Source: Clostridia bacterium
GTDB lineage: Bacteria > Bacillota > Clostridia > UBA1212 > UBA1255
Assembly: GCA_016287565.1 (NCBI GenBank)
Contig: JAEFAM010000001.1
Location: 73,344 to 137,343, forward strand
DNA length: 64,000 nt
Reading direction: 5' to 3'
Shown: positions 1 through 64,000 of the stretch, piece after piece
How positions within the stretch are numbered: position 1 is the stretch's first letter
Layout of the letters: each line of letters starts with the position of its first letter
Notes under the pieces: model-generated
Databases searched by the model: none
Told to the model about the DNA's origin: nothing
What the model saw: only the letters and a program-made list of their open reading frames with translations
Made by a program: the position numbers and the translations under genes

Positions 1-851
1 GCCCAGGGATCCACCAGGTTCGCCGCGCCGACTTCCACCGCCGTTGCCCCGCACATCATCATCTCGATGACGTCCTCCGCCGTGGAAACGCCTCCCATGC
101 CGACGACCGGTATCTTGACGGCCTTGTGCACCTGGTAGACCATGCGGAGCGCCACGGGCAATATGGCGGGCCCGGAAAAGCCGCCCATTTTGTTGGCCAC
201 CACCGGTTTCCTGCGCATGATATCCACACGCATGCCCAGCAAAGTATTTATAAGACTGATCCCGTCGGCGCCCGCGGCTTCGCAGGCCCTGGCGATCTCG
301 GTCACGTCGGTCACGTTGGGGGACAATTTCGCCAATATAGGCTTTTTAGTTACTTTCCGAACCGCCTTCATCACTTCCGCCGCCGCGTCCGGATCGGTAC
401 CGAAGCTCATGCCGCCGCCGTGCACGTTGGGGCAGCTGATATTGATCTCGAACCAGCCGATCTGGCTCTCGCCCTCGAGGATCTCTACGGTCCTGGCGTA
501 TTCATCGACGGAAAAGCCGCTCACGTTGGCCATCACCGGCTTGTGGAACACTTTTTTGAGCCTTGGAAGTTCGATATTTTTCACGGCTTCGGCGCCGGGG
601 TTCTGAAGACCGACGGAATTGATCATTCCGGAGGGACATTCCGCGATGCGCGGCGTGGGATTGCCGAAGCGGGGCTCCAGCGTGGTGCCTTTAAAGGAGA
701 AGGTGCCCAGTTCGTTTATGTCGTACAGCTCGGCGAACTCGTATCCGAAGCCGAAGGTGCCCGAAGCGGGGATGACGGGATTGTCCAGGCGGATGCCGCA
801 AAGTTCCACGGAAGTGTCGGGAGAGACAGAGGCGCGGTTCAGTTTGTCCAC
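1..851 (-). CDS. pyrD: Dihydroorotate dehydrogenase catalytic subunit (class 1B), partial; C-terminus runs off the window edge
   Basis: The minus-strand translation reads VDKLNRASVSPDTSVELCGIRLDNPVIPASGTFGFGYEF...MGGVSTAEDVIEMMMCGATAVEVGAANLVDPW, which is a typical PyrD 1B. There is a GTG start with an AAAGGAGGAG ribosome-binding site, and the start overlaps the pyrK stop. Confidence 0.85.
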   Translation of the reverse strand, partial: MDKLNRASVSPDTSVELCGIRLDNPVIPASGTFGFGYEFAELYDINELGTFSFKGTTLEPRFGNPTPRIAECPSGMINSVGLQNPGAEAVKNIELPRLKKVFHKPVMANVSGFSVDEYARTVEILEGESQIGWFEINISCPNVHGGGMSFGTDPDAAAEVMKAVRKVTKKPILAKLSPNVTDVTEIARACEAAGADGISLINTLLGMRVDIMRRKPVVANKMGGFSGPAILPVALRMVYQVHKAVKIPVVGMGGVSTAEDVIEMMMCGATAVEVGAANLVDPW

Positions 852-1606
852 AGTATCTCCTCCTTTTTAAGCACGGGGCCGTCTTTGCAGACCCGCTTGT
901 ATCCGTCTTTTGTCTTGACGCTGCAGCCCATGCAGGCGCCGAAACCGCAGCCCATCCGCTCTTCGAAACTGAACTCGCCGGAACAGGCCGCGGCGGAATA
1001 TACAGCTTTGAGCATAGGCAGGGGGCCGCAGGTATAAAAATACGTATATTCGCCGGGGAGATGGTCCGTAACGAAGCCTTTGAACACGCGACCCCGGGCG
1101 TCCGTGTAGGATCCGTCAACGGTGGCCACGATCACGTCGTCTCCGCACAGTTCCCTGAATTCGACCTCGCAAAAAACGTCGGCGGCTCTGTTGAACCCCA
1201 GCAGGGCAAAGGGCTTCGCGCCCCGGTCAACGAGTTTTTTGCACAGCCAGTACAGCGGCGGAACTCCAGCTCCTCCTCCGATGAGGAGCGGCCTCGGGCC
1301 TGCGGCGGAAAGGTCGTACCCGTTGCCCAGACCGGTGAGCACGTTCAGCGTGTCGCCGGGGGAGAGGCGCGACATGGCATCGGTGCCTTTTCCCACTATT
1401 TTATATATAAGGCGGAGAGAATCCTCCTCGCAGTCGAAAACGGATATTGGGCGGCGGAGGAAAAAGCCGTCGAGCTTAACGTTAACGAATTGACCGGGGG
1501 CGGTCACGGCGGAAGTATCGCCGGAAAGAGACAGCAGGCAGACGTTGTCCGCGATGGTCTTCTGATCCCTGACAACGAAATCGACTTCCTTAACCAAACC
1601 CGTCAC
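839..1606 (-). CDS. pyrK: Dihydroorotate dehydrogenase electron-transfer subunit (FAD/2Fe-2S)
   Basis: A 255-aa protein with the C-terminal CGxGxCxxC 2Fe-2S motif (MGCGFGACMGCSV). It lies immediately upstream of pyrD, and the two overlap. Confidence 0.85.
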   Translation of the reverse strand: MTGLVKEVDFVVRDQKTIADNVCLLSLSGDTSAVTAPGQFVNVKLDGFFLRRPISVFDCEEDSLRLIYKIVGKGTDAMSRLSPGDTLNVLTGLGNGYDLSAAGPRPLLIGGGAGVPPLYWLCKKLVDRGAKPFALLGFNRAADVFCEVEFRELCGDDVIVATVDGSYTDARGRVFKGFVTDHLPGEYTYFYTCGPLPMLKAVYSAAACSGEFSFEERMGCGFGACMGCSVKTKDGYKRVCKDGPVLKKEEILWTN

Positions 1607-1838
1607 CTGCCTTTACAAAAAGCGTCCCGTAAGAGCGGCAAAACGCCCTGCGCAACGCACGTCAAGTATACCACGAAACTGCCTCCGCGGTCAATCTCGG
1701 CCGGGGGAGGCGAGGGGGCTTTCGACGGGCGTAAAAAATACGGAAAATTTTCCGAATTAACAATTTGTTAATAAATTCATCACAAAAAATACCCGAAATT
1801 CACAAAAATTTAATTTGAAATTTTTGCCAAAATATGCA

Positions 1839-1867
1839 TTGACTTATTGTTTTATTTTTGATACAAT
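1839..1867 (+). promoter_or_regulatory. Sigma-A-type promoter for rpoB–rpoC (TTGACT – 17 nt – TACAAT), preceded by an A-tract-rich UP-like region (1730-1838)
   Basis: Near-consensus -35 and -10 hexamers with a 17-nt spacer. Phased A/T tracts lie upstream, and a leader of about 180 nt separates the promoter from the rpoB ATG. Confidence 0.5.
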
Positions 1868-2046
1868 ATCAAACTGCGTTGTAATCTCACGCTGCGCGAC
1901 CCCCTTCTCCGGGCAGGGAAAAAGCCCGAAAAAAGAGGGTCAAATGAAGAAAAAAACCGAACCGGTGAACGTATTGTAGCACAGGCAGCGGATTCACGCA
2001 AGGGGAGAATTCCGGCGCAATAATTTAATAGAGGTGATTATCTGCT

Positions 2047-5000
2047 ATGGTGCATACCGTTAAATATGGTAAAACCGAAAGACAGAGCTACTCCAGGATC
2101 CAGGAAATCTTAGAGATGCCTAACCTTATAGCCATCCAGAAAGATTCCTACAAGCATTTTCTGGAAGTCGGACTTAAAGAAGTATTTAAAGACTTCTCCC
2201 CCATTACAGACTTTACCGGCGATCTCGTTCTCGAGTTTATCGACTATCATCTGGACGAAAAGCCGAAATATACAATAGAAGAGAATAAGGAGCGGGATTC
2301 GACGTATTCCGCGCCCCTTAACGTGCGCGTGCGCGTCATTAATAAAGAGACGGGCGTCATAAAGGAAGACACGCTGTTCTTCGGTGACTTCCCGCTCATG
2401 ACCGAAAGCGGCACGTTCATCATGAACGGCGCAGAGCGCGTCATCGTCAGCCAGCTGGTCCGTTCTCCCGGCGCTTACTATGAGAAAGCGTTCGACAAGG
2501 CGAAGGGCAAGACTACCACCGCCACCACGCTCATCCCCAACCGCGGCGCATGGCTGGAATACGAGATCGACTACAACGAGTGCATCCACGTGCGCGTGGA
2601 CCGCAACCGCAAGGTGCCTGCCACCATGCTGTTCCGGGCTTTCGGCTACGGCACCGACGACGACATCCTCAATCTGTTCTCCGTCAACGTCTCCGAACTG
2701 GCGCCCAGGTACGCCGAGAACTTTGAAGACCACCTGATCATCGACGAACGCCTGATCAACACTATGCAGAAGGATACGCTGAACGCCGTTGACGACGCTC
2801 TCCTGGAGATCTACAAGAAGATCCGTCCCGGCGAGCCCGCCATCGTTGACAGCGCCAAATCCCTGTTGTACGGCATGTTTTTCGACGGAAAGCGCTACGA
2901 CCTTTCCAAAGTCGGCCGCTATAAGTTCAACAAGAAACTGTCCCTGTACGCCAGGATCGTTGACCGCGAACTTTGCGCGGACGTCATCGACCCCGAGACC
3001 GGCGAACTTATTGCCGCCGCAGGCGAGACCGTTTCCAGAGAGCTGGCCGAGAAGATCCAGGACGCGGGCGTGGAGTTCGTGTACATCAATACGCCCTACA
3101 AACCCTGCAAGGTCATCGGCAACAAGACCGTTAAGCTCGACGGCTTCGTTTCTTTCGATCCCGCGGAAGTTGGCATCAAAGAGAGAGTATATCTCCCCGT
3201 GCTGAAAGAGATCCTTGACGAATTCGGCGAGGACGAAGAGGCCCTTAAGAAAGAGATCGCCGCCAGAGCCGCGGACCTTGTTCCGAGGCACCTGACCATC
3301 GACGATATCGTGGCCTCCTTCAGCTACCTGCTTAACCTCGACTGCGAAGTCGGAAACGTGGACGACATCGACCATCTGGGCAACCGCCGCATCCGCTGCG
3401 TGGGAGAACTTCTCCAGAACCAGTTCCGCGTGGGACTTTCCAGAATGGAAAAGACCGTGAGAGAAAAGATGAACACTCTCGACAGAGACATCGTGACTCC
3501 CCAGTCCATCGTCAATATCCGCGCGGTCTCCGCGGCCATCCGCGAGTTCTTCGGATCCTCTCAGCTGTCTCAGTTCATGGATCAGACCAACCCCCTGGCC
3601 GAACTGGCCAACAAGCGCCGCCTGTCCGCTCTGGGCCCCGGCGGCCTGAACCGCGACAGAGCCACCTTCGAAGTCCGCGACGTCCACTATTCTCACTACG
3701 GCAGAATGTGCCCCATCGAGACTCCCGAAGGTCCCAACATCGGACTTATCGGATCTCTGGCCACCTACGCCAGGATCAACGAGTACGGCTTCATCGAGGC
3801 GCCCTACAGAAAGTACAATAAAGAGACCCAGTGCGTCACCGATCAGATCGATTATCTGATGGCGGATATGGAAGACCAGTACATCGTCGCCCAGGCCAAC
3901 GAGCCTCTCGACGAGCAGGGCCACTTTATGAACAAGAAAGTTGTCTGCCGCTTCAGGGACCAGTTCATCGAAGTTCCTCCGGAGCAGGTCGACTACATGG
4001 ACGTTTCCCCGAAGCAGGTGGTATCCGTTGCCGCGGCAATGATCCCGTTCCTCGAGAACGACGACGCTTCCCGCGCCCTGATGGGTTCCAACATGCAGCG
4101 CCAGGCCGTTCCGCTTATGAAAACGCAGGCGCCCATCGTTGCCACCGGTATCGAGTATAAAGCCGCTCACGATTCCGGAGCCGTCGTGCTGGCGAAAGCC
4201 GCCGGACGGGTCAAGAACGTCGACGGCAGGCAGATCGTCATCCAGCGCGAAGACGGCACCATCGATACGTACAATCTCCTCAAGTTCATGCGTTCGAACC
4301 AGGCGACCTGCATCAACCAGCGCGCCGTCGTCACTTTCGACGAATGGGTGGAGGAAGGCGACGTCATCGCCGACGGTCCTTCTACGGATCACGGCGAGAT
4401 CGCACTGGGCCGCAACACGCTGATCGGCTTCATGACCTGGGAAGGCTACAACTACGAGGACGCCGTTCTCATCAGCGAGAAGCTGGTCAAGGAAGACGCC
4501 TACACTTCGATCCACATCGAGGAATACGAGTGCGAAGCCCGCGACACCAAGCTGGGACCTGAAGAGATCACTCCCGAAGTGCCTCACATCGGCGACGACG
4601 CCAGAAAGATGCTGGACGCTTCCGGCGTCATCATCATCGGCTCCGAAGTCAGGGCAGGCGACATCCTGGTCGGTAAAGTCACTCCCAAGGGCGAGACCGA
4701 ACTCACGCCTGAAGAGAGGCTGCTCCGCGCCATATTCGGCGAGAAGGCCAGAGACGTGCGCGACACTTCGTTGAGAGTGCCTCACGGATCATACGGTATC
4801 GTCGTTGACGTAAAAGAATTCACCCGCGAGACCGACAGCGAACTGTCCCCCGGCGTGAACAAGATGATAAGAGTCTATATTGCCCAGAAGCGCAAGATCA
4901 CCGTCGGTGATAAAATGGCGGGACGTCACGGAAACAAAGGCGTCGTGTCCAGAGTGCTTCCCGAAGAGGACATGCCTTTCCTGCCCGACGGAACTCCGCT

Positions 5001-5937
5001 GGAGATCGTGCTGAATCCTCTGGGCGTGCCTTCCCGAATGAACATCGGACAGGTGCTGGAAGTCCACCTTGGCTACGCTGCGAAGGCCCTCGGCTGGAAG
5101 ATCGCCACTCCCGTATTCGACGGCGCCTCCGAGAAAGACATCCTTGAGACGCTGAAGATGGCGGGCAAGGAAGAGGACGGCAAGACGGTGCTCTACGACG
5201 GCCGTACCGGCGAACCTTTCGAGAACCGCGTAACGGTCGGATATATGTACTATCTGAAGCTCCATCATCTGGTGGACGACAAGATGCACGCCAGGTCCAC
5301 GGGCCCCTACTCCATGGTCACGCAGCAGCCTCTGGGCGGCAAGGCCCAGTTCGGCGGACAGCGTTTCGGCGAGATGGAGGTCTGGGCTCTGGAAGCTTAC
5401 GGCGCGGCCTACACGCTGCAGGAGATCCTGACCATCAAGTCCGACGATACCGTGGGACGCGTAAAGACCTACGAAGCCATCGTCAAGGGCGAGAACGTGC
5501 CCGAGCCCGGCATCCCTGAGTCCTTCAAGGTGCTCATTAAAGAGCTCCAGAGCCTGGCTCTTGACGTGAAGGTCTACAAGAAGGGCGGCGAAGAGGTCCC
5601 GCTCAGGGAGACCGAAGAAGATTACATCAAGAATCCGGACAAGTACCGCACTCGCGCGGACGTGGACAATCCCGACTTCTACAGCTTCCTTGACGACAAC
5701 GGCAACATCAGCTCCGTGTACGGAGGCCTCTCCGACGAAGAGTTTGCCGACGAAGGCAGGAACTACGGCGACGCGGATCCGAACGCGGAGATGGAGAGCC
5801 TTGACCCGGATGCGGTAGAAGACGTTCCCGCCGAGGGCGGCGACGAAGCGGGCTACGACCAGCCCGATCCGGACGACGCGTATTTCGACGGAGACGCTCC
5901 CGAGACTCCCGACCTGTACGACGACGAGAACAACTGA
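2047..5937 (+). CDS. rpoB: DNA-directed RNA polymerase subunit beta
   Basis: A 1296-aa protein with the canonical RpoB motifs. A GAGGTG ribosome-binding site precedes the start, and the C-terminus carries an acidic D/E-rich tail. Confidence 0.98.
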
Positions 5938-5956
5938 AAGGGGAAGGTGAAGTAAC

Positions 5957-8900
5957 ATGGTAGATTTTAACAATTTTGAATCAATTCAGATCGGACTTGC
6001 TTCTCCGGAAACGATATTGAAATGGTCTCACGGCGAGGTCAAAAAAGCCGAGACCATCAACTATAGAACTCTGAAGCCCGAGAAAGACGGCCTTTACTGC
6101 GAACGCATCTTTGGCCCAACGAAGGACGGAGAGTGCCATTGCGGAAAGTACAAGAAAAACCGCTACCGCGGCATCGTCTGCGACAAGTGCGGCGTTGAAG
6201 TCACCAGCTCCAAGGTCCGCCGTACCCGCATGGGCCACATCCAGCTGGCGGCGCCCGTATCCCACATCTGGTTCTTCAAGGGCACGCCCTGCCGCATCGG
6301 ACTGCTGCTCGACATGAAGCCGAAGGACCTTGAAAGAGTGCTCTACTTCGCCGCCTACGTCGTGCTCGATCCCGGCCAGACCGCGCTGGAATACAAGCAG
6401 ATCCTCAACGAACACGACTACCAGGCCGCCGTCAAATCCTACGGCCAGTACGGGTTCAACGCCCAGATGGGCGCCGAGGCCATCCGCAAACTTCTGGAAG
6501 ACGTTAAGCTGGAGCCCCTGCGCAAAGAGCTGAAAGACGAGATCGAGGCGCTCGAAGGCCAGGACAAGGAAAAACTTAGCCAGACCGTGCTTCAGAAGAA
6601 AGCCGCTCTCCTTAAGAGACTCGAAGTCGTTCAGGCGTTTATCGACTCCCACAACCGCCCCGAGTGGATGATCCTTACGGTCATCCCGGTCATTCCTCCG
6701 GATCTGCGTCCTCTCGTTCAGCTGGACGGCGGCAGGTTCGCCACCTCCGACCTCAACGACCTTTACAGGCGCGTTATCAACAGGAACAACCGTCTGGCCA
6801 GATTGCTGGAGCTCAGAGCGCCCAGCGTCATCGTCAGGAACGAGAAGAGGATGCTGCAGGAAGCCGTTGACGCGCTGCTGGACAACGGCCGCAGAGGCAG
6901 AGCCATCACCGGCGCCTCCAACAGACCGCTGAAATCGTTGTCCGACATGCTTCGCGGCAAGCAGGGCCGCTTCCGTCAGAACCTTCTCGGAAAGCGCGTC
7001 GACTACTCCGGCCGAAGCGTTATCGTTGTCGGTCCCGAACTGAAGATCTATCAGTGCGGCGTGCCGAAGGAAATGGCCATCGAGCTGTTCAAGCCCTTCG
7101 TGATCTACAAGCTGGTCAGTATGGGCAAGGCAGTGAACATCAAGAGCGCCCGCAAGATGGTGGAGCGCGTGTCTCCCGAGGTCTGGGACATTCTGGAAGA
7201 CATCATCAAAGAGCACCCCGTGCTGCTGAACCGCGCTCCCACGCTGCACCGCCTCGGTATCCAGGCGTTCGAGCCGATCCTCGTAGAAGGCCACGCTCTG
7301 AAGCTCCATCCGCTGGTATGTACGGCGTACAACGCGGACTTCGACGGCGACCAGATGGCTATCCACGTGCCCCTTTCCGCGGAAGCCCAGGCAGAGGCCA
7401 GGATCCTTATGCTCTCGGCCAACAACCTTCTGGCTCCCAAGGACGGCAAACCCATCACCGTTCCCACGCAGGATATGGTCCTGGGCAGCTACTATCTGAC
7501 TCTCGTCAAGAATAAGGATTACAGCAACGCTCCCGTGTTCTCAGGATACGACGAAGCGAAACTGGCATACGACCTGGGAGAGATCAATCTCCACACCGCC
7601 ATCAAGGTGCGCAGGGAAGGCGAGTTCCAGGGCGAGCACATCACCCAGATCATCGAGACCACCATGGGCAAGCTGATCTTCAACGAAGCCATTCCTCAGG
7701 ACCTGGGATTCGTTGACCGCACCAAACGTGAGAACGCGCTGGTGCTGGAGATGAACAAGTTGGTCAAAAAAGGCACGCTGGGAGATATACTTGACCGCTG
7801 CATCAAGGCGCACGGCCTTACCGTTACCGCCGAGGTGCTGGACAAGATCAAGGCGCTGGGCTACAAGTTCTCTACGAAGGGCGCCATCACGGTAGGCGTC
7901 GAAGACATCATAGTTCCTAAAGAGAAGCAGAAACTGATCGAAGACACCGACAAAGTCGTCGACCGCATCAGCCGTGAGTTCCGCCGCGGTATGATCACCG
8001 AGGAGGAGCGCCACGAAAGCGTTATCCGCGCCTGGAGCGAAGCCATCGACAAACTGACGGACATCCTTAAAGCGAACATGGGCGAGTTCAACCCCATCAA
8101 CATGATGTCCGATTCCGGCGCCCGTGGTAACATCAACCAGATCAAGCAGCTGGCAGGTATGCGCGGACTGATGTCTGCTACCGCCGGCCGTACGATCGAG
8201 ATACCGATCAAGGCAAACTTCCGCGAAGGCCTGGACGTTCTGGAATTCTTCATCTCCAGCCACGGTACCAGAAAGACGCTGTCCGATACGGCGCTTCGTA
8301 CGGCAGACTCCGGATACCTGACCAGACGTCTCGTTGACGTCAGCCAGGAGGTCATCATCAGAGAAGACGACTGCGGCACCAAGGGATTCTTCGAGGTACA
8401 CGCCATTGCCAACTCCGAAGCCAAGGACCAGCCTCCGCTTGTCCCGCTGGCCGCCAGGATCTCCGGCAGATATCCCGCCGAGCCCGTGATCCATCCTGTT
8501 ACCGGCGAAGTCATGGCCGATACCGAGACGCTGATCGACGACGATCTGGCCGAGGCCATCGAGAAGGCCGGCATCCAGTCCGTTAAAGTCCGTTCCGTTA
8601 TGGCCTGCGAGAGCAGGCTGGGCGTCTGCAGCAAGTGCTACGGCGCAAACCTGGCTTCTCACACCAGGGCAAACATCGGTGACTCCGTAGGCGTTATCGC
8701 CGCCCAGTCCATCGGCGAGCCCGGTACGCAGCTGACCATGAGAACGTTCCACACCGGCGGCGTTGCTTCCGCAGACGATATCACCCAGGGTCTTCCCCGT
8801 GTCGAAGAGCTGTTCGAAGCCAGGAAGCCCAAGGGCGCCGCGACGATCTCCGAGATCGACGGCGTGGTCTCCGTCACCGAGAGCGGAAAGAAGAAAGAAG

Positions 8901-9727
8901 TCCGCGTGGATTCCGACGACGGCACCCAGTCCTTCTCCGTTTCCTTCCCCATCGGCGTTACGCTCAAGGTGGAAGACGGCGACACTATTAAGAAGGGCGA
9001 CCTGATCGTGGGCGGTTCCGTGAATCCTCAGGACATCATCCGCATACTGGGAGAGGCCGGAGTTCAGAACTACATCATCGAAGAGGTCCAGAAGGTGTAC
9101 AACCTCCAGGGCGTTAAGATCAACGACCGCCATATCGAGGTCATTGTCCGCCAGATGATGCGCAAAGTGCGCGTTACCGATCCGGGCGAGACCGAACTCC
9201 TTGACGGCAGCGTAGTCGACAAGTTCGAGTGGCTTGACGCCAACGCGAAGCTGAGAGAGGCCGGAAGGCCCGAGGAAGCTCTGGCGAAGGCCGAACCTGC
9301 TCTGCTGGGCATCACCAAAGCGGCTCTGGGCACCGAATCGTTCCTGTCCGCCGCTTCCTTCCAGGAGACCACCAGGATCCTCACCGACGCGGCCATAAAG
9401 AGCAAGCGCGACTACCTGATGGGCCTGAAAGAGAACGTTATCATCGGTAAGCTGATCCCCGCCGGAACCGGTATGGGACGCTACAACGACATCGAGATCG
9501 ACGTCACCACTCTTGACCACGTGCCCGCGGCCCTCAGACACAAGGAAGAGGAGATCCCGGAGGACTACTACGACGGTCCTCAGGACGGATACGACGAGGC
9601 AGAGGCGGAGGTCAACGTTTACGACGCGCCCGCGCCGGACGTTGACAGCACCGAGTTCGACGAGAGCGAAGGCGGCGGCAACGAGGCCTACCTCGACGAC
9701 AACGACAATCCTGACGAGCAGGCGTAA
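5957..9727 (+). CDS. rpoC: DNA-directed RNA polymerase subunit beta'
   Basis: A 1256-aa protein with the zinc-finger cysteines and the NADFDGD catalytic motif. It has an acidic C-terminal extension. Confidence 0.98.
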
Positions 9728-9837
9728 GTTATATTGACCGGTTCAGCCGCTGTTCTTTTACAGGACGGCGGCGAACTGTTTTTTAGGGCGATAATCAAGG
9801 CTGCGGGCGGGAGACTGCCCGGGAAAGGGAAGAACCA

Positions 9838-10476
9838 ATGAAAAATTTTCTGAAGCATTTGCCGATAGTGCTGCTGGCGGTCTTCGAGATCGTGGCGGGC
9901 ATCATGCTGTTCATCGACGCGGACGGCTTTACCAAATTGATCATTTCCGTATTCGGCGGCGTGCTGATCGCCGTCGGCATCGTGAACCTGTTCCGGTACG
10001 TTAAAGGCCGGAAGAGCGGTGAATCCAACGCCCTGAGCCTTACTCTGGCTGTGATCGTCACCCTGGTGGGCATCGTGGCGCTGTTCTTCCCGGGACCCAT
10101 CTACACCGGGATCGCGGGCGCTTTCGGGGCTCTGATCTACGCCATCATGCTGATCATCTCCGGCGTGTTCAAGATCGGCCTGTTCGTGGACTACAGGCAC
10201 AACCAGATCCCCGTAAACTTTATGCATATGATCAGCGGCATCGTTGCCGTGGTACTGGGCGTGGTGATCATTTTGAGGCCTCTGGGCAATGACGCCAGGG
10301 CCACCTGGATCCTTACCGGCATCTTTCTGATCGTGATGTTCGTCCTCGACGTTGCCAGCCTGGTGATCAACGTGGTCAACCGCGGCAAGAAAAAAACCGC
10401 TGAGCGCGGCGATTCGAATTCCGGTGACAACGGCGCCGGTACTGCCGGAGCGGCCGAGGTCGTGGCGGAAGGCTGA
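9838..10476 (+). CDS. Membrane protein, HdeD/DUF308-like (repeated paired transmembrane helices)
   Basis: A 212-aa protein with six or more hydrophobic helices in a short-loop architecture. The assignment rests on composition and topology only. Confidence 0.4.
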   Translation: MKNFLKHLPIVLLAVFEIVAGIMLFIDADGFTKLIISVFGGVLIAVGIVNLFRYVKGRKSGESNALSLTLAVIVTLVGIVALFFPGPIYTGIAGAFGALIYAIMLIISGVFKIGLFVDYRHNQIPVNFMHMISGIVAVVLGVVIILRPLGNDARATWILTGIFLIVMFVLDVASLVINVVNRGKKKTAERGDSNSGDNGAGTAGAAEVVAEG

Positions 10477-10478
10477 AG

Positions 10479-10973
10479 TCAAGATTTTTTGAATATTTTC
10501 CTTTTTATTTTGCCCCCCAGCCGCCTGATCGCTGCGAAGGCCGCTCTTACGGGGTAAATGGCGCACCAGACGCGGGAGTACACCCGGTATCCCCGGTCCG
10601 TCACCGGCGTGAGTCTGCCCTCGCCGGCATTGTCCGCGCTGCTCTTTTTAGAAGAGGCTTTTTTGCCCCGGACGAAACCCGTGAGGACGCCGAAAATATT
10701 GTCCGACGGGACCGTTTCCAGGGCGTAGGTATTGTCGCCGCGGATCAGATAATCGTCGCCGGACCGCTTTATGACCCGGTGGAGAACGGTGGATCCGCCC
10801 CGCCGGTACAGCACTACGTCGTACTTTTCGGGGGGTTTCGCGGGTGGCTCGATGACTACCAGATCCCGGTCCTGGCGAAGCAGGGGGCGCATGCTGGAGC
10901 CGTGGGTCTTGTAGACCAGCTTTCCGTCACGCGTCAATCTTTCTTCAAAAACGGATGGTTCCCGGTCGTTCAC
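10479..10973 (-). CDS. S26-family signal-peptidase-like protein, ER/SipW type (Ser/His), with no N-terminal membrane anchor
   Basis: It has a GSSMRPLL box (the catalytic Ser). Its VLHRVIKRSGDD box carries His where P-type signal peptidases have Lys, and a GDNxxxSxD box follows. The N-terminus is not hydrophobic. A probable GTG start overlaps the PqqD stop as GTGA, whereas the ORF track starts the gene at 11012. Confidence 0.5.
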   Translation of the reverse strand: MNDREPSVFEERLTRDGKLVYKTHGSSMRPLLRQDRDLVVIEPPAKPPEKYDVVLYRRGGSTVLHRVIKRSGDDYLIRGDNTYALETVPSDNIFGVLTGFVRGKKASSKKSSADNAGEGRLTPVTDRGYRVYSRVWCAIYPVRAAFAAIRRLGGKIKRKIFKKS

Positions 10974-11230
10974 TCTTCCAGAGCTCCCACGCTGCGCAGC
11001 GTCGCAAGGCATTTTTTTACGTCCGCGGCAATGACTTCCCGGGGCGCGTCGTATTGTTCGCAGGTCGCGTCGATCAGTTCTTCTTCGCTTATTTCGTTTT
11101 TCAGTTGCCCGATCAGGAAGGCGGTGGTCTTGTTGCCGCGGATCATTCCGTTGAACGCGCCGTTGCCTACGGGCACCAGAAACACGGTGTCGTCGATGGT
11201 CTGAGTCAGAAAGTTGCTTTTCAGCTTCAT
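10970..11230 (-). CDS. PqqD-family protein (RiPP recognition element-like)
   Basis: An 86-aa protein with a PqqD-like sequence (TVFLVPVGNGAFNGMIRGNKTTAFLIGQL...LIDATCEQYDAPREVIAADVKKCLATLRSVGALEE). An AAAGG ribosome-binding site precedes the start. Confidence 0.8.
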   Translation of the reverse strand: MKLKSNFLTQTIDDTVFLVPVGNGAFNGMIRGNKTTAFLIGQLKNEISEEELIDATCEQYDAPREVIAADVKKCLATLRSVGALEE

Positions 11231-11232
11231 TT

Positions 11233-11349
11233 TTACCTTTTTACCTCGCTGGTGTTTTTATCGTTTGCGTCGATCACGTCGATCGCGTCGTTTTTTCCGG
11301 TTGCGCCGGTCCCAACGCCTGCGCCGGTCGTGTCGTTTGCTTCTGTCAA
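11233..11349 (-). CDS. Candidate 38-aa acidic peptide (L/M)TEANDTTGAGVGTGATGKNDAIDVIDANDKNTSEVKR, a putative substrate or precursor
   Basis: The reading frame lies between the kinase stop and the PqqD start. A TTG start overlaps the kinase stop as TTGA, and the peptide's stop sits 2 nt before the PqqD ATG. The longer 66-aa ORF in the track overlaps the kinase 3' end and is less likely. Confidence 0.25.
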   Translation of the reverse strand: MTEANDTTGAGVGTGATGKNDAIDVIDANDKNTSEVKR

Positions 11350-12194
11350 GTCGTCAGGGCGGCCTGCGTCTCCTCGTCTTTGCGGCTCATGCCTTCGAAA
11401 GAGACCCGCGCGGCGTCCGGCTCCATGTTGCATTTCAGGTCGTAGAAACGGAGAGAGCGGGTCATCGTTTTTACCATATCCAGGATCAGGCCCATGGAGG
11501 CGGTGTCGTCGGAGAGGTAGACCTGCTTCATTAGTTTCATGAACGCGTCGGGCGCGGAAACGGGGGACACCGAATTGACCTCGCTCCTGCTCAAAAACGC
11601 GACGGCGTCAAGGGGCGCGGACACGTTGGCGCCCAGGCGGTGCTTGCCGTTCCATGGCGTGCCGCAGACCGTGATCCGGACCGGACCGTCGTTGCCGTCA
11701 ACGTTGTTGCCGGTGCCGCGATCGCCTTCGCGCTTGCCGTCGCCGTTGCCCGGAGCGTCCTTGGGAAGCTCCTTTTCGAACCTCAGCAGCGGCTTGTCGT
11801 CGTCGATCATCGTCACCCTGTTGCCGTAAACCTCGCGCCACAGCCTGGCGTGTGTGCTTTTTCCCGTGCCCGAAGGCGCCGTGAAAATATATCCGCGGCC
11901 GTCCATCGCCAGCGACGAGCCGTGCATCAGCAGCACGCCGTGTTTCAGCAGTTTTTCTGCCAGAATGGCGTGGATGGCGCAATTTTCCACAAACGCACCG
12001 GGATAAGCGGCCCGGACAATTCCTTCCGCTTCGTCGGTGGCGCGGATCCTCTCGAGAGCGCGGACCATGTCCTCCTCCGACGGGTCAACCACGAACGCGG
12101 GTTCAAGGTCGGTTTGATAGCCGTCAAAAAACCGCTGGTTCGACCTATATCTGCTTACGATCTCCGCCGGTACTCCGGCCAGCAAAATCCTCAT
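11346..12194 (-). CDS. HPr kinase/phosphorylase-related kinase (HprK C-terminal-domain-like, P-loop)
   Basis: It carries HGSSLAMDGRGYIFTAPSGTGKSTHARLW, an HprK_C-like Walker A region. A GGAGGTG ribosome-binding site lies 5 nt upstream of the ATG at 12194. The ORF track begins the gene at a GTG at 12200. Confidence 0.7.
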   Translation of the reverse strand: MRILLAGVPAEIVSRYRSNQRFFDGYQTDLEPAFVVDPSEEDMVRALERIRATDEAEGIVRAAYPGAFVENCAIHAILAEKLLKHGVLLMHGSSLAMDGRGYIFTAPSGTGKSTHARLWREVYGNRVTMIDDDKPLLRFEKELPKDAPGNGDGKREGDRGTGNNVDGNDGPVRITVCGTPWNGKHRLGANVSAPLDAVAFLSRSEVNSVSPVSAPDAFMKLMKQVYLSDDTASMGLILDMVKTMTRSLRFYDLKCNMEPDAARVSFEGMSRKDEETQAALTT

Positions 12195-12230
12195 CCGCAC
12201 CTCCGCGAGGTCAATCGCCTTCGCCTGCTA

Positions 12231-12259
12231 ATTATATCCTCCGGGGCCGGCGAACGCAA
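12231..12259 (-). promoter_or_regulatory. Putative promoter of the kinase–peptide–PqqD–peptidase operon (TTGCGT – 17 nt – TATAAT). The -35 hexamer lies inside a REP copy.
   Basis: On the minus strand a TATAAT -10 lies about 37 nt upstream of the kinase ATG, and the -35-like hexamer is supplied by the REP core. Confidence 0.3.
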
Positions 12260-12348
12260 GTCTGTCCCCCGTTCGCGCGTTCGGCGCCGGACGCTTGAAA
12301 CGCGAACCTGTCCCCCGTTCGGCGTGTCCCCCGTTCGGCGTGGGGGGA
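12251..12348. repeat. REP-like repeats (inverse orientation, AACGCAAGTCTGTCCCCCGTTCG, 3 copies). Positions 12251-12324 form the first copy of a roughly 72-bp direct repeat.
   Basis: The sequence was read directly. The block is near-identical to 12861-12932. Confidence 0.8.
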
Positions 12349-12447
12349 AGCCCAGGTTGCCTGGCTCCTCGGGCACAGATGAATAAGGTAAGACGCGGAA
12401 CGCAACCAAATGTTGACGCTGCGCTGTCTTGAAACGCTTGATAGGAG

Positions 12448-12493
12448 AAAAACACCCGGAAAACGAGCGCTTTAGTAAAATTCTGGGTGTTTT
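12448..12493. other. Inverted repeat AAAAACACCC ... GGGTGTTTT (stem-loop 1)
   Basis: A 9-bp stem with a loop of about 27 nt. A second, similar copy lies at 12616-12658. Confidence 0.4.
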
Positions 12494-12615
12494 GAGGAAG
12501 GCTGCGCCGTCTCGAAACGCCACACAAACGACAATCTTACAATAATTGCTTTTTTACAGCACATAATTTGCATTTTGACAAATGTCTTGCTGCCAGGGGG
12601 TTGAAAATGAGCGAG

Positions 12616-12658
12616 AAACACCCAAAAATTGAGGTTTTGTTGTGAATTATGGGTGTTT
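12616..12658. other. Inverted repeat AAACACCCA ... TGGGTGTTT (stem-loop 2)
   Basis: It is paralogous to 12448-12493 and is followed by AAGGAAG. Confidence 0.4.
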
Positions 12659-12825
12659 TAAGGAAGCGAGAACTACCTCAACGCCCAAAACGAGCGAGAG
12701 ATATGCGCAAATTGCTTTTTCGAGATAAATTTTCTGCGTTTTAAAGAAAAGCGCCACCCCAAGGCTGTAAGAGGTACCGCCTAAGTCCAAAAAGCGCGGA
12801 ACGAGAACAAAGGGCAGGGACGAAA

Positions 12826-12935
12826 AACGAGAACCTGTCCCCCGTTCGGCGTGGAGAGAGAAACGCAAGTCTGTCCCCCGTTCGCGCGTTCGGTGCCGGA
12901 CGCTTGAAACGAGAACCTGTCCCCCGTTCGGCCGC
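12826..12935. repeat. REP-like repeats (inverse orientation, 3 copies). Positions 12861-12932 form the second copy of the roughly 72-bp direct repeat.
   Basis: The sequence was read directly. Confidence 0.8.
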
Positions 12936-13043
12936 ATCCGTGCCCCGGCGGTCCTTGCCTCCTTCTTTCTCGCCTTGCCCGTTGATTTCCGCTACAGGAA
13001 AAAGATATAATTGACGCGGGAAACAAAAAAGGGGTGACTCGCC

Positions 13044-14267
13044 ATGAACGGGAAAGACAGGCAGATCGTAAGGGAACTTGCCAAACGGTATATGGAATTG
13101 ACCTGCTCGGAAAGGCAGCGGAAAATGGTGAAGCGGATGAGGGACAACAACGATCTTGTCCCGGGAAGGCCGCCGGTGCTGATCGACGAGATCCCGTGGT
13201 ACCAGATGGATATCGACGGCGAACTGATGCTCCGCTGCGAAGACCCGCGGGTCCGGGGCGTGGAGGATCACTTCCGCAAGGCGCTTTTCTATTTCAAGCA
13301 TTTCCCCGGGATCGACAATCTGTACGAGCCGTTTCTAAGGGTGCAGCAGGCGTTGTCCGTGACAGAGAAGGGCATCGGCTTGCCGTCGTACAATATCAGG
13401 CGCACCGACGGACAGAACAATATCATATCGCGGGAGCTGGAGGATCAGTTGGAGGACGAATCCGTGCTGGAGAAGTTCAAGCTGCCGGAAATGACGCCCC
13501 ATCCGGAGATCGACGCGGATAACATAGAATTCCTGACCGACCTGCTGGGCGACGTGATGCCCCTCAGGTTCTTCGGCTATGGTCCCTACTATTTAAATGC
13601 CTGGGACTACATCGCATACGTCCGCGGCGTGGAAGCCATCTACATCGACCTCTACGACCGCCCGGAATACCTGCTGGCCATCGTGCAGAAGCTGGTAGAC
13701 TACGCCAACAAATATCTCGACTATATCGAAGCGAATTTGAAGCCCGACAAGGACGTGGCCTGGCTCCACTGCACGCCCGGCTACATTTCCGGCATGGAAG
13801 ACGGTTTGAAAGGAGTCTGGTTCCGGGACAACGCCCAGCCTCTGGGCAGCATCTCGCCGGCAATGTTCGGCGAATTCGCCATCGACCCGGTGATCGAGCT
13901 GTCGAAGCGGTTCAAATATACGTATTACGGCTGTTGCGAGCCCCTCGACGACAAGATCGAGCAGGTCAAGAAGATCCCGAACCTGCGAAAAGTTGGTTGT
14001 CCCCCCTGGGCAAGCGTGGAAGCCACCGCCGAACAGCTGGGGGGCAATTACGTTCTGTCCCGGAAGCCCAATCCGGCGAAAGTTGCCATCTCCACCGATC
14101 CCGAGGAGATCCGCCGGGAGACAGAGGAGACGGTCAAGGCGTGCCTGAAGCACGGCTGCCCCTACGAACTGGTGCTGAAGGACATCAGCACGGTGAACGG
14201 CTGGCCGGGCAACCTTATCGTCTGGGCCGAGACGGTCAGCGGCGTGCTGAACGGATATTATGATTGA
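13044..14267 (+). CDS. Uroporphyrinogen-decarboxylase (URO-D/MtaA)-family-like protein
   Basis: A 407-aa protein. Its length and scattered motifs resemble the URO-D-like proteins common in gut Clostridia. An AAAGGGGTG ribosome-binding site precedes the start. The function is uncertain. Confidence 0.4.
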   Translation: MNGKDRQIVRELAKRYMELTCSERQRKMVKRMRDNNDLVPGRPPVLIDEIPWYQMDIDGELMLRCEDPRVRGVEDHFRKALFYFKHFPGIDNLYEPFLRVQQALSVTEKGIGLPSYNIRRTDGQNNIISRELEDQLEDESVLEKFKLPEMTPHPEIDADNIEFLTDLLGDVMPLRFFGYGPYYLNAWDYIAYVRGVEAIYIDLYDRPEYLLAIVQKLVDYANKYLDYIEANLKPDKDVAWLHCTPGYISGMEDGLKGVWFRDNAQPLGSISPAMFGEFAIDPVIELSKRFKYTYYGCCEPLDDKIEQVKKIPNLRKVGCPPWASVEATAEQLGGNYVLSRKPNPAKVAISTDPEEIRRETEETVKACLKHGCPYELVLKDISTVNGWPGNLIVWAETVSGVLNGYYD

Positions 14268-14290
14268 CCGGTCGACCGCGCCCGGCGCTT

Positions 14291-14334
14291 TTGCGGACTT
14301 GCGTTCGAACGCGTGACAGACTTGCGTTTCGGCC
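14291..14334. repeat. REP-like repeat (GTGACAGACTTGCGTTTCGG plus a partial copy)
   Basis: The sequence was read directly. Confidence 0.7.
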
Positions 14335-14364
14335 TGATTTGGGCTATTATATTGACGTTGGAGG

Positions 14365-15120
14365 ATGAGCATTATGAGTGAAATGCTGCTTGACAGATAC
14401 CATCGCGCGATAGACGATCTTTTCCGCAAAGTCAGGGAAACTCAGCGGGAAAACATAATAAAGGCAGGGGAGCTCGTGGCCGACAGCGTTGCCAATGGCG
14501 GATGCATTTTCCTGTCGGGCATATGCCACCATATGGAGATGGATTCCATTTACCGCGGCGGCGGCCCCATTTTCTACAAGCATTTCAGCTACGATCTGAA
14601 AGTCGAAAGCGCTGCCAGGCAGAGGGACAGGTCGGATCTGGGATACGAGCGCGAAAGCGCCGCGGCGGCGAAATACGCATTGACCCAGTCGAACGTGCGG
14701 CCCGGAGACGTGCTGTTCGTCAGTTCGGTATCGGGCAGGACGGTAAGAGTCGTCGACCTGGCGTACGAGGCGGAGAAGCTGGGCGTCAAGGTCATAGCCT
14801 TCACGTCAATGGAGTACGCCAGAGAAGTTGAGCCGGTGCATCCCTCCGGCAAAAAGCTGTACGAGATCGCCACGCTAACCATGGACAACTGCGCTCCGGC
14901 GGCCGAGGCAATGCTGGAGGTCGATGGCATCGAGGCCAAATTCGGCGCCGCATCCGGCATCGCGTCGGACTACATAATGTGGAGCATAACCTCCGTTGCC
15001 GTGGAAAAGCTCCTGGAAAAAGGACTCACGCCCGGGATCCTGAAGAGCGCCAACTTCCCGGGGGGCAACGACTACAACAAGACCGTGATCGAGCCTCATT
15101 ACGAACAATACGGCTGGTAA
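14365..15120 (+). CDS. SIS (sugar isomerase) domain protein
   Basis: The SIS-like segments NGGCIFLSG and VLFVSSVSGRTVRVVDLAYEAEKLGVKVIAF are present. A GGAGGATG ribosome-binding site precedes the start. Confidence 0.5.
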   Translation: MSIMSEMLLDRYHRAIDDLFRKVRETQRENIIKAGELVADSVANGGCIFLSGICHHMEMDSIYRGGGPIFYKHFSYDLKVESAARQRDRSDLGYERESAAAAKYALTQSNVRPGDVLFVSSVSGRTVRVVDLAYEAEKLGVKVIAFTSMEYAREVEPVHPSGKKLYEIATLTMDNCAPAAEAMLEVDGIEAKFGAASGIASDYIMWSITSVAVEKLLEKGLTPGILKSANFPGGNDYNKTVIEPHYEQYGW

Positions 15121-15142
15121 GGCGGGGCGGCTGGCTGCGGAT

Positions 15143-15868
15143 ATGACCGGGTACGTTTTTCTGGAAAAAGAAAAGGCGGAGAAAGTCCTGAAAGAAGGGC
15201 TGGCGCCTGAGCGCGACGGGATCCGCGGGATCGGTTTCCCTTCGGTCAAAGGCCCGTATATCGCAGCTTTTTTCCATCCGGCCGAAAACTACGCCCCGGC
15301 GGAGGACGGTACCGTGTGCCTGAGGGCGGAGATCCCCGTGAGAGAAGCTTTCGTTGCCGACGCGGCCCGGGTGCCGGACAAGATAGCCGGCACGCTGCTG
15401 CCCCTGGCGGAGTACAAACTGGGCACTTACAGAAGGCCCTTTATAGTGATTCCCGGCGGTCTGGCGGCAGACTGCTTCAGCAAACGCGACAACGACCTTG
15501 ACGCGCCGCTGCTTTACGAAAACTCCGAAAAACTGTATATCGACAGGAGCTTCGCCCTGGCGGAGGAGAGCGACCCGGGGTTTCGGGAGAGGGCGCTCAA
15601 GGCTTATTACGAGTCACTGGTGGATTCGGGCCGCGCCGTGAAGCGCTCCGGGGAGGCAAGGGACGTTAAGGAGGATCTCCTGACCGGGGAACCGGCTAAA
15701 AAGAAGGAACGGGGCGGGCTGTTCAGGTTTTTCTCCAAAGGAAACGGCCCCGAAACGGTACGCATAATCGAAGAGATCGACGAATATTCGGCGCCCGACG
15801 GAACGGTCATCGGGATCAGCATAGGAAAAGAACAGGTGCCGATGGACGGCATTGACAGAAAACGCTAA
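15143..15868 (+). CDS. Hypothetical protein
   Basis: A 241-aa ORF in the coding direction of its neighbours. No domain was recognised, and the start is uncertain. Confidence 0.35.
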   Translation: MTGYVFLEKEKAEKVLKEGLAPERDGIRGIGFPSVKGPYIAAFFHPAENYAPAEDGTVCLRAEIPVREAFVADAARVPDKIAGTLLPLAEYKLGTYRRPFIVIPGGLAADCFSKRDNDLDAPLLYENSEKLYIDRSFALAEESDPGFRERALKAYYESLVDSGRAVKRSGEARDVKEDLLTGEPAKKKERGGLFRFFSKGNGPETVRIIEEIDEYSAPDGTVIGISIGKEQVPMDGIDRKR

Positions 15869-15873
15869 AAAGG

Positions 15874-16440
15874 ATGATCATTTTGGACAATTCCAGCGAA
15901 AAGAACGACAGATTCGAACCCAGAAACGGCAGCCGCGCGGAAAACGGAGGCAGCCAGGCCGGCGGCCAGGGAGGCGGCAGCGGCAATCAGGGCGGGAACC
16001 CCAACGGAAACCCCAACGGCGGAAACGGCCAGGGAGGCAGCCAGGGAAACGGCAACCGCCATCACAACCGCTTCCACAACCCTGGCGGCGGCAACAACTA
16101 CGGCCGCGGGCCGGTGCGCCGCAACAACCAGGGCGGCCAGGAGCAGGGCCAGAACCGGGGCAAGAACCAGTTCCAAAGGGGCCCGAACCCCAATCAGGGC
16201 CCGAACCAGAGCCCGGCGCCCTACGACGCCAGCGTAAAGAACGCGCGCAAAAACGACCGGTTCGACAAATACGACCGCAGCGCCAGAGCGATACGCGAAA
16301 ACGTTGACAACATCACCAGGAGGCCCCAGCGAGGCGCCAAGGAAGAGACCGTCGACGACATCCGGAAAGACATTGCCGCCATCGAAAAAGAGATAGCGCT
16401 GGAGATCTCCGACATTTCCGTAATGAAACTGAACGTGTGA
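15874..16440 (+). CDS. Hypothetical protein with a long G/N/Q-rich low-complexity (prion-like) region and a C-terminal helical segment
   Basis: An AAAGGA ribosome-binding site and an ATG start are present. The composition was read directly (GGNGQGGSQGNGNRHHNRFHNPGGGNNYGRG...NQGPNQSP). Confidence 0.45.
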   Translation: MIILDNSSEKNDRFEPRNGSRAENGGSQAGGQGGGSGNQGGNPNGNPNGGNGQGGSQGNGNRHHNRFHNPGGGNNYGRGPVRRNNQGGQEQGQNRGKNQFQRGPNPNQGPNQSPAPYDASVKNARKNDRFDKYDRSARAIRENVDNITRRPQRGAKEETVDDIRKDIAAIEKEIALEISDISVMKLNV

Positions 16441-16444
16441 TCAT

Positions 16445-17440
16445 ATGAAATACGTCCGCGTCAACGAAAATCTGCCGCCCTTGTCCTGCGCGGCCCTGGG
16501 CACCGACTACTACGGCAAGACCATCCCGGAATCGGACGCCCGCAGGCTGCTCTGCAGGTACCTCGAACTGGGCGGCAACGTGGTGGATACGGCTCATGTC
16601 TATTCCGACTACCTTCCCGGCGAAAAGCATATGAGCGAGAAGGTCATCGGCCGCTGGATGAAATATTACGGCACCAGGGAGAATATCGTCCTTTCGACGA
16701 AGGGCGGCTTCCCGGTGGTGGGAGACATGCACGCCTCCCGCATCGACCGGGTCAATTTATTTTCCGACGCGGATGAGAGCCTCGACTGCCTCCGCACCGA
16801 CCGGGTGGATATCTACTGGCTGCACCGGGACGATCCCCGGGTACCGGTTTCCGAGATCGCCGGCTGGATGGACGAGCTTTACAGGAAGGGATATTTTACC
16901 TGCTGGGGCGTTTCCAACTGGAAGCACGGCAGGATAGAAGAGATCGTAAAATATTGCCGCGAAAAAGGCCTCCGGGCGCCGGTATGCTCCCAGATCAAAT
17001 GGAGCCTTGCCCTGCCCAATCCCGGAAGCGCCGGTGACGATACGCTGGCGGAGATGGACGAGGAAGAGCACGGCTGGTATCTCCAAAGCAGGATGCCCGT
17101 GTTCGCATATTCTTCCCAGGCGAAAGGCTTTTTCTGGAAACTGCGCAGCTCGGAAAACAGGGGCGGCGTGTCCGATCCGGGCGGGAAAGCCGGGAAAAGA
17201 TATTACAACGGAGAAAATATAGTGCGATACAGGATGCTGGAGGAATTGTCCGCCGAAACGGGGTTGAGCCCGGGGCAATTGTCCATCGCCTGGATGACGA
17301 GGCCGGGGACGATCCCCACGGTGCCCATAATTGGGGCAAGGACTGTCAGCCAGCTGGAAGACAGCATGGCAGGGGCCGCGGCCGTTATACCGGATGAGAT
17401 CGCAGAAAAGAACGGCCTATTCAGGAGGGACCGCTTATGA
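16445..17440 (+). CDS. Aldo/keto reductase family oxidoreductase
   Basis: It carries the AKR signature regions (GTDYYG...DTAHVYS...KGG...IYWLHRDD...WGVSNW). Confidence 0.8.
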   Translation: MKYVRVNENLPPLSCAALGTDYYGKTIPESDARRLLCRYLELGGNVVDTAHVYSDYLPGEKHMSEKVIGRWMKYYGTRENIVLSTKGGFPVVGDMHASRIDRVNLFSDADESLDCLRTDRVDIYWLHRDDPRVPVSEIAGWMDELYRKGYFTCWGVSNWKHGRIEEIVKYCREKGLRAPVCSQIKWSLALPNPGSAGDDTLAEMDEEEHGWYLQSRMPVFAYSSQAKGFFWKLRSSENRGGVSDPGGKAGKRYYNGENIVRYRMLEELSAETGLSPGQLSIAWMTRPGTIPTVPIIGARTVSQLEDSMAGAAAVIPDEIAEKNGLFRRDRL

Positions 17441-17772
17441 AACTGATCATAGCAATAGTACACGACGACGATTCCGCGATCCTTATGGACGCGCTCAGCG
17501 AAGAAGGGTACGGCGTCACCAAGATGTGCTCCAGCGGCGGATTTCTGCGTTCGGGCAACACCACGCTTCTGTGCGGCGTTGACGAGGACCGGCTGGAAGG
17601 GGCGCTGAAGATCATCGAAGCCAAGTCCAGCGGGCGCAAGCAGATCGTCAATCCCGCGGCGATCCATTACTCGGCAGGCGTCCAGGGCGGCATGCCCTCG
17701 TACCCCATGGAGATCACCGTGGGAGGGGCAACGGTCTTCGTGATCGAAGTGGACAGATTCGTCAAATATTGA
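17437..17772 (+). CDS. darA: PII-like cyclic-di-AMP receptor DarA (YaaQ family)
   Basis: A 111-aa protein opening MKLIIAIVHDDD. It sits immediately upstream of holB and ricT, matching the conserved synteny, and its ATG overlaps the upstream gene's stop as ATGA. Confidence 0.7.
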   Translation: MKLIIAIVHDDDSAILMDALSEEGYGVTKMCSSGGFLRSGNTTLLCGVDEDRLEGALKIIEAKSSGRKQIVNPAAIHYSAGVQGGMPSYPMEITVGGATVFVIEVDRFVKY

Positions 17773-17791
17773 GCCTGTAAATTTTAGCAAT

Positions 17792-17887
17792 ACCCGGGAA
17801 ATACCGGGCGCGGGCGCGTAATATTCCGTAATAACGCGTGATAATCCGTAATAACGTGAGATAACGCGCGGCCGCCGGGAAATAGGA
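17792..17887. promoter_or_regulatory. Tract with 10-bp periodicity (CCGKRAAT / CCGGGAAAT motif, about 9 units) upstream of holB
   Basis: The sequence was read directly (acccgggaaat accgggcgcg ... attccgtaat aacgcgtgat aatccgtaat aacgtgagat ... gccgggaaat). Confidence 0.45.
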
Positions 17888-17888
17888 T

Positions 17889-18926
17889 ATGTTTGAAAAA
17901 CTGCTTGGCCAGGAATTTGTAAAAAGGTCTCTTTCGGAAGCGGTCTCCACGGGCCGCATCGGTCACGCCTACGCTTTTTGCGGCCCAGATGGCATCGGAC
18001 GGAAAAGTTTTGCCAGGGAATTTGCGCTGCCTGCCATGTGTACGGAGATGGACGGCAGGACGGAGCCCTGCGGCCGGTGCGCCGCATGCAGATTGTCCGC
18101 CGCCGGGACAAACCCGGACCTGAGCGTGATCGCGGGAGACCCGGGCAGAGCCACCATCGGCGTGGAAACGGTGAGAGCGCTGGAAGAAGATATTGCCACG
18201 GCGCCCACGGTCTCGGCCAGGAAGGTGTATATAATCGACCGCAGCGAAAAATTGACGGTGCAGGCCCAGAACGCGCTCCTGAAGACCATCGAAGAGCCGC
18301 CGGAATACGTGATGCTGATACTGATCTGCTCGAATCCGGCGCTGCTTATCGACACGGTGCGGTCGAGGATCACGCGGCTGGACTTCGCCAGGAACAGCCC
18401 GGAGGAAGTGTTGACCGCGTACCGCGCGGGCAGGGGGGACAAGGGCGAATTGTCCCGGGATGACGAGCGGTTCGTGGTATCCTACGCGGACGGGATCATC
18501 GGCAGGGCGCTTCAATTGAACGATTTCGGGCTTTTCGGGCGCCTTCGGGAGGAACTTCTGGACGCGCTTTCTGCCCTGGAGGGAAGAGCCAGCGTTTTTC
18601 GCAGAAGGTTTACGGAGCTTTTTACGGCAAAGGAAAACGCGGACCAGAAAGAGTTTCTGTTCTTCGAATTGACGTCGTTTTTGAGAGATCTGATGCTTTC
18701 GGCCCGGTTCGGAGCAGGGGCGCCATTGCAAAACGAGCAGTTTCGGGATAAAATAGAAGAGCTTTCGGCGTTGACCGGCTGCCACGGCTGGGAAAAGATG
18801 CTGGACAAGACGGCGGAAGCATATAAATTGATGGGACAGAACGTTAATTTCAGGATGATGATCGCGAATCTGGCCGCGGATCTCATCGAAACGGTAAAAA
18901 AGGACGATAAAAGTCCGGCGCGTTGA
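17889..18926 (+). CDS. holB: DNA polymerase III subunit delta'
   Basis: An AAA+ clamp-loader fold with the zinc module (CGRCAACRL), in the position expected from synteny. Confidence 0.85.
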   Translation: MFEKLLGQEFVKRSLSEAVSTGRIGHAYAFCGPDGIGRKSFAREFALPAMCTEMDGRTEPCGRCAACRLSAAGTNPDLSVIAGDPGRATIGVETVRALEEDIATAPTVSARKVYIIDRSEKLTVQAQNALLKTIEEPPEYVMLILICSNPALLIDTVRSRITRLDFARNSPEEVLTAYRAGRGDKGELSRDDERFVVSYADGIIGRALQLNDFGLFGRLREELLDALSALEGRASVFRRRFTELFTAKENADQKEFLFFELTSFLRDLMLSARFGAGAPLQNEQFRDKIEELSALTGCHGWEKMLDKTAEAYKLMGQNVNFRMMIANLAADLIETVKKDDKSPAR

Positions 18927-18964
18927 CACAGCGGCGCGGCCGGGCGGTCCGGCAGGAGAGAAAA

Positions 18965-19855
18965 ATGGTACAGATAGTCAGCGTTAGATTCCGCCAGGCG
19001 GGAAGGACCTACTCCTTCAGCCCCGACGGGCTCGATATAAAGAAAGGCATGCACGTGATCGTGGAAACGATGCACGGGCCCGAGTACGGCGAGGCGGTCA
19101 CGGACGTGCGGGAAGTCGAAGACGATACCGTGGTGCAGCCGCTCCGGGACGTGATAAGGATCGCCACCCCGGCGGACGACGAGACGAACGAAGAGAACTG
19201 CCGCAGAGAAGAGGAAGCTTTCGTGATCTGCAGGGACGAAGTGGAAAAGTTCGGCCTGGAGATGAAGCTGATCAACGCGGAATACACATTCGACCTCAGC
19301 AAGCTGCTAATATATTTCGTGGCGGAAAACCGCATCGATTTCCGCGAACTGGTAAAGGACCTGGCGTCCATCTTCCGCACCCGCATCGAGCTGAGGCAGG
19401 TGGGATCGAGGGACCAGGCACGCACCGTGGGAGGCCTTGGCATCTGCGGCAGGGTGATCTGCTGCGCTTCTGCAATGAACGATTTTCAGCCTGTTTCCAT
19501 AAAAATGGCTAAAACGCAGGGCTTTTCCCTCAGCCCTTCTAAAATTTCCGGCACCTGCGGCCGCCTGATGTGCTGCCTGAAATACGAGCAGGACGCCTAC
19601 GAGGACGCCATGAAGCGCGTTCCGGCGGAAGGGTCCCTGGTGGAGACTCCGATGGGCAGGGGCGTAGTGACCGAGGCGGATTATCTGCGTGAAAGAGTGA
19701 AGGTCAATCTCGAGACCAGCGACGACTCGGGAGACGTGGAGCTTTTTGACGCGGCGGAAGTCACCAGCATCGGCAGGCGCAAGAAGAACGGGGGCAACGC
19801 TCCGTCGGCGGTCTCGCCGGAGGAAGAGGCGGAGTTCCGGAAATTGTCCGAATGA
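18965..19855 (+). CDS. ricT: Regulatory iron-sulfur-containing complex subunit RicT (YaaT; PSP1 domain)
   Basis: The N-terminus MVQIVSVRFRQAGRTYSF matches YaaT (MYDVIGVRFKKAGKIYYF), and the conserved CGR(V/M)xCC...CGRLMCCLKYE region is present. The track's TTG start at 18923 is probably an over-extension. Confidence 0.85.
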   Translation: MVQIVSVRFRQAGRTYSFSPDGLDIKKGMHVIVETMHGPEYGEAVTDVREVEDDTVVQPLRDVIRIATPADDETNEENCRREEEAFVICRDEVEKFGLEMKLINAEYTFDLSKLLIYFVAENRIDFRELVKDLASIFRTRIELRQVGSRDQARTVGGLGICGRVICCASAMNDFQPVSIKMAKTQGFSLSPSKISGTCGRLMCCLKYEQDAYEDAMKRVPAEGSLVETPMGRGVVTEADYLRERVKVNLETSDDSGDVELFDAAEVTSIGRRKKNGGNAPSAVSPEEEAEFRKLSE

Positions 19856-19949
19856 GGGACGAATAAAGTTTGCGGTGCGGCAAACGGCGCGGCAAACAGT
19901 ACGGTAAGCAGGACGGCAAACGGGTCTGCAAACGGGATGGAAAGCGAAA

Positions 19950-21233
19950 ATGAACGGATCTGCTAATTTGGATCAGAGATATGAGGAAGCCCGCGGGCGG
20001 CTGGAAAAATACGGCCAGGACGGGCTTCTTGCCTGTTACGGCGAACTGGACGAGGCGGGGAAAGAGCGGCTCCTTAAAGACGTGGAGGAGCTGGATCTGG
20101 AACTGATGGAGCGGCTGTTCGCGAAAACGGCGAAGCATCAGGAGGGCGGCGAGGTGCTGGCCTCCGAGCTCAGGCCGCTGAAACCTGTTGACAGCGGGAA
20201 ATTGACGGCGGACGAGCGGGAAAGGCTGGAAAAACTGGGGCTGGAGGCCATTGCCCGAGGAAAACTGGCGGTGTTGACCATGGCCGGCGGCCAGGGCACG
20301 CGGCTGGGCCACGACGGGCCGAAAGGGACATTCGACATAGGATTGCCCTCGCATAAATCGCTGTTCGAGCTCCATTGCGACAAACTTCGCGCCGTGTCGG
20401 AGCGCGCGGGCAGTTTCGTGCCCTGGTACATTATGACCAGCGACATCAACCACGCCGCTACCGAAGCTTTTTTCGAGGAGCACGGCTTTTTCGGATATCC
20501 CCGGGACAAGGTCCGCTTCTTCCCGCAGACGATGATCCCGCCCATGACTCCCGATGGAAAGCTCAGGCTGGAGCGGCCGGACAAGGTCCTGAAGAGCCCC
20601 AACGGCAACGGCGGCATGTTCGTTTCTCTTAAGAAGCAGGGCTGCCTGGAAGAGCTTCGGGCCGCAGGGATCGAATATCTGATGGTGGTGGGCGTTGACA
20701 ACTGCCTCATCAAAATGGCGGATCCGCTGTTCCTGGGGGCGCTGATCGACGCGCCGGAGGCGGAGGCCATTGCCAAATCGTACCTGAAGCGCGGGCCCGG
20801 CGAGAAAGCAGGCATCTTCTGTTTCCGGGGAGGGACGCCCTGCGTGGTGGAATATACGGAGGTGCCGGAAGAGGCGGCGGTCCTTAAGGATGAGAACGGA
20901 GAGTACGTTTACGGCGACTGCAACCTTCTGGCGTACGTTTTCCGCATGGACACGGTGGAGAGGCTGTGCGGCGCGGGAATGGATTATCATATCGCGGTGA
21001 AAAAGATCAAATATTACGATCCGGCTTCCGGCGAAGAGAAGGAGCAGCCGGGCAGCTTCAAGTTCGAAATGTTCCTTTTCGACGCTTTCAAGGCGCTCAA
21101 AGGCGAGAACGGGCTGAAAGTGCTGCGCGTGGAACGGATCGACGAATTTGCCCCGGTGAAGAATCTGACAGGCGAAGACAGCGCGGAACTTGCCCGGGAA
21201 ATGTTTATGGATTACGGGAAAAGGTCGGGAAAT
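19950..21233 (+). CDS. UDP-N-acetylhexosamine/UDP-sugar pyrophosphorylase (eukaryotic UAP1-type). No stop codon separates it from the downstream IDH gene.
   Basis: It carries LTMAGGQGTRLGHDGPKGTFDIGLPSHKSLFEL, which is UAP1-like. About 428 codons run in-frame straight into the IDH reading frame. Confidence 0.6.
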
Positions 21234-22457
21234 ATGAGTGATATTAAGAAAATTTCCAAAATAGCCATGAAAACTCCTCTGGTGGAGATGGACGGAGACG
21301 AAATGACCCGGGTGATTTGGGCGAAGATAAAGGATATCGTGATCAGGCCATTCGTTGACCTGAAGACGGAATATTACGACCTTTCGATCATGAACCGGGA
21401 CGCTACAGACGACAAGGTGACAGTGGAGAGCGCGGAGGCCACTAAGAAGTACGGTGTGGCGGTCAAGTGCGCTACCATCACGGCCAACGACGCCAGGCAG
21501 CAGGAGTTCGGCCTCAAAAAGCTCTGGAAGAGCCCCAACGCTACCATCAGGGCAATACTTGACGGCACGGTCTTCCGGGCGCCTATACTGGTGGATGGGA
21601 TCACGCCTCTGGTCCCCGGCTGGAAGAAGCCCATCGTCATTGCCAGGCACGCCTACGGAGACATTTATTCCGCAGTTGACGCAGTGGTGCCGAAGGGGTC
21701 GAAGGCCGAGTTGGTCATCACCGACGCCACGGGCAACGAAAAGCGGCTGACGGTGAAGGAATTCAGCGCTTCCGACGGTGTCGTTATGGGAATGCACAAT
21801 ACGAACGCGTCCATCGCCAATTTCGCCAGGGCCTGCTTCCAGTACGCGCTTGACCTGGGCGTGGATCTGTGGTTCTCCGCGAAAGACACGATCTCGAAGG
21901 TGTACGACGGCAATTTCCGCAGCGTTTTTGCGCAGATCTATGAAAATGAATATAAAACCCGGTTCGAGGACGCGGGCATCAGTTACTTCTACACGCTGGT
22001 GGACGACGCCATCGCCAGAGTTATGAAGTCCGAAGGCGGCTTCCTGTGGGCCTGCAAGAATTACGACGGAGACGTGTTCTCGGATATGCTGGCAACGGCT
22101 TTCGGCAGCCTTGCCATGATGACGTCGGTGCTGGTGTCTCCGGAGGGTTATTACGAATACGAGGCCGCCCACGGCACGATCCCCAGGCATTATCACAAAT
22201 ATCTGCGGGGAGAGGCCACTTCCACCAATCCCGTGGCAACGCTTTTCGCCTGGACCGGGGCGCTGGCCAAGCGCGGCGAACTGGACGATATCCCGGATCT
22301 GGTGGAGTTCGCCAAAAAGACGGAAAAGGTCACGCTGGAAGCCATCGCCGAGGGCAATATGACCGGCGACCTGGCGCTGATCTCTACCCTTCCCGAAAAG
22401 CGGGTAATGAACCTCGACGAATTCCTGGGCGAAGTTGCCAGGAGACTGGCCGAGTGA
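21234..22457 (+). CDS. icd: NADP-dependent isocitrate dehydrogenase (dimeric eukaryotic-like subfamily)
   Basis: It aligns end to end with IDH1/IDH2 (MSDIKKISK...VEMDGDEMTRVIW...KCATITANDARQQEFGLKKLWKSPNATIR...). It has its own AAAGG ribosome-binding site and ATG. Confidence 0.85.
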   Translation: MSDIKKISKIAMKTPLVEMDGDEMTRVIWAKIKDIVIRPFVDLKTEYYDLSIMNRDATDDKVTVESAEATKKYGVAVKCATITANDARQQEFGLKKLWKSPNATIRAILDGTVFRAPILVDGITPLVPGWKKPIVIARHAYGDIYSAVDAVVPKGSKAELVITDATGNEKRLTVKEFSASDGVVMGMHNTNASIANFARACFQYALDLGVDLWFSAKDTISKVYDGNFRSVFAQIYENEYKTRFEDAGISYFYTLVDDAIARVMKSEGGFLWACKNYDGDVFSDMLATAFGSLAMMTSVLVSPEGYYEYEAAHGTIPRHYHKYLRGEATSTNPVATLFAWTGALAKRGELDDIPDLVEFAKKTEKVTLEAIAEGNMTGDLALISTLPEKRVMNLDEFLGEVARRLAE

Positions 22458-22460
22458 TAT

Positions 22461-22581
22461 TCCGAAAATACCGGTAAATTCTTGTAATTTCCGGGAAATA
22501 TCCGGAAATGCCGGTAAATTTCCGAAAACTCCGGGAAAAGTCGGGAAATATTACGGTATTTCCCGGGAAATGCGGGAAAAT
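22461..22581. promoter_or_regulatory. Tandem 10-bp-periodic repeat tract (nCCGGnAAAT, about 12 units, including the palindrome ATTTCCCGGGAAAT), upstream of 22639
   Basis: The sequence was read directly. Confidence 0.5.
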
Positions 22582-22638
22582 CAGACCGAACGGTAAAAAA
22601 GAAGCGAAAATATATAACATTGCAAAGGGGACGACAAT

Positions 22639-23367
22639 ATGAAAAAGATCGGTATCCAGCTTTACTCCGTTGGCGGAGAAATGGCCAGAAGCGTGCCTGA
22701 AACGCTGAAAAAAGTTGCCGGGCTCGGCTACAGCCAGGTGGAATTCGCCGGATATTTCGGCGTTGACGCCCGGGAAATGAAAAAGATGCTGGACGAGTAC
22801 GGCCTGGAAGCCGTCAGCTCCCACGCCAACGTGGTGGGAAATCTTGACGCGGAACTGGAATATATGCAGACCGTAGGGGCGAAGAATATCGCCTGCGCCG
22901 GGATCGGAGATTTCAACAGCCATGACAACGTGCTGCGCATTGCTGAACTGTTCAATTCCATCGGCGAAAAGTGCGAAAAGGCCGGTATACATTTTAGTTA
23001 TCACAACCATTCTCACGAGTTTGCCCGGGACGAAGAGGGCAAATGGCTCCTGGACGTGCTGTACGAGAACACGGACCCGAAGCTGGTCAATGTGCAGCTT
23101 GACGTTTGCTGGGCGCTGGTGGGCGGCGCGGATCCCGTGGCGTACCTGGCGAAATACAAGGACAGGGTCAAAATGGTCCATATGAAAGAGGTCAAGACGG
23201 TCTCGCCTTACGAGGGCACGGCTATTGGTATGGGGCTGGTGGATTTCCCCGGCATCTACAAACTTCTGGGCGACGACGTGCTGTACATCGTGGAGCAGGA
23301 GGGGCTTCCTCATATGGAGACCTGGGAAGGGCTTCGCAGGAGCGTGGAATATCTGAAAGCGCTTTAA
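22639..23367 (+). CDS. Sugar phosphate isomerase/epimerase (xylose-isomerase-like TIM barrel)
   Basis: A 242-aa protein with the typical AP-endonuclease-2/xylose-isomerase-like motif spacing (metal-ligand H/E/D positions). Confidence 0.7.
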   Translation: MKKIGIQLYSVGGEMARSVPETLKKVAGLGYSQVEFAGYFGVDAREMKKMLDEYGLEAVSSHANVVGNLDAELEYMQTVGAKNIACAGIGDFNSHDNVLRIAELFNSIGEKCEKAGIHFSYHNHSHEFARDEEGKWLLDVLYENTDPKLVNVQLDVCWALVGGADPVAYLAKYKDRVKMVHMKEVKTVSPYEGTAIGMGLVDFPGIYKLLGDDVLYIVEQEGLPHMETWEGLRRSVEYLKAL

Positions 23368-23372
23368 GCGGC

Positions 23373-23402
23373 GGCGAACGGGGGACAGACTTGCGTTCGC
23401 TT
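23373..23402. repeat. REP-like repeat (GCGAACGGGGGACAGACTTGCGTTCGC; the flanks form a 7-bp inverted repeat)
   Basis: The sequence was read directly. Confidence 0.8.
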
Positions 23403-23502
23403 CATTAAACATCAAAAAGACCGGCGGACAGGAAAACGTCCGCCGGTCTTTTCGTTTTTTCAGGGCCTAATATCAGGCCTCAGTCCCGGTCGTTGCCGGA
23501 GA

Positions 23503-24939
23503 TCATTTTTTCTTCTTTTTGGCAATGATGAGCACGACCGCGACTATTACCGCGACTGCCACGGCGATGCCGACGATGGCGTAGACCAGGCCGTTGTTCT
23601 TGGACTTGTCGTCCTTGTTATCCTTGTCATCCTTATTGTCATCCTTGTTGTCGTCGCCTTTTTCAGGGGTCTTGTCAACGGGAGCGTCGGTGGCAACAGC
23701 CTGCTCGGTGGGTTCCGCGGCCTCGGGCGTTGCCGGTACTTCGGTGACTACTACTTCGTGAGTTGCGATGGGTTCTGCGGTAGGCGCTTTGGTTGGAACG
23801 GGCGCTTCGGTGGGGAACGCCGCGTCGCCTTCGGCCAGCCACTTTTCGCCGAAATCATTGGCCGCGGCTTCGTTGGTGAAGAAGGCTATGTAGTAAAGCT
23901 CATATTCGCAGGGTTCGGAGCAGGCGCTGAATGGGTCGAGGCGGCTGTCGGCCATCGTGCCGTCCCACTTCTTGTTCTTGCCCACGTTGATATTTACGAA
24001 CTGCAGTTCATCGGTGGATTTGTAATCGAACAGAATGTCCTTGTCCTCGCCGAAGCTCGAGTTCTTGTCGGTCTGGAAATAGAACTGGCCTCTGTCGCCG
24101 GTGGCGGCGTTGATGCGGACGCCCAGCTGGATTACTTTATAGACGCTGGTGTCGATTTCGAGCGGTTCGTCGTCAACGAGCACGGAGGTGAACATAAGCA
24201 CGATCCAGGGGTCGCCGACTTTATCCATCTCGATGACCGCGCAGCCCTTGCTTTCGTCAATGTATGCGTCTGAGATCTGGTTCCGCTGCATTCCTAAGAA
24301 AGAGGAGTAAGCTTCTTCGTCGTTGAGGCGGAGGATCGGGCCGGGGGCGTTGTCAAGAGAGGAGGGATCGGGCTCTTCCGTGGGCTCGGGAGTGGCTTTG
24401 ACCAGGCTGCCGTCCGCGCTGTATTCGACAGAGAGGGGCAGGAAGGTGTTATCTGAGGTCACGATATTCGATACCATCTTGACGATCGTGCCGTCTTCGA
24501 ACTGGATCAGGAAGTCGATGGTGTGGTTGCCGGTCAGCGCAGAAACGTCAACGGTGATCTGATAGCGGCTTACGTAGCTGCAGCCGGCATTCGTCGCCGC
24601 GGCGTAAACAGCATCTTCGGTATTGGCCTTGAAATCTTCGCTGACAACAGGCTCGCCTTCGTCGATCATATAGCCGAAGCCTGTGATATCCTGGCCGTTG
24701 GCCGCGGCCCAGCCGCGCACGCCAACGGTCTGGAGGGGTCCGCCTACGGCGCCGAAGTCTTCTATATACGACAACGGATCAGCGGGGGCGTTTTTGCCGT
24801 CAAGCTGGAGGGCGTCCCAGAGCACGATCAGCGTGGAGCCGAAATCTGAGAATTCGAGCACTTCAGCTGCCGAAGCCCCGGTAACAGTAAAGAGTGACGC
24901 TAACATCACGATGACCAGTAAAATGCTGATTTTTTTCAT
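23503..24939 (-). CDS. Secreted cell-surface protein with an N-terminal signal peptide, a C-terminal transmembrane anchor and a KKKKK tail
   Basis: The likely start is MKKISILLVIVML..., preceded by a GAGG ribosome-binding site. The protein has a Pro/Thr/Glu-rich linker and a KDDNKDD repeat. Its function is unknown. Confidence 0.6.
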   Translation of the reverse strand: MKKISILLVIVMLASLFTVTGASAAEVLEFSDFGSTLIVLWDALQLDGKNAPADPLSYIEDFGAVGGPLQTVGVRGWAAANGQDITGFGYMIDEGEPVVSEDFKANTEDAVYAAATNAGCSYVSRYQITVDVSALTGNHTIDFLIQFEDGTIVKMVSNIVTSDNTFLPLSVEYSADGSLVKATPEPTEEPDPSSLDNAPGPILRLNDEEAYSSFLGMQRNQISDAYIDESKGCAVIEMDKVGDPWIVLMFTSVLVDDEPLEIDTSVYKVIQLGVRINAATGDRGQFYFQTDKNSSFGEDKDILFDYKSTDELQFVNINVGKNKKWDGTMADSRLDPFSACSEPCEYELYYIAFFTNEAAANDFGEKWLAEGDAAFPTEAPVPTKAPTAEPIATHEVVVTEVPATPEAAEPTEQAVATDAPVDKTPEKGDDNKDDNKDDKDNKDDKSKNNGLVYAIVGIAVAVAVIVAVVLIIAKKKKK

Positions 24940-25032
24940 TGTAATAACCTCTGTTTCGGTTGGTTTTTGAATGTTGAGATTATAGCGCAAAAATGCGAAA
25001 GTGTCAATCGAAGTGCCGTCAAACGGTTCGCC

Positions 25033-25075
25033 GAACGGGTGACAGACTTGGGGTTCGCACAGACTTGGGTTTCGC
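25033..25075. repeat. REP-like repeats (2 copies, the GTGACAGACTTGG variant)
   Basis: The sequence was read directly. Confidence 0.7.
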
Positions 25076-25271
25076 AGCTAAATTCACCCTTCGGGCGAGC
25101 TAAATTGGATCCTGCGGATCCAGCTAAATTCCGCTGCGCGGAGCTAAATTCGTCCTGACGGACGAGCGATGTGGAAAGGGGACAGACTTGAGTTTCACAG
25201 CTAAATTCACCCTTCGGGTGAGCTAAATTGGATCCTGCGGAGCCGGCTGAATTCGTTCTAAAGAACGAGCG
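25076..25271. repeat. Composite hairpin array. The punctuation AGCTAAATT separates four short GC hairpins (cacccttcgggtg, ggatcctgcggatcc, ccgctgcgcgg, cgtcctgacggacg). There are two tandem units, each primed by a REP copy.
   Basis: The sequence was read directly. The same array, inverted, lies at 30573-30665. Confidence 0.7.
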
Positions 25272-25362
25272 ATATTCAAGCTTTCATACAATTAAATAAT
25301 ATGATAAAATACACCAGAGGCGGCGAAAGCGATTGCCCCGTCGCGAAAAGAAAAGGCGTTTT

Positions 25363-27465
25363 ATGACAGAGAAATTCAGGGACGAGCTCAGCCGGGTGCC
25401 CGAAAAGCCCGGTGTATATATAATGCACGACAGCGCGGACAAGATATTGTACGTCGGCAAGGCCATTGTCCTGAAAAACCGCCTGAAATCCTACTTCTCG
25501 GAAACGCCCCACAGCGCCCGGATCACTTCGATGATCTCCCAGATCCACCGGTTCGAGTACATCGTGTGCGACAGCGAGATGGAAGCGCTGCTGCTGGAAA
25601 ACAACCTCATCAAAAAACACAAGCCCAAATACAACGTGATGCTGAAGGACGACAAGGGCTACCCCTACATCAAAGTGACGCTGGGGGAGCGTTTTCCGCG
25701 GGTCGTGCTGGCGAGAAAGATCGAAAAGGACGGCGCCAGGTACTTCGGGCCGTATTTCAGCGGATACACCGTAAAACAGCTGCTGGAAACGCTGGAAAGC
25801 ATTGTCCCGCTCCGCACCTGCCGCAAGATATTCAGAATGCCGGCGGGGTCTGGGATATCGGGCGCCGAGCTGAACGACAGGCCCTGCCTGAATTATCACA
25901 TAGGGCGTTGCCGCGGCGTGTGCGCGGGCAAGATCTCGGACGAGGAGTACGGCGAGATGGTGTCGCTGGCGCTGGATTTTCTGTCGGGCAACACTAAAGA
26001 GGCGGAGGAGCGGCTCCGGGTCAATATGATGGCTGCGGCGGAGCGGCTGGAGTTCGAAGCTGCGGCGGAGTACCGGGAGCGGCTGAAGGCGCTGGCGGCG
26101 CTCAGGGAGCGGCAAAAGACGTCCCTCATAGGGGACGACGATTTCGACGCGGTGGCTGCGGCCAAAAACGGCGTTGACGCCTGCGTGCAGGTGTTTTTCG
26201 TGCGGTCGGGCAAGGTCCTCGGCCGGGAGTTTTTCATTTTCGACGGGGCGGCGGACGCGTCGGACGGGGAACTGATCGAGGCATTTTTGAAGGGCTTCTA
26301 CAACGAAAACCAGTTCGTGCCGCCGAAAATATATATTGACGCGCCACTGGACGAGGAAGGGACCGCAGCGGAAGACGCTGCCGTTAGATCTGCTGCGGCG
26401 GACAACGCGAACTCGACCGAAACAGTTGCGATCGACGGGGACAACGCGGCCGCCCCCGCGGTTGACGCCTCCGACGCAGTCGAATCCGTTGCTGCCCCCG
26501 AACACACCACCAGAGCCCTTCTGGAGCAGGCCCTGGGCAACCTCCGGGGCGGAAGAGTCCGCATCATCCTCCCCATAAAAGGCGACAAGAAAAAGATCTG
26601 CGCCCTGGTGCGCGAAAACGCCGCCCAGGCGCTGGAGAACCGCGAAAAAGCCGCCCTCACCGGAAAACCCTCCGAGCGCGAGACCCGGGCATTGTCCCAC
26701 ATCCAGGAGATCTTCGGGCTGCCGGAGCTTCCCGGCCGCATCGAATCATATGATATCTCCAACCAGGGCGACAGCGAGATCGACGCTTCGATGGTGGTGT
26801 TCATCGGCGGAAAACCCGCCAAATCCGAGTACCGGCTGTTCAAAATGAAGCGCGTTAACGCCAGGAGCGACACGGATTCCATGACGGAGACCATAGAGCG
26901 GCGGGTGAAAAGGCTGCTGGAAGGCAGCGCGGGATTCGATCAGAAGCCGGACCTTATATTGGCCGACGGCGGTATCGGGCAGGTCAACGCGGTTGCCGCG
27001 GTGCTTAGGGAGAACGGGATCGCCGTGCCGGTGCTGGGCATGGTCAAGGACGACCGCCACCGTTCGAGGGCGCTTTGCGGGCCGCGGAATTACGGGGAAG
27101 ACGTGGAAAAAAGCGGGGGACAATTGCCGTTGACCCGGGACGGTTCGGTGGAATTCGATCTGCGGACCGATCCGGACGTATGGCGGTTCATCACCACTGT
27201 GCAGGACGAAACGCACCGGGTGGCCGTGGGGTACAACAGGAAATTGACGGAAAAGCGGTATAAAAAGTCTGCGCTGGACGACGTTCCGGGCGTAGGCGAG
27301 AAGCTGAAACTGCTGCTTTACAAGGAATTCGGAAGCATTGCCGCCATCAGAGAGGCCTCTGCGGAGGAGCTCACGCGGGTCCCGGGAATAGGGAAAGAGA
27401 AGGCGGAGCAGATCTACAACGCGTTTCACGAAAAAGAAAAAGAAAGCGAAAAAACCGGGCCCTGA
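25363..27465 (+). CDS. uvrC: Excinuclease ABC subunit C
   Basis: The GIY-YIG N-terminus (GVYIMHDSADKILYVGKA), a UvrBC-interaction region, RNase-H-like and HhH domains are present. The start at MTEKF has an AAAGG ribosome-binding site. An Ala/Asp-rich insertion lies at about residues 330-395. Confidence 0.95.
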   Translation: MTEKFRDELSRVPEKPGVYIMHDSADKILYVGKAIVLKNRLKSYFSETPHSARITSMISQIHRFEYIVCDSEMEALLLENNLIKKHKPKYNVMLKDDKGYPYIKVTLGERFPRVVLARKIEKDGARYFGPYFSGYTVKQLLETLESIVPLRTCRKIFRMPAGSGISGAELNDRPCLNYHIGRCRGVCAGKISDEEYGEMVSLALDFLSGNTKEAEERLRVNMMAAAERLEFEAAAEYRERLKALAALRERQKTSLIGDDDFDAVAAAKNGVDACVQVFFVRSGKVLGREFFIFDGAADASDGELIEAFLKGFYNENQFVPPKIYIDAPLDEEGTAAEDAAVRSAAADNANSTETVAIDGDNAAAPAVDASDAVESVAAPEHTTRALLEQALGNLRGGRVRIILPIKGDKKKICALVRENAAQALENREKAALTGKPSERETRALSHIQEIFGLPELPGRIESYDISNQGDSEIDASMVVFIGGKPAKSEYRLFKMKRVNARSDTDSMTETIERRVKRLLEGSAGFDQKPDLILADGGIGQVNAVAAVLRENGIAVPVLGMVKDDRHRSRALCGPRNYGEDVEKSGGQLPLTRDGSVEFDLRTDPDVWRFITTVQDETHRVAVGYNRKLTEKRYKKSALDDVPGVGEKLKLLLYKEFGSIAAIREASAEELTRVPGIGKEKAEQIYNAFHEKEKESEKTGP

Positions 27466-27552
27466 TGAGCCCGGCTCGAGAAAATCGTCGATCGAATGAA
27501 CGTTCCGGCAGGGCCGCCTTCGGAAAAAACTCCGGCGGAAGGCCGCGGCCGG

Positions 27553-28521
27553 TCAATGCTTCGTGGTCATCTCCAGTTCGATATTAAAAAATCCGCTCCG
27601 GAGCTGATCCGGGACCTGCCTGCCGCTCCTGACTTCCACCGCGCTTCCGTCAACGAATTCGAAAGTCAGCTTTTTGTTCTCGTTCAGCTGATAGCCGTTG
27701 TCCGGCAGTTCCGCCCAGGCCAAAAGCCCCGTGTCAACTATATTCTTCTTGATGGCATCCACGGTCTCTTTGTCCACCGGTTTGGCGCTTTCGAACACCC
27801 GGGAACCGTCGTAGCAGGCCTGCTTTTCATTGACGCCGCAACCGTCCGCGCCGATGGTCAGCGCCGCCTGCGTAAAGCCGCCGCTGTCCCGCACTTCTTC
27901 GAACCGTATCGTTTTCAGCGCCTCCGCGTCAGGCAGGGTCGATTTTTCGCCGGCAAGTATTTTTCTGAACAGTTTTGCCATTTCGCGGCCTTCTTCCGGC
28001 GAAAGCACCGGGGTCTGGTTGTCGGAAAAGCTGATATTTTCACCGTCCGCATAACGAATATCCACCGAACCGCCGAAATCTTCCGGCAATCCGTGGGTCC
28101 GGGAATGATAGCCGTTGTCCCTGGCCAGGTCATGGGCGCGGACAAATTCCGTCAGAAGCGGGAAGATATTGCCCCGGACAAGCGCCCAGACCGTGTCTTT
28201 CTGGCCGTACATAGCGTAGCCTCGGGAGGTCTCTAAAAGGACGAAAGTGTTGCCGCCCGCGGGAGCCGCGAATGCCGAAACGAACCAGAGGGGCTCGGCG
28301 TCTTCACGATCCTCGTTCGAAGCGGAAGCGGAACGCCCCAGCGCCGAACCGGCGGAGAAAAAGATCATTTCGTCCGAAGTGATCGTCCTGGGAGCCCGTG
28401 TGTCCCGGGTGGCGTCCGTGCCGCCGCACTCGCCGGGCCTGGTCTGCTTCAGCACTACAACGTGGCTTTTTTCACCGTTATTTTGCTTATTATTGTTTTT
28501 GTGAAATAAATTTTTAAACAT
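27553..28521 (-). CDS. Hypothetical protein
   Basis: A 322-aa ORF downstream of the lipoprotein gene, in the same orientation. Confidence 0.45.
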   Translation of the reverse strand: MFKNLFHKNNNKQNNGEKSHVVVLKQTRPGECGGTDATRDTRAPRTITSDEMIFFSAGSALGRSASASNEDREDAEPLWFVSAFAAPAGGNTFVLLETSRGYAMYGQKDTVWALVRGNIFPLLTEFVRAHDLARDNGYHSRTHGLPEDFGGSVDIRYADGENISFSDNQTPVLSPEEGREMAKLFRKILAGEKSTLPDAEALKTIRFEEVRDSGGFTQAALTIGADGCGVNEKQACYDGSRVFESAKPVDKETVDAIKKNIVDTGLLAWAELPDNGYQLNENKKLTFEFVDGSAVEVRSGRQVPDQLRSGFFNIELEMTTKH

Positions 28522-28562
28522 TTTTCAAAAAACCCTTCGGTCCATAATTCGGTTTCGGCGCG

Positions 28563-30476
28563 TCAATAAAACTCGCACCCGTTTTCGTTGCCGTCGAACA
28601 CCATACGGCCCTTGAACACCGACTGGGCGCTTTCGACGTTGCCCGCCTCGTACCGGTCGATCAGATACTGATCGTCGTTTATCTCCTCCACCGGAACACC
28701 GTCCAGGATCCATTCTCCGATGGACCCGGCCTCGATGTTGCCCAGGGCCAGTTTGTCGCTGTTGAACGACAGCAGCTGATCGTAATCGATCCCGCCGATC
28801 CGGGCTTCCAGATACCAGCCGGAGCCGTCTTCCTTTTCAACTATGGCAAGCTCCGAACCTTCCAGATAATCCCGCTCGCCGCCGGAAGCGCCCCTGCCGA
28901 GGCTGTAAATGAAGCTGCCGGAGTGCCTGAACCCGGTGAATTCCAGGAACAGATCGTTTTCCGAATCTCCGGAATACAGGTCGAACCAGAAAACGTCGTC
29001 GAATTCGCCCGATTCGCCGGAAGCGGGGTCAACGAACTGCCTGTATCCGGCGGTGGGGTCCCGCAGATCCGCGAACACGTAAAGGGCGCCGTCAACGGAG
29101 TCGAAGAACAGCGATATTTCTCCGGAGAAGCGTCCGTCAACTTCCGGCAGCGTTATTGCCGGGCCGTAAACGTATGCCGCGTCCCTCTCACCGTCGATCG
29201 CCGGCCGGTATTTCTCCCGCAGCTGACCGCCGGGGATGGGAACGTTGCCGTTGGCCACGTCGAAATATTCTTCGGCGAAATTGCCCCCGTCCCTGTCCCG
29301 GATCTGCTCCAGCCTGATCGAGGAGGCGGGGAAGTGCACCGTCTTCTTCACGGAACCGTCTTCACCGTATTCGTAGCCTACGGACTTGCCGTCGTAATAA
29401 AGTTCCAGCACCGCCTGGAGATTGCCGTTTCCGTCCCGGGAGACCGCTCTCGTAAACCCGTCGCCCAGGTCCTTTTCCACGTCGTAGGTGACTTTTCCGT
29501 TCTGGTCGAACTGGCGCTCCCGCTCGGTGCCGTCGTCGTAAACCGTAAATTCACGGGCGATCGTCGCGTTTCCCGAGGCAACGTTGTATTCCGACGTCAC
29601 GGTGGCGCCGGATTTCTTTTTGATCTCCGTGTAGCCATCCAAAGTGTACAGATTCGAGGTCTTGTCGGCCTTATACCGGAATTCGCACCGGGCGGTCTCG
29701 GTGGATGCTCCCTGGCTGATCTCCTCGGTGACGCAGGATTCGCACAGACCGATGTCGTTGTAAGTGTAGGTGGTCTGTACGTCCGTGGCGTCGGAATGGG
29801 TCTCTTTGGCCACGTAGGCGATGCAGTTCGCCTTGTCGAGCTTCAGTTCCACCGTCTCTTTTTTGTAGCCTCCCAGTTCGGCCTCGTTGAAAACGTAGCC
29901 CTCGTTCTCGAAACAGGCGACGTAGGTCTCGTATTGTTCCGAGCCGTTGTCTTTAAGGTAATCGAGGAGCCGCTGCCTGGACTCGTCGGAATCGGTAACG
30001 TATCTGACACGGACGCGGTCCATTTTGATCGTGATCAGATCGGTGCCGGAGGAGACGTAGGTGCCCTCGATGAACATGTATGAACCCAGGTATTTGACCG
30101 GCTCGACGTCCGGAGCGGGGGAAAAGTCGTCGATTATCTGCGATTCTATCAGCGCGTACGTGTCGCTGCCGGTGACGATCAGCTCGGGGCCTTTATAGGA
30201 GCCGGTGATCCAGACCTCTCTGGGATCCGCCGGGGCAACGAGATAACGGTCTCCTTCCGGTTTTTCGATCAGGCCGTCGTCGTTTTCGGTCTCGCCCTGG
30301 CTGTCGCCGCCCTGCTCGTTCCCTTCTTCTCCGCCGTCAATTACCGCGGCAGTGGGCTCCGGCTTTTCGTCCGGGGCTTTTTTTACTCCGCAGGCGGCAA
30401 GAACGGCCAATGCCGCCAGAGCGATGATGGCCGTGACAATGATTTTGATTATTTCTGATCTCGTTTTCGTTTTCAT
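28563..30476 (-). CDS. Lipoprotein with YD/RHS-like repeat motifs
   Basis: It has a signal peptide and a lipobox (LAVLAAC). Repeated xYDxxG motifs are present (TVYDDGTERERQFDQNGKVTYDV, LYYDGKSVGYEYGEDGSV). Confidence 0.55.
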   Translation of the reverse strand: MKTKTRSEIIKIIVTAIIALAALAVLAACGVKKAPDEKPEPTAAVIDGGEEGNEQGGDSQGETENDDGLIEKPEGDRYLVAPADPREVWITGSYKGPELIVTGSDTYALIESQIIDDFSPAPDVEPVKYLGSYMFIEGTYVSSGTDLITIKMDRVRVRYVTDSDESRQRLLDYLKDNGSEQYETYVACFENEGYVFNEAELGGYKKETVELKLDKANCIAYVAKETHSDATDVQTTYTYNDIGLCESCVTEEISQGASTETARCEFRYKADKTSNLYTLDGYTEIKKKSGATVTSEYNVASGNATIAREFTVYDDGTERERQFDQNGKVTYDVEKDLGDGFTRAVSRDGNGNLQAVLELYYDGKSVGYEYGEDGSVKKTVHFPASSIRLEQIRDRDGGNFAEEYFDVANGNVPIPGGQLREKYRPAIDGERDAAYVYGPAITLPEVDGRFSGEISLFFDSVDGALYVFADLRDPTAGYRQFVDPASGESGEFDDVFWFDLYSGDSENDLFLEFTGFRHSGSFIYSLGRGASGGERDYLEGSELAIVEKEDGSGWYLEARIGGIDYDQLLSFNSDKLALGNIEAGSIGEWILDGVPVEEINDDQYLIDRYEAGNVESAQSVFKGRMVFDGNENGCEFY

Positions 30477-30572
30477 ACAGTTTCACCCGTGCGCGTCAAT
30501 TTTCGATCGTAGTTCGCCGGCGTTATTGTACCACATCTCCGCTCTGCAGACAACTTCCGGCGTCGGCAATCT

Positions 30573-30665
30573 GGCTCGTCCGTGAGGACGAATTTAGCTC
30601 CGCGCAGCGGAATTTAGCTGGATCCGCAGGATCCAATTTAGCTCACCCGAAGAGTGAATTTAGCT
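30573..30665. repeat. Composite hairpin array, the inverted copy of 25076-25168
   Basis: The sequence was read directly. The same four hairpins are separated by AATTTAGCT, and the array is followed by two REP copies. Confidence 0.7.
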
Positions 30666-30725
30666 GCGAACGCAAGTCTGTCCCCCGTTCGGCGAGTTGC
30701 GAACGCAAGTCTGTCCCCCGTTCGC
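30666..30725. repeat. REP-like repeats (2 copies, GCGAACGCAAGTCTGTCCCCCGTTCG)
   Basis: The sequence was read directly. Confidence 0.8.
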
Positions 30726-30758
30726 ACCCGTATCATGCAAAAAAATTTTCCGAAACTG

Positions 30759-30787
30759 TTGACAACCGCGGCGGGAAATGTTATGAT
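30759..30787 (+). promoter_or_regulatory. Sigma-A promoter of the hrcA operon (TTGACA – 17 nt – TATGAT)
   Basis: A consensus -35 hexamer and a good -10 hexamer lie directly upstream of CIRCE. Confidence 0.55.
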
Positions 30788-30798
30788 ACGCACAGTTG

Positions 30799-30825
30799 TT
30801 AGCACTCAACCGCGAAGAGTGCTAA
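30799..30825 (+). promoter_or_regulatory. CIRCE operator (TTAGCACTC-N9-GAGTGCTAA), the HrcA binding site
   Basis: A perfect 9-bp inverted repeat with a 9-nt spacer, immediately upstream of hrcA. Confidence 0.9.
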
Positions 30826-30859
30826 CAAACAAAGAAGAAGCCGAAGCGGAGGTGAGGAA

Positions 30860-32116
30860 ATGGAACAGGATGAGCTTGACCTGAGAAAAATGCTGATACT
30901 GAAAGCGGTCATTGACGACTATATCGAGACTCGAGAGCCCGTCGGTTCCAGAACCATCGCGAAGAAGTACGACATGGGCCTCAGCTCGGCCACCATCAGA
31001 AACGAGATGGCGGACCTGGAAGAGCTGGGGTATTTGTCCCAGCCCCACACTTCCGCAGGCAGAGTGCCTTCAGACAAAGGATACAGGCTTTACGTCGACA
31101 AGCTCATGAACCTCGAGGAAAAGCTGGGCTTCGAACCCACGCCCGAGGAGCTGGAGGACGTAAAATCGAGGATGCAACACGAGATCGGAGAGATGAGCGA
31201 CCAGATCAGAGTTGCCTCGGAGCTCGTGTCCCGGCTCACCGAATACACGTCCATAGCGGTCACGGGAGCGGCGGACGGCACCAGGCGCATAAAGGCGCTG
31301 CAGGTGGTCCCGGTGGAACCCGGCAAGGCGCTGGCGGTCATCGTACTTGACGACGACACGGTGCGGAACGCGGTTATACAGCACGATCCGGCCATCGTTC
31401 CTGAGGTCCTTATGAAGGTCTCCACCCAGTGCAACCTGCTTTTCGCGGGACACAGAGTCGAAGAGATCAACCTTAATATGATAGATGCGGTATCGGAGGC
31501 AACGGGCGTGTCGAGGGCCGCGCTGATGCCGGTGATCGACGGACTGTTCGAGTGCATTAAAAAGGCGGAAAGCACGGAAGTCTACACCGAAGGCGCCGCG
31601 AAATTCCTGTCGCACCCCGAATTCTCCGACGTGGGCAAGGCCAGAGGCATCCTCGAACTGCTGAACCGCGACGATCTCATGATCGACCTTATTAAGGAAT
31701 GCTCCACCGCAGACGGACTGGTGATCAGGATAGGCTCGGAAAATAAAATAGAAGGACTCAACGAATGTTCCGTTGTCACGGCTTCGTACAGCGTCAACGG
31801 CGTGAAGCTGGGCACCATCGGCGTCCTGGGACCCACCAGGATGGACTATCCGAGAGTCGTTGCCGCGCTGGAATACGTGCGCAGGCGGTTGACGGGCGGC
31901 CGGGAGCTTCCGGCGGGAACGGTGAGCATCCAGAAAGGCATGCTGAACCTCGAAGGAGAGGCCGGGACCGAGCCGGGAATTGACGGAGCGAAGGCGGACA
32001 ACGTCACCGGAGGCGCAAAAGACAACGCAGGCGTTGACGCGGACAACCTCGCCCGGACCGATAAAGTTCGGAACGAAGGATTGCTGAGATCCCGGAAACA
32101 GGAGGAAGGACAATGA
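30860..32116 (+). CDS. hrcA: Heat-inducible transcription repressor HrcA
   Basis: The N-terminal winged HTH (LKAVIDDYIETREPVGSRTIAKKY) is present, and the gene sits in the operon position upstream of grpE–dnaK–dnaJ. It has a C-terminal low-complexity extension. Confidence 0.9.
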   Translation: MEQDELDLRKMLILKAVIDDYIETREPVGSRTIAKKYDMGLSSATIRNEMADLEELGYLSQPHTSAGRVPSDKGYRLYVDKLMNLEEKLGFEPTPEELEDVKSRMQHEIGEMSDQIRVASELVSRLTEYTSIAVTGAADGTRRIKALQVVPVEPGKALAVIVLDDDTVRNAVIQHDPAIVPEVLMKVSTQCNLLFAGHRVEEINLNMIDAVSEATGVSRAALMPVIDGLFECIKKAESTEVYTEGAAKFLSHPEFSDVGKARGILELLNRDDLMIDLIKECSTADGLVIRIGSENKIEGLNECSVVTASYSVNGVKLGTIGVLGPTRMDYPRVVAALEYVRRRLTGGRELPAGTVSIQKGMLNLEGEAGTEPGIDGAKADNVTGGAKDNAGVDADNLARTDKVRNEGLLRSRKQEEGQ

Positions 32117-32826
32117 CAGAGGAAACGATAGACAGAGAAGAAATAGAGACCCAGGCAGATGCGATAGACGCCGAAGACGCGGCCGAAAACAGGAACCCGG
32201 GCGCGGAAGCCGGATCGGCGGAAGCGGAAGAAACCGCAGAAAAATCCGGAGCCGCGGAAGCCGGGGAAGCCGGAGAGACCAAAGAAGAGGCCGGAAAGAA
32301 CGGCAAAGAAAAGGGCCGGGACTCTAAAAAGGACAAGGACAAGAAAAGATCCGCCGCAGATATTGCCCGGATGGAAGCGAAAAACGAAGAGCTGGAAAAA
32401 AAGCTTGCGGAAGAAAAAGACAAATACACCAGGCTGGCCGCGGAATACGACAACTACCGCAAACGCACGGCGAAAGAGCTTGACGGGCGCTACGCAGACG
32501 CGAAAGCGGACGTGTGGAGAAACCTGCTGGCGGTGGCGGACAATTTCGAACGGGCCCTGGCGGCGGAAGCAAAAGACGGAGAAAACAAAGATCCCTTCTA
32601 TGAAGGAATGGAACTCACCTACAAGCAGCTCAAGGAGCAGATGGAAAAGGCGGGAGTCACCGAGATCCAGGCGGTGGGCCAGGAATTCGACCCGGAGCTG
32701 CACAACGCGGTGATGCACTACGAAGACGAAACGCTGGGCGAAAACGTTGTGGCGGAAGTGTTCATAAAAGGGTACAAGCTGGGAGACAAGGTGCTCCGGC
32801 ACAGTATGGTAAAAGTTGCCAATTGA
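32113..32826 (+). CDS. grpE: Nucleotide exchange factor GrpE
   Basis: The conserved GrpE C-terminal region (DNYRKRTAKE...LLAVADNFERAL...VMHYEDE...KGYKLGDKVLRHSMVKV) is present. Confidence 0.9.
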   Translation: MTEETIDREEIETQADAIDAEDAAENRNPGAEAGSAEAEETAEKSGAAEAGEAGETKEEAGKNGKEKGRDSKKDKDKKRSAADIARMEAKNEELEKKLAEEKDKYTRLAAEYDNYRKRTAKELDGRYADAKADVWRNLLAVADNFERALAAEAKDGENKDPFYEGMELTYKQLKEQMEKAGVTEIQAVGQEFDPELHNAVMHYEDETLGENVVAEVFIKGYKLGDKVLRHSMVKVAN

Positions 32827-32932
32827 CGGCGCGCCGGAAAAACGCGCTGACCCGGATCCGACGGGGAGGCGGCAGGACGGCAGCGGCCGAAACAATATAA
32901 AGCAGTAAATAATTCGAATGGAGGAATAAATC

Positions 32933-34840
32933 ATGGCAAAAGTAATAGGAATCGACTTAGGAACCACTAACTCTTGTGTAGCGGTAATGGAAGGCGGAGA
33001 TCCCGTCGTCATCGCTAACGCCGAAGGCGGAAGGACCACTCCCTCCGTAGTGGCGTTCACCAAGGCAACGGCTCAGAAACCCACCGAAAGGCTGGTAGGC
33101 GACCTGGCAAAGCGTCAGGCGGTCACGAACCCCGAACGCACTATCATATCTATAAAGAGAGACATGGGAAGCGACAGAAAAATAGAGATCGACGGAAAGC
33201 GCTACACGCCCCCCGAGATCTCCGCAATGGTGCTTCAGAAACTTAAAGCGGACGCAGAAAACTACCTCGGCACGAAAGTGACCCAGGCGGTCATCACCGT
33301 ACCCGCGTACTTCAGCGACGCCCAGAGGCAGGCTACCAAAGACGCCGGCAGGATCGCGGGCCTTGAAGTTCTCAGGATAATCAACGAACCCACCGCGGCG
33401 GCTCTGGCGTACGGCCTGGACAAGGAAAACGAGCAGAAGATCATGGTCTTCGACCTGGGCGGCGGAACCTTCGACGTATCCATCCTCGAGATCGGCGACG
33501 GCGTGTTCGAAGTGCTGGCCACCAACGGCAACAACAGGCTGGGCGGCGACGACTTCGATAAGAAGGTCATGGACTACATCATCGGCGAGTTCAGGAAAGA
33601 CACGGGCATCGACCTGTCCGGCGACAGATTCGCAATGCAGAGAGTGCGTGAAGCGGCCGAGAAAGCGAAGATCGAACTTTCCAGCGTGATGAGCACCAAT
33701 ATCATGTTGCCCTACATCACGGCGGACGCTACCGGCGCCAAGAACCTTGACGTCACGCTCACCAGAGCCAAGTTCAACGAACTTACCGCGGACCTCGTGG
33801 AAAAGACCATGGGACCCACCCGTCAGGCAATGCAGGACGCGGGGCTCAGAGCGGATCAGATCTCCAAAGTGCTGCTGGTAGGCGGTTCTTCCAGGATCCC
33901 CGCGGTGCAGGAAGCCGTAAAGCGCTTCATCGGTAAAGAGCCGTTCAAGGGCATCAACCCCGACGAATGCGTTGCCATCGGCGCCGCCATCCAGGCAGGC
34001 GTATTGACCGGCGACGTTAAAGACCTGCTGCTGCTGGACGTGACTCCGTTGTCCCTGGGTATCGAGACCATGGGCGGCGTGTTCACGAAACTGATCGAGC
34101 GCAACACCACCATACCCACCAGGAAGAGCCAGATCTTCTCCACCGCAGCGGACAACCAGACGGCCGTGGACGTGCACGTGCTCCAGGGCGAGCGCGAGAT
34201 GGCGGCGTACAACAAAACTCTCGGCAGGTTCCAGCTTTCCGGCATTATGCCCGCGCCCAGAGGCGTGCCGCAGATCGAGGTCACTTTCGATATCGACGCC
34301 AACGGCATCGTGAACGTTTCCGCTAAGGATATGGGCACCGGCGCCGAGCAGAAGATCACCATCACCGCATCCAGCAACCTTTCCGAAGCGGACATCCAGA
34401 AGGCCGTTAAGGACGCCGAGGAATATGCCGCTCAGGATAAGAAGGCCAAGGAGCAGGTGGAGATCAGGAACGAAGCGGACGCCATGGTCTACCAGTCCGA
34501 GAAGCTTGTCAAGGATATGGGCGACAAGCTGGAGGCCGGTGACAAGGCCAGCGTGGAAGAAGCTATCCAGAAGGTCAAGGACGCCATCGCTTCCAACGAT
34601 ACGGACAGCATGAAGAACGCTACCGAGGACCTCAAGCAGGCGTTTTACAAGATCTCCGAGAAGATCTATCAGCAGAATCCCGGCGCGCAGGGCGGCCCCG
34701 GCGGACAGGGCTTTACCGGCGGTCCCGAGGGCGGCTTCGGCGGACAGGGCTACAACGGAAACGGCGGCAACGGCGGCAACGGCAGCGGCCCTGACGGAGA
34801 CGTGTTCGAAGGCGATTACAAGGTCGTTGACGATCAGTGA
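32933..34840 (+). CDS. dnaK: Molecular chaperone DnaK (Hsp70)
   Basis: The N-terminus reads [14 protein letters not shown], and Hsp70 signatures run through the whole protein. Confidence 0.98.
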
Positions 34841-35022
34841 TCCGGGTCAATTAAGGATCGTGAAGGGTGTTGGCGCCGCTGAAAAGGCGGCGTCCGGCGA
34901 GGCGGTCAATCACTTTTACGGTGACTGGCCGCGCCTTCGTATAAAGACGGAACGGAAAACCGGGGCGTTTCCCCGGGCATTTCCGGGCCGGGCAGAATAA
35001 AACAGAGGTTTTTTAAGTCAAA

Positions 35023-36174
35023 ATGGCTGAAAAAAGAGATTATTATGAAGTCCTGGGCGTGGAAAAAACGGCTACGGACGAAGAAATAAAGAAAGCCTAC
35101 AGGAAGCTGGCCATGAAGTACCATCCGGACCACAATCCGGATAATCCGGAGGCCGAGGCGAAGTTTAAGGAGGCAGGGGAAGCCTATGCCGTGCTGAGCG
35201 ACAAGGAAAAGCGCGCCCAGTACGACCAGTTCGGCCACGCCGCCTTTGACCAGACCGCGGGAGGCTACGGCTACGGCGATTCCGCAGGCGGCTTCGGTTT
35301 CGACGTGAGCGACATCTTCGAGTCGTTTTTCGGCGGCTTCGGAGGCAGACGGTCTTCTGCCGGAGGCGCCAGAGCCGGCGACGACGTGAGGGTCGTGATC
35401 GATCTTACTTTCGAGGAAGCGGCTTTCGGCTGCGAGAAAGAGGTCAACGTCACCAAGAACGTTTCGTGTACCGCCTGCGAGGGCACCGGGTCCGAATCCA
35501 AGACCACCACGCGCTGCCCCAACTGCGGCGGCAGAGGTACCGTCAATACCGCCAGGCAGACCATATTAGGCCAGATAATGAGTTCTTCCACCTGCTCCCG
35601 CTGTAACGGCTCGGGCAAAGTGGTCAACGATCCCTGCAAAGCCTGCGCAGGCCGCGGCTACGTGCGCAAGACCGTCAAGGTCAAGGTGCGCATTCCCGCC
35701 GGTATCGACAACGGCCAGGCCATTTCGATGAACGGTATGGGCGAGCCCGGCACCAACGGCGGTCCTGCGGGCAACCTTCTGGTCTCCGTGCGCGTGCGCA
35801 AGCACTCGGTGCTGAAACGCGACGGATTCGACGTTTACGTTGACAAGAAGATCAGCTTCGTCCAGGCGTCTCTGGGCGACACTATTAAGATCCCCACGCT
35901 CACGGGCACGGTGGAACTCACCATTCCCGAGGGCACCCAGAGCGGCGCGGTGTTCAAGCTTCGCGGCCTGGGCATTCAGAAGATACAGTCGTCGGGCAAG
36001 GGCGACGAGTTCGTCACCGTCACTGTGGAGACTCCGAAGCGGCTCAATTCGGAGCAGAAGGAGATCCTGAAACGCTTCGACGCGGCTTCCGGCGGCACGC
36101 TGGAGTCTGCGGCGGCCGGCGGGCAGGGGGACAGCGGCTACGGCGGCAAGAAGATCTTCGGGAAGAAGAAGTAA
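35023..36174 (+). CDS. dnaJ: Molecular chaperone DnaJ
   Basis: It has a J domain (HPD), a G/F region, and four CxxCxGxG zinc-finger repeats. Confidence 0.95.
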
Positions 36175-36207
36175 GATAAGCTGCAAGTTAAAAGTTGCAA
36201 GTGGAAG

Positions 36208-36236
36208 GCGGATCAAATTAATCCGCTTTCATTTTT
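36208..36236 (+). terminator. Rho-independent terminator after dnaJ (GCGGAT...ATCCGC followed by a U-run)
   Basis: A 6-bp GC stem is followed by TTTCATTTTT. Confidence 0.45.
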
Positions 36237-36988
36237 CCCCTGAACGCTATTATAGCGACGACAAACATCACCACCGTATAGGCCAGCACGATCAGCAGCG
36301 GCAGCGTGAAATCATTAAACCTGTCATTGACGCCGATGATCATGTTCTGCACCAGTATTGTCGCATTCTTAAAAGGCAGCACCTTCATCACCGTGATCAT
36401 GCCGCCGCTCAGCCCCTCGGCAGGGAACCACATGCCAGAAAGCACCGATTGACCGGTAATGATGATCGAACTCACGCCTCCGATAGACTTCTCGCTGCAT
36501 ATTGACCCGAACAGAATTCCGGCGGCAATGAAAAACAGCGATGTGACGAGGCTGAAAAGTATTGCCCACAGGAGGCGGATGCTGAACAGCGACGTGTCGA
36601 ACAGACCGCCGACAACAAAAAACAGTACGGATTGTCCGAGAGCGATGGGCAATACCGCCAGTGCGTACCCGAAAATGAATTCGAAGGACCGGGCGCGGGA
36701 CACGTACAGCCGCGTCAGGAACGAGGTCTTGCGGTCCATGGAGATCAGCAGCCCCGTGAACAGCGTGAGAAACGCCTGGGAAAACACTACGATGCCCGGG
36801 GCCAGGTATTTCATCTCGAATTGGGCCGTGAGATTGTGGAAGATCAGGTAAAACAGGATCTCCATTACCAGCGGCAGCGCAATTGTCAGCGCCAGCGAAA
36901 GCGGATCCCGCAAAATTTCCTTTATATTTCGCTTCGTTAAAGTGGCTATTCTTCCGATCGATCCACGTGCCGGATTTGACTCACGCAT
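36218..36988 (-). CDS. ABC-2-type transporter permease
   Basis: A six-helix hydrophobic profile, immediately downstream of the ATPase with an 8-nt overlap. The start was chosen at MRESNP. Confidence 0.7.
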   Translation of the reverse strand: MRESNPARGSIGRIATLTKRNIKEILRDPLSLALTIALPLVMEILFYLIFHNLTAQFEMKYLAPGIVVFSQAFLTLFTGLLISMDRKTSFLTRLYVSRARSFEFIFGYALAVLPIALGQSVLFFVVGGLFDTSLFSIRLLWAILFSLVTSLFFIAAGILFGSICSEKSIGGVSSIIITGQSVLSGMWFPAEGLSGGMITVMKVLPFKNATILVQNMIIGVNDRFNDFTLPLLIVLAYTVVMFVVAIIAFRGKMKAD

Positions 36989-37718
36989 CGAGCTCACCTC
37001 CCGCGACGATCTCCACAAACGCATCCTCGACGGACGCCTTGCCGGTCCTGGCGAAAAGCTCGTCCTTCGTACCCACGAACAGCAGCCTGCCGTCCTTCAT
37101 GACGCCGATCCGGTCGGACAACGCCTCCGCTTCTTCCATGTAGTGGGTGGTGAGGATGATCGTCATCCGGGACTTCAGCTCACGTATCGTTTTCCACAAT
37201 TCGCGCCGGGCGATCACGTCCAGCCCCAGCGTGGGTTCATCCAGGAACAGCACTTTCGGCTTCGACACCAGCGCCAGCGCGATGGACAACTTCCGCTGCC
37301 ACCCGCCCGATAACTTGGCCGCCTGCTTTTTAGCCACCGGCTCCAGTCCGAAGGCGGCGTACACGTACTTTTTCGACGCTTCGATCTCGTCCTTCGTCTG
37401 CCCGGACAGCTCCGCGTAAAATTCTATATTTTCCTCTACCGTCAGTTTGCGCGCCACCGCCGTTTCCTGCATGGAAATATCCACCAGCTCTTTGATCCGA
37501 AGCGGGTCGGTGACAACGTTATAACCACACACGCACGCTTCGCCGGAGGTGGGCGAGGTCAATGTCGACAACATCTTTATGGTGGTAGTTTTGCCCGCGC
37601 CGTTGACGCCCAGCAGCGAGAACAGCTCGCCTTCATATATTTCCAGATCCAGGTGGTCAACGGCCGTGATATCCTTATATTTTTTTGTGAGATCAATCGT
37701 TTTTATTGCCGTCGTCAT
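36981..37718 (-). CDS. ABC transporter ATP-binding protein
   Basis: It has Walker A (GVNGAGKTT), the signature motif (LSGGWQRKL) and Walker B (LFLDEPT). Confidence 0.9.
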   Translation of the reverse strand: MTTAIKTIDLTKKYKDITAVDHLDLEIYEGELFSLLGVNGAGKTTTIKMLSTLTSPTSGEACVCGYNVVTDPLRIKELVDISMQETAVARKLTVEENIEFYAELSGQTKDEIEASKKYVYAAFGLEPVAKKQAAKLSGGWQRKLSIALALVSKPKVLFLDEPTLGLDVIARRELWKTIRELKSRMTIILTTHYMEEAEALSDRIGVMKDGRLLFVGTKDELFARTGKASVEDAFVEIVAGGELDA

Positions 37719-37929
37719 ATTGTATGAACCCTCCTGCCATCAGCGCGTAAAACGCGTCGCTTTTCACCAGCGCCAGCCCCCGCTGCTTGTCGCCAAGCAC
37801 CATGAGCGTGTCGCCTTCCTTGATGTCAAACATTTTCCGCGCCTCTACCGGGACAGTGATCTGTCCCTTGGGCCCGACTTTCACGCTGACAATAAATCTG
37901 TCTTCTTTCGCGGCTTTCACTTCTTTCAC
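37693..37929 (-). CDS. AbrB/MazE/SpoVT-family DNA-binding protein
   Basis: A 78-aa protein with a swapped-hairpin barrel-like sequence (KVGPKGQITVPVEARKMFDIKEGDTLMV). It is the first gene of the ABC transporter operon. Confidence 0.55.
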   Translation of the reverse strand: MKEVKAAKEDRFIVSVKVGPKGQITVPVEARKMFDIKEGDTLMVLGDKQRGLALVKSDAFYALMAGGFIQYDDGNKND

Positions 37930-38040
37930 GTGAGGCTCCTCCTTTTGATCAGGCTTGCTGTTGCGGCGAGTGCCGTGGTAAGAAAAATCTTACTTTTCTT
38001 ATTATACGCCTGCGCCAATGATATTTCAAGAGCCCATAAT

Positions 38041-38070
38041 TTGACCTCCGGCCCGCCGCTATGTTATAAT
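38041..38070 (+). promoter_or_regulatory. Putative promoter of ackA (TTGACC – 18 nt – TATAAT; a second TATAAT lies at 38081)
   Basis: The hexamers were read directly. Confidence 0.4.
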
Positions 38071-38178
38071 CTGACGTAGTATAATACGCTTCGAATGCCC
38101 GATGAAGATCGATGCTGTGGCGTTGAGAAAAGGCAAAATATGCAAAAAAGAAATAAAAAGAGAAGAAGAGGTCAAGGT

Positions 38179-39384
38179 ATGAAGGTACTTGTTGTGAACG
38201 CGGGGAGCTCCTCGCTGAAATACCAGCTGTTCGACACGTCGGACAATTCGGTGCTTGCCAAGGGAATCTGCGAGCGCATCGGCATCGGGGGAGAGATCAC
38301 CCACAAGATGAGCGGAAGGCCGGATTACAGAGAGAACGTCGAGATGGTCGATCACACGGAGGCCACGAAGGTGCTGATCCGCGTACTTACCGATCCGGAG
38401 GTCGGATGCATTTCCGATATGAGCGAGATCGAAGCTGTTGGCCACCGCATAGTCCACGGAGGCGCCTATTTCAGCGAATCCGTGAGAGTCACCGACGAAG
38501 TCATCGACAAGCTGGAGCTTTGCCGCGACCTGGCGCCGCTGCACACCGGAGCGCACCTGATGGGGATAAGAGGCTGCATTGCCGCGATGCCGGACACGCC
38601 CCAGGTGCTGGTCTTCGACACCGCGTTCCATCAGACCATGCCGGACTACGCGTACACCTATCCGATCCCCTACGAGATGGCGAAGGAGTATCAGATCAGG
38701 CGGTACGGCGCCCACGGGACGTCCCACAGGTTCGTTGCCGGAGAGATGTGCAAGATACTGGGCCGCACCGAGGGGACAAAAATCGTAACCTGTCACCTGG
38801 GCAACGGCTCGTCGATCTCCGCGGTGAAGGACGGGAAGGTCATTGACACGTCAATGGGTTTCACGCCTCTGGACGGCCTGGAGATGGGTACGCGCTGCGG
38901 CGGTATTGACCCGGCCATCGTGCCCTTTATCATGGCGAAAAAGGGCTTTACGCCCGACGAAATGAGCAATTTTATGAATAAAGAGTGCGGACTTCTGGGT
39001 GTCTCGGGACTGTCCCCGGATTGCCGCGATCTGGGGGAGGCCGTTAAGGCGGGCAACGCGCGCGCCGCCCTGGCCGTCAACATCCTCACTTATCAGATCA
39101 AAAAGTTCATCGGTTCCTACGCCGCGGCAATGAACGGCCTCGACGCCGTGGTATTCACCGCCGGCATCGGCGAGAACCGCGACGAAATACGCGCCGCCGC
39201 CTGCCGCGACCTCGACTGGCTCGGCATAAAGCTCGACGCCGAGGTCAACGCCCGCACCAAAAAGCAGGGCGACAACGTCTGCATCTCCTCCCCGGACTCC
39301 AGAGTCCTGGTATACGTGATACCCACCAACGAAGAACTTGTCATCGCCTCGGATACCGAGCGGATCGTAAAGGAAGGAAGATAA
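38179..39384 (+). CDS. ackA: Acetate kinase
   Basis: The true start is MKVLVVNAGSSSLKYQLFD, with a GAAGAGGT ribosome-binding site. The upstream 28 codons in the ORF track are spurious. Confidence 0.95.
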   Translation: MKVLVVNAGSSSLKYQLFDTSDNSVLAKGICERIGIGGEITHKMSGRPDYRENVEMVDHTEATKVLIRVLTDPEVGCISDMSEIEAVGHRIVHGGAYFSESVRVTDEVIDKLELCRDLAPLHTGAHLMGIRGCIAAMPDTPQVLVFDTAFHQTMPDYAYTYPIPYEMAKEYQIRRYGAHGTSHRFVAGEMCKILGRTEGTKIVTCHLGNGSSISAVKDGKVIDTSMGFTPLDGLEMGTRCGGIDPAIVPFIMAKKGFTPDEMSNFMNKECGLLGVSGLSPDCRDLGEAVKAGNARAALAVNILTYQIKKFIGSYAAAMNGLDAVVFTAGIGENRDEIRAAACRDLDWLGIKLDAEVNARTKKQGDNVCISSPDSRVLVYVIPTNEELVIASDTERIVKEGR

Positions 39385-39385
39385 T

Positions 39386-42007
39386 ATGAAAACGAAGGAA
39401 TCTAACGATCGCGCGGCCGGAAACGGAACCGATTGCCGCGAAAAAGCGTTCAGGCGGTTTGCCGCGCTGTTTCTGACGGCGGCGCTCCTGATCGGCTCTG
39501 TCGGCCTCACCGGCATTGTCCGGGCCGCCTCCGACACCTATTCACTGGGCTCCGGCGGCGCCTCCTCCACCGTCAACGCTTCTTCCTCAGGCAGCGTTTC
39601 GGTGCAGTTCAAGGTCGACGCCGCGTTCAAATCGGTGAGCATCGTGATGTCCGGCAGCGGCTCGGGCAAGACCGCCACGGTCTCCCTGTTCAAATGGGAC
39701 GAGAACGTGGTCAAGAGCGCTCAGGGCTCTGCTTTGGCCTCCAAAGAGATCTCCGAATGGGAAAGCGGCCAGGAGGTCGCGCTGGAAACCGAACAGCCCG
39801 CGGGAGAATACGTCATTGACGTGAAACTGGCCGAGGGCGCCGGTGAAAAGGCGAAAGTTGCCATCAAAGCCGAGAAGAGCAAGAAAAAAGGCGTTGCCGT
39901 GTACCAGAACTACTACAACGTCGACAACGTTTCCGCCCAGGGCACCATCGTGCTGGCGGCCGCGGGAGAGGATCCTTTCCAGACAGTTTCGAAGAACAAG
40001 AATTATCCCTTCCACCAGGCTCCTGCCGAGTACCAGTATACGGAAGATACCGCCGTCGTCCAGATGGGCGTCGACCCGACTCAGTGGGGCGCCGTGGACG
40101 GGCTGGGCAGGACGCTGCCGGGCTACTCCGAAGTGGGAGCGAAAAACGATAAGGTCGTGGGCATCTTCTACTGGACCTGGCACAAGGGCAATATGCAGAG
40201 CAAGGCCGTGAACGTCAACAACATCTGTCTTGAGAATCCGGACGCCGTCCACAACTACAACCACAAGATCTGGTCCAAGAACAACGTAGGTTCCTACTTC
40301 TGGAACGAGCCGCTGTACGGTTACTACACCGAAGCGGACGACTACGTATTGAGGAAGCACGCGGAACTGCTGGCGGACGCCGGCATCGACTTCGTGCTCT
40401 TCGACTGCACCAACGGCGACCTCACCTGGGAAGACGCCTACCTGAACCTGCTGAAGGTCTGGGGAGAGGCCAGGGAGCAGGGCGTAAAGACGCCTCAGAT
40501 CGCATTCATGATGCAGTTCTGGTGGGACGACAAAAACACTCCTTCTTCCGTGAAGCAGGTCTACAAGGCCATCTACCGCGACGGCAAGTACCAGGATCAG
40601 TGGTTCTATTGGGAGGGCAAGCCCCTCATTATGTGCCAGGACAGAGGCTTCAGCACGACAGATATCCAGGAAGCGGAACTGCTGCAGTTCTTCACCTGGC
40701 GCCACGGCGTTCCTTCCTACTTTGAAGGCGACGGCGACGACACCAAGTGGGGCTGGCTGCACGTATATCCCCAGGCCGTGTACAGAAACGCCGACGGCAC
40801 GGTGGAAATGACTACCGTTGGCGTCTGCATGAACGCGGACTGGTCAACGATGTCCCTCAGCGCCCAGAACGGCGATCACAATATGGGCAGAAGCTACACC
40901 TCCCAGAAGGACTTCAGCTATTCTTACGAATACAGGGGCCAGACGGTGACGGTCAATAAGGACATCGAGAATTCCTCTTTCTACGGCCTCAACCTCCAGG
41001 AGCAGTTCGATTTCGCGTTCTCCGTGGATCCCGAGATCATTTTCATCACCGGCTGGAACGAGTGGATCATGGGCCGCTTTTCCGAGTGGGGCGGCGTCAA
41101 GAACGCTTTCCCGGACCAGTACAATGACGAGAACTCCAGAGACATCGAACCGTCGAAGGGCTCGCTGAAAGACTACTATTATTACCAGCTGGTTGCCAAC
41201 GTGCGCCGGTTCAAGGGAGCCTCTCCGCTGAACGTTCAGGAAACGGCCAAGGCCATCGATATCAACGGCGGCGTTGACCAGTGGAACGACGCGGGCATCG
41301 TGACATACAACCATTACACTAAGAACACTTATGAGAGAAACATCAAGACCTGGGGCGTGAAATATACCGGCGACGCCATCCGCAACGACTTTAAGACCGC
41401 CAAGGTCTCCTTCGACGCGGACAATATCTATTTCTACGTCGAGACGGTGGATCCCATCACCGACGCTTCCGACATGAACTGGATGCGGCTGCTCATCGAC
41501 GCGGGCGCGGCCACCGCGGATTCTACGGACTGGGAAGAGTTCGAATATATCATCAACCGGGAGAATCCTTCGGGCAATACTATGGCCGTGGAGAAGAGCA
41601 CCGGCGGCTGGAACTGGCAGAAGACCGGCGACGCTTCGTTCAAGGTCAGCGGCAACGTGATGCAGCTTTCCGTGCCTCGCTCCGCTCTCGGCCTTGACAA
41701 TACCGAAGAGCCCCTTTCCTTCGGATTTAAGTGGTGCGACAACAACCTTACGGACGGCGACATTATGACGCTCTACACCGAGGGCGACGCTGCGCCCGGC
41801 GGACGTTTCGTGTTCCGGTTCACTTCCGACGCCAAGGCGGCTCCCGACCAGGAAGACGATAATTCCGGCACCCAGACCGAAACTTCGGACAAGACTTCTG
41901 GCAATAATCCGCTGACGACAGTGCTCGTGGCAATGTGCATCGTTGCCGCGCTGGCAGCCGTTGGCGCAGCCGTCGTGATCGTCATCAGGAACAAGAAAGC
42001 CGGTTGA
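39386..42007 (+). CDS. Large secreted, membrane-anchored protein with a TIM-barrel glycoside-hydrolase-like domain. It is a paralog of 60906-63944.
   Basis: It has a signal peptide and a C-terminal transmembrane segment with a basic tail. The shared domain block is GIFYWTWH...GYYTEADDYVLRKHAELLADAGIDFVLFDCTNG... The GH family could not be assigned. Confidence 0.55.
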   Translation: MKTKESNDRAAGNGTDCREKAFRRFAALFLTAALLIGSVGLTGIVRAASDTYSLGSGGASSTVNASSSGSVSVQFKVDAAFKSVSIVMSGSGSGKTATVSLFKWDENVVKSAQGSALASKEISEWESGQEVALETEQPAGEYVIDVKLAEGAGEKAKVAIKAEKSKKKGVAVYQNYYNVDNVSAQGTIVLAAAGEDPFQTVSKNKNYPFHQAPAEYQYTEDTAVVQMGVDPTQWGAVDGLGRTLPGYSEVGAKNDKVVGIFYWTWHKGNMQSKAVNVNNICLENPDAVHNYNHKIWSKNNVGSYFWNEPLYGYYTEADDYVLRKHAELLADAGIDFVLFDCTNGDLTWEDAYLNLLKVWGEAREQGVKTPQIAFMMQFWWDDKNTPSSVKQVYKAIYRDGKYQDQWFYWEGKPLIMCQDRGFSTTDIQEAELLQFFTWRHGVPSYFEGDGDDTKWGWLHVYPQAVYRNADGTVEMTTVGVCMNADWSTMSLSAQNGDHNMGRSYTSQKDFSYSYEYRGQTVTVNKDIENSSFYGLNLQEQFDFAFSVDPEIIFITGWNEWIMGRFSEWGGVKNAFPDQYNDENSRDIEPSKGSLKDYYYYQLVANVRRFKGASPLNVQETAKAIDINGGVDQWNDAGIVTYNHYTKNTYERNIKTWGVKYTGDAIRNDFKTAKVSFDADNIYFYVETVDPITDASDMNWMRLLIDAGAATADSTDWEEFEYIINRENPSGNTMAVEKSTGGWNWQKTGDASFKVSGNVMQLSVPRSALGLDNTEEPLSFGFKWCDNNLTDGDIMTLYTEGDAAPGGRFVFRFTSDAKAAPDQEDDNSGTQTETSDKTSGNNPLTTVLVAMCIVAALAAVGAAVVIVIRNKKAG

Positions 42008-42158
42008 CGGACCGGTCCGGGCCGGTCCCGGAGAAACTAGGTTAATATAAAAATCGACCCGCTGCGGAGACTTTTTACAGTGAAAAGTGCCGGAGCGGGT
42101 CTTTGTTTTGGCTTGTTTTGGCTTGTTTTGTCCGGATCGGTAAAAGCGGGACGGCGCG

Positions 42159-42896
42159 TCAGAACGCGATCGACAGGGCGATGAGGTTCTGGGCCAGATA
42201 ATACGTTGTCAGGCAGATGACGCCCAGCAGTTTGGCGCGGCGCCTGACGTTTTCGCTTCCGAAGAGTATGAATCCCAGCGACGTGTCGCTCAGCAGGAAC
42301 AGCAGGGCTCCCGGGGCGATCAGCGCGAAGGGGACGGTCCCGAGGCGGATCAGTATGACCCAGGCGAAGGCGCACATAAAGCACAGGGCGAAAAGGTAAA
42401 CCAGCAGGATCAGGCGCTGAGCGCCTTTGAAGGTCAAAAATCTGGCCGATATTGCCGTCAGCAGGGCGGCAACGGGGAAGGCGCACAGCAGCGCTATGAG
42501 GGCGGCGGAGGCGTCGACTGTGAAGAACGCGGTTACGTAGAGCGCGTGGCCTGCGAAAAACGCGGCAACGCCCAGGAAGAAGCGTTTGTCCTCCTGGCCG
42601 AACAGCTCCAGCAGTACGTCTCCCGCCACTCCCGCGGCAAGGCCGATGAATATCAGCAGCCGGAACGTGGTAATGCCTGTTGCCGCAGCGGGATCGCCTC
42701 CCGAAACGACGCCGGCATTGCCCCCGGAAAAACCGCCTCCGCCTGTCAGCGGCAATACGAACAGCGCCCAGGCGCCCACGGCCGCAAAGGCGCAAGAAGC
42801 CAGGGCCTTTGCCAGCAGGGGAGGCTTGACCGCCCCGGTAATATAGAGCGCGGCCAGCGTTAAACTGACCGCTAACAAAACAAACAGACCGATCAT
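42159..42896 (-). CDS. Polytopic membrane protein (YhhN/lysoplasmalogenase-like?)
   Basis: Eight hydrophobic helices. The family assignment is tentative. Confidence 0.35.
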   Translation of the reverse strand: MIGLFVLLAVSLTLAALYITGAVKPPLLAKALASCAFAAVGAWALFVLPLTGGGGFSGGNAGVVSGGDPAAATGITTFRLLIFIGLAAGVAGDVLLELFGQEDKRFFLGVAAFFAGHALYVTAFFTVDASAALIALLCAFPVAALLTAISARFLTFKGAQRLILLVYLFALCFMCAFAWVILIRLGTVPFALIAPGALLFLLSDTSLGFILFGSENVRRRAKLLGVICLTTYYLAQNLIALSIAF

Positions 42897-42906
42897 CGAT
42901 TTGCCG

Positions 42907-43713
42907 TTATCCGCAGAACTTGAACCCGGTGCCGATGAAGCCCGCCTGGTTGAAATCGTCCATATTGTGCCGGATGATGTAGTCGATGTAGGAAGCCACC
43001 ATTTTTCCGGTGAGCAGATAGCCCGCGGCGTTCATATGGCCGCCGGTGAAGAACAGGCGGTGGAATTCCGCGTCGTACACGGGAGCGTACTCGTTCAGGT
43101 CGATCACGTATGTGTTGCTGAAATGGGCCGCCAGGTCGTGGAGCAGCTTTTTATGCTCCAGCTTCTTGGCCTCGAAGCCCTGCGTCTCTTCGTTGAAAGG
43201 CTCTTCTCTGGGCATCGTGATGAGGAAGAATTTGGCCTCCGGCTGCAGCTCTTTGTAGTGCTGGATCATCCGGGCGTAATAGCCGCAGAAGGTGGGATTA
43301 TTGTAGTGCCAGTCTTCCTTGACGTCGTTTTCCACGCTGCCGATCTCCTGGTTGAGGCCGAAGATGTCGTTGCAGCCCATAGCGATCACGTAGGCCTGGG
43401 CAAGCTTGTCGGTCTTCCACCAGCCCATCGCGTCTGCGTAGCTGTTGCAGTATTCGGAAGCCGTCATGCCGCCGCGGGAGAAGTTGTACACCGTCGTTCC
43501 GGCGAGGCGGGCAAGGTACTGGCCCCAGGAGTAGTCGAAGTAGTCGTGATAAGTGGTGGGGCTGCCAACGTCTCTGGCTTCGAGTTCGCCGGAGGACAAG
43601 CTGTCGCCCACGCAGGCGATGGTGCGGAAAATGCCTACGAAACCGCCGTCGGTGACGATGTTGTCAAGGGGCTTTTCGGCAGGGTCGCAGCTGAAAATGC
43701 TTTTGAGTTCCAT
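42907..43713 (-). CDS. SGNH/GDSL hydrolase family protein
   Basis: Block I (ACVGDSLSSG) and block V (GGHMN) are present. Confidence 0.75.
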   Translation of the reverse strand: MELKSIFSCDPAEKPLDNIVTDGGFVGIFRTIACVGDSLSSGELEARDVGSPTTYHDYFDYSWGQYLARLAGTTVYNFSRGGMTASEYCNSYADAMGWWKTDKLAQAYVIAMGCNDIFGLNQEIGSVENDVKEDWHYNNPTFCGYYARMIQHYKELQPEAKFFLITMPREEPFNEETQGFEAKKLEHKKLLHDLAAHFSNTYVIDLNEYAPVYDAEFHRLFFTGGHMNAAGYLLTGKMVASYIDYIIRHNMDDFNQAGFIGTGFKFCG

Positions 43714-43756
43714 TTTGAATTTCCTTTCTGTTCGGTTTTTAGCCGCATATATTCGG

Positions 43757-44929
43757 TCAATTATTGTCCGATGAATACATTGCCCGCTCGAATTCTCCCG
43801 CCAGGTCCGCGTTTTCCACGTCGCCGCGTCTGGAGTTGCGCATCAGCAGCGCCGTCACGTCGTTGACCGGATCCACCCAGAACACGGTGCCGTACGCGCC
43901 GCTCCAGCCGTAGATGCCTTTCGGAAGCCAGGGGTGGTTGCCCGCCGTGATCCGCACCATGAGGCCCCAGTCGTCGAAGGGCGTGATGCCGTCCATTTCC
44001 CGGGGGATCCAGGGCGTGTGCAGCAGGTCGACGCTCTCTTTGGACAATATCCTGACGCCGTCGAGTTCGCCGTCGTTCCGGAGCATTTCCGCGAACCTGG
44101 TGTAGCCGTTCATGGAGCCGCACAACGACGCGCCGCCGCAGAAGTAGGTGAGGGGCAGCCTTTCGAAGGTCGAACGGCCCAGCGAATCGTCGGCGTATGG
44201 TTTTCCTTCGGCATTGACGTTCATCATCCTGGAAAACCGGGCGTATTGATCATCGGTGGGAGTGAAGGTCACGTCGTCAACGCCAAGGGGCCCGAAAACG
44301 TTGTCCCGGAGGAACTTGTCGTAGGGGACTCCCGATACCACTTCCACCACCCGGGCGGCCATGTCACCGCCGAACATGGTGCTGTACGCGAACCGTGTGC
44401 CGGGCTCGAAATCCAGCGGGAAATTTTTTGGAAGGTATTCCGCCATGGCGGCAAGGTTTTCGTGGTACTTCGGGTCGATCTGCCACTGGGCAACGTACCC
44501 GGCTTCTCCGGAGCCGATGCCGCTGGTGTGCGAGATCAGGTTCCACACTCTTAGCGTGGTGGAGGCGCGGTAGTCCTTCACGAACTTCTTTTCGCCCTCC
44601 GGCGTGTCGATCGTTTTTCCGACCCACAGGTCGTCGAAGCCGGGGAGGTAATCGGAGACGGGGTCCGTCAATTTGAGAAGCCCTTTGTCGCGGGCGACCA
44701 GCACGGCAACGGACGTCACCGGTTTGGTCATGGACGCCAGCCTGAACATGGTGTCGCCGTTGACGGGCTCGGGATGATCCGGGTCGCGCACGCCTTCCGT
44801 GACGTCAACGATTATTTTTCCGTGCTGCATGAGCCGGAACATTATGCCGAAGTTCTTGTTTTCGCTGACCGTGCGGCGGCAAATTTCGCGTATCCGCTGT
44901 TCGACGTTGTTGAGATTGAGTGAAAACAT
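43757..44929 (-). CDS. Serine hydrolase, beta-lactamase/PBP4*-like family
   Basis: It carries the SxxK motif (ASMTKPVTS) and the family length and architecture. Confidence 0.8.
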   Translation of the reverse strand: MFSLNLNNVEQRIREICRRTVSENKNFGIMFRLMQHGKIIVDVTEGVRDPDHPEPVNGDTMFRLASMTKPVTSVAVLVARDKGLLKLTDPVSDYLPGFDDLWVGKTIDTPEGEKKFVKDYRASTTLRVWNLISHTSGIGSGEAGYVAQWQIDPKYHENLAAMAEYLPKNFPLDFEPGTRFAYSTMFGGDMAARVVEVVSGVPYDKFLRDNVFGPLGVDDVTFTPTDDQYARFSRMMNVNAEGKPYADDSLGRSTFERLPLTYFCGGASLCGSMNGYTRFAEMLRNDGELDGVRILSKESVDLLHTPWIPREMDGITPFDDWGLMVRITAGNHPWLPKGIYGWSGAYGTVFWVDPVNDVTALLMRNSRRGDVENADLAGEFERAMYSSDNN

Positions 44930-45105
44930 ATGGGGTCCTGGTGCCTCCTTGAAGAGTTGAAAAGTGTATGTGTTTGAAAAAAATCGCTGTTTTTGCGCCT
45001 GTCAGGCGATGCCGCTTAGCCGTTCGGTTGCTGCCGCGGTTGGTTCGGTCGCTGTTCCTGCGATGTGCGGCCGGAGCGGTCACTGCACCGACCGGGCAGC
45101 CGCGG

Positions 45106-46272
45106 TCACGCGTAGACCGCTTTTTCGAACCTGATGGTGGCCGCCGCGCCTGCGCCCCCGTCAACTCTGGAGTTGCGCATCATGATCGCGGTGACGTTGT
45201 TGGCCGGGTCGATCCAGAAGTGGGTGCCGTACGCGCCGCTCCAGCCGAAAGCCCCCGCGGGAAGCGTGGGGTGGTTGTCCCGGATCACGCGGACGCCGAG
45301 GCCCCAGCTCTCGAAAGGACCGATGTTGGCCGTGCCGGGGAGAGGCCAGATGGACTGCATCTGGGCGACGCCGCCGATGGAGATGATCCTGTTGCCGCTG
45401 ACCGGGTCAGCGCCGCCGAGCCTGAGCATTTCCGCGAACCTCGAATATGCGTTGAGCGTGCCGGTCAACGACGCGCCGCCGCTCTGGTAGGTGATCGGGA
45501 AATTCTCGAACGTGGTGCGGCCGAGGGAATTGTCCGTGACGCTGCGGCCCTTGTCGTCCCGGGAGTGCATATTCATCGACCTTGCCCACTGCTCGTCGGT
45601 GGGTTCGAAGGTGATGTCCGTGATCCCCATAGGATCGAACAGATATTTCTGGATGTAATCGCCGAATTTAAGCCCCGAGACCAGCTCGATGATGCGCCCG
45701 GCAACGTCGAAGGCCGCCACGCCGCTGTATCCGAAGGAGGAGTCGGGCTGGAAATCCAGGTACAGGTGCTCTCCCATGTAATTCGTTATGGCCTCCAGCG
45801 TCTGCCGGTCCTCGTCCTTCACCCGGTCAAGCGCCCAGTAACCCATCTCGGCAGAGCCGATGCCGTTGACGTGGCTGAGCAGGTGGTGGATCCGCAGCTT
45901 TTTGCAGGCCTTCTCCGCCGGGACAAACGCGATCGACCCGTCCTCCCGGACCTCCTTGCGGCCGACCCACATATCGTTGTACGCAGGCAGGTATTGCCCC
46001 ACCTCGTCAAACAAACTCAGCAGCCCCCGGTCCTGCGCGGACAACACCGCCGCTGCAGTCACGGGTTTCGTCATTGACGCCAGCCGGAACAAAGTGTCCG
46101 CCGTCACCGGCCTGCCCGTCTCAAGATCTGCCACGCCCTCCAGCACTTCCGCCACGGTCTCGCCGTCCTGCATAACTCTGAGCGCGATGCCGCTGTAAAG
46201 CGCCTCGTCAATGCCCTTCCGGACAAGCTCCTCCAGCCGGTTCGTCAGTTCCGTTCCGTTGATCCGTTTCAT
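45106..46272 (-). CDS. Serine hydrolase, beta-lactamase/PBP4*-like family (tandem paralog)
   Basis: It carries ASMTKPVTAAAV and is a paralog of the gene at 43757-44929. Confidence 0.8.
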   Translation of the reverse strand: MKRINGTELTNRLEELVRKGIDEALYSGIALRVMQDGETVAEVLEGVADLETGRPVTADTLFRLASMTKPVTAAAVLSAQDRGLLSLFDEVGQYLPAYNDMWVGRKEVREDGSIAFVPAEKACKKLRIHHLLSHVNGIGSAEMGYWALDRVKDEDRQTLEAITNYMGEHLYLDFQPDSSFGYSGVAAFDVAGRIIELVSGLKFGDYIQKYLFDPMGITDITFEPTDEQWARSMNMHSRDDKGRSVTDNSLGRTTFENFPITYQSGGASLTGTLNAYSRFAEMLRLGGADPVSGNRIISIGGVAQMQSIWPLPGTANIGPFESWGLGVRVIRDNHPTLPAGAFGWSGAYGTHFWIDPANNVTAIMMRNSRVDGGAGAAATIRFEKAVYA

Positions 46273-46357
46273 AACCGCTCTTTACGTCCCTTTCTGCACT
46301 GTGTTATTTCGGCCAATATTGTGCCACTGTTGGCAGGGCGCTGTCAATGCCGAACAG

Positions 46358-46510
46358 GTGCGAACGGGGGACAGACTTGGGTTTCGGGCGGTCGAATGGT
46401 CCGTCGAACGGGGGACAGACTTGGGTTTCGGGCGGTCGAATGGTCCGTCGAACGGGGGACAGACTTTCGTTCGCCCCCCGGTGGAAAGGGGACAGACTTG
46501 CGATCACCGT
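46358..46510. repeat. REP-like repeat cluster (4 copies, GAACGGGGGACAGACTTGGGTTTCG and variants)
   Basis: The sequence was read directly. Confidence 0.8.
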
Positions 46511-46604
46511 GGGTTCGCCAGGCCCAGACCACTAAAATAATCTTGTGAAAATCCGGATAATAATGTATAATTTCCTTACAAACACAAAAAAAGAGGTGTC
46601 GAAC

Positions 46605-46844
46605 ATGAATATTACGAAAACGTACGAATCCCTGCCCAAGATCGTAAAGGTCATCCTTCAATTCTTCTTTGGATGGCTGATCGGCGGCGCCTACAGGATC
46701 ATCCGATTCTTTGAAACCAAAAACGTCATCACGCTGGTCGTTGGACTGCTTGTGCTGTTCACTGGCATCGGCAACGTGATCGCGTGGGTCGTTGACATCA
46801 TCACCGAGATCCTTCAGAACAAGATCTCCGTACTTGCCGCCTGA
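46605..46844 (+). CDS. Small membrane protein (2 transmembrane segments)
   Basis: A GAGGTG ribosome-binding site precedes an ATG. The 79-aa product opens MNITKTYESLPKIVKVILQFFFGWLIGGAYRII. Confidence 0.4.
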   Translation: MNITKTYESLPKIVKVILQFFFGWLIGGAYRIIRFFETKNVITLVVGLLVLFTGIGNVIAWVVDIITEILQNKISVLAA

Positions 46845-46966
46845 CGACGGACAATTATTGCCCGGAATTGTTCCCGGGCAACGCACGATTTTTCAAACAC
46901 GAGGCTGCTTTCCTTTATAGGAACGACAAGCGGCCTCTTGTTTTTTTTGTCTGCCTGGGCTGGAAA

Positions 46967-47065
46967 ACCCAAGTCTGTCACCTTTCCACCGGCAGGTGAA
47001 CGCAAGTCTGTCACCTTTCCACCGGCTGGAAAACGCAAGTCTGTCACTCGTTCGCGGCTGGGTTG
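46967..47065. repeat. REP-like repeat cluster (3 copies, inverse orientation, the GTCACC variant)
   Basis: The sequence was read directly. Confidence 0.75.
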
Positions 47066-47148
47066 AACCGTGAAAAACCAACAAAAAAACAGGCGCCCGG
47101 AAGCGCCTGCTGTTGTGCGACTTATAAAATCAGATCGCGGCCAGCCGA

Positions 47149-48084
47149 TCAATTGCCGACGTTGGCCTGATCGGCACCATTGTCCGTGTTATCTTCACCC
47201 TTGTCCCCTCCGTTGTCCGACGAATCGTTATTCTCCGCAGCGATCGCGCCTTCTCTGACCGCTTTGTCGTAGCAGGTCTTGCACATACGGGTCTTGCCGG
47301 CTTCGATAGCCGCAACAGACGTTCCGCTGAAAAGCTCGATGGAATGGTCGAGGTGGCCGCAGTCTTCATAGTAGTGGTAAACGCCTCCGCTCTTGGTCCA
47401 GTAGACCAGCGGGTACTCGGCGTCCGTCGAAATGCCGGCTTCCTCGAGCATCTGCTCCTGCGATACCGGATTCCAGTCGTAGCTCACGAGTCCGGCAACC
47501 AGCAGCGCCACGACGGCGGCGATGGCGGCGATGGTTTTCGACTGCTTGGAGGCTTTCTTGTCGGTCAACACGAAAATGAGGAACGGCGCGAAGGCAATGA
47601 CCGAAATGAGGACGCCCAGGTTGTTGTGCAGCCAGAAGCGGGTCTTGTTCTTCTCCGAAGCCGGGTCAAGGTGGTTGCCCTTCTTCCACAGCAGCGAACC
47701 GAAGATCACGCAGATCAGGTCAAGTCCCAGGCAGACGGCCCACGAGATCGTCCAGCCGGGGTTGTTCTGTATGAAATCCCATTTGAAAACTTTTTTAAAG
47801 CACAAAATTGCCAGAACCTCAAACGCGATGGCAAGGATCCACAAAATTATCGCGCCAACGCGATACGGCCGGGCGTTTGCCCTCGTAATGGCGAGCAGCT
47901 CCTCCTTCGACGAGCTCTGCTGGTCAACGTGTGTGATATTGTGCTGAACTTTTGTCTTGGTCGTCCCGGACGTTGTGCGCGTGACTTCCTTCTCGCCACC
48001 TTCGGCATCCTTTTTTGCCTGGAGCGCCGCCAACGCCTTCTTTGCCGCTTCCTGGGCGGCGGTGTTTTCTTTCTTGTTTGCCAT
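47149..48084 (-). CDS. Membrane protein with a C-terminal Cys/His-containing domain (hypothetical)
   Basis: The start MANKKENTAAQ has a GAGGTG ribosome-binding site. The track's longer N-terminal extension runs through REP copies and is spurious. The protein has four transmembrane helices and a C-terminal YHYYEDCGH...CKTCY segment. Confidence 0.5.
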   Translation of the reverse strand: MANKKENTAAQEAAKKALAALQAKKDAEGGEKEVTRTTSGTTKTKVQHNITHVDQQSSSKEELLAITRANARPYRVGAIILWILAIAFEVLAILCFKKVFKWDFIQNNPGWTISWAVCLGLDLICVIFGSLLWKKGNHLDPASEKNKTRFWLHNNLGVLISVIAFAPFLIFVLTDKKASKQSKTIAAIAAVVALLVAGLVSYDWNPVSQEQMLEEAGISTDAEYPLVYWTKSGGVYHYYEDCGHLDHSIELFSGTSVAAIEAGKTRMCKTCYDKAVREGAIAAENNDSSDNGGDKGEDNTDNGADQANVGN

Positions 48085-48180
48085 TAACGGAGACACCTCT
48101 TCTCGTTTTGATGTACGAATTGTAACATATTTGTGAAGCTGTTGGCAAGAGGCCGGCGGACAGGCGGTGGAGGGGCGCGA

Positions 48181-48292
48181 ACAGGGGACAGACTTGGGTT
48201 TCGACCGATTCGCGCGGCGGTGGAAAGGGGACAGACTTCCGTTTCGAACGATTCGACCGATGGTGAACAGGGGACAGACTTCCGTTTCGCCT
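48181..48292. repeat. REP-like repeat cluster (3 copies)
   Basis: The sequence was read directly. Confidence 0.8.
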
Positions 48293-48360
48293 CGTTTAAA
48301 ATCCTCATTAAAATGTGTTGACACGTTTTAGGGAACTTGTTATAATTGCGTCACTCGACT

Positions 48361-48449
48361 GGAGAAGTACCCAAGTAGGTCGAAGGGGACGGTTTGCTAA
48401 ACCGTTAGGTCGGGTTACCGGCGCCGGGGTTCGAATCCCCGCTTCTCCG
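48361..48449 (+). tRNA. tRNA-Ser (anticodon GCU)
   Basis: A GGAGAAG/CTTCTCC acceptor stem, a TTGCTAA anticodon loop, a long variable arm and a GGGGTTCGAATCCCC T-arm. Confidence 0.8.
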
Positions 48450-48465
48450 TGAAAGAAAGCAAAAG

Positions 48466-48497
48466 CCCTGCATATTCGCAGGGTTTTTGCTTTTTTT
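48466..48497 (+). terminator. Rho-independent terminator after tRNA-Ser
   Basis: A CCCTGC...GCAGGG stem is followed by TTTTTGCTTTTTTT. Confidence 0.55.
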
Positions 48498-48594
48498 ATA
48501 CATATTTTCCGGAATAACGCGGGTTTTTGCTTTGCTTAACGTCGAGGATTTCGGCAAAACGGGGGAGCTGAGAGATACCCGGGCGTACCCGGTA

Positions 48595-48665
48595 AAACGC
48601 AAGTCTGTCACCCGTTCGCCCCCTTGGCAAAGCCTCCGAAACGCAAGTCTGTCACTTTTCCACCG
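48595..48665. repeat. REP-like repeats (2 copies, inverse orientation)
   Basis: The sequence was read directly. Confidence 0.75.
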
Positions 48666-48796
48666 TCACCTTCCACGCCTCTCGCGCCACTTTACTTCCG
48701 CGCCTCCCCATTATATAATCTAAAGTACTAAAGTATGTGCCTCCGATTCGGCGGAGCCGGACGGGGGCGGGACGAAAAGACGGGGGCGGGTTAATA

Positions 48797-50404
48797 ATGA
48801 AAGCAAAAGCAAAAACCCATGACACACAAAACAAAAAGCAGCTCAAAAAGATTGCCGCCGCAGGCATTAGAGTGATATTAGCCGCGCTGATCTGCATGAC
48901 CGTGCTGTTGCCAACGACCGCGTGCAAAAAAGTTGACCCGGACTCGAAATTGCCCACGACAAATATTGCCCCGGCCCCGTTGCCGGCGCAAAAAGAGCCG
49001 AACGACAGCGGCGAACCGGTGACATACACGGTCAACGGGACCATTTCCTCCGATATGGTCGTCCAGCGCAACGCGTATTTTAACGTGTTTGGGCGGTCTG
49101 ACAACCCCGGCGCCGTTATTTACGGCGAGTTTATGGGCGAAAAACGGTACGGGATCGTGGCGGAGGACGGCAGCTGGACGATCCGGTTTTCGTCCCACGA
49201 GGCGGTGAACGAGGGACAGACTTTGGTTATCTACCCGAAAAACGGCGAAAGAACCGAGTTTGAAGACATCCTTGTGGGCGACGTTTGGGTGATCTCCGGA
49301 CAATCGAACGCCGAACTGATGTATATGAGCACCGCGTCGACGACGCCGGAATACGCCAAAGAGATCAACAAAAACGATCTGATCCGCATTTATTCGCAGT
49401 CGCGGCAATCGGTGATGGACGCGTACACCGACGGCCTTGACGTTACGATACCGCAGGAAGACGTGGTCTCGCCGAACACGAAATGGGCCAAAACCACGAC
49501 GCAGACGGTGTTGTCCTTCTCCGCCATCGGTTATTATTTCGGAAAAGAGCTCAGCAAAACCATTGATGTGCCGCTCGGCTTGATCATGGCGGCCTCAGGC
49601 GGGTCAACGCTCCACGAACTGATGCCCGGGGACGTTGCCGCGGAACTCGGATTCACCACGGGCGCCAGCGTCCCGGTCTCCGGCTTCTACAACACGTTGC
49701 TTTATCCGTTTACGCGCAACAAAATTACGGGAATGATCTTTTATCAAGGCGAGAGCGAGAGTGCGGGCGGCCAATACCTTCGTTACGCGGATAATCTGAA
49801 GCGGACGGTCAGCGGTTACCGGCACGCGTGGGGGCTGTGTTTCCCGTTCATCAACGTTCAGCTGAGTACCCACGGCAGTGAAGCCGATTATTACTGGCCC
49901 GAGCTGCCGTACATTCGCGCCGCGCAGTTCGACGCCTACCGCAGCATGCTGAATTCGTACATCGTCACGGCAATGGATCAGGGCTACAGAGCGGGGGATC
50001 CGGACTGGGCGCATCCGCTTTACAAGCTGGAACTGGGCAAGCGCGCGGCAAAAATCGCTGCTTACGTCGTTTACGGCCAGGGGGACGCGGCGCATTCGCT
50101 GGCGCCGGAGCCGGACAAGATCACCTGGAACAGCGACAATTCGATCGTTATCACCTTTAAAAACGTGGGCGACGGAATAACGCTGCTGGAAGGCGACAAG
50201 ATTGCCGGCCTTTACGCACTCGACGAATACGGCGACAAGATGTATTCCGAGATCGAGCAGATAGACGGGTCAACGGTCAAGATCGTTTTGACCCGTGAGC
50301 CTTCTGCGGTGGGTTACGGCATCCGTCAAGACGGGCTGCCGGCCAGCGCCAACATCGCCAGTAGCGACGGGATCCCGATGCCGGCCTTTATTATCAAAAA
50401 GTAA
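48797..50404 (+). CDS. Sialate O-acetylesterase family (SASA/DUF303) lipoprotein
   Basis: A GQSNAE block (the family's GQSNM motif) and the family architecture are present. The start at MKAKAK gives a signal peptide, and the Cys of a likely lipobox follows. Confidence 0.7.
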   Translation: MKAKAKTHDTQNKKQLKKIAAAGIRVILAALICMTVLLPTTACKKVDPDSKLPTTNIAPAPLPAQKEPNDSGEPVTYTVNGTISSDMVVQRNAYFNVFGRSDNPGAVIYGEFMGEKRYGIVAEDGSWTIRFSSHEAVNEGQTLVIYPKNGERTEFEDILVGDVWVISGQSNAELMYMSTASTTPEYAKEINKNDLIRIYSQSRQSVMDAYTDGLDVTIPQEDVVSPNTKWAKTTTQTVLSFSAIGYYFGKELSKTIDVPLGLIMAASGGSTLHELMPGDVAAELGFTTGASVPVSGFYNTLLYPFTRNKITGMIFYQGESESAGGQYLRYADNLKRTVSGYRHAWGLCFPFINVQLSTHGSEADYYWPELPYIRAAQFDAYRSMLNSYIVTAMDQGYRAGDPDWAHPLYKLELGKRAAKIAAYVVYGQGDAAHSLAPEPDKITWNSDNSIVITFKNVGDGITLLEGDKIAGLYALDEYGDKMYSEIEQIDGSTVKIVLTREPSAVGYGIRQDGLPASANIASSDGIPMPAFIIKK

Positions 50405-50433
50405 GAAGCGCCAGCAGGCGCAGACCGGCGCGA

Positions 50434-50580
50434 ACGCGGGACAGACTTGGTTTCGCGCCGACTGTGGACGGGGGACAGACTTTAGGTCCCCCGCCTTTTT
50501 TTGCCGGCGAACGAGGACAGCGAACGGGGGACAGACTTGTGTTTTTGCGGGATGCGAACGCGTGACAGACTTGTATCTCG
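50434..50580. repeat. REP-like repeat cluster (4 copies)
   Basis: The sequence was read directly. Confidence 0.8.
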
Positions 50581-50596
50581 ATAGCCCCATCGTCCG

Positions 50597-51541
50597 CTAC
50601 ATTGGTAATAAAGTAAACAAAGGCAAAGTCGCGAAACAAAAGATCGTCGAAATAAGGATACAGTTCGCGGCAAGTTCGGGATTGACCTTGTAGATCTCCG
50701 AGAAATTCAAAGTGTGCGAGGCGCAAGGCGTTGCCGCAAGTATAACGAGCGTAAGGCGCAGGCCGGGCTGAAAAGGGAGAATTTTCGACAACGGCCAGGT
50801 CAAAAGCCAGCAGAAAAGCGGAAAAGCGATCAATTTTAATGCGGCGGCGAGGTAAACGTTGCCGCGAGTGAATAATTTTTTGAGATCTGACATGGCGAGG
50901 CGTACGCCGACGATAAACATACAAAGCGGGGCCGTCATCGCGGCAAAGTTGGAAGCCATTGACGTTACGGCCGACGGCAGCGAATTGCCCCATCCGAAAA
51001 AGTAGAACGGGAGTGAGATCGCGAGGCCCACGGTGGCGGGGTTCAGGAGCGCGGATCTGACCGAAATGTGGCGTTTGTCGCCGGTCAGGAGGAAAACGCC
51101 CACGGTAAACGTGACGATATTCATCGAAACGATAAACATTGTCGCGCAGCAGAGGGCCAAAGCGTTGCCGGGGAGGATCGCGCGGACAAGCGGGAGGCCG
51201 AAATAGCCAACGTTTCCAAGCACGGAGGCAATATTGACCACCCGAATCGGCTGTTCGATCCGCTTTTTTCCGGCAATCAGATAAAAACCAAGGCAAAAAG
51301 TGAGCTGAGCGGCAAGCGAGATCAGGAAAAACATTCCCATTTGCGCGAGATGTTCCGGTTTATATTCCAGCGAGATGAAGCTCGTGAATTCCAAAAACGG
51401 CGTGCCGATAAAGACCAGGATGCCTGAAAGCGTCGGCAAGTGGTCGGCGAACGCTTTTTTGCATTTGCAGAGGACGAAGCCGGGGACAATGCACGCGAGT
51501 GTTACGAGGACGTTGGTTAGGGCAATCAAAAATGTGTTCAT
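50597..51541 (-). CDS. AEC-family (auxin efflux carrier / malate permease-like) transporter
   Basis: A 314-aa protein with ten transmembrane helices and the duplicated 5+5 architecture typical of the family. Confidence 0.7.
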   Translation of the reverse strand: MNTFLIALTNVLVTLACIVPGFVLCKCKKAFADHLPTLSGILVFIGTPFLEFTSFISLEYKPEHLAQMGMFFLISLAAQLTFCLGFYLIAGKKRIEQPIRVVNIASVLGNVGYFGLPLVRAILPGNALALCCATMFIVSMNIVTFTVGVFLLTGDKRHISVRSALLNPATVGLAISLPFYFFGWGNSLPSAVTSMASNFAAMTAPLCMFIVGVRLAMSDLKKLFTRGNVYLAAALKLIAFPLFCWLLTWPLSKILPFQPGLRLTLVILAATPCASHTLNFSEIYKVNPELAANCILISTIFCFATLPLFTLLPM

Positions 51542-51547
51542 GGCGAG

Positions 51548-51607
51548 TGTGCGAACGAGTGACAGACTTGGTTTTTTGTGGTGCGAACGAGTGACAGACT
51601 TGCGTTT
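51548..51607. repeat. REP-like repeats (2 copies)
   Basis: The sequence was read directly. Confidence 0.75.
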
Positions 51608-51641
51608 TCTCTCTTGCGGTTACTCCTGTTTTAATTCCGTT

Positions 51642-52454
51642 TTATTTGGGGTTAGGCTGTTCAGGCCAAACGAAAGTCGAAGCGAGATTGCTCTCGCCAT
51701 TGTCGATCAGAATGTCAATTCCGGAGGCAGAGCGGTTGACAGCCGTCAAAAACCAGACCCAATCGGCTATTTCCTGCTCTGTTGCCCACTTCTTCAGCGG
51801 GGTAACATCCATTATCTTTGTCCATAAAGCCGGGTCACGCATAACAGGGTCGTTAGATTCGGTTATTACGCCGCCCGGCGATATAGAATTTGCGATCGCG
51901 CCGTATGGCGCAAGTCTGACGGCAACGTTTTTCATATATCCGATCAGGCCGGCTTTGGAGGCAACGTATTCAGGGAATTCAAATCCGGTATGTGCTGAGG
52001 CGGAAGCGCAAAACAGGACGGAGCGTATTTCTGGCTGGAATGCATATTTTTCGGTAACGTTGATGGCGCCTTTGAGGTTGATCATAATATCGTCAGGGGA
52101 ATTTTGCACTCCGGCGCAGATGAAGATGACGTTAGGCGGAGGGAGTGGGGTGTCGGAGGAACTTTCTTCCCCGAAACGCAAGTCTGTCCCCCGTTCGCGC
52201 TCGGATTCGCATAAGCCAGAGGGTCCATCTTTTGCGAAATTCGGGAGTGTTTCCGGGCGTGAAACGTCAACTATATAGTGAGTATATGCATTGTGCGTGA
52301 TCGTTCCGGGCAAAACGTCAAAACCGAAAACGGAGCACCCTTCTTCGAGGTATTTAATTGCCGCGGAGCGGCCTATTCCGCGGGCGGAACCGGTAATAAG
52401 CACTTTGAGAGACCTGTTATTGCCGTTCGAATCGCCGCTTTTCAGTTCATTCAT
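51642..52454 (-). CDS. SDR-family oxidoreductase with an in-frame insertion derived from a REP copy
   Basis: TGSARGIGRS is the glycine-rich NAD(P)-binding motif. The stretch ...GLCESERERGTDLRFGEESS... is encoded by the REP at 52173-52200, and the loop is about 20 aa longer than usual. Confidence 0.65.
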   Translation of the reverse strand: MNELKSGDSNGNNRSLKVLITGSARGIGRSAAIKYLEEGCSVFGFDVLPGTITHNAYTHYIVDVSRPETLPNFAKDGPSGLCESERERGTDLRFGEESSSDTPLPPPNVIFICAGVQNSPDDIMINLKGAINVTEKYAFQPEIRSVLFCASASAHTGFEFPEYVASKAGLIGYMKNVAVRLAPYGAIANSISPGGVITESNDPVMRDPALWTKIMDVTPLKKWATEQEIADWVWFLTAVNRSASGIDILIDNGESNLASTFVWPEQPNPK

Positions 52455-53197
52455 CTTGCCACGTCCTTTCCGGAAAGTTGTTTTTCAAGTTCGAAATACT
52501 CATCACCGACCCCCAACCGCTTCCAGCGTTTGCAGATGGCGTACCCGGCGGGCGAGAAAACCACCTCCATGAGAAGTTCCAGAGAGGCTCCGATGAGTGA
52601 ACAGGTGACAGACTGGAGGAACGTCCAGTGGAAGCCGTTCCAAAAGATCGGAGCAAACACCATGAAGGTCAAAATGGCAAAGATGAGGTTGTCAACGAAT
52701 TGACCGATGAAGGTGGACGCATAGCTGCGAACGAAAAAAGCGATTTTGCCGTCGGGGTTTGCTCTAAACAGCTTGCCAACCGCAAAATTTAAGAAATTGT
52801 TGACAAGAGAAGAGAGGAAAAACGCAATCGTGCTGCTGAGCAGTATGAACCAGGTGCCGCCGAGGATCTCGTTGAAAGCAGTGTAATCCGCGTCGACGCC
52901 GGGAGTCGGAATTATGCTGACAATGTAGAAAATCAGGCAAACGAGCAGGTTCGTGGCGATAGCAAAAACCGACAATTTCGTTGCCGCCCTTGGGCCGAAG
53001 TGTTTTGTGACGACGTCCATGCACAAAAATGAGATCCACGAAACAAGAATTCCTCCGTCAATTGCCAGAAATCCCGTCTGGATCAGCGTTTTGTTGGCGA
53101 GAAGGTTCATTGTGACAACGGAAATTGCAAAAATGGCAACCACCGGCGATGGTATGGCGCGGAATAGTGCCGAAGTAAGGCGGATTTTTTGCTTCAT
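52451..53197 (-). CDS. Queuosine-precursor transporter (YhhQ/DUF165 family)
   Basis: Its length, six transmembrane helices and conserved pattern fit the family. A GGAG ribosome-binding site precedes the start. Confidence 0.55.
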   Translation of the reverse strand: MKQKIRLTSALFRAIPSPVVAIFAISVVTMNLLANKTLIQTGFLAIDGGILVSWISFLCMDVVTKHFGPRAATKLSVFAIATNLLVCLIFYIVSIIPTPGVDADYTAFNEILGGTWFILLSSTIAFFLSSLVNNFLNFAVGKLFRANPDGKIAFFVRSYASTFIGQFVDNLIFAILTFMVFAPIFWNGFHWTFLQSVTCSLIGASLELLMEVVFSPAGYAICKRWKRLGVGDEYFELEKQLSGKDVAR

Positions 53198-53291
53198 TTG
53201 TTTTTCTCCTTGGTTTTATTTTATAGAGCGAAGGATTTAGAGGCCGAACTTCGCTTTGCGCAATCGTCAAGCTGTCATGAACCGGTGAACT

Positions 53292-54525
53292 CAGTGAACT
53301 TGGGACAGACTTCCGTTGCCTGGATATTCTATCACTTCTGGCCTGTATAGTTCAATAACGAAAAAAACGATTCGATTGACCGGCTTTATTGTCGTTTTTT
53401 GGCAAATTGACGAGAGAAAAAAGCGATTTGGACGATGCTGAGTATGCTGCGTCAAAAAAAGCAAAAGGATACACACAGTTGTAAGCCGGGCTGACTAAAA
53501 GGCAACAACCTTGAACGCAAAATTAATTGACATGTTGTGTTTTCTGTTATCAGATCAACGCGAAAAAAGCAACAAACAACTCTTTCACATTACGATTTTT
53601 CAAATTGTTGTCGCGTTCCGGCGCTAACAGGCCAGCTCTGCCCATTTAAAGACGGTACTTTTGCTCTTCGCCAGGAATTGACCGATTTGCTTGTAAGTCA
53701 GGCCGCGCATTCGGAATTGCCGTATACAGTCGAAAAGTCGGTTCAACCCCATACCGAGAAGCTGCGCGCCGTTATAGCAGGCGGAGAGTGTTTGCATAAT
53801 TTCGAATGAATATTCATCAATGACCCGCGGCTTCAGCTTTTCGGAGAGTTCAATGCAGCGAGATTCCTCGTCGGTCGTCGGACTGCAAGAGTGAAAAAAC
53901 GCAAATTCCGGCTGGGCAATCGCCTCAAAAACGTAATCACGGTCAATCAAAGTGTTGTTGTCGCTGAAAAAGCAGCGAAAACTGCTATCTGCGTAATCTC
54001 CCGCCCGACTGACGAGCCCAGCTTTGACCGGATTGTTGTGAATATATCTGACCAGCGTCCTAAAATAGGCGAGATCCTCCACGACTTCGCTTTTGAAGCG
54101 GTTCTGAAACAGGTGGCCGCAGCGGTCGTATTTGGCGTTGTACCAGCGCACGAACCGGCATTCAAGTTTTTGCATAAATTTGCTGATCAGGCCGCATTCC
54201 GGCTCGCGCAACAACAGATGCACGTGATTCGACATAAAACAATAGGCAAAAACGTTAAAATTGTACTCTTTTTTCAAATCGCCAAGGATAAACAAAAACT
54301 TTTTAATATCGAGCCGGTCAATAAACACTTTCTCCCTGTTATTGCCTCTCAGCATGACATGGTAAGTGCCGGACACGCTCATTTGTCGTGGCATAGTGGG
54401 CATGGTCAATACCTCCATATTTAGTTTTTGGTGGGTACATTCAGATGCTGCAAGCGAGCCCGATTGTATCAGTTTGCATCAGCCTTGTCAACGAAAAAAA
54501 CAGAAGTCTGTCCCCCGTTCGCGGC
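53292..54525 (-). mobile_element. REP–RAYT unit: the tyrosine transposase gene is flanked by inverted REP copies (53292-53315 and 54495-54525)
   Basis: The flanking repeats GGGACAGACTTCCGTT and AAGTCTGTCCCCCGTTCG are in opposite orientations. Confidence 0.7.
53624..54403 (-). CDS. REP-associated tyrosine transposase (RAYT; IS200/Y1-like) with a C-terminal HTH
   Basis: It has YHVMLRGNNREKVF, the HuH motif (FMSNHVHLLL), the catalytic Tyr region (NRF...YIHNNPVKAGLV), and a C-terminal LTYKQIGQFLAKSKSTVFKW. The start was chosen at MPTMPRQ, which has a GGAGGT ribosome-binding site. Confidence 0.8.
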   Translation of the reverse strand: MPTMPRQMSVSGTYHVMLRGNNREKVFIDRLDIKKFLFILGDLKKEYNFNVFAYCFMSNHVHLLLREPECGLISKFMQKLECRFVRWYNAKYDRCGHLFQNRFKSEVVEDLAYFRTLVRYIHNNPVKAGLVSRAGDYADSSFRCFFSDNNTLIDRDYVFEAIAQPEFAFFHSCSPTTDEESRCIELSEKLKPRVIDEYSFEIMQTLSACYNGAQLLGMGLNRLFDCIRQFRMRGLTYKQIGQFLAKSKSTVFKWAELAC

Positions 54526-54548
54526 CCTTGTTCGCACCCGCGTTCGCA

Positions 54549-54577
54549 TTGACATCGGCGCCCCGAACTGGTACAAT
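54549..54577 (+). promoter_or_regulatory. Consensus sigma-A promoter upstream of smc (TTGACA – 17 nt – TACAAT)
   Basis: Perfect hexamers with a 17-nt spacer. Confidence 0.55.
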
Positions 54578-54603
54578 AGCCGGTGCGAAGGCGGTGTAAA
54601 GCA

Positions 54604-57600
54604 TTGTACCTAAAGCGACTCGAGATGCAGGGCTTCAAGTCATTCGTTGACAAGACAGTATTGGAATTCAGCAACGGCATAACGGCGATTGTCGGCCCGA
54701 ACGGCAGCGGAAAAAGCAACATTTCCGATGCCGTTAAATGGGTATTGGGCGAACAGAGCCCCAAGACGCTCCGAGGCAGCCGGATGGAAGACATGATCTT
54801 CGCGGGGACCCAGAGCCGCAAGCCCACGGGAATGTGCGAAGTGTCGCTGATCATGGACAACGAAGACCGGGCGCTGAATATTGACTATCTCGAAGTGCGG
54901 GTGACCAGGCGCCTCTACCGGTCTGGCGAGAGCGAGTACCTGATCAACGGGGCGCAATGCAGGCTGAAGGACATAGTGATGCTGTTCGCGGACACGGGTA
55001 TTGGCCGCGACGGTTATTCGCTGATCGGGCAGGGCAGGATCGACGAGATCCTGAGCACCAAGTCGGAAGAGCGGCGGAACATTTTCGAGGACGCGTCGGG
55101 CATTATGAAATACAGGATCCGCCGGAACGAAGCCGAAAGGAAACTTGCCGCCACGGAGCAGAACCTGCTGCGCATAAGTGACATCGTGAACGAGCTGGAA
55201 GCCCAGATCAAACCCCTGGAAAAACAAAGCGAAGTTGCCCGGAAATATCTTGCCCTCCGTTACGAACTCAGGGACATCGAGGTGGGCGTGCTCAGCGAAA
55301 CGATCACGCGGGCCGAGGACAATCTCGAAGTCATCAACAGGAATATTGACACGGTCAATTCGGACAGGGCGGAGGCCAACGCCGCGCTGGAGGCGCTGAG
55401 GCAGGAAAACGAGTCGAAATTGGAATTGTCCCGCCAGCTTGACGGCCTGATCGCCAAGCTCCGGAGCGACCAGTCGGAGCACGAAAAGCGGATCGAGCGC
55501 ATCAACGGCGAGATCGCGCTGAACAATGAAAAGATCGTCCACGCGAAAGAGGAAACTCAGCGGGCGGACACGGAAAAAGCCACGGAGACCGGCAGGATCG
55601 AGGCCCACAGGCAGGAGATCGACCGTCTGAAAGCGGAGATCGAGGCGCTTGACGGCCAGATAAACGAGATCCGGGCGAAAAGCCGGGCCCAGGAAGAACT
55701 CCTGAACAAGACCGACGGGGAATTGACCGCGGCGGAAGCGAAAAAAGAGGAGATCCGGACGGAACTGGTGCGTCTCAGGCTGGATCTGGGCGAAAAAAAC
55801 AGCAAGGCAGAAGCCGCGAAAGCGCAGATCGGCATGGTGACCGAGCGAAAAGCCGCCCTGGACGTGGAACTGAAGGCGATCCAGGAAAGCGACAGCGCAG
55901 GAGCCGGAGAACTGGGCGAAGCGGAAAAAGAATATATTGACGCGGGCAACGCCGCTTCCGACGCGAAGCAGGAGTACCAGAACAACGAAGGCCGCCTGGC
56001 CGCCCTGAGGACCGCCATCGACGAGGCCAACCGGGAGATCACGTCCCTGACAGGCAGCATGCAGAGCCTGAACGCCCAGTGCAAGCTGCTGAAAGAGATG
56101 GAGGAAGGGTACGAGGGCTACGCCAGAAGCGTTAAAGAAGTGCTCCAGGCCTGCAAAAAGAACCCGGCGTTCGGCGACGGGATCTACGGCGCGGTGGCAC
56201 AGCTCATCACGGTGCCCAAAGAATACGAACTGGCGGTGGAAACGGCGCTGGGGCAGAGCTACCAGAATATAATCACCGAGACCGAGGACGAGACAAGGGC
56301 CGCTATCAATTTCCTGAAAGAACATAGATTCGGACGCGCCACGTTCATGCCGCTCACGGCGGTGACCGGAAAGCGCCTGGACGAGCAGCTGCAGCGAGAA
56401 CTCCGTGCTATGCGGGGGTACAGAGGCATTGCCAGCGACAGAGTGGAATGCGAAGCAAAATTCCGACCGGCCGCAGACAGTCTGCTGGGAAGAGTTGCCC
56501 TTTTCGAGACGCTGGACGACGCGATCGACGCGGCGAAAAAGTATAAATATCAGTTCATGTGCGTGTCCCTCGAAGGCGACATCCTGAGAACGTCCGGCGC
56601 CATCACCGGCGGCGCGGCCGAACGCGGCGCAAAGACCACCGGAGCATTGTCACGGACACGCGAGATCCCCAGGCTGGAGAAGGAGCTGGACGAGGCTTCC
56701 AAAAAGGTGGAAAAGCTTTACAAGAAGCTGTCGGACAATAAAGCCGAGGCGGCCTTGCTGTCGGAGAGCCAGACGGCAAGATTCGAGCAGCTGAGGGAGC
56801 TGGAGCGTGCAGCGTCAACGGCGGCGGCGAAGGTGGCGGCCCTGCGGGAGAGGCAGGAAGGCAGGCGGACCAGACGGGCGAGCCTGGTGGAAGAGCTCAA
56901 AGGGCAGATCACACTGGTGCAGTCGTTGTCCGGGCAGGTGGAGTCCTTCGGAGCCGAAGCGGCGGACATTGCCGCGGCCATAACGGAGGCGGAAAAGCAG
57001 CTGGAAGGCGCGGCGACGGAGGCGGAAAGCGTACGGGCAAGGCGCGAGACGGTCAGCAACGCGCTGTTCGCTATTAAAATTGACGAAAACCGGGTGTGCG
57101 CGGCCAGGCAGAAAGCGGCGGACGACGCGGAAGGCCTCGGGCGCGAGATAGAAACGTTGACCGAAAAGATCGCGTTATACGAATCATCTGCTTCCGAGAA
57201 CGCGGACAACATCAGGTCGCTCCAGGCGGATATCCGGGATCTGGAAACGAAACGGGCGGTGTCGGAACTTGACGCGGCGGATGCGGCGGAAAAACTGGAA
57301 GGCGTCGAGAAGCGCAAATCGGAGACCGACCAGGCCCTGGGCGGTATGCTCACCAGGATCACCGAGATCAACACCCGCATCACCAATATAGAGCAGGAAG
57401 CCAACCGGCTGGAGATCCAGAAGGTGCGCTGCGAAAACGAGATCAATACCGGCCGCAACAGGCTGTGGGAAGAGTACGAACTGACGCTCACCGCCGCCAA
57501 AGAGCTGGCAAAAGACATCGTTATCGAGAACTATAAAGAATCTGCGGCGCGGATCGTGGAGCTCAGAGCGGCCATCAAGGCACTTGGCCCGGTAAACGTC

Positions 57601-58185
57601 AACGCCGTGGAGGAGTACGAGGCCACGGTCACGCGGTACAAGTTCCTTTCCGAGCAGAGCCGCGATATGACGGAGGCCCGGACGAAGCTCAAGAAGACGG
57701 TCGACGAGCTGACGGAGGTCATGCAGCGTCAATTTTCCGAGCAGTTCCAGATCATCCGCGCCAATTTCAACCAGGTGTTCGTTGAGCTGTTCGGCGGCGG
57801 CAAGGCAGATATCGTGTTGTCGGACAACGGCTCCGGCTCTGGCGTGCTGGATTGTGGCATCGACATCAACGTCCAGCCTCCGGGTAAAAAGCTCCAGAAC
57901 ATGCTTTTGTTGTCCGGCGGCGAGCGCGCCCTCACGGCTATTGCGCTGTTGTTCGCGATCCTGCGCATGCGGCCTTCTCCTTTCTGCCTGCTGGACGAGA
58001 TCGAGGCGGCGCTGGACGACGCCAACGTCTACCGGCTGTCCGACTACCTTTCCGGTGTTTCGAAGGAGACGCAGTTCATTATGGTCACCCACAGGAAGGG
58101 CACGATGGAGTACGCCGGGTCGCTGTACGGCGTGACGATGGAGGAAAAAGGTATTTCGAGAGTGGTCTCGCTGAAGATGGAATGA
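54604..58185 (+). CDS. smc: Chromosome partition protein SMC
   Basis: The N-terminus YLKRLEMQGFKSF, Walker A (GPNGSGKSN), long coiled coils, a hinge, and the C-terminal LSGGE and Walker B are present. The TTG at 54604 was preferred over the track's GTG at 54583 because of the promoter position. Confidence 0.9.
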   Translation: MYLKRLEMQGFKSFVDKTVLEFSNGITAIVGPNGSGKSNISDAVKWVLGEQSPKTLRGSRMEDMIFAGTQSRKPTGMCEVSLIMDNEDRALNIDYLEVRVTRRLYRSGESEYLINGAQCRLKDIVMLFADTGIGRDGYSLIGQGRIDEILSTKSEERRNIFEDASGIMKYRIRRNEAERKLAATEQNLLRISDIVNELEAQIKPLEKQSEVARKYLALRYELRDIEVGVLSETITRAEDNLEVINRNIDTVNSDRAEANAALEALRQENESKLELSRQLDGLIAKLRSDQSEHEKRIERINGEIALNNEKIVHAKEETQRADTEKATETGRIEAHRQEIDRLKAEIEALDGQINEIRAKSRAQEELLNKTDGELTAAEAKKEEIRTELVRLRLDLGEKNSKAEAAKAQIGMVTERKAALDVELKAIQESDSAGAGELGEAEKEYIDAGNAASDAKQEYQNNEGRLAALRTAIDEANREITSLTGSMQSLNAQCKLLKEMEEGYEGYARSVKEVLQACKKNPAFGDGIYGAVAQLITVPKEYELAVETALGQSYQNIITETEDETRAAINFLKEHRFGRATFMPLTAVTGKRLDEQLQRELRAMRGYRGIASDRVECEAKFRPAADSLLGRVALFETLDDAIDAAKKYKYQFMCVSLEGDILRTSGAITGGAAERGAKTTGALSRTREIPRLEKELDEASKKVEKLYKKLSDNKAEAALLSESQTARFEQLRELERAASTAAAKVAALRERQEGRRTRRASLVEELKGQITLVQSLSGQVESFGAEAADIAAAITEAEKQLEGAATEAESVRARRETVSNALFAIKIDENRVCAARQKAADDAEGLGREIETLTEKIALYESSASENADNIRSLQADIRDLETKRAVSELDAADAAEKLEGVEKRKSETDQALGGMLTRITEINTRITNIEQEANRLEIQKVRCENEINTGRNRLWEEYELTLTAAKELAKDIVIENYKESAARIVELRAAIKALGPVNVNAVEEYEATVTRYKFLSEQSRDMTEARTKLKKTVDELTEVMQRQFSEQFQIIRANFNQVFVELFGGGKADIVLSDNGSGSGVLDCGIDINVQPPGKKLQNMLLLSGGERALTAIALLFAILRMRPSPFCLLDEIEAALDDANVYRLSDYLSGVSKETQFIMVTHRKGTMEYAGSLYGVTMEEKGISRVVSLKME

Positions 58186-58244
58186 CGCACTGGCGGTTAA
58201 GCGCTGCCGGGGGCTTTGAAAGCCGCCGGCACTTTTAAGGCCCT

Positions 58245-58275
58245 GGGGCGAACGGGGGACAGACATGGGTTTTTT
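58245..58275. repeat. REP-like repeat variant (GAACGGGGGACAGACATGGGTTTTT) that overlaps the ftsY start codon
   Basis: The sequence was read directly. Confidence 0.6.
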
Positions 58276-59176
58276 TGAAAAATTGAAGGCCGGGCTGAAG
58301 AAGACCCGGGAAGGTTTTAAGAATAGATTGAATATGATCCTGGCCGGTTTCGGCAAGGTCGACGAGGACCTGTTCGACGAGCTGGAAGAACTGCTGATCA
58401 CGTCCGATTTCGGCGTCGAGACCACCGAACGGCTGATGGAGAGGCTCCGGGCGCGCGTCAAGGAAGGCCGTATCGTCGACCCTGCGCAGGTGGAAGAGGC
58501 GCTTCGCGAGGAGATCGCGGCAATGCTTTCAAAGGGCGAGCAGGGGCTCGATACAGAAGCGGTGCCTGTGCTGATCTCCGTGATCGGGGTCAACGGCGTG
58601 GGCAAGACCACTTCTATCGGCAAGATGGCCTACCTTTACAAGAACGCCGGGAAGCGTGTCCTGCTGGCGGCCGGCGATACTTTCCGTGCTGCTGCGATCG
58701 ATCAGCTGGCCGTCTGGGCCCAGCGCGCGGGCGTCGATATGATCAGCCAGTCCGAAGGCGCCGATCCGGCGGCAGTGCTGTTCGACGCGTGCCGCAGCGC
58801 CAGGGCGAAGGGCGTCGATGTGCTGATCTGCGACACTGCGGGGCGGCTGCACAACAAAAAGAACCTCATGGACGAGCTGGCCAAAATGAACCGCGTAGCC
58901 GAGCGCGAAATGGCCGGCGTGCGCCACGAAACATTCCTGGTGCTCGACGCGGCAACAGGCCAGAACGCCGTGAATCAGGCGCGAGCCTTTTCCGAAGTGG
59001 CCGGGATCACCGGCATCATCCTGACGAAGCTTGACGGCTCGTCAAAAGGCGGCATCGTGGTGTCGATCTGCGAGGAGCTGGGCATTCCCGTGCGCCTGGT
59101 CGGCGTAGGCGAAGGCATCGGCGACCTGCAGCCCTTCGTGCCCGAAGAGTTCGCAAAAGCGCTGTTCGAGGGCTGA
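58265..59176 (+). CDS. ftsY: Signal recognition particle receptor FtsY
   Basis: The N-terminus [18 protein letters not shown] is typical of Firmicutes FtsY. The SRP GTPase NG domain is present ([19 protein letters not shown]). Confidence 0.95.
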
Positions 59177-59248
59177 TCCGGGGCAACGTCAAATCTAAAC
59201 GGGGACAACAGGGGACGGACTACGGTTCGTCTCCTTTTTCTATGCCTT

Positions 59249-59320
59249 GGGCCTGAAAAACGCAAGTCTGTCACCTGTTCACCCGAGAGCCGCCTGACGG
59301 CGAACGCAAGTCTGTCACCT
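59249..59320. repeat. REP-like repeats (2 copies, inverse orientation, the GTCACC variant)
   Basis: The sequence was read directly. Confidence 0.75.
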
Positions 59321-59373
59321 GTTTCCTAAGGACCTGCTGCTAATTTGCGCATGAAAAAAGCAAAAAATAAGAA

Positions 59374-59402
59374 TTGACAATATTCCTATATATAAGTAGA
59401 AT
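59374..59402 (+). promoter_or_regulatory. Promoter of the tRNA operon (TTGACA – 17 nt – TAGAAT)
   Basis: The hexamers were read directly. Confidence 0.45.
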
Positions 59403-59443
59403 ATCGTTTGCTGTCGCGCCCAGTGCGCTCAGTTAAAAACGGC

Positions 59444-59516
59444 GCTGGTGTAGCTCAGCTGGTAGAGCAATTGATTTGTAATCAATAGGTCGGGGGTTCA
59501 AATCCGTCCACCAGCT
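59444..59516 (+). tRNA. tRNA-Thr (anticodon UGU)
   Basis: A GCTGGTG/CACCAGC acceptor stem, a TAGCTCAGCTGGTAGAGC D-arm, a TTTGTAA anticodon loop and a TTCAAAT T-loop. There is one T-stem mismatch, and no CCA is encoded. Confidence 0.7.
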
Positions 59517-59526
59517 CTCTTGTCAG

Positions 59527-59608
59527 GGGAGATTTCCCGAGTGGCCAAAGGGGACAGACTGTAAATCTGCTGGCATTGCCTTCTGTGGTTCGAATCCACA
59601 ATCTCCCA
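59527..59608 (+). tRNA. tRNA-Tyr (anticodon GUA)
   Basis: A GGGAGAT/ATCTCCC acceptor stem, a CTGTAAA anticodon loop, a long variable arm, a TGTGG-TTCGAAT-CCACA T-arm and a discriminator A. Confidence 0.75.
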
Positions 59609-59618
59609 TACAAAAAAA

Positions 59619-59643
59619 GCAGCCAAAACAGGCTGCTTTTTTT
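59619..59643 (+). terminator. Rho-independent terminator after the tRNA operon
   Basis: A GCAGCC-aaaaca-GGCTGC hairpin is followed by TTTTTTT. Confidence 0.55.
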
Positions 59644-59941
59644 GTGCCGCAAATCCACCGAAGCCATCAAGATTTGCGGCGCCCGCGGCGCGAATGAATC
59701 AAGGCCCGGCGCTGCGGGCAATGGGAGCTTGTGGATTCGAACCGAGCGCCAGCGCCAACCGGATACTCCGGAAATCAGTGCACAACGGCGCGTAGAAACA
59801 TGCCGGTGGCATGTTTCAGCGAGGAGGGCCCTTTAAACAAATTCCGGAAAAAGCAGCAGAAGACCGGAATTTGCGTGGGCGAATCCACAATCTCAATAGT
59901 ATTAGTGTATTCAATCCTTTTTTAATCGCTTTTGTGAATTA

Positions 59942-60775
59942 TTATGACGACCCAACACTGCGGTTTTTGACGGCGGAAGGGGAGATGCCGAAATGTTTCA
60001 CAAAAGATTTGTAGAATACCGAATAGTCTCCAAAACCGCATCTTGACGCGGCGGCAGTTGCGCCAGAGCCTTCCGCAATGAGATTATACGCCAGATCGAG
60101 TTTTTTCGCGGTTATATATTGCCACACGGAGACGCCGAGCGTATCACGGAACAGGCGGTTCACGCGCGAATTGCTGTAATGGAACACCGCTTTGATAAAC
60201 GACAGATCCGATAACATATTGAGGTTTTCGCCTATGTAATCGATCACGGCGTTCAACAGTTCCGCGCCGGCGTTCCTTTTGCTTTTATTATCGAGGACAA
60301 TGCCGGTTTTTTTCACGGCGTTGTGACCAAGTTCGTAAAGGATCGCGCGTATGTAAGTAAAGTACATGTCTATATCCGTATCGGAGCGCTCGTCGCAGAT
60401 ACGGCGCATACATGAAACGACCGTCGGATAAACTGCAGCATCGAGCGTAAAAACAGCGCCGCTTTTGTTTTTGCATTTGTCCGCGAGCCCGGAGATCAGG
60501 TTGTCCAGATCCGCACTTTTGCACGCTTTCGGTATAAACTGAACCGCAAGAAATTCAAACGGCGCCTCGTGAATCAAAAGCCCGTGCGTTTCGTTTTCAA
60601 ATATAAACGCAGCATCGTTGACGCCCAGTTCATACTCGGTACCGCCTATGACGATACCGCAGTTTCCTTTTGTCACGACAAGTATTTCGTGGGAGGTGTG
60701 GCAGTGAACGGGGTATGAAAAGTTGTCCGCACTTATTTCAGATTTATGTACCGTATACAATCCGCATATTTCCAT
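59942..60775 (-). CDS. AraC-family transcriptional regulator (cupin sensor plus HTH)
   Basis: A cupin region (HCHTSHEILVVTKGNCGIVIGG) and an AraC HTH (SRCGFGDYSVFYKSFVKHFGISPSAVKN) are present. The start was chosen at MEICG. The track's N-terminal extension through AT-rich DNA is spurious. Confidence 0.75.
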   Translation of the reverse strand: MEICGLYTVHKSEISADNFSYPVHCHTSHEILVVTKGNCGIVIGGTEYELGVNDAAFIFENETHGLLIHEAPFEFLAVQFIPKACKSADLDNLISGLADKCKNKSGAVFTLDAAVYPTVVSCMRRICDERSDTDIDMYFTYIRAILYELGHNAVKKTGIVLDNKSKRNAGAELLNAVIDYIGENLNMLSDLSFIKAVFHYSNSRVNRLFRDTLGVSVWQYITAKKLDLAYNLIAEGSGATAAASRCGFGDYSVFYKSFVKHFGISPSAVKNRSVGSS

Positions 60776-60905
60776 GCTCGTTTCCTCCGCCGTTATTATA
60801 TGACAATTATATTGTAATTGCAATATATGGTCGTGGTTATGCAATTGTATTTGCAAACACAGTACCTTAAAATAAAACTGTATCTTTTTATAAAGGAGCA
60901 ATACG

Positions 60906-63900
60906 ATGAAAAAGCAGATGCGTGCGTTATCCTGTGTTCTGTTGAGTATCGTGATCATAATGCTTGCCGGCTGTAACAAAGCGGGTACGAACAGACCGGA
61001 TGGACCGGGAAAAAACTATGTTTTTGACGACGGCATAACTGAAGATAACGGTCAGAGCGGCACGGAGATACCGGAACCGCAGAGCTATTCATACAGTCAG
61101 GATTTTGAACAGAAAATAAAAGCAAACGATCCCGACTGGTATGTAAACTCCGAGGGGACACAGGCAGACGGTGTCTTCAAAAGCAAAACAAATCACGCCT
61201 ATTTTGCCTCAAAGCATAAAATAAAGGCAGACGTTTTCGTTGCGGAATGGGACGTCAACGCAGACCGAAAAGGAAATGTTGAAAACGTTTCGGAATATAT
61301 CGGCCTCAGGCTGCCGGAATACGGCAATCAGTTCGCCGCGGTCGGAACCAACGGTATCTGGTTCTTATTCCACTGCAACAGAGTGGGTATCATTGACACC
61401 TGGCCGACTGTAAAGTCGTTCAAAGTCGACGTTGATTTTTCGAAGACGCAGCGCGTCAGAGTGACCGACGATACCAAAAACAATATTATTACCGTTGAAG
61501 TGCTGAAAGACGGCGAGTTCCAGCCGCTGTTTTCTGCAGTGATCGAAGATGGCAAAAACGTCTTTGTCAAAGACGTGAACGGTAAAACCAAGATAAAAGC
61601 CAAATTTACATATGATATCGATACAAAAGGCTATTTTTCGCTCTGGTCAAGCGGAGGCAACTCGGGCAGCGCATATATTGACAACGTTGATATTAAATGG
61701 AGCGATGCAGTGCCGGAAACCTATTATCCGGCTGATACCACGCTTTTACGCGACCTGTACTCCGACACCTGGGTCGCGGCAGACGATCTTGACAGAACAG
61801 TTATTGACGGCGTCTCCGCCCCCCGCGACAAGCTTGTGGGTATGTTTTATCAGATCTGGTTCACGCCCACGAGCGTGACGTATTCGGATCAGAAAATATA
61901 CGATCACTATAAGATCTATTTGGAAGGCGGTTTTGAAGCCGTTAAAAAGGCGTATGATAAAGGACCGCAGGGCTGGGGCCACTACTGGGGCGAGCCGTAT
62001 TTCGGTTATTATCTGACGAACGACCGCTGGATAATCCGGAAGCACGCTTCAATGCTTTCAGACATAGGTGTGGATTTCATATTCCTTGACGTCACGAACG
62101 GGAATTCGCAGGCGACGAGCTACCGGGCAATATTCAAGGAATACGAGCAGATGCGTAAAGAGGGACTGGATACGCCCGATATCTGCTTCTTCCTGGCGGA
62201 CGACGTCAGCCTGGTGGAGAACGTATTTCTTGACGTCTGGGATGACGTTTATTCCACCGGACAATACCGGGATCTTTACGTGATGTACGACGGAAAACCC
62301 CTCATCCTGGGTAATTTCAACAAATTGTCGGAAGAGGCCAGACAGATCGCCGACGAGAATTTCACCTGGCGGCGCTGCTGGGCGCTCCGGGAAAATGTTA
62401 AAGACGGCAAGGATTTCTGGACGTGGATGTGCGAGACGCCTCAGATCGCCTCTTATAACTCCAAAAATGGCAACGCGGTCGAAGAGATATCGATATCCGC
62501 CGGAATACTGGCCAATACGAGCACCGGCAGAAGCTTCTCCAACGGCAAACAGCCTAAAGTCGGCACGCTGCCTGACGGTTCTAAAGATTATTTCCAGTTC
62601 AATCTTGAAACCACGGGGCAGGGGCTGCTCTTCGCGGAACAGATGACACGCGCTTCAGAGGTCGATCCTTACGTGGTTCTTATCACTGAATGGAACGAAT
62701 GGGCTGCCGGGCGCTGGGAAGGTACGGGTCATCCTACGATCGCGCACACATATATTTCATGGTCCGAAAGCTTTTACGTTGACTGCTTCAACCCGGAATT
62801 CAGCCGCGACATCGAGCCGATGAAGGGCGGGTTCGGTGACAATTATTATTATCAGTTAGCCGCGTTCCTGCGCTCATTTAAGGGTGGACGTACTGCGCCC
62901 GCGGCGTCCGGTCAGCACGAAATAACGCTGGACGGCGGGCTCGGACAATGGGCAGACGTATGGCCCGAATACCGCGATACGACGGGCGACACGCTCCACC
63001 GCGATTCTCTCGGAAACGGCGGACTGGTATCGTACAAGAATGACAGCGGCCGGAACGATATTGTCAACGCGAAGGTCTCGAGAGCGAACGGGAAGACGTA
63101 CTTCCTCGCGGTATGCGCAGATCAATTGACGGCGCGCGAAGGCGAAAACTGGATGAACCTTTATATTGACACCGACGGCAATTCCAAAAACGGATGGTAC
63201 GGATACGACCTCGTCATTAATCGTGATAACGGCTCGATCGAAAAATTCACGGACGGCTGGAATATGCAGAAGATCGGTCAATGCGAATCGTTCACCGGTG
63301 ACAACTATCTGGTGCTCGCAATTGACGACGCTTCCTGCGGGCTCGGCGCTGACTTTAATTTCAAATGGGCGGACAATTCCACGACTACCGGCGAGATCAT
63401 GCAGTTCCTTGACCTGGGCGATGCCGCTCCGAACGCGCGGTTCAATTATGCATACAGAACAAATGCTAAAGAGATACAACTTTCTGAGAATGTAAAGTCG
63501 GTCGTCTGCGACGGCGCTTCATTTGCCGCCAACAGACCTTACGCGTTATCCGACGGAAAAGCAGTTGCCGTTTATGCGGCGGATACGGCGGTCCTGCCCG
63601 AAATGTATAAGAACAGGCTGTGTGTTCCCGCCGCTTCGCTGGGTGTTATCAAGGATATGACGGTCAACGTATCCGGCGGCACCGCCACTGTAACGTATAA
63701 AAACAAGACGTTCACTTTTGAAGACGGCAATAAAGAAGTAAAGTGTGGCAAAGATACGTATCAGATACCCGTTGCGCCTTACGTAAAAGACTCTGTCTTA
63801 TACGTTCCGCTTAATGCCGCCGCGTATATTGCTGGTCTCAATTACACGCAGAACGACTTGGGTGTTGCGATAATCACCAGTGCCGAGCTGTCGGAAGGCG

Positions 63901-63944
63901 ATAAAGTCAACGCGGCGTTAAACGATCTGTATATTTCGTATTGA
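60906..63944 (+). CDS. Large surface lipoprotein with a GH-like TIM-barrel domain (paralog of 39386-42007) and a C-terminal copper-amine-oxidase-N-terminal-like stalk domain
   Basis: It has a signal peptide and a lipobox (IIMLAGC). The shared block is GMFYQIWF...GYYLTNDRWIIRKHASMLSDIGVDFIFLDVTNG. The C-terminal region ...VLYVPLNAAAYIAGLNYTQ... resembles the Cu_amine_oxidN1 domain of clostridial surface proteins. Confidence 0.55.
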   Translation: MKKQMRALSCVLLSIVIIMLAGCNKAGTNRPDGPGKNYVFDDGITEDNGQSGTEIPEPQSYSYSQDFEQKIKANDPDWYVNSEGTQADGVFKSKTNHAYFASKHKIKADVFVAEWDVNADRKGNVENVSEYIGLRLPEYGNQFAAVGTNGIWFLFHCNRVGIIDTWPTVKSFKVDVDFSKTQRVRVTDDTKNNIITVEVLKDGEFQPLFSAVIEDGKNVFVKDVNGKTKIKAKFTYDIDTKGYFSLWSSGGNSGSAYIDNVDIKWSDAVPETYYPADTTLLRDLYSDTWVAADDLDRTVIDGVSAPRDKLVGMFYQIWFTPTSVTYSDQKIYDHYKIYLEGGFEAVKKAYDKGPQGWGHYWGEPYFGYYLTNDRWIIRKHASMLSDIGVDFIFLDVTNGNSQATSYRAIFKEYEQMRKEGLDTPDICFFLADDVSLVENVFLDVWDDVYSTGQYRDLYVMYDGKPLILGNFNKLSEEARQIADENFTWRRCWALRENVKDGKDFWTWMCETPQIASYNSKNGNAVEEISISAGILANTSTGRSFSNGKQPKVGTLPDGSKDYFQFNLETTGQGLLFAEQMTRASEVDPYVVLITEWNEWAAGRWEGTGHPTIAHTYISWSESFYVDCFNPEFSRDIEPMKGGFGDNYYYQLAAFLRSFKGGRTAPAASGQHEITLDGGLGQWADVWPEYRDTTGDTLHRDSLGNGGLVSYKNDSGRNDIVNAKVSRANGKTYFLAVCADQLTAREGENWMNLYIDTDGNSKNGWYGYDLVINRDNGSIEKFTDGWNMQKIGQCESFTGDNYLVLAIDDASCGLGADFNFKWADNSTTTGEIMQFLDLGDAAPNARFNYAYRTNAKEIQLSENVKSVVCDGASFAANRPYALSDGKAVAVYAADTAVLPEMYKNRLCVPAASLGVIKDMTVNVSGGTATVTYKNKTFTFEDGNKEVKCGKDTYQIPVAPYVKDSVLYVPLNAAAYIAGLNYTQNDLGVAIITSAELSEGDKVNAALNDLYISY

Positions 63945-64000
63945 CGCTCGCGGTTTCCGAATAAGCTGCGGCGACGGTCAATACCCGATCTTTTTTGATC

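Follow-up and report, generated by a model that had tools for sequence, protein, structure and literature searches.

The locus at positions 10479-12259 of the 64,000-nt stretch of DNA analysed here (the window) appears to be a bare copy, without a precursor gene, of a peptide-maturation module that is widespread, apparently uncharacterised and composed of a kinase, a PqqD-family protein and an S26B-like peptidase, with the 38-residue frame (ORF38) between the first two genes not being its substrate. We hold this reading with somewhat better than even confidence. Three of the four reading frames of the locus are real genes, namely those for the kinase, the PqqD/RRE protein and an anchor-less clan-SF peptidase, and the message of the window is that the enzymes are real and that the proposed precursor probably is not.

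Organization of the locus

Four minus-strand reading frames with start and stop codon overlaps were read directly from the sequence of this segment (Table 1), and the frames and junctions are all as described in the first-pass annotation. The TGA of the kinase gene (11348-11346) shares bases with the TTG at 11349 that opens the 38-codon frame, the TAA of the latter (11235-11233) is followed after 2 nt by the ATG of the PqqD gene (11230), and the TGA of the PqqD gene overlaps the GTG of the peptidase gene at 10973, all on the minus strand. The start of the kinase gene is most likely the ATG at 12194, rather than the GTG at 12200; it is preceded by a GGAGG (12204-12200) 5 nt upstream and is used by the gene callers. 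The GTG start of the peptidase gene is backed by homology, as the orthologue in the closest syntenic relative (L086) shows an ATGA overlap, and is favoured because a later TTG would drop a conserved N-terminal FEExL helix.

The promoter-like site has a perfect -10 element and a -35 element that matches in only 3 of 6 positions, for which reason it was not reported by the consensus scan, and it overlaps a unit of a dispersed repeat element. The terminator-like hairpin lies about 65 nt 3' of the peptidase stop codon, within the 3' end of a convergent DUF308 gene. A search for RNA elements with Rfam gave nothing credible in the spacer or the upstream region. As the first-pass annotation had stated, the window is devoid of a lasso cyclase, a B2 protease and a radical SAM (rSAM) enzyme, and the trio is here also without the N (NTP_transf_5) and D (ABC) genes.

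Table 1. Features of the locus, with positions in the window
Feature	Position	Strand	Basis or remarks
Soluble clan-SF (S24/S26) peptidase homolog, 164 aa from GTG 10973	10479..10973	-	Sec11/SipW-type motifs, fold
PqqD-family protein, 86 aa, predicted RiPP recognition element (leader-binding chaperone)	10970..11230	-	Pfam PqqD
38-aa orphan ORF (ORF38), TTG start	11233..11349	-	Fills lineage-specific 115-nt kinase-PqqD spacer
HprK/PEPCK-fold P-loop kinase homolog, 282 aa	11346..12194	-	Homologs, motifs, fold, hhalign to BsfK
Promoter-like site, function putative	12231..12259	-	-35 TTGCGT (12259-12254), 17-nt spacer, -10 TATAAT (12236-12231); sequence read
Terminator-like hairpin and T-run, function putative	10394..10415	-	Consensus scan only

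The three conserved proteins

The kinase, for which 3256 homologs were recovered, contains the motifs MHGS (H93), SGTGKST (110-116), DDDKP (D134/D135) and GTPWNGKH, with H93, S110-T116 and D134/D135 invariant in the alignment of its family (A1), and has a lineage-specific low-complexity insert at about residues 143-173. Sequence searches of the PDB with the kinase profile yielded nothing significant, and a fold search was therefore needed; using the AF2 model (pLDDT 89.7), Foldseek recovered PEPCK and HprK/P with E-values of 1e-5 to 3e-7. Comparison of A1 with BsfK by hhalign gave 96.6% probability and E=7e-10 over 137 columns. The protein is a homolog of this characterised lasso-precursor kinase and, judging from its sequence, a predicted kinase that combines the homology with the catalytic His, the P-loop GxGKS and the Asp-Asp pair of the PadeK/PsmK/BsfK type. 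Its earlier designation as an HprK-related kinase is borne out by the HprK/PEPCK fold and by the homology to BsfK. The TIGRFAM 'HprK-related kinase A/B' models (TIGR04352/TIGR04355), which the first-pass annotation had named in this connection, do not describe it, aligning with the P-loop region alone at 17.3 and 18.7 bits against a cut-off of 200. Likeness to the HPr kinase/phosphorylase proper is at the level of the fold only, given that Hpr_kinase_C has no Pfam match in the window kinase; a relative scored 16.2 bits with Hpr_kinase_C (cut-off 33.3) and 17.8 bits with TIGR00679 (cut-off 240). The best NCBIfam match was the ScmC model TIGR04249, at a sub-threshold 21.8 versus 125 bits. Precomputed Pfam assignments place most members of the kinase family in PF27840 (ScmC), with the assignment flagged as 'weak' for the window kinase and unmarked for many homologs, while our own Pfam scan of the window kinase returned no family at all.

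The assignment of the second protein to the PqqD family is confirmed by Pfam (PF05402, E=3.9e-10, 40.3 bits against a gathering cut-off of 23.4). It additionally shows weak matches to lasso PqqD chaperone models and provides a predicted PqqD-like RRE, as is typical of the lasso B1 proteins; a BLASTP comparison with BsfB1 produced no alignment.

The peptidase is distinguished by the motifs G-x-S27-M-x-P, L-H65-R and G79-D80-N. H65 and G79-D80 are invariant in two alignments of 25 and 41 family members (A2 and A4, respectively), and S27 is invariant in the former and at least 90% conserved in the latter. The SM.P, HRV and GDN motifs of the family profile align with those of SPase I and SEC11A/C, with H65 occupying the position of the catalytic Lys of SPase I. 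It thus presents the predicted nucleophile Ser in S-M-x-P, the predicted general-base His in H-R-V and the GDN box of the S26B signal peptidases (SEC11A/C, archaeal SPase I and Bacillus SipW), in which His likewise stands for the Lys of S26A and S24 enzymes (L-H-R-V). The signal-peptidase/LexA β-fold is also common to both, the matches of the AF2 model (pLDDT 92.3) in Foldseek being SpsB, SipA, LexA and UmuD. The window protein further has an amphipathic helix at its C-terminus and an insert, rich in Ser and Lys, that is lineage-specific. Unlike the S26B signal peptidases, the family members are much smaller (about 145-165 aa), have no membrane anchor, are partnered with an RRE, to which some relatives are fused, and are peptidases by predicted catalysis. 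In the window protein 26 polar residues precede Ser27, there is no hydrophobic N-terminus, and the maximal 19-residue hydropathy of 1.11 is located in the C-terminal amphipathic helix; the enzyme is therefore predicted to be cytoplasmic or peripheral. These observations support the earlier description of a soluble ER/SipW-type Ser/His homolog. The protein has no DNA-binding domain. The family scores beneath the curated cut-offs for S24 and signal peptidases, with 22.4 versus 23.3 for PF00717 and 20.4 versus 47 for TIGR02227 in the window protein, and 22.8 against 51.85 for TIGR02228 in a relative. At E<=1e-10 it comprises 773 representative clusters.

Conservation of the trio

The juxtaposition of kinase, PqqD and S26 genes, which the first-pass annotation had singled out for a comparison of neighbourhoods, proved to be strongly conserved across genomes. 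Relatives of the kinase are encoded in at least 595 species genomes, and the trio family is found mainly in gut and rumen Clostridia. Among 83 non-redundant loci, a PqqD gene is adjacent to the kinase gene in 71, usually with no gap between them, and an S26-like gene in 66. The accessory genes in these loci code for an ABC exporter (35 loci), NTP_transf_5 (36) and rSAM/SPASM maturases (16), so that the earlier statement that radical SAM enzymes are absent is valid for the window and not for the family. Several relatives display fusions, joining PqqD to S26 (P0158, P0159, P0168, P0176, P0244 and P0260), S26 to NTP_transf_5 (P0146, P0193 and P0256), or S26 to the ABC exporter (P0239). Neither a lasso cyclase nor a B2 protease was detected in the window neighbourhood by precomputed Pfam or among the families recurring in the 81 clustered loci, where no additional large family occurred in more than 5 loci and spot-checked large ORFs were unrelated. 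Bare trios constitute 8 of 42 well-flanked loci, including that of Sarcina sp. DSM 11001. Some loci lie amid polysaccharide-synthesis genes coding for a flippase, GT2, Acyl_transf_3 and UDP-glucose dehydrogenase. We found no description of the trio or of the associated precursor family in the literature, RRE-Finder mentions none of the trio partners, and no member of the family has, as far as could be found, been studied experimentally.

A precursor family associated with the trio

Short precursors of about 35 aa are encoded beside the trio in 38 of the 83 loci, often in multiple copies. They are unified by a leader of the form M-x-E-K-Y-E-x-P-E-[MIL]-E-[IV]-[IV]-x-F-x-x-E-D-[VI]-I-T-T-S, which carries the lasso-type YxxPx[LIM] motif and precedes an acidic core some 12 aa long. 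The family includes at least 221 clusters in the protein collection, all of them unnamed, with no match in NCBIfam or Pfam and no curated name in any source. A Ser/Thr at the leader-core junction is near-invariant, and about one-fifth of the cores have no Ser or Thr beyond this residue; in the T-x-S at the junction, the putative -3 and -1 positions are both occupied by small residues. A C-terminal Ser is the target of PadeK and PsmK, and in the present family it is not conserved, the cores rarely ending in Ser. Cys-containing cores track the rSAM genes (15/18 versus 1/34, p=3e-9). A lasso-like ring, closed between Gly1 and Asp/Glu 7-9 with the kinase as carboxylate activator, was set aside, the cores being too acidic for position-specific enrichment to be judged from some 50 sequences.

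Many trio loci have no precursor within 5 kb, and one bona fide precursor (P0293) has no trio within 8 kb. The precursor gene generally expected of a RiPP pathway is provided by co-occurrence in the wider family and is missing from the window, where no frame of the entire 64 kb matched the precursor family (best E=1.3) and no precursor of the lasso type, combining a YxxPxL leader with Asp/Glu at core positions 7-9, was found.

ORF38 and alternative explanations

The first-pass annotation had taken the acidic 38-residue peptide to be the substrate or precursor of the system, an identification that did not survive, given that ORF38 is an orphan, has no match to the precursor family and lacks a counterpart in the closest syntenic relative. 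It is probably a lineage-specific spacer ORF rather than a conserved gene of the trio system, and it appears very unlikely that the four genes make up a self-contained RiPP operon, with this peptide being bound by PqqD, phosphorylated, and cut by the S26-like peptidase. A search with a padded query among 5.8 billion proteins (5.8e9) recovered no homolog apart from ORF38 itself in the same species, an HMM built from 44 precursors failed to match it even at E<=100, and the Y-x-x-P-x-[MIL]-E-[IV]-[IV] leader typical of the family precursors is absent. The frame is likewise absent from L086, where the gap measures 27 nt, from L088, and from most loci, in which the kinase and PqqD genes abut. Its TTG start is not preceded by a Shine-Dalgarno sequence, and its openness says little because the T-poor spacer leaves frames open by chance: in composition-matched shuffles a given frame was open to the end in 37%, and at least one frame in 80%. 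In favour of the four-gene operon, ORF38 is an open frame in tight coupling with the genes on either side, occupies the site of genuine precursors in the related loci L006, L007 and L010, resembles the BsfA core and certain cores of L010 and L022 in its G/T/N/D-rich composition, is annotated as a gene by three annotation sources, and looks more coding-like than the other two frames of the spacer. Even so it is weakly coding-like, with a codon log-odds of 0.06 versus 0.24-0.45 and a GC3 of 0.64 versus 0.71-0.78 in its three operon neighbours and 0.77-0.81 in four other window genes. The sole variant contig (L004) has 1 synonymous change in ORF38 and 11 changes over 1,751 aligned bases (9 coding). 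Because ORF38 lies outside the conserved system, we retain a RiPP-type reading for the trio and abandon it for the precursor.

It is also unlikely that the locus is a decaying remnant, which would have lost its precursor, rSAM, transporter and nucleotidyltransferase genes and retained a trio, with a deletion spacer, that is non-functional or on its way out. Decay of this kind is suggested by those fuller clusters whose kinases are the nearest relatives (L006, L007, L010 and L011), in which one or more precursors and an rSAM gene lie between kinase and PqqD, by the retention of NTP_transf_5 in the syntenic L086, and by the lineage-specific low-complexity inserts in the kinase and peptidase. However, all invariant catalytic and structural residues of the three proteins are intact despite 32-42% divergence from L086, the frames are unbroken and translationally coupled, and the recurrence of bare trios in distant taxa and one isolate, with many near-identical contigs, argues for retention. 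Moreover, no similarity to precursors or rSAM genes of the kind left by a relic was seen in the spacer; ORF38 was considered as a relic of such a deleted gene and rejected, as blastx and blastn against the relatives gave off-frame low-complexity noise only. A very doubtful further possibility is that the trio has nothing to do with RiPPs and acts on a protein substrate, for example in the phosphorylation-gated cleavage of a regulator or of a surface or polysaccharide-associated protein, with PqqD as a protein-protein adaptor. This would be in keeping with the self-cleaving regulators LexA and UmuD of clan SF, both among the fold matches, with the polysaccharide-synthesis surroundings of some loci and with the many loci that have no nearby precursor. 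The lack of a DNA-binding domain on the peptidase, its fusions to exporter and PqqD, the homology of the kinase to a peptide-precursor kinase, the presence of precursors with RRE-type leaders in nearly half of the loci, and the rSAM/SPASM maturases that track Cys-containing cores all speak against it.

Relationship to known systems

The paeninodin, pseudomycoidin and Bsf lasso pathways (C, A, K, B1, B2, N, D) resemble the trio family in having an HprK-like kinase with the same H/P-loop/DD motifs, and the phosphorylated lasso pathways also share its NTP_transf_5 'N' and ABC 'D' genes. A discrete PqqD/RRE protein is found in both the family and the Bsf pathway, where it serves both kinase and leader peptidase: the PqqD-like BsfB1 stimulates the action of BsfK on Ser3 of the precursor and helps to remove the leader as well (PMC10368454). 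The gene order K-PqqD-peptidase-N/D of the family equals the K-B1-B2-N-D order of psm (PMC6993621), its N-peptidase fusions parallel the B2-N fusions reported in Firmicutes (PMC8498205), its PqqD-S26 fusions parallel fused lasso B proteins, and a YxxPxL-type leader motif is common to both sets of precursors. Unlike the lasso pathways, neither the window nor the recurrent families of the clustered loci include an Asn-synthetase-like cyclase or a transglutaminase-like B2, the position of B2 being held by the Ser/His clan-SF peptidase. The cores are shorter than those of lasso peptides (median about 12 aa), and the distance between leader motif and junction Ser exceeds the -17 to -12 rule of the latter by 3 residues. 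The window departs further in having no precursor, N or D gene.

SynChlorMet (ScmC, the PqqD-like ScmD and two rSAM/SPASM enzymes) is another system, likewise without an assigned function, in which such a kinase is paired with PqqD, and rSAM/SPASM enzymes occur in some relatives of the trio as well. It differs in that the kinase of the window falls far under the ScmC equivalog cut-off, that rSAM is optional in the family and absent from the window, that the family comes with a peptidase of the S26-like type and with precursors of a defined kind, and that its range is chiefly Clostridia of gut and rumen. The rSAM/SPASM maturases of the relatives resemble TIGR04463, PapB and CefB and accompany Cys-containing cores, as in the thioether RiPPs (ranthipeptides/sactipeptides). 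Unlike in those, rSAM is not the class-defining enzyme in the family but an add-on to a constant trio, and the window has none.

Proposed mechanism and implications

From the homologies, folds, motifs, neighbourhood statistics and fusions, and by analogy with the phosphorylated lasso-peptide pathways (K, B1, B2, N, D), we infer the following sequence of biochemical steps. PqqD would bind the YxxPx[LIM] leader motif and hand the precursor to the kinase and the peptidase. The kinase may phosphorylate a hydroxyl residue, for which the near-invariant junction Ser/Thr is the likeliest candidate because about one-fifth of the cores have no other. The S26-like peptidase would replace the lasso B2 cysteine protease in taking off the leader, and the T-x-S junction would fit the small -3/-1 rule of signal peptidases. 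As no cyclase is present, the pathway would yield short peptides that are linear, or thioether-bridged where rSAM occurs, and that may be phosphorylated or glycosylated. The window trio would either be idle or act on precursors whose genes lie elsewhere in the genome.

A more specific proposal, which we put forward tentatively and with slightly less than even confidence, is that gut and rumen anaerobes possess an undescribed class of RiPPs with the trio as its invariant core. This class might have been derived from phosphorylated lasso pathways without their cyclase. It would combine a soluble Sec11/SipW-type, RRE-dependent leader peptidase with an HprK-like kinase acting on the junction Ser/Thr of YxxPx[LIM]-type precursors, and its bare copies would mature precursors from elsewhere. 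Counting against the bare-module reading of the window are the curated HMM cut-offs for the S24/S26 and HprK-related families, which are not reached, the weakly coding-like, coupled and annotated ORF38 at the precursor position, the lack of a conserved C-terminal Ser in the cores, and the lack of a precursor in the 64-kb window.

If the reading is correct, thousands of gut and rumen Clostridia, along with some Bacteroidales, Erysipelotrichaceae and Synergistaceae, would carry an unstudied peptide-maturation pathway, in which the leader/RRE/kinase logic of lasso peptides is reused without the lasso and a signal-peptidase-type enzyme has been recruited into the cytoplasm as leader peptidase. The leader peptidase would be of a new type, and the short acidic peptides, phosphorylated or thioether-bridged, might form a RiPP class of their own. 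The trio, together with the leader Y-x-x-P-x-[MIL]-E-[IV]-[IV]…D-[VI]-I-T-T-S, would furnish a signature for genome mining. Many unclassified 'RRE-containing' clusters have been reported in rumen isolates (PMC13289728), part of which the family would account for.

Conservation of the kinase-PqqD-peptidase neighborhood

The HprK/PEPCK-fold kinase, the PqqD protein and the S26-like peptidase (hereafter the trio) belong to a family of loci that could well constitute a new RiPP class, although the copy in the window lacks a substrate, and the 38-residue peptide (ORF38) highlighted by the first-pass annotation is probably not real. With each species represented by a single genome, a scan turned up kinase relatives in no fewer than 595 genomes, mostly of rumen and gut Clostridia, including the isolates Ruminococcus flavefaciens Y1, Kandleria vitulina DSM 20405 and Ruminococcaceae bacterium FB2012, and also in some Bacteroidales, Synergistaceae and Erysipelotrichaceae MAGs. 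Over 83 non-redundant loci, the kinase gene is accompanied by genes for a PqqD protein (71), an S26-like protein (66), an NTP_transf_5 nucleotidyltransferase (36), an ABC exporter (35) and radical SAM/SPASM peptide maturases (TIGR04463/PapB-like; 16). The genes usually run kinase-PqqD-peptidase, the first two abutting, and the conserved neighborhood extends beyond what is seen in the window. Clustering the ORFs of 81 loci yielded no other protein family recurrent in more than about 5, and spot-checked large ORFs were unrelated, so that neither a lasso cyclase nor a B2 protease is present.

Fusion proteins link the parts of the system together: PqqD+S26 fusions occur in at least six independent clusters, in addition to three fusions of S26 with NTP_transf_5 and one of S26 with an ABC exporter. 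They mirror the fused B proteins and B2-N fusions of lasso pathways, the latter noted in Firmicutes lasso clusters (PMC8498205). In another relative (L016:5999-8980) the N-terminus of a 993-aa ORF matches the S26-like family (E=3e-61), while the remainder has no Pfam domain; this may represent one more fusion partner or frames wrongly joined. Trio or precursor loci are in some cases surrounded by polysaccharide or surface-modification genes (L077:974-4928, L079:3660-4736, L011:7109-8074, L092:8252-9346), encoding a Polysacc_synt flippase, sugar-transfer ATP-grasp, UDP-glucose dehydrogenase, GT2 and Acyl_transf_3, which may reflect peptide glycosylation/acylation or a coincidence of neighborhood.

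Affinities of the kinase and the peptidase

All 3256 homologs of the kinase at E<=1e-3 are unnamed. Aligning 25 of these reveals the invariant motifs MHGS, SGTGKST, DDKP and G-x-PW-x-GKH, and curated models give only sub-threshold P-loop matches (ScmC 21.8/125 bits, HprK_rel_B 18.7/200, HprK_rel_A 17.3/200). The protein is a member neither of HprK/P proper nor of TIGR04352/04355, nor of ScmC by NCBIfam, although many homologs fall within Pfam's newer PF27840 'ScmC'. Searched against the PDB, its AlphaFold model (pLDDT 89.7) hits ATP-dependent PEP carboxykinases as well as HprK/P (E 3e-7 to 1e-4). A profile comparison with BsfK, translated from the gene sequence printed in PMC10368454, gave 96.6% probability (E=7e-10, 137 columns), and the critical His, P-loop Lys/Ser and Asp-Asp pair of BsfK have counterparts in H93, K114/S115 and D134/D135. 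BsfK acts on a lasso precursor, phosphorylating Ser3 of the core peptide; the PqqD-like BsfB1 strongly stimulates this kinase and also aids the B2 leader peptidase (PMC10368454).

The PqqD protein is above the Pfam threshold (E=3.9e-10), and the peptidase falls marginally under that of Peptidase_S24 (22.4 versus 23.3 bits). Two family alignments show the conserved boxes G-x-S27-M-x-P, L-H65-R and G79-D80 in the latter, which a PDB profile search aligns with bacterial SPase I and SEC11A/C, placing H65 at the catalytic Lys/His position; its AlphaFold model (pLDDT 92.3) matches SpsB, SipA, LexA and UmuD. It thus shares the catalytic boxes of S26B enzymes but not their membrane anchor, there being no N-terminal hydrophobic segment and only a C-terminal amphipathic helix. 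Hence its description as a soluble S26B-like peptidase is fair at the level of motif and fold, though it lies below every curated cut-off.

The system most resembles the K/B1/B2(/N/D) part of phosphorylated lasso-peptide pathways, and its order K-RRE-peptidase-N/D matches the K-B1-B2-N-D of the psm cluster (PMC6993621). It fails the defining tests of lasso clusters in lacking C and B2, the window copy lacking a precursor as well. We conclude that it is an RRE-guided peptide-maturation module related to lasso tailoring/processing genes, with an unusual S26B-like putative leader peptidase. We found no description of this gene combination in the literature; the 153 uncharacterised 'RRE-containing' clusters of a 2026 rumen-isolate survey (PMC13289728) may include trio loci.

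The precursor family

Clustering of small intergenic ORFs identified a precursor family that is represented in 38 loci, frequently by multiple tandem copies. The leader has the consensus M-x-E-K-Y-E-x-P-E-[MIL]-E-[IV]-[IV]-x-F-x-x-E-D-[VI]-I-T-T-S and precedes an acidic core that varies in sequence and is about 12 residues long. B1 proteins of lasso pathways recognize Y-x-x-P-x-[MIL] as their leader motif (PMC10368454). In the protein collection the family accounts for at least 221 clusters, all unnamed, and it matches no NCBIfam or Pfam model. Cys-containing cores are almost confined to rSAM/SPASM loci (15/18 versus 1/34, p=3e-9). Since roughly one core in five lacks both Ser and Thr, the near-invariant junction T-T-S would be the only universal hydroxyl target for the universally present kinase; T-x-S would also suit the small -3/-1 preference of signal peptidases. 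In one canonical cluster (L090) the precursor is flanked by an 880-aa (1417-4059) and a 135-aa protein (4415-4822), neither with a Pfam match.

The locus in the window

The four consecutive minus-strand open frames reported within 10479-12259 are all present at the positions given. Overall, the earlier observation is confirmed in part and its interpretation partly supported. The ATG is the more likely kinase start, given a GGAGG 5 nt upstream and its choice by three annotation sources, and the GTG of the peptidase is backed by the ATGA overlap of its closest orthologue and a conserved N-terminal FEExL helix. The same DNA is also found in NCBI assembly GCA_016648615.1 and two JGI metagenomes.

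Features of the operon and its surroundings (window coordinates)
Feature	Position	Strand	Remarks
Kinase, GTG start	12200	minus	284 aa
Kinase, ATG start	12194	minus	282 aa
Kinase insert	11680-11775		G/N/D-rich; residues ~143-173; pLDDT<50
38-codon frame (ORF38)	11349-11233	minus	TTG start overlaps kinase TGA
PqqD frame	11230-10970	minus	86 aa; start 2 nt past TAA of 38-codon frame
Peptidase frame, GTG start	10973	minus	164 aa; overlaps preceding TGA
Peptidase insert	10610-10660		K/S-rich; residues ~105-120
DUF308 gene	9838-10476	convergent	stop 2 nt from peptidase stop
Terminator-like hairpin and T-run	10394-10415	minus (operon)	within 3' end of DUF308 gene
CTGTCCCCCGTTCG sites	12252-12342, 12825-12935, 23375, 30678-30724, 46361-46462, 50431-50534, 52184, 54508, 58249
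71-nt unit	12253-12323, 12862-12932		97% identity

ORF38, proposed earlier as the precursor, is probably a spacer ORF. It occupies the position of the precursors in three relatives (L006, L007, L010), and of the three frames its own looks most like coding sequence, yet less so than the neighboring genes. Against a lineage-specific substrate, which we consider unlikely, ORF38 shows no match to the precursor HMM, no homolog among 5.8 billion proteins besides its own species' copy and no SD sequence. It is missing from Sarcina sp. DSM 11001 and from the closest, fully syntenic relative (L086), where SIS_2 and the kinase are followed after 27 nt by PqqD, S26 and NTP_transf_5, and further on by DUF308 and rpoC. 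Moreover, an open frame is expected because the spacer is T-poor, a given frame staying open to the end in 37% of shuffles. Considered as a relic, ORF38 resembles neither the precursors of relatives nor their rSAM genes.

Genes for a precursor, an NTP_transf_5 protein or an rSAM maturase are absent from the entire 64-kb window, and the locus is a bare trio, as are 8 of 42 loci with adequate flanks. That the trio was left behind after the loss of accessory genes is disfavored, since no invariant residue has been lost and distant taxa repeatedly show bare trios as well. Its action in trans on precursors encoded elsewhere is plausible, given that a genuine precursor (P0293, …KYETPEMEIVEFESEDIITTSGDNNELPPMPIQ; L092:8001-8156 and L093:1459-1614) has no kinase, PqqD or S26 gene within 8 kb; its gene adjoins Acyl_transf_3, a two-component system and an ABC ATPase, with an AgrB homolog near.

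Both low-complexity inserts are lineage-specific, that of the peptidase being common to L086, while the Sarcina sp. kinase (P0019) bears a separate insert at the same site. The 115-nt spacer resembles them in composition, which suggests that such sequence tends to be acquired locally. The proposed operon promoter has a perfect TATAAT, but its -35 is poor (TTGCGT, 3/6) and a consensus scan did not call it; it is overlapped by one cluster of a dispersed intergenic motif, CTGTCCCCCGTTCG. This motif, often in clusters of 2-3, occurs 20 times in the window at <=1 mismatch versus 0.06 expected, and resembles a REP/BIME-type element belonging to this genome.

Follow-up and report, generated by a model that had tools for sequence, protein, structure and literature searches.

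The closest described counterpart of the peptidase examined here is LppS from Paenibacillus alginolyticus, a SipW-like "SpI" peptidase encoded in RiPP clusters for linear polyphosphorylated peptides (LPP; Popov et al. 2026, Nat Commun 17:6633; PMC13381572). LppS removes the RiPP leader only with the discrete RRE LppB, is active in a cell-free translation system that supplies only an RRE, and is inactivated by the mutations S29A, H68A and D93A (PMC13381572). The same report describes the protein as poorly soluble. The neighbours of lppS encode an HprK-like kinase, an MsbA-like exporter and an NTP-transferase, with the gene order lppA-K-B-S-D-N, and the published set comprises 199 proteins, mostly from Bacilli (PMC13381572).

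The window, by which we mean the whole 64-kb stretch of DNA that was analysed, carries a cassette limited to genes for a kinase homologue, a PqqD-type RRE and a peptidase (Table 1). We consider it probable that the last of these is a cytoplasmic Ser/His/acid peptidase with the clan SF fold, a distant Clostridial relative of LppS that takes part in RRE-guided leader processing. Its start codon is the GTG at 10973-10971, which overlaps the TGA stop codon of the upstream PqqD gene as GTGA. The same start was chosen in an independent gene call for another assembly, and an identical 164-residue protein is present in the database (P0001); complete assemblies such as GCA_016648375.1 encode it as well. 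The initial annotation had described a soluble S26B peptidase co-translated with a PqqD protein, which agrees with the GTGA overlap, with the missing anchor and with the profile alignment to SEC11A/C.

Table 1. Features of the kinase-RRE-peptidase cassette and its flanks, in window coordinates.
Feature	Position	Strand	Description
Peptidase ORF	10479..10973	(-)	164 aa; LppS-like (SpI-type, S26B-like) predicted cytoplasmic leader peptidase
S27	codon 10893-10895	(-)	within Ser box G25-S26-S27-M28-R29-P30 (GxSMxP)
H65	codon 10779-10781	(-)	'LHRVI' box
D80	codon 10734-10736	(-)	within G79-D80-N81
E86	codon 10716-10718	(-)	conserved acidic residue, six residues after D80
PqqD-family discrete RRE (LppB-like)	10970..11230	(-)	86 aa; Pfam PqqD 3.9e-10; NCBIfam lasso PqqD chaperone 6e-5
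38-codon TTG-start ORF LTEANDTTGAGVGTGATGKNDAIDVIDANDKNTSEVKR	11233..11349	(-)	candidate precursor or remnant by position only
HprK/PEPCK-fold P-loop kinase homologue (Pfam ScmC, LppK-like)	11346..12194	(-)	282 aa
Terminator-like hairpin and T-run	10394..10415	(-)	consensus scan only; 65-85 nt past the peptidase stop
Upstream intergenic region, presumed operon promoter region	12201..13043		843 nt; full of dispersed repeat copies GAACGGGGGACAG

The conserved boxes of the peptidase were examined in alignments of 24, 53 and 80 homologues, in which G25, M28, H65, R66, G79 and D80 are invariant. Position 27 is Ser in 52 of the 53 diverse homologues, position 65 is His in all 53 and in all 80 sequences, and N81 is kept in 49/53. 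The residue six positions after the Asp of GDN is Glu in 52 homologues of the same set and Asp in one. Judged by this conservation, the matches to the Ser, His and GDN motifs are not due to chance. The ORF, the codons and the conservation therefore all agree with the initial annotation, which had named the GSSM Ser box and a box D reading HRVI with His in place of Lys. Its box E, given as GDN...S.D, stands in part: the GDN is conserved, but the S.D is not, since in the window protein Ser and Asp stand side by side (S90-D91), at positions that are variable among family members.

Comparison with the signal peptidases places the family nearest to the S26B enzymes (SEC11A/C, archaeal SPase I and SipW). 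The family profile aligns with human SEC11A/C in one contiguous stretch over 'G-SMEP...ivHRV...GDNNavDD', with S27 on the Ser box that SEC11A/C share with SpsB and H65 on the catalytic His ('ivHRV'). In bacterial SPase I (SpsB and the B. anthracis SPase), the residue aligned with H65 is the catalytic Lys ('yvKRviG'). E86 falls on the second D of SEC11 'GDNNAVDD', and is thus acidic at the position of the S26B catalytic Asp, but is Glu. This alignment against S26A and S26B, which had been proposed as a check, finds the catalytic Ser and His conserved, with His rather than Lys as in S26B. The family also shares with S26B the GxSMxP box, the GDN with an acidic residue at +6 from its Asp, and short spacing between the boxes without domain II: the gap from HRV to GDN is 14 residues, whereas the GDN of SpsB lies about 55 residues further on. 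The S26A (bacterial type I) enzymes differ in having a Ser-Lys dyad, domain II and an anchor, none of which is present in the window peptidase. Sub-threshold matches to the NCBIfam archaeal-type signal peptidase model TIGR02228 were obtained for 68 of 80 family members and to the SipW model NF046067 for 34 of 80 (best value across the two models, 3.5e-12), and the window peptidase itself gave no match to either of these curated S26B models at E <= 0.1. The Sec11 and SipW signature reported initially is thus borne out by the SEC11A/C profile alignment and by the matches of the relatives to S26B models. S26B enzymes differ in having an N-terminal TM anchor and an extracytoplasmic catalytic domain, whereas the window peptidase has no anchor and is predicted to be cytoplasmic, and by analogy its substrates would be RRE-presented RiPP leaders rather than Sec signal peptides.

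Relationship to LppS was assessed in the same way. An hhalign comparison of the window family with LppS gives 98.3 % probability (E 2.1e-14 over 102 columns), and BLASTP of the window peptidase against LppS gives 23 % identity (E 1e-6). By profile comparison, then, LppS and the family are homologues, the latter being a remote branch from Clostridia. In the hhalign alignment S27 corresponds to LppS S29 and H65 to LppS H68. E86 and LppS D93 both lie six residues past the Asp of GD(N/T), and pairwise aligners put E86 on LppS E94. The Ser/His/acid residues S27/H65/E86 would therefore stand at positions equivalent to S29/H68/D93, with the difference that the third residue is Glu in the window peptidase and Asp in LppS. 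Both are small (about 150 residues), anchor-less peptidases of the SipW/Sec11 type with an N-terminal helix, a beta core and a basic C-terminal helical tail, and in both cases the genes just upstream encode a discrete PqqD-type RRE and an HprK-like kinase. Because its E value to LppS is 1e-6 and the edge threshold is 1e-23, the window peptidase falls outside SSN cluster 1 of the published network. The nearest sequence in that dataset is SCH01704.1, an uncharacterised RRE-linked Ruminococcus sequence of SSN cluster 9 (27 %, E 5e-19).

The window PqqD protein has 41 % identity (E 1e-19) to the RRE adjoining SCH01704.1 in the dataset of Popov et al.; the window RRE and LppB show no similarity by BLAST. 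The kinase homologue carries a P-loop reading A106-x-S108-G-T-G-K112-S-T-H115, the conserved residues of which are invariant among its homologues. It gives weak matches to the NCBIfam ScmC and HprK-related models, and PF27840 (ScmC) is annotated on its homologues. When its profile was searched against PDB sequences, only insignificant matches to the PEPCK P-loop were returned, and the HprK/PEPCK fold was seen by structure comparison: an AF2 model built with database homologues (pLDDT 89.8) matches HprK/P and PEPCK in Foldseek with E values of 1e-5 to 1e-6 and a probability of 1.0. No exporter, PF14907 NTP-transferase or equivalent of lppA, lppD or lppN was found in the 64 kb, and in this the window differs from the LPP cluster.

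The terminator-like hairpin past the peptidase gene, which sits inside the 3ˊ end of a convergent DUF308 gene, is a possible operon terminator; the evidence is weak, as the scan gave seven such sites with 4.5 expected. A consensus scan for sigma-70-like promoters found none on the operon (minus) strand. Copies of the upstream repeat GAACGGGGGACAG are scattered over the whole genome, and a role as an operator specific to this operon was rejected on that ground.

Related genome loci were located by a profile-guided search with the 24-sequence alignment. A PqqD gene lies directly upstream of the peptidase gene in 41 of 77 such loci, and the genes recur in the order kinase, (precursors), (rSAM), PqqD, peptidase, ABC, NTP-transferase, which matches lppA-K-B-S-D-N; the K-B-S-D-N order is thus shared by the relatives of the window peptidase. 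Exporter and NTP-transferase are both present in loci L040, L060, L063 and L091, and precursors with the YxxP motif occur in many. Like LPP precursors, these carry the YxxP RRE-binding motif and a leader that ends in a small residue (T or S) at -1. Natural fusions join the peptidase to PqqD, to the kinase, to the NTP-transferase and to the ABC exporter; in the last type, represented by P0233, the peptidase domain is fused to the N-terminus of the exporter. In 17 of 48 well-flanked loci (about one third), the peptidase gene stands alone among housekeeping or glycosylation genes. At E <= 1e-10 the family matches 2,856 clusters at 50 % identity, with a spread over rumen and gut Clostridia, Atopobiaceae, Anaerolineae and Planctomycetes MAGs, and is therefore much larger than the published set of 199.

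These linkages fit the proposal, made initially, of a dedicated processing protease that works with PqqD and is not a secretory peptidase: the association with PqqD in 41/77 loci, the fusions and the precedent of LppS (PMC13381572) all support it. By homology, we infer the catalytic activity, the RRE dependence, the substrate and the cleavage site of the window peptidase. The upstream, translationally coupled PqqD protein would bind the leader of a ribosomal precursor, which in relatives carries YxxPx(L/M)E(V/I), and would present the end of the leader to the peptidase. Ser27, presumably activated by His65, itself oriented by Glu86, would then attack the scissile bond, and the leader would be released in the cytoplasm. 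In fuller cassettes, cleavage might follow or be coupled to modification by the HprK-like kinase, with export by the MsbA-like ABC protein afterwards. The fusions to RRE, kinase, NTP-transferase and the ABC N-terminus support this proposed order of presenting, modifying, cleaving and exporting. In addition, the exporter gene directly follows the peptidase gene in many loci, which suggests that leader removal is coupled to export.

The substrate of the trio was sought at several levels. A regular expression for precursors with a YxxP leader, M..YxxPx(L/M)x(V/I), found only spurious matches within the 64-kb window, and a leader HMM run over all stop-to-stop frames of the window gave a best match of E = 50. 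No precursor with the family leader motif was found at the closest orthologous locus either. All-against-all BLAST of small ORFs around 17 precursor-less cassettes returned only alternate-frame shadows of conserved genes. Given that precursor, exporter and NTP-transferase are all missing from the window, the likeliest substrate of the trio is a precursor whose gene lies at another place in the genome. It is common for RiPP precursor genes to be separate from the processing genes.

The same absences would be expected if the trio were a nonfunctional relic, in decay, of a fuller cluster of the LPP type from which precursor, exporter and NTP-transferase had been lost. Consistent with such a loss, in the orthologous locus L005 genes for an NTP-transferase and an LRR protein separate the peptidase gene from the DUF308 gene, two genes whose stop codons are only 2 nt apart in the window, and no precursor was found in the 64 kb. 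However, all three ORFs are intact and retain every conserved catalytic or P-loop residue. Comparison with L005 gives dN/dS values of 0.21 (peptidase), 0.19 (PqqD) and 0.27 (kinase), which are rough because dS is about 1 and near saturation, and by these estimates the trio is under purifying selection. The same precursor-less trio also recurs in many genomes (for example L016, L020, L021, L054, L081 and L086). Decay therefore seems an unlikely explanation for this cassette, and a functional trio that acts in trans remains the preferred reading.

A nearer substrate might be the product of the 38-codon ORF, which would then be a short, atypical precursor without the YxxP motif. This ORF fills the gap between the kinase and PqqD genes exactly, as it overlaps the kinase stop codon and ends 3 nt before the PqqD start, and a gene caller predicted it in an independent assembly. 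In relatives, precursor genes occupy the corresponding place, and by eye its 'IDVIDANDKNTS' loosely resembles 'LEVIELNGEN..TS'. The leader HMM, however, scores it at 0.0 bits, a value equalled by 188 of 2000 shuffled sequences (9 %). It begins with TTG, leaves just four residues after the putative TS cleavage site and has no counterpart at the closest orthologous locus, whose kinase and PqqD genes are 27 nt apart, and an open 115-nt frame is not unusual in DNA of 59 % GC. We therefore regard a precursor function for this ORF as very unlikely.

The absence of a hydrophobic N-terminal anchor, claimed initially, was confirmed. The highest Kyte-Doolittle mean over 19 residues is 1.11, at the C-terminus, and this holds for the GTG start and for the alternative ATG at 11012, neither of which produces a hydrophobic segment; an N-terminal hydrophobic stretch occurs in only 1 of 270 related proteins. 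The AF2 model of the peptidase (pLDDT 92.7) is predicted to adopt the clan SF fold, with Foldseek matches to LexA (the top match), SpsB and SipA. It places a helix at residues 8-16, a beta core at 19-101 and a helical hairpin at 127-160, and a Lys/Ser-rich insert at about 103-120 is lineage-specific and modelled with low confidence. The C-terminal hairpin is conserved and very basic, with 10-14 K/R in 45 residues, and Y129, Y132, W136, P141 and R143 are conserved within it. This hairpin had been overlooked in the initial annotation and is specific to the peptidase family relative to S26B enzymes.

Basic, amphipathic C-terminal helices could in principle replace a TM anchor, and the protein would then be a genuine secretory, SipW-like Sec signal peptidase held at the membrane by them. 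The conserved hairpin could bind membranes, the nearest curated families are signal peptidases, and poor solubility was reported for LppS (PMC13381572). Against this, no TM segment or signal peptide is present to put the active site outside the cell, and natural fusions attach the domain to the N-terminus of an ABC exporter, which is cytoplasmic, as are the PqqD, kinase and NTP-transferase domains found in other fusions. The linked genes are RiPP genes rather than secretion substrates, and LppS works in a cell-free translation system with only an RRE (PMC13381572). A secretory role is highly improbable on these grounds. An S24-type (LexA/UmuD-like) self-cleaving domain with a regulatory role can be dismissed with near certainty, as the best Pfam match of the window peptidase (Peptidase_S24, 22.4 bits with a cut-off of 23.3 bits), the LexA match in Foldseek and weak UmuD matches in 10/80 members are outweighed by an invariant His at the position of the Lys that defines S24 (Ser-Lys dyad), by the absence of both a DNA-binding domain and an N-terminal cleavage-site region, and by the RiPP-biosynthesis gene context. 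The Pfam S24 model also takes in Sec11-type enzymes.

A cytoplasmic leader peptidase guided by an RRE has parallels in other maturation systems. In the lasso peptide B1/B2 system, a discrete PqqD-type RRE likewise delivers a leader with the YxxP motif to a leader peptidase that is a protein of its own in the cytoplasm, an HprK-like kinase and a PF14907 NTP-transferase are frequent accessory genes, and fused RRE-peptidase forms exist as they do here. However, B2 is a Cys protease of the transglutaminase fold, whereas the window family is a clan SF Ser/His peptidase, and the macrolactam (Asn-synthetase-like) cyclase was not seen in the family loci examined. The P0233 fusion is reminiscent of the peptidase-containing transporters (PCAT, C39), which differ in having a papain-like fold. 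In the present family the peptidase mostly stands as its own protein and, given its homology to LppS, should depend on an RRE. SodX (TIGR02754), which acts in nickel-SOD maturation, is a soluble S26-family peptidase that removes the N-terminal propeptide of one cytoplasmic substrate, and its model weakly matches 53/80 family members. It differs in being a Ser/Lys enzyme and in lacking an RRE partner, and the sodN or Ni-SOD context is absent around the family.

Some relatives couple the same peptidase and RRE, in many cases accompanied by the HprK-like kinase, an ABC exporter and an NTP-transferase, to a radical-SAM/SPASM maturase and to one to three Cys-rich precursors, which share the leader MEKYEKPxMEVIEL..(V/I)x(T/A)S. 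The coupling of radical-SAM enzymes with Cys-rich cores, seen in many relatives, is not mentioned in PMC13381572. Leaders of the Clostridial branch (MEKYEKPxMEVIEL..VIVTS) also differ from LPP leaders (YxxPxVLxHQxIxFETxxS). These features suggest that the product of the radical-SAM relatives is a thioether-type peptide, possibly also phosphorylated, whose leader is cut by a signal-peptidase-like enzyme under a -3/-1 small-residue rule. Tentatively, the RiPPs matured by the Clostridial and rumen branch may belong to at least one class not yet described, rather than simply to LPP. The window trio may then work in trans, either on precursors of this type made from other sites or on a novel sort of substrate.

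Literature searches for PF14907, for SynChlorMet, and for an S26 leader peptidase or an HPr kinase with radical SAM found nothing relevant. Those for PqqD with HPr kinase and nucleotidyltransferase, or for PqqD with S24, returned only lasso-peptide genome-mining papers and supplementary-figure labels. RumPc, from the ruminococcin C system, carries the label 'signal peptidase' in one figure legend but is an M16 metallopeptidase and unrelated.

The window gene itself adds little new biology, being part of an intact but incomplete cassette without a visible substrate. The window peptidase is an additional case of an enzyme type first demonstrated in 2026, and hence is not new in kind. The initial annotation, made from raw sequence alone, nevertheless independently picked out this enzyme type, a signal-peptidase fold that in LppS serves as an intracellular, RRE-guided RiPP leader peptidase. 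For the family as a whole, the pair of peptidase and RRE is a compact genome-mining marker for unexplored RiPP clusters, including those with radical-SAM enzymes.

The peptidase ORF is present on the minus strand as first annotated, giving 164 aa when translated from the GTG at 10973. It is the third and last gene of a minus-strand operon, behind those for a P-loop protein and PqqD, a putative RRE. The GTG overlaps the TGA stop codon of the PqqD gene (GTGA), is preceded by GGGAG, lies where the N-termini of the family begin in alignments, and is used by both an independent gene call and the identical database protein. Starting instead from the in-frame ATG at 11012 would lengthen the protein by 13 residues (MPCDAAQRGSSGR), and this ATG has no Shine-Dalgarno sequence. 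For the P-loop protein, the model (pLDDT 89.8) has HprK/P and PEPCK as structural matches (E about 1e-5), and together with its Pfam family this makes it an HprK-like kinase homologue.

Upstream of the kinase gene, a repeat with the core GAACGGGGGACAG forms 71-nt blocks that are 97 % identical, and at 46363-46461 it forms three 44-nt tandem units. This intergenic repeat has 25 matches (at most one mismatch) versus 1.5 expected, a dispersal that led us to reject a role as an operon-specific operator. In a related genome it lies in both orientations ahead of the orthologous operon, and it looks like a REP/MITE-like genome-wide element. The same upstream intergenic region holds three copies of AATTnTGGGTGTTTTnAGGAAG, two of which pair with a site at 12616-12630 as a 15-nt inverted repeat.

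Features of the operon, the peptidase model and related loci (window coordinates unless a locus, L, or homologous database protein, P, is named)
Feature	Position or identifier	Strand or source	Remarks
Convergent stop codons, DUF308 (ends 10476) and peptidase (ends 10479)	10474-10481	convergent	spacing 2 nt
Peptidase	10479-10973	minus	last operon gene
PqqD	10970-11230	minus	middle operon gene
P-loop protein, 282 aa	11346-12194	minus	Pfam ScmC family
Candidate 38-codon ORF	fills kinase-PqqD gap exactly	gene caller	TTG start
N-terminal helix	residues 8-16	AlphaFold2 model	
Beta core	residues 19-101	AlphaFold2 model	
Two C-terminal helices	residues 127-160	AlphaFold2 model	
Lys/Ser-rich insertion GKKASSKKSSADNAGEGR	10611-10667 (residues about 103-121)		pLDDT about 66-76 (low)
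Repeat GAACGGGGGACAG	12253-12335, 12825-12935, 23377, 30679-30722, 46363-46461, 50433-50533, 52185, 54509, 58251; L005 4260-4440		
AATTnTGGGTGTTTTnAGGAAG copies	12479-12500, 12645-12666, 12728-12749		
Tandem precursor loci	L013 6140-6366; L015 5752-6207; L033 6088-6357; L063 5394-5833; L048, L049, L066, L075, L076, L090, L091		
Cys-free precursor cluster	L008 2477-2617 and 14211-14360		
Solitary members by glycosylation genes	L011/L029 5413-8389; L057 7932-10841; L036 7042-8474		
PqqD-peptidase fusion	P0201, P0232, P0149, P0173, P0209		
Kinase-peptidase fusion	P0223, P0259		HprK-like kinase
Peptidase and NTP-transferase fusion	P0145, P0175, P0244, P0226		both orders; PF14907
Peptidase-ABC exporter fusion	P0233		peptidase domain N-terminal

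The translated protein carries the motifs G25-S-S27-M28-x-P30, L64-H65-R66-V-I and G79-D80-N81, and the Ser and His boxes described initially are thus both present. Alignments of 24, 53 and 80 sequences show no variation at G25, M28, H65, R66, G79 or D80, and position 27 is Ser in 52 of 53 aligned homologues. The proposed box E, 'GDN...S.D', stands in its first part only: S90 and D91 are adjacent and variable, and the conserved acidic residue is E86 (Glu in 52/53, Asp in 1/53).

Taken alone, the window protein is a weak indicator of peptidase type, as it scores 22.4 bits against Pfam Peptidase_S24, below the 23.3-bit cut-off, and matches TIGR02227 at E 3.6e-4. Family profiles resolve the type more clearly. 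Against PDB sequences, an 80-member profile matches SpsB (1.9e-4), B. anthracis SPase I (2.8e-4), SEC11C (1.5e-3) and SEC11A (2.6e-3). In the bacterial SPases, His65 aligns to the catalytic Lys ('yvKRviG') and the GDN box lies far downstream, beyond domain II. SEC11A/C give a single contiguous alignment ('G-SMEPAF...ivHRVlK...flTKGDNNavDD') that pairs the two Ser residues, the two His residues, and E86 with the second Asp. Curated-model matches among the 80 members are to archaeal-type TIGR02228 (68, sub-threshold), the SodX protease (53), the bacterial type (47), SipW (34, sub-threshold) and UmuD (10).

AlphaFold2 gives a confident model (pLDDT 92.7, pTM 0.85), whose predicted fold Foldseek places with LexA (3.9e-4) and signal peptidases (SpsB, rmsd 2.0 A; SipA). 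The lineage-specific insertion GKKASSKKSSADNAGEGR is shared with only the closest homologue, P0002. The initial annotation also noted the lack of a hydrophobic N-terminal anchor, and this holds: the top 19-residue Kyte-Doolittle mean is 1.11, within a C-terminal helix, neither start adds a hydrophobic segment by this measure, and an N-terminal hydrophobic stretch occurs in 1/270 relatives. Over the last 45 residues the sequence is conserved and amphipathic, with a strongly basic character (10-14 K/R).

There are 361 close relatives in a 90 % clustered database, a few named 'S24/S26 family peptidase', and searching 1.84 billion representatives with a profile yields 8,242 matches at E <= 1e-3 and 2,856 at E <= 1e-10. 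We surveyed 80 genome loci, mostly from rumen and gut Clostridia MAGs, with others from Atopobiaceae, Anaerolineae and Planctomycetes, and a single isolate (Sarcina sp. DSM 11001). PqqD lies immediately upstream of the peptidase in 41/77 loci. The recurrent full gene order is kinase, precursors, (radical-SAM/SPASM), PqqD, peptidase, ABC exporter and NTP-transferase, and the peptidase domain is found fused to PqqD, kinase, NTP-transferase and ABC exporter alike. The PqqD fusions resemble a fused lasso B protein, and the exporter fusion is PCAT-like. None of these partners is present in 17 of 48 well-flanked loci, where the gene is set amid housekeeping or glycosylation genes. Solitary members lacking PqqD adjoin STT3-type oligosaccharyltransferase or GT2 glycosyltransferase genes (Atopobiaceae, others), and further solitary copies adjoin pyruvate kinase, aminotransferase, RnfC, TrkA or holB.

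Small peptides, one to three per locus, are encoded in the related loci; they start with a common leader, ME(K)YEKPx(M/L)E(V/I)(I/V)E(L/I)..D(V/I)I(V/L)(T/A)S, and continue into a variable, often Cys-rich core. The YxxPx(L/M) element of this leader is the RRE-binding motif of lasso peptides, and the V/I-x-S ending would fit the signal-peptidase preference for a small -1 and an aliphatic -3 residue. At several loci, one to three tandem small ORFs (leader MEKYEKPxMEVIEL..VIVTS, Cys-rich cores) lie beside a radical-SAM/SPASM gene and the PqqD-peptidase pair. The nearest models for this radical-SAM/SPASM enzyme are TIGR04463, PapB, CefB and Clo7bot, all far below cut-off. Such loci apparently represent an uncurated rSAM RiPP family using a signal-peptidase-like leader peptidase, which is covered by neither NCBIfam nor the LPP paper (PMC13381572). 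A different, unexplored variant at L008, L009 and L010 has Cys-free precursors (MEKYEKPEMEVIIFDEEEK...TEQHF), two Cyclophil_like2-domain proteins, each about 990 aa long, and an 866-aa unknown protein, besides the kinase, PqqD-peptidase pair, NTP-transferase and ABC exporter.

A peptidase of this kind operates in the LPP clusters of Bacilli (Popov et al. 2026, Nat Commun 17:6633; PMC13381572). These encode a precursor (lppA, leader YxxPxVLxHQxIxFETxxS), an HprK-like kinase that polyphosphorylates core Ser3 (lppK), a discrete RRE (lppB), an MsbA-like exporter (lppD), an NTP-transferase (lppN) and the peptidase LppS. Deletion of lppS abolishes leader removal, LppB is required for LppS cleavage in a cell-free system, and activity is lost in the S29A, H68A and D93A mutants. 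The cut falls after T-1, with F-3, E-2 and T-1 important. The paper describes such peptidases as new to RiPP pathways, and mentions neither radical SAM enzymes nor the topology of the protein (PMC13381572).

The window family is homologous to LppS (hhalign 98.3 %, E 2.1e-14), although the window peptidase is just 23 % identical. S27 and H65 correspond to S29 and H68. D93 and E86 both lie at GD+6, but aligners favour pairing E86 with E94 because LppS carries one additional downstream residue. SSN cluster 9 of the same dataset (PMC13381572) includes an RRE-linked pair of an uncultured Ruminococcus that is uncharacterised and closer than LppS/LppB, at 27 % (peptidase) and 41 % (PqqD) identity. 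The initial observation is confirmed, and its interpretation as a dedicated processing protease is supported.

At L005, the closest orthologous locus, the equivalent site (rpoC, DUF308 ... SIS) carries the kinase, PqqD, a peptidase 67 % identical to that of the window, a PF14907 NTP-transferase and a 746-aa LRR protein. The last two, which occupy about 4.2 kb between the peptidase and DUF308, are missing from the window operon, where this gap is 2 nt. A counterpart of the URO-D-like gene at 13044-14267 is missing at that spot in L005. Neither the 64 kb window nor L005 yielded a leader-bearing precursor, and the candidate 38-codon ORF has no detectable similarity to the family leaders. The window operon might be read as a relic or as functional. 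It retains every catalytic and P-loop residue, dN/dS values against the L005 orthologues are 0.21 (peptidase), 0.19 (PqqD) and 0.27 (kinase) (rough, since dS is about 1), and the kinase-RRE-peptidase trio without a precursor recurs in other genomes. On these grounds we favour a working enzyme that would act on a precursor encoded elsewhere.

The window cassette is a divergent, incomplete new representative of a type described in print in May 2026. The newer material lies beyond the window, in the size, phylogenetic spread and domain fusions of the family, and in the Clostridial loci that link it to radical-SAM/SPASM maturases and Cys-rich precursors.

Follow-up and report, generated by a model that had tools for sequence, protein, structure and literature searches.

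Gene Content and Features of the Locus

The 64-kb stretch of DNA analyzed here (the window) comes from an uncultured member of the Clostridia; by RpoB, the nearest named relatives of the host are Clostridia/Clostridiales MAGs (76–80% identity), with Acetivibrio/Petroclostridium at ~71%. The window encodes one Y1 (HUH) tyrosine transposase and carries a family of short repeats (Table 1); domain searches of the window found no second transposase or recombinase gene. The open reading frame of the Y1 gene reaches an upstream ATG at 54418 (259–264 aa overall), and the true start is likely to be 54403, judging from a GGAGG ribosome-binding site and from homologue P0001 (259 aa). The protein has an N-terminal TnpA_REP-like catalytic domain (Pfam PF01797, Y1_Tnp; E = 3e-18) and a C-terminal helix-turn-helix (HTH). 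The best NCBIfam model, REP_Tyr_transpos (NF047646), scores 74.5 bits, below its cut-off of 80, and the IS200 model (transpos_IS200) scores 21.8 bits, below its cut-off of 55.

An AF2 model of the protein (pLDDT 91) has confident helices at 200–262, and its best fold match in the PDB is 4ER8, TnpA_REP bound to a REP hairpin (E = 5e-9, TM 0.70), with the IS200/IS608/ISDra2 enzymes ranking behind it (~1e-5); 4ER8 was also the sole match in a PDB sequence search. The HuH and Tyr catalytic residues of the originally predicted transposase are present: HVH at 64–66 (H64-x-H66) and YIHNNP at 124–129 (Y124---N128P129), in alignment numbering, are invariant in 37 homologues. A Ser motif (SS144-145, invariant or nearly so) and GLSxRQI are conserved across the same 37 proteins. 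HTH_23 matches the C-terminus weakly (E = 0.008), and homologues carry precomputed PF13384, PF02796, or PF04545.

The gene lies, as had been predicted, between inverted copies of the repeat, with 22-nt arms (53296–53317 and 54499–54520) that are 86% complementary, although this arrangement alone could arise by chance in the window because repeats fill most nearby gaps. The upstream arm contains GGGGACAG, and the downstream arm is degenerate (TGGGACAG). A promoter-like site lies 16 nt downstream of the core of the upstream repeat.

TABLE 1. Coordinates of the Y1 transposase gene and of repeat sites in the window; L022 and L034 are loci of Y1 homologues (see text).
Feature	Position	Strand	Basis
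Repeat cluster: one full and two truncated units, GAACGGGGGACAGGTTC type	12248..12337	-	Profile search
Repeat cluster; holds 12862-12932, a 97%-identical duplicate of the 71-nt composite 12253-12323	12835..12931	-	
Single unit, head partial	14296..14332	+	Profile search
Single unit, perfect 7-bp arms, 3 nt past a stop codon	23370..23402	+	
Two units (25030, 25170) and a partial one (25059), interleaved with AGCTAAATT-hairpin linker module 25076-25165	25030..25200	+	
Two tandem units (30697, 30665), then AGCTAAATT-hairpin module (30665-30575)	30575..30728	-	
Direct array, 4 units, spacing 44, 44, 33; first two 44-nt units identical	46358..46508	+	
Direct array, 3 units, 33-nt period	46959..47058	-	
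Direct array, 3 units, 43-nt period, upstream of tRNA-Ser	48175..48291	+	
Two units, spacing 44 nt	48591..48666	-	
Array, 4 units; orthologous L022 gap has 4 units with L022's own head	50428..50573	+	
Two units, spacing 32 nt; orthologous L022 gap has 4 units	51549..51610	+	
Intragenic in-frame unit in short-chain dehydrogenase gene, peptide ERGTDLRF	52172..52200	-	
Y1 downstream terminal repeat GTGAACTTGGGACAGACTTCCGTT, opposite in orientation to the upstream copy, ~300 nt beyond the stop codon; kept in L034	53292..53322	+	
TIRYT-type Y1 (HUH) tyrosine transposase gene, 259 aa	53624..54403	-	Pfam, NCBIfam, fold match
Promoter-like site TTGACA-17-TACAAT for the Y1 gene	54463..54491	-	11/12 matches
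Y1 upstream terminal repeat GCGAACGGGGGACAGACTTCTGTTT, on the gene's strand; kept in L034	54496..54525	-	
Single unit between smc and ftsY	58245..58275	+	
Two units, spacing 44 nt, upstream of tRNA-Thr	59253..59323	-	

The Repeat Family

The core GGGGACAGACTTGCGTT, allowing up to two mismatches, occurs 27 times in the window and never in 100 shuffles. A profile built from these 27 matches gave 44 in the window, 34 of them at nhmmer E < 1e-3; two of the 34, at 49201 and 52596, may be look-alikes in conserved coding sequence, and subtracting them and adding six truncated copies gives a total of ~38. The original prediction of at least 35 copies was therefore about right, and each of its repeat positions was recovered to within a few bases (including 30665/30697, 48591/48636, 51549/51581, and 59253/59297). 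The consensus is G[CT]GAAC[GA]GG[GT]GACAGACTTG[CG]GTT[TC], with a core of ~27 nt in a unit of 33 or 44 nt; the predicted sequence variant is a G-to-T change (GGTGACAG) carried by 13 of the 34 copies. Both orientations occur (21 copies on the + strand and 13 on the - strand), and units stand singly or in direct arrays of two to four with a spacing of 32–35 or 43–44 nt, in agreement with the singles and clusters first described. All nine multi-copy clusters are same-strand arrays, and neither inverted doublets (REPINs) nor alternating BIME order was found among the clusters of the window.

Non-coding DNA makes up 11% of the window yet holds 31 of the 34 copies (binomial P = 8e-27), which bears out the expected intergenic bias. 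The commonest 16-mer of the window, CGAACGGGGGACAGAC, occurs 12 times and also flanks the Y1 gene. Among intergenic gaps of at least 75 bp, those within ~8 kb of that gene all contain repeats (10 of 10), against 5 of 19 elsewhere (Fisher p = 2e-4), and away from this neighborhood only eight solid copies lie in ~50 kb of the window. No copies occur in the 8 kb past the window end; the search covered ~72 kb of this organism. The density of the repeats is ~0.5 per kb. No Rfam family matches the repeat. Some copies resemble terminators (for example, 54520-54498). The repeats inflate open reading frame calls, as had been noticed, and are seen there as RGTDL.F and TGDRL.F peptides. Two contigs end within the repeat cluster at ~25.08 kb. 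Three further assemblies of this strain match the window at 99.98% identity or more and show no indels in the repeat arrays, a comparison that gives no population-level sign of activity.

The inverted 7-bp flanks that had been predicted (GCGAACG/CGTTCGC) exist in the consensus, which folds at -7.7 kcal/mol, but a stable hairpin is kept in only ~8 of the 34 copies, and the MFEs of the copies are no better than those of tail-shuffled controls (Wilcoxon p = 0.71). The head and core are better conserved than the palindrome. Between lineages the arms change and mostly remain complementary (GCGAACG/CGTTCGC, ACACAG/CTGTGT, AAGACA/TGTCTT, and GCAACGGGGG/CCCCCGTTGC). Because the palindrome is weak within the window, the case for hairpin recognition draws mainly on the consensus and on these changes of arms across lineages.

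Homologous Loci in Other Clostridia

The gene order SMC – Y1 – Vut_1 – SDR – Mem_trans – SASA is kept at the loci of homologues whose proteins are 94 and 63% identical; together with the single copy in the window, this synteny points to a resident, vertically inherited Y1 gene. Every homologue locus examined has the same pairing of gene and repeat, with lineage-specific arms. The closest (L034, 94% identity) retains the same two flanking repeats, and in five other Clostridia lineages repeats of the form GGGGAC[AG]G flank the Y1 gene, each lineage having its own arms and three having amplified the repeat near the gene. The paired repeat is GTGCGCAGGGGACAGAGTT in L022/L023 (63% identity), AAGTGGGCAGGGGGACAGGTACC in L025 (44% identity; 18 copies in 15 kb), and GTGGGACAGGGGACAGGTCC in L033 (48% identity; 11 copies in 13 kb); the high densities of L025 and L033 may reflect local clustering rather than genome-wide abundance, because sampling at these loci reached no farther than 10 kb from the gene. 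L027 (45% identity), with repeat ACACAGGGGACGGTTCTGTGT, and L032 (38% identity) share the core GGGGACGG in their Y1-flanking repeats and are low-copy, with repeats only around the gene. Inverted doublets adjoin the Y1 gene in L023, L025, and L033. In L027 and L032 the proximal repeat is immediately followed by TTGACA, which in L023 and L033 stands at a greater distance downstream of it; no TTGACA was marked in L025.

At orthologous sites, the window and L022 each have their own head (GAACG vs. GCGCA). These sites include the in-frame intragenic one, as the L022 short-chain dehydrogenase orthologue carries a repeat at the same position within the gene. Relatives at 80–91% RpoB identity have no such repeat family in the 15–24 kb sampled.

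Affiliation of the System and Alternative Explanations

We consider it likely that the repeats derive, as short non-autonomous elements, from the terminal inverted repeats that bound a resident Y1 HUH transposase gene of the TIRYT type, present as a single copy. The terminal repeats of TIRYT/TIRtron elements share GGGGWSAS (Di Nocera et al., 2013; PMC3733652), which the window core GGGGACAG matches exactly. As in those elements, the window protein is a RAYT-like HUH Y1 enzyme that exceeds classical RAYTs in length, ends in an HTH (of the HTH_23, HTH_28, or Bac_DnaA_C-like kind in the described class), and carries a Ser motif just behind the catalytic Tyr; inverted repeats flank its gene, a pairing also seen in L025 and L033, and further repeats are scattered elsewhere, alone, in pairs, or in clusters, a pattern reported for Stenotrophomonas maltophilia and K. 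versatilis (PMC3733652). TIRYT, which Quentin et al. (2018; PMC6006769) equate with TnpA_Y1 subclass 2.1, is probably this subclass and probably also Group 1 of the RAYTs, and the window protein is assigned to it by shared sequence features, not by a tree. Group 1 is widespread, Clostridia included, and has some IS-like traits (Bertels et al., 2017; PMC5581495); the present family is similarly mixed, resident in the window and duplicated in L027.

The window differs from described TIRYT/TIRtron systems in its uncultured Clostridia host, in the head-to-tail arrays with 33/44-nt spacing, in the placement of the core between short complementary arms, and in a much higher local density (34 copies in 64 kb). 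The TIR families were called "moderately abundant" (Di Nocera et al., 2013; PMC3733652), subclass 2.1 genes were reported to have no adjoining REP-like sequences (PMC6006769), and the 16-mers flanking Group 1 genes occur only ~12 times replicon-wide (Bertels et al., 2017; PMC5581495), whereas the corresponding 16-mer here occurs that often in 64 kb alone. The suggestion that the pair is undescribed thus holds for the present repeats and how abundant they are but not for the class, since TIRYT/subclass 2.1 has been published and Group 1 RAYTs were noted in Clostridia (PMC3733652, PMC6006769, PMC5581495). The gene–repeat pair is a new example of a described class of RAYT relatives, not a new kind of system. 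High repeat copy number in Clostridia is new for a RAYT class reported as REP-poor; also new are the direct arrays at 33/44-nt spacing, the clustering of copies around the Y1 gene, and the species-specific heads at orthologous sites.

The locus was originally taken to be exactly a REP/RAYT arrangement, the classical form of which is a REPtron of the proteobacterial type, where GTAG REPs (imperfect palindromes of 20–40 bp) are moved as REPINs or BIMEs by a RAYT of Groups 2 or 3 (Quentin subclasses 2.2, 2.4, 2.5, 2.7, and 2.8). In both structure and sequence, the catalytic domain does come closest to that of TnpA_REP (RayT/YafM; 4ER8) from the E. coli REP/BIME system, and this system shares with the Pseudomonas REPIN-RAYT systems and the window a gene that is single-copy, inherited vertically, and bordered by its own high-copy, extragenic, non-autonomous, and lineage-specific repeats. 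However, the window system has no GTAG guide/tag and no CGTC tag in its consensus, most of its copies are weak palindromes, its arrays are direct, its protein has an HTH missing from classical RAYTs and falls short of the REP_Tyr_transpos equivalog cut-off, and its core fits the TIRYT motif instead; we therefore find this identification improbable. It is also unlikely that gene and repeats form an active, horizontally moving element of the IS kind (an autonomous TIRtron accompanied by MITE-like derivatives) rather than a resident domesticated gene. Such mobility would suit L027, where two identical gene copies are each tightly bracketed by repeats, the lower GC of the gene block at 50.6–54.4 kb (0.49 vs. 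0.565), the presence of distant homologues on plasmids, and the duplication rate of Group 1, the highest among RAYTs (PMC5581495). Against it stand the one copy in the window, the unchanged chromosomal neighbors, and a downstream repeat so distant from the stop codon and so degenerate that the gene does not resemble a compact mobile unit. Compared with IS200/IS605 TnpA (IS608, ISDra2) and its miniature derivatives, the window enzyme has the same HUH/Tyr chemistry and fold, but it has the class 2 Y---NP motif rather than one of the IS200 type, no accompanying tnpB, and a single-copy, syntenic gene.

The repeats might instead be functional elements of the host (protein-binding sites, terminators, mRNA stabilizers, or nucleoid-organizing sites, perhaps targets of the HTH) multiplied by slippage or recombination, with the Y1 gene merely among them. 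Conservation of head and core over the palindrome is what a sequence-specific binding site would show; 14 of the 31 intergenic copies lie in divergent promoter regions, the terminator-like copies fit, and the 33/44-nt phasing with identical adjacent units is compatible with slippage. Yet gene and repeat are paired in six lineages with a common GGGGAC[AG]G core and different arms, repeats of the low-copy loci L027 and L032 are confined to the surroundings of the gene, and orientation relative to neighboring genes is inconsistent (10 loci sense and 4 antisense in our own reading), which makes a purely host-driven origin quite unlikely; the repeats could, however, both serve the host and be spread by Y1. 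A DNA-uptake or Chi-type genomic word, or CRISPR-like arrays, would accord with the overall repeat density, which is within the range of uptake sequences, and with the regular spacing of the arrays. The distribution of copies contradicts this reading, which we regard as scarcely credible: the copies are overwhelmingly intergenic (P ~ 1e-26), unlike uptake and Chi words, which often fall within genes, the CRISPR "spacers" would be only 6–17 nt (unit ~27 nt, period 33/44 nt) and are themselves repeated, no cas genes or domains were found in the window, and Rfam gave no match.

Proposed Mechanism

By analogy with E. coli TnpA_REP and the IS608/ISDra2 TnpA enzymes, we infer that the resident TIRYT-type enzyme would recognize the repeat unit in single-stranded form, folded into a hairpin by the G-rich strand; recognition of a sub-terminal hairpin on one strand, as in IS200/IS605 TnpA, is likely. 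The short arms would present GGGGACAG at the top of the hairpin, with G.T wobbles that would work on the G-rich strand only. Tyr124 would cut, and the cut ends would be rejoined to other repeat copies during replication. Units added beside existing ones would give head-to-tail arrays with 33/44-nt spacing, and new intergenic sites would be seeded preferentially near the Y1 gene. Sequence exchange between copies would keep the repeats of one genome alike even as those of different species drift apart. More speculatively, since 16 nt separate the upstream repeat and the -35 box of the Y1 gene, the HTH tail may add recognition of duplex DNA or autoregulation.

We tentatively suggest, as a possibility that falls somewhat short of an even chance, that this uncultured Clostridia clade has a vertically inherited partnership resembling that of REPINs and RAYTs, which arose independently from the TIRYT (subclass 2.1/Group 1) lineage. 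Units of ~33 nt with an invariant GGGGACAG would have been amplified into direct arrays, preferentially near the enzyme gene, and would be actively homogenized by the resident Y1 enzyme, giving each species its own heads at orthologous sites, including the in-frame intragenic one.

Implications

What is known of REP/RAYT systems comes almost wholly from Proteobacteria and from GTAG-type REPs. Surveys reported few or no repeats associated with the largest RAYT-like class (subclass 2.1/Group 1/TIRYT; PMC6006769, PMC5581495). The window locus and its relatives L022, L025, and L033 show that, in Clostridia, dense repeat families can accompany this class. In practical terms, such repeats break metagenome assemblies, insert in frame into a gene, and inflate open reading frame calls (such as the Mem_trans N-terminus in L022 and spurious frames at 46.2–47.2 kb). 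The system also offers a Gram-positive test bed for how HUH Y1 enzymes recognize non-GTAG targets, for the role of the HTH tail, and for whether the repeats undergo enzyme-driven concerted evolution.

Abundance and Placement of the Repeat Family

The 17-mer core GGGGACAGACTTGCGTT occurs 27 times in the window (≤2 mismatches), against 0 occurrences expected from shuffles, and a profile built from the core copies gives 44 matches, 34 of them with E<1e-3. The abundant, dispersed repeat of the original prediction is thereby confirmed; every copy it had listed was recovered by the profile, and the repeat-derived peptides it had noticed in spurious ORFs (...RGTDL.F... and ...TGDRL.F...) are present. 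The position-frequency matrix, aligned on a GACAGAC anchor (≤1 mismatch), has the consensus G[CT]GAAC[GA]GG[GT]GACAGACTTG[CG]GTT[TC]; the 'GGTGACAG' variant (13 of 34 copies) arises from a G/T polymorphism directly 5' of the anchor. Copies lie singly or in same-strand arrays of two to four units, at a spacing of 32–35 or 43–44 nt, with no strand bias relative to the rising GC skew (21 + and 13 - copies; 9 vs. 8 loci). Readings of the repeat as a DNA-uptake, Chi-like, or CRISPR sequence are ruled out by copy distribution and anatomy.

Non-coding DNA makes up 11% of the window and holds 31 of the 34 copies (binomial P=8e-27), so that the predicted intergenic bias holds within the window; the gene map used was hand-curated by GC3-based ORF selection and checked against JGI gene calls for this sequence. 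Three copies fall in coding sequence (49201, 52596, and 52172). The first two may be look-alikes, since that coding sequence is conserved in the orthologues of a related species; copy 52172 is a true in-frame insertion. At the look-alike in the SASA-domain gene (...EAVNEGQTLVIYP...), the sole codon that differs from the related locus L022 (AAC vs. CGC) mirrors the repeat heads of the two species (GAACG vs. GCGCG), a parallel that may reflect coincidence or conversion from repeat copies.

Among 185,579 species genomes, GAACGGGGGACAGACTTG gave only five isolated matches, in unrelated taxa, the GTDB representatives including neither this organism nor its family. A metagenome scan returned 14 loci, mostly single matches and not including the window's own contig; a sister family, GCAACGGGGGACAGACCCCCGTTGC, was found in the JAEEG* contigs L008, L011, and L019. 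At gathering thresholds, Rfam identified only three tRNAs in the window and matched the repeats to no RNA family, and a literature search with the core sequence as a string retrieved unrelated papers only.

Genomic Context

The window carries ordinary core chromosomal genes (rpoB, rpoC, holB, uvrC, hrcA-grpE-dnaK-dnaJ, ackA, smc, ftsY, and three tRNAs). RpoB is 76–80% identical to that of Clostridia/Clostridiales MAGs and ~71% identical to that of Acetivibrio and Petroclostridium, and the host is therefore an uncultured member of the Clostridia. Matching sequence exists in JGI metagenome contigs and in JAEEGI010000426.1 (GCA_016295045.1), and ~72 kb is covered for this organism; no insertion polymorphism of the repeats was found in four same-strain assemblies. 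Two JGI contigs of the locus (47 and 96 kb) both stop at ~25.08 kb (25076–25079), inside a cluster of repeats and AGCTAAATT units, and these ends look like repeat-induced assembly breaks.

Repeats are concentrated at 46.2–59.5 kb, where every one of the 10 intergenic gaps ≥75 bp holds copies; in the rest of the window, 5 of 19 such gaps do (Fisher p=2e-4). Density per kb of non-coding DNA is ~5x greater near the Y1 gene (the HUH tyrosine transposase gene), and no copies occur at 1–12.2 kb, at 31–46 kb, or in the 8 kb past the window end. The repeat has been amplified extragenically, with its concentration near the Y1 gene. The first two 44-nt units at 46362–46449 are identical, a mark of recent local duplication.

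The Y1 gene is the sole transposase-like gene of the window; one other gene, at 58265–59176, is bracketed by inverted copies and was considered as a RAYT, yet it encodes FtsY. Y1 belongs to a four-gene block (Mem_trans - SDR - Vut_1 - Y1) with a GC content of 0.49 vs. 0.565 for the window and a GC3 of 0.55–0.66 vs. ~0.75; despite this, its synteny is conserved in relatives with Y1 identities of 63% and 94%. The PreQ1-I-like candidate in this block reaches only 16.7 bits with the Rfam model RF00522, for which the gathering score is 39; its sequence is near-unchanged in L022 and L034, and its gene context fits.

Coordinates of features (window positions unless a locus is named)
Feature	Position	Strand	Remarks
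Y1 gene	53624-54418	-	Start indicated at 54403
Inverted repeat pair around Y1	53296-53317 / 54499-54520		22 nt, 86% complementary
Promoter of Y1	54463-54491	-	TTGACA-17-TACAAT
Promoter of smc	54549-54577	+	TTGACA-17-TACAAT
Inverted repeat at the L023 counterpart of the smc/Y1 promoter region	L023 2365-2451 / 2599-2685		87 nt, 94% complementary, repeat units included
Low-GC block	50597-54403		Mem_trans - SDR - Vut_1 - Y1
PreQ1-I-like riboswitch candidate	53204-53258	-	Directly upstream of Vut_1/YhhQ-type transporter gene (52451-53197)
In-frame repeat unit, peptide SERERGTDLRFGEE	52172-52200		Inside short-chain dehydrogenase gene 51642-52454 (-); counterpart unit at L022 2590-2610
Look-alike in SASA-domain gene	49201-49232	+	L022 counterpart 5783-5804
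AGCTAAATT-hairpin module	25076-25165	+	Directly 3' of some repeat units
AGCTAAATT-hairpin module	25199-25260	+
AGCTAAATT-hairpin module	30575-30665	-
AGCTAAATT-hairpin module, sister family	L019 1800-1890	-
71-nt composites	12253-12323 and 12862-12932		609 bp apart, 97% identity
Stretch between composites	12324-12861		538 bp, non-coding, AT-richer
Triple repeat, 33-nt period	L031 9041-9141		CCGATCGTCCGGGACAATGTCCGGC...
20-bp tandem	L031 9480-9579		ATGAGCGAGAAA, 5 copies

The Y1 Transposase

The Y1 protein matches Pfam Y1_Tnp (E=3e-18) and, among NCBIfam models, scores 74.5 bits against REP_Tyr_transpos (cut-off 80) and 21.8 against IS200 (cut-off 55). Homologues and a GGAGG box indicate translation from 54403, giving a putative protein of 259 aa. 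In an alignment of 37 homologues, YH..R, HxH, and Y---NP are invariant, so the HuH/Tyr catalytic residues expected of a RAYT are in place; Y---NP is the class-2 signature (Quentin et al., PMC6006769). An SS pair after the Tyr helix is nearly invariant, and a GLSxRQI...HTH region lies at the C-terminus. The top Foldseek match of the AlphaFold2 model (pLDDT 91) is 4ER8 (E=5e-9, TM 0.70), the E. coli TnpA_REP in complex with a REP hairpin, followed by TnpA of IS200, IS608, and ISDra2 at ~1e-5; 4ER8 is also the only PDB entry matched by sequence. The protein combines an intact HUH/Tyr site, a TnpA_REP fold, and an HTH tail, with catalysis predicted.

A near-consensus promoter, divergent from that of smc, separates the Y1 gene from the upstream repeat. 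The 87-nt inverted repeat at the counterpart of this region in L023 makes the smc and Y1 promoters there mirror copies. In L027 and L032, the proximal repeat is immediately followed by TTGACA; in L023 and L033 the hexamer is also downstream of that repeat but at a greater distance, and L025 had none marked.

Pairing of Gene and Repeat across Relatives

As originally proposed, the transposase gene stands between inverted copies of the repeat, and the flanking 16-mer, CGAACGGGGGACAGAC, is the commonest 16-mer of the whole window (12 occurrences). Because repeats fill most nearby gaps, this bracketing might by itself be coincidental; what decides for a gene-repeat link is sequence comparison with relatives (percentages are Y1 protein identities). 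L034 (94%) keeps both flanking repeats in the same places. L022/L023 (63%) retain the gene order SMC - Y1 - Vut_1 - SDR - Mem_trans - SASA. Their repeats belong to a sister family, GTGCGCAGGGGACAGAGTT, arrayed at a 41/30-nt spacing, and inverted copies lie upstream of Y1. Inverted doublets occur at both sides of Y1 in L025 (44%) and upstream of it in L033 (48%). Counts for these two loci come from the gene neighbourhood only: L025 has AAGTGGGCAGGGGGACAGGTACC 18 times within 15 kb and L033 has GTGGGACAGGGGACAGGTCC 11 times within 13 kb, each with 33-nt arrays. In L027 (45%) the gene is present in two identical copies, each tightly surrounded by ACACAGGGGACGGTTCTGTGT, and in L032 (38%) GAAGACAGGGGACGGTGGCTTGTCTT is stacked upstream and inverted downstream. 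Across all Y1 homologue loci examined, the core GGGGAC[AG]G is constant and the arms have changed, remaining mutually complementary in most lineages. The Y1 gene and its bracketing repeat change together across lineages.

The GGGGACAG family was absent from the 15–24 kb sampled of contigs at 91, 88, and 80% RpoB identity; this carries no information, as repeats are likewise lacking around rpoB in the window. L031, the contig at 88% (15 kb sampled), has a triple repeat whose hairpin contains GGGACA and which may represent a more divergent relative of the window family.

At orthologous sites the repeat heads are species-specific, GAACG in the window and GCGCA in L022; this holds for two intergenic arrays, the Y1 upstream region, and the in-frame SDR-gene site (GCGAACGGGGGACAGACTTGCG in the window and GCGCAGGGGACAGACTTCGCG in L022, in the same codon frame). 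The pattern points to copies being homogenised or the same sites being used repeatedly. The L022 SDR unit, in its own species' version at the same codon position, lies inside a variable insertion loop, and the Pfam SDR match of the window gene product covers residues 123–253 only.

Structure of the Unit

As DNA, the consensus GCGAACG-G-GGG-ACAGA-CTT-G-CGTTCGC folds with the predicted 7-bp arms (-7.7 kcal/mol), but the window copies are no more stable than tail-shuffled controls (MFE, p=0.71). The inner GGG/CTT stem includes G.T wobbles possible on the G-rich strand only, the 3' arm has decayed (GTTT[CT]) in most window copies, and head and core are better conserved than the palindrome. In L008 and L019 the sister family (GCAACGGGGG-ACAGA-CCCCCGTTGC) is a perfect form of this hairpin (-13 kcal/mol or lower). 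Hairpin recognition is thus suggested by what is known of TnpA_REP and TnpA_IS200 and by the cross-lineage complementarity of the arms, with within-family statistics unsupportive.

Class of the System

The original reading as REP/RAYT stands for the mechanistic family but not for the specific class. The locus does not represent a classical REP/RAYT pair: the repeats lack a GTAG or CGTC tag, their palindromes are weak, REPIN or BIME alternation is absent, and the protein falls below the equivalog cut-off. RAYT-like genes with terminal inverted repeats in place of GTAG REPs are known as TIRYTs/TIRtrons; GGGGWSAS is common to many of their terminal repeats, some of which form "moderately abundant" families of singles, dimers, and clusters (Di Nocera et al., PMC3733652). 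TIRYTs correspond to subclass 2.1, comprising long proteins with a Ser motif and a C-terminal HTH (Bac_DnaA_C, HTH_23, or HTH_28), beside whose genes no REP-like sequences were found (Quentin et al., PMC6006769); RAYT Group 1 is large, includes Clostridia, and has few associated 16-mers (Bertels et al., PMC5581495). GGGGACAG agrees exactly with GGGGWSAS, and the features of subclass 2.1 are present in the protein; the locus is therefore a TIRYT/TIRtron whose repeat family has been amplified, the subclass and group placement being drawn from features and not from a tree. The suggestion that such a pair may be undescribed was overstated, as this class has already been reported (PMC3733652; PMC6006769).

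Other Repeats

The AGCTAAATT-hairpin module consists of four tandem AGCTAAATT units, each with a short perfect hairpin, all of them different (CACCCTTCGGGTG, GGATCCTGCGGATCC, CCGCTGCGCGG, and CGTCCTGACGGACG). The two full blocks are ~97% identical, and all 10 exact AGCTAAATT sites of the window lie at the two module loci. L019 has the same layout, with AGC[TG]AAATT and other hairpins whose stems are still perfect. The module folds as RNA at -36.2 kcal/mol (z=-2.2) and has no Rfam match; possible identities are a mosaic piece akin to a BIME linker and a structured RNA. Elsewhere, a 71-nt composite of a full and a truncated unit (GAACGGGGGACAGGTTC) occurs twice; within the stretch between them is a separate internal repeat of 166 bp (AAACACCC...GGGTGTTT motifs). 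This stretch also shares ATGAGCGAGAAA with L031 and has no Rfam match even at E<=1.

Proposed Mechanism

By analogy with the literature on TnpA_REP and IS608/ISDra2, the enzyme would act at the replication fork, binding a hairpin that the unit's G-rich strand forms when single-stranded, and cleavage would be by Tyr124, with a metal ion held by H64/H66, the end being rejoined to another unit. Such rejoining would add units beside existing ones and seed new gaps, and head swapping between copies would give rise to the observed concerted evolution. More speculatively, the HTH tail may read duplex GGGGACAG, and may repress the promoter of Y1 itself, the start of which is 16 nt away from the upstream repeat. 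The locus is of interest as a RAYT class regarded as REP-poor that here shows dense repeat amplification in Clostridia, and for its direct arrays at 33/44-nt spacing, clustering around Y1, and apparent concerted evolution at orthologous sites.
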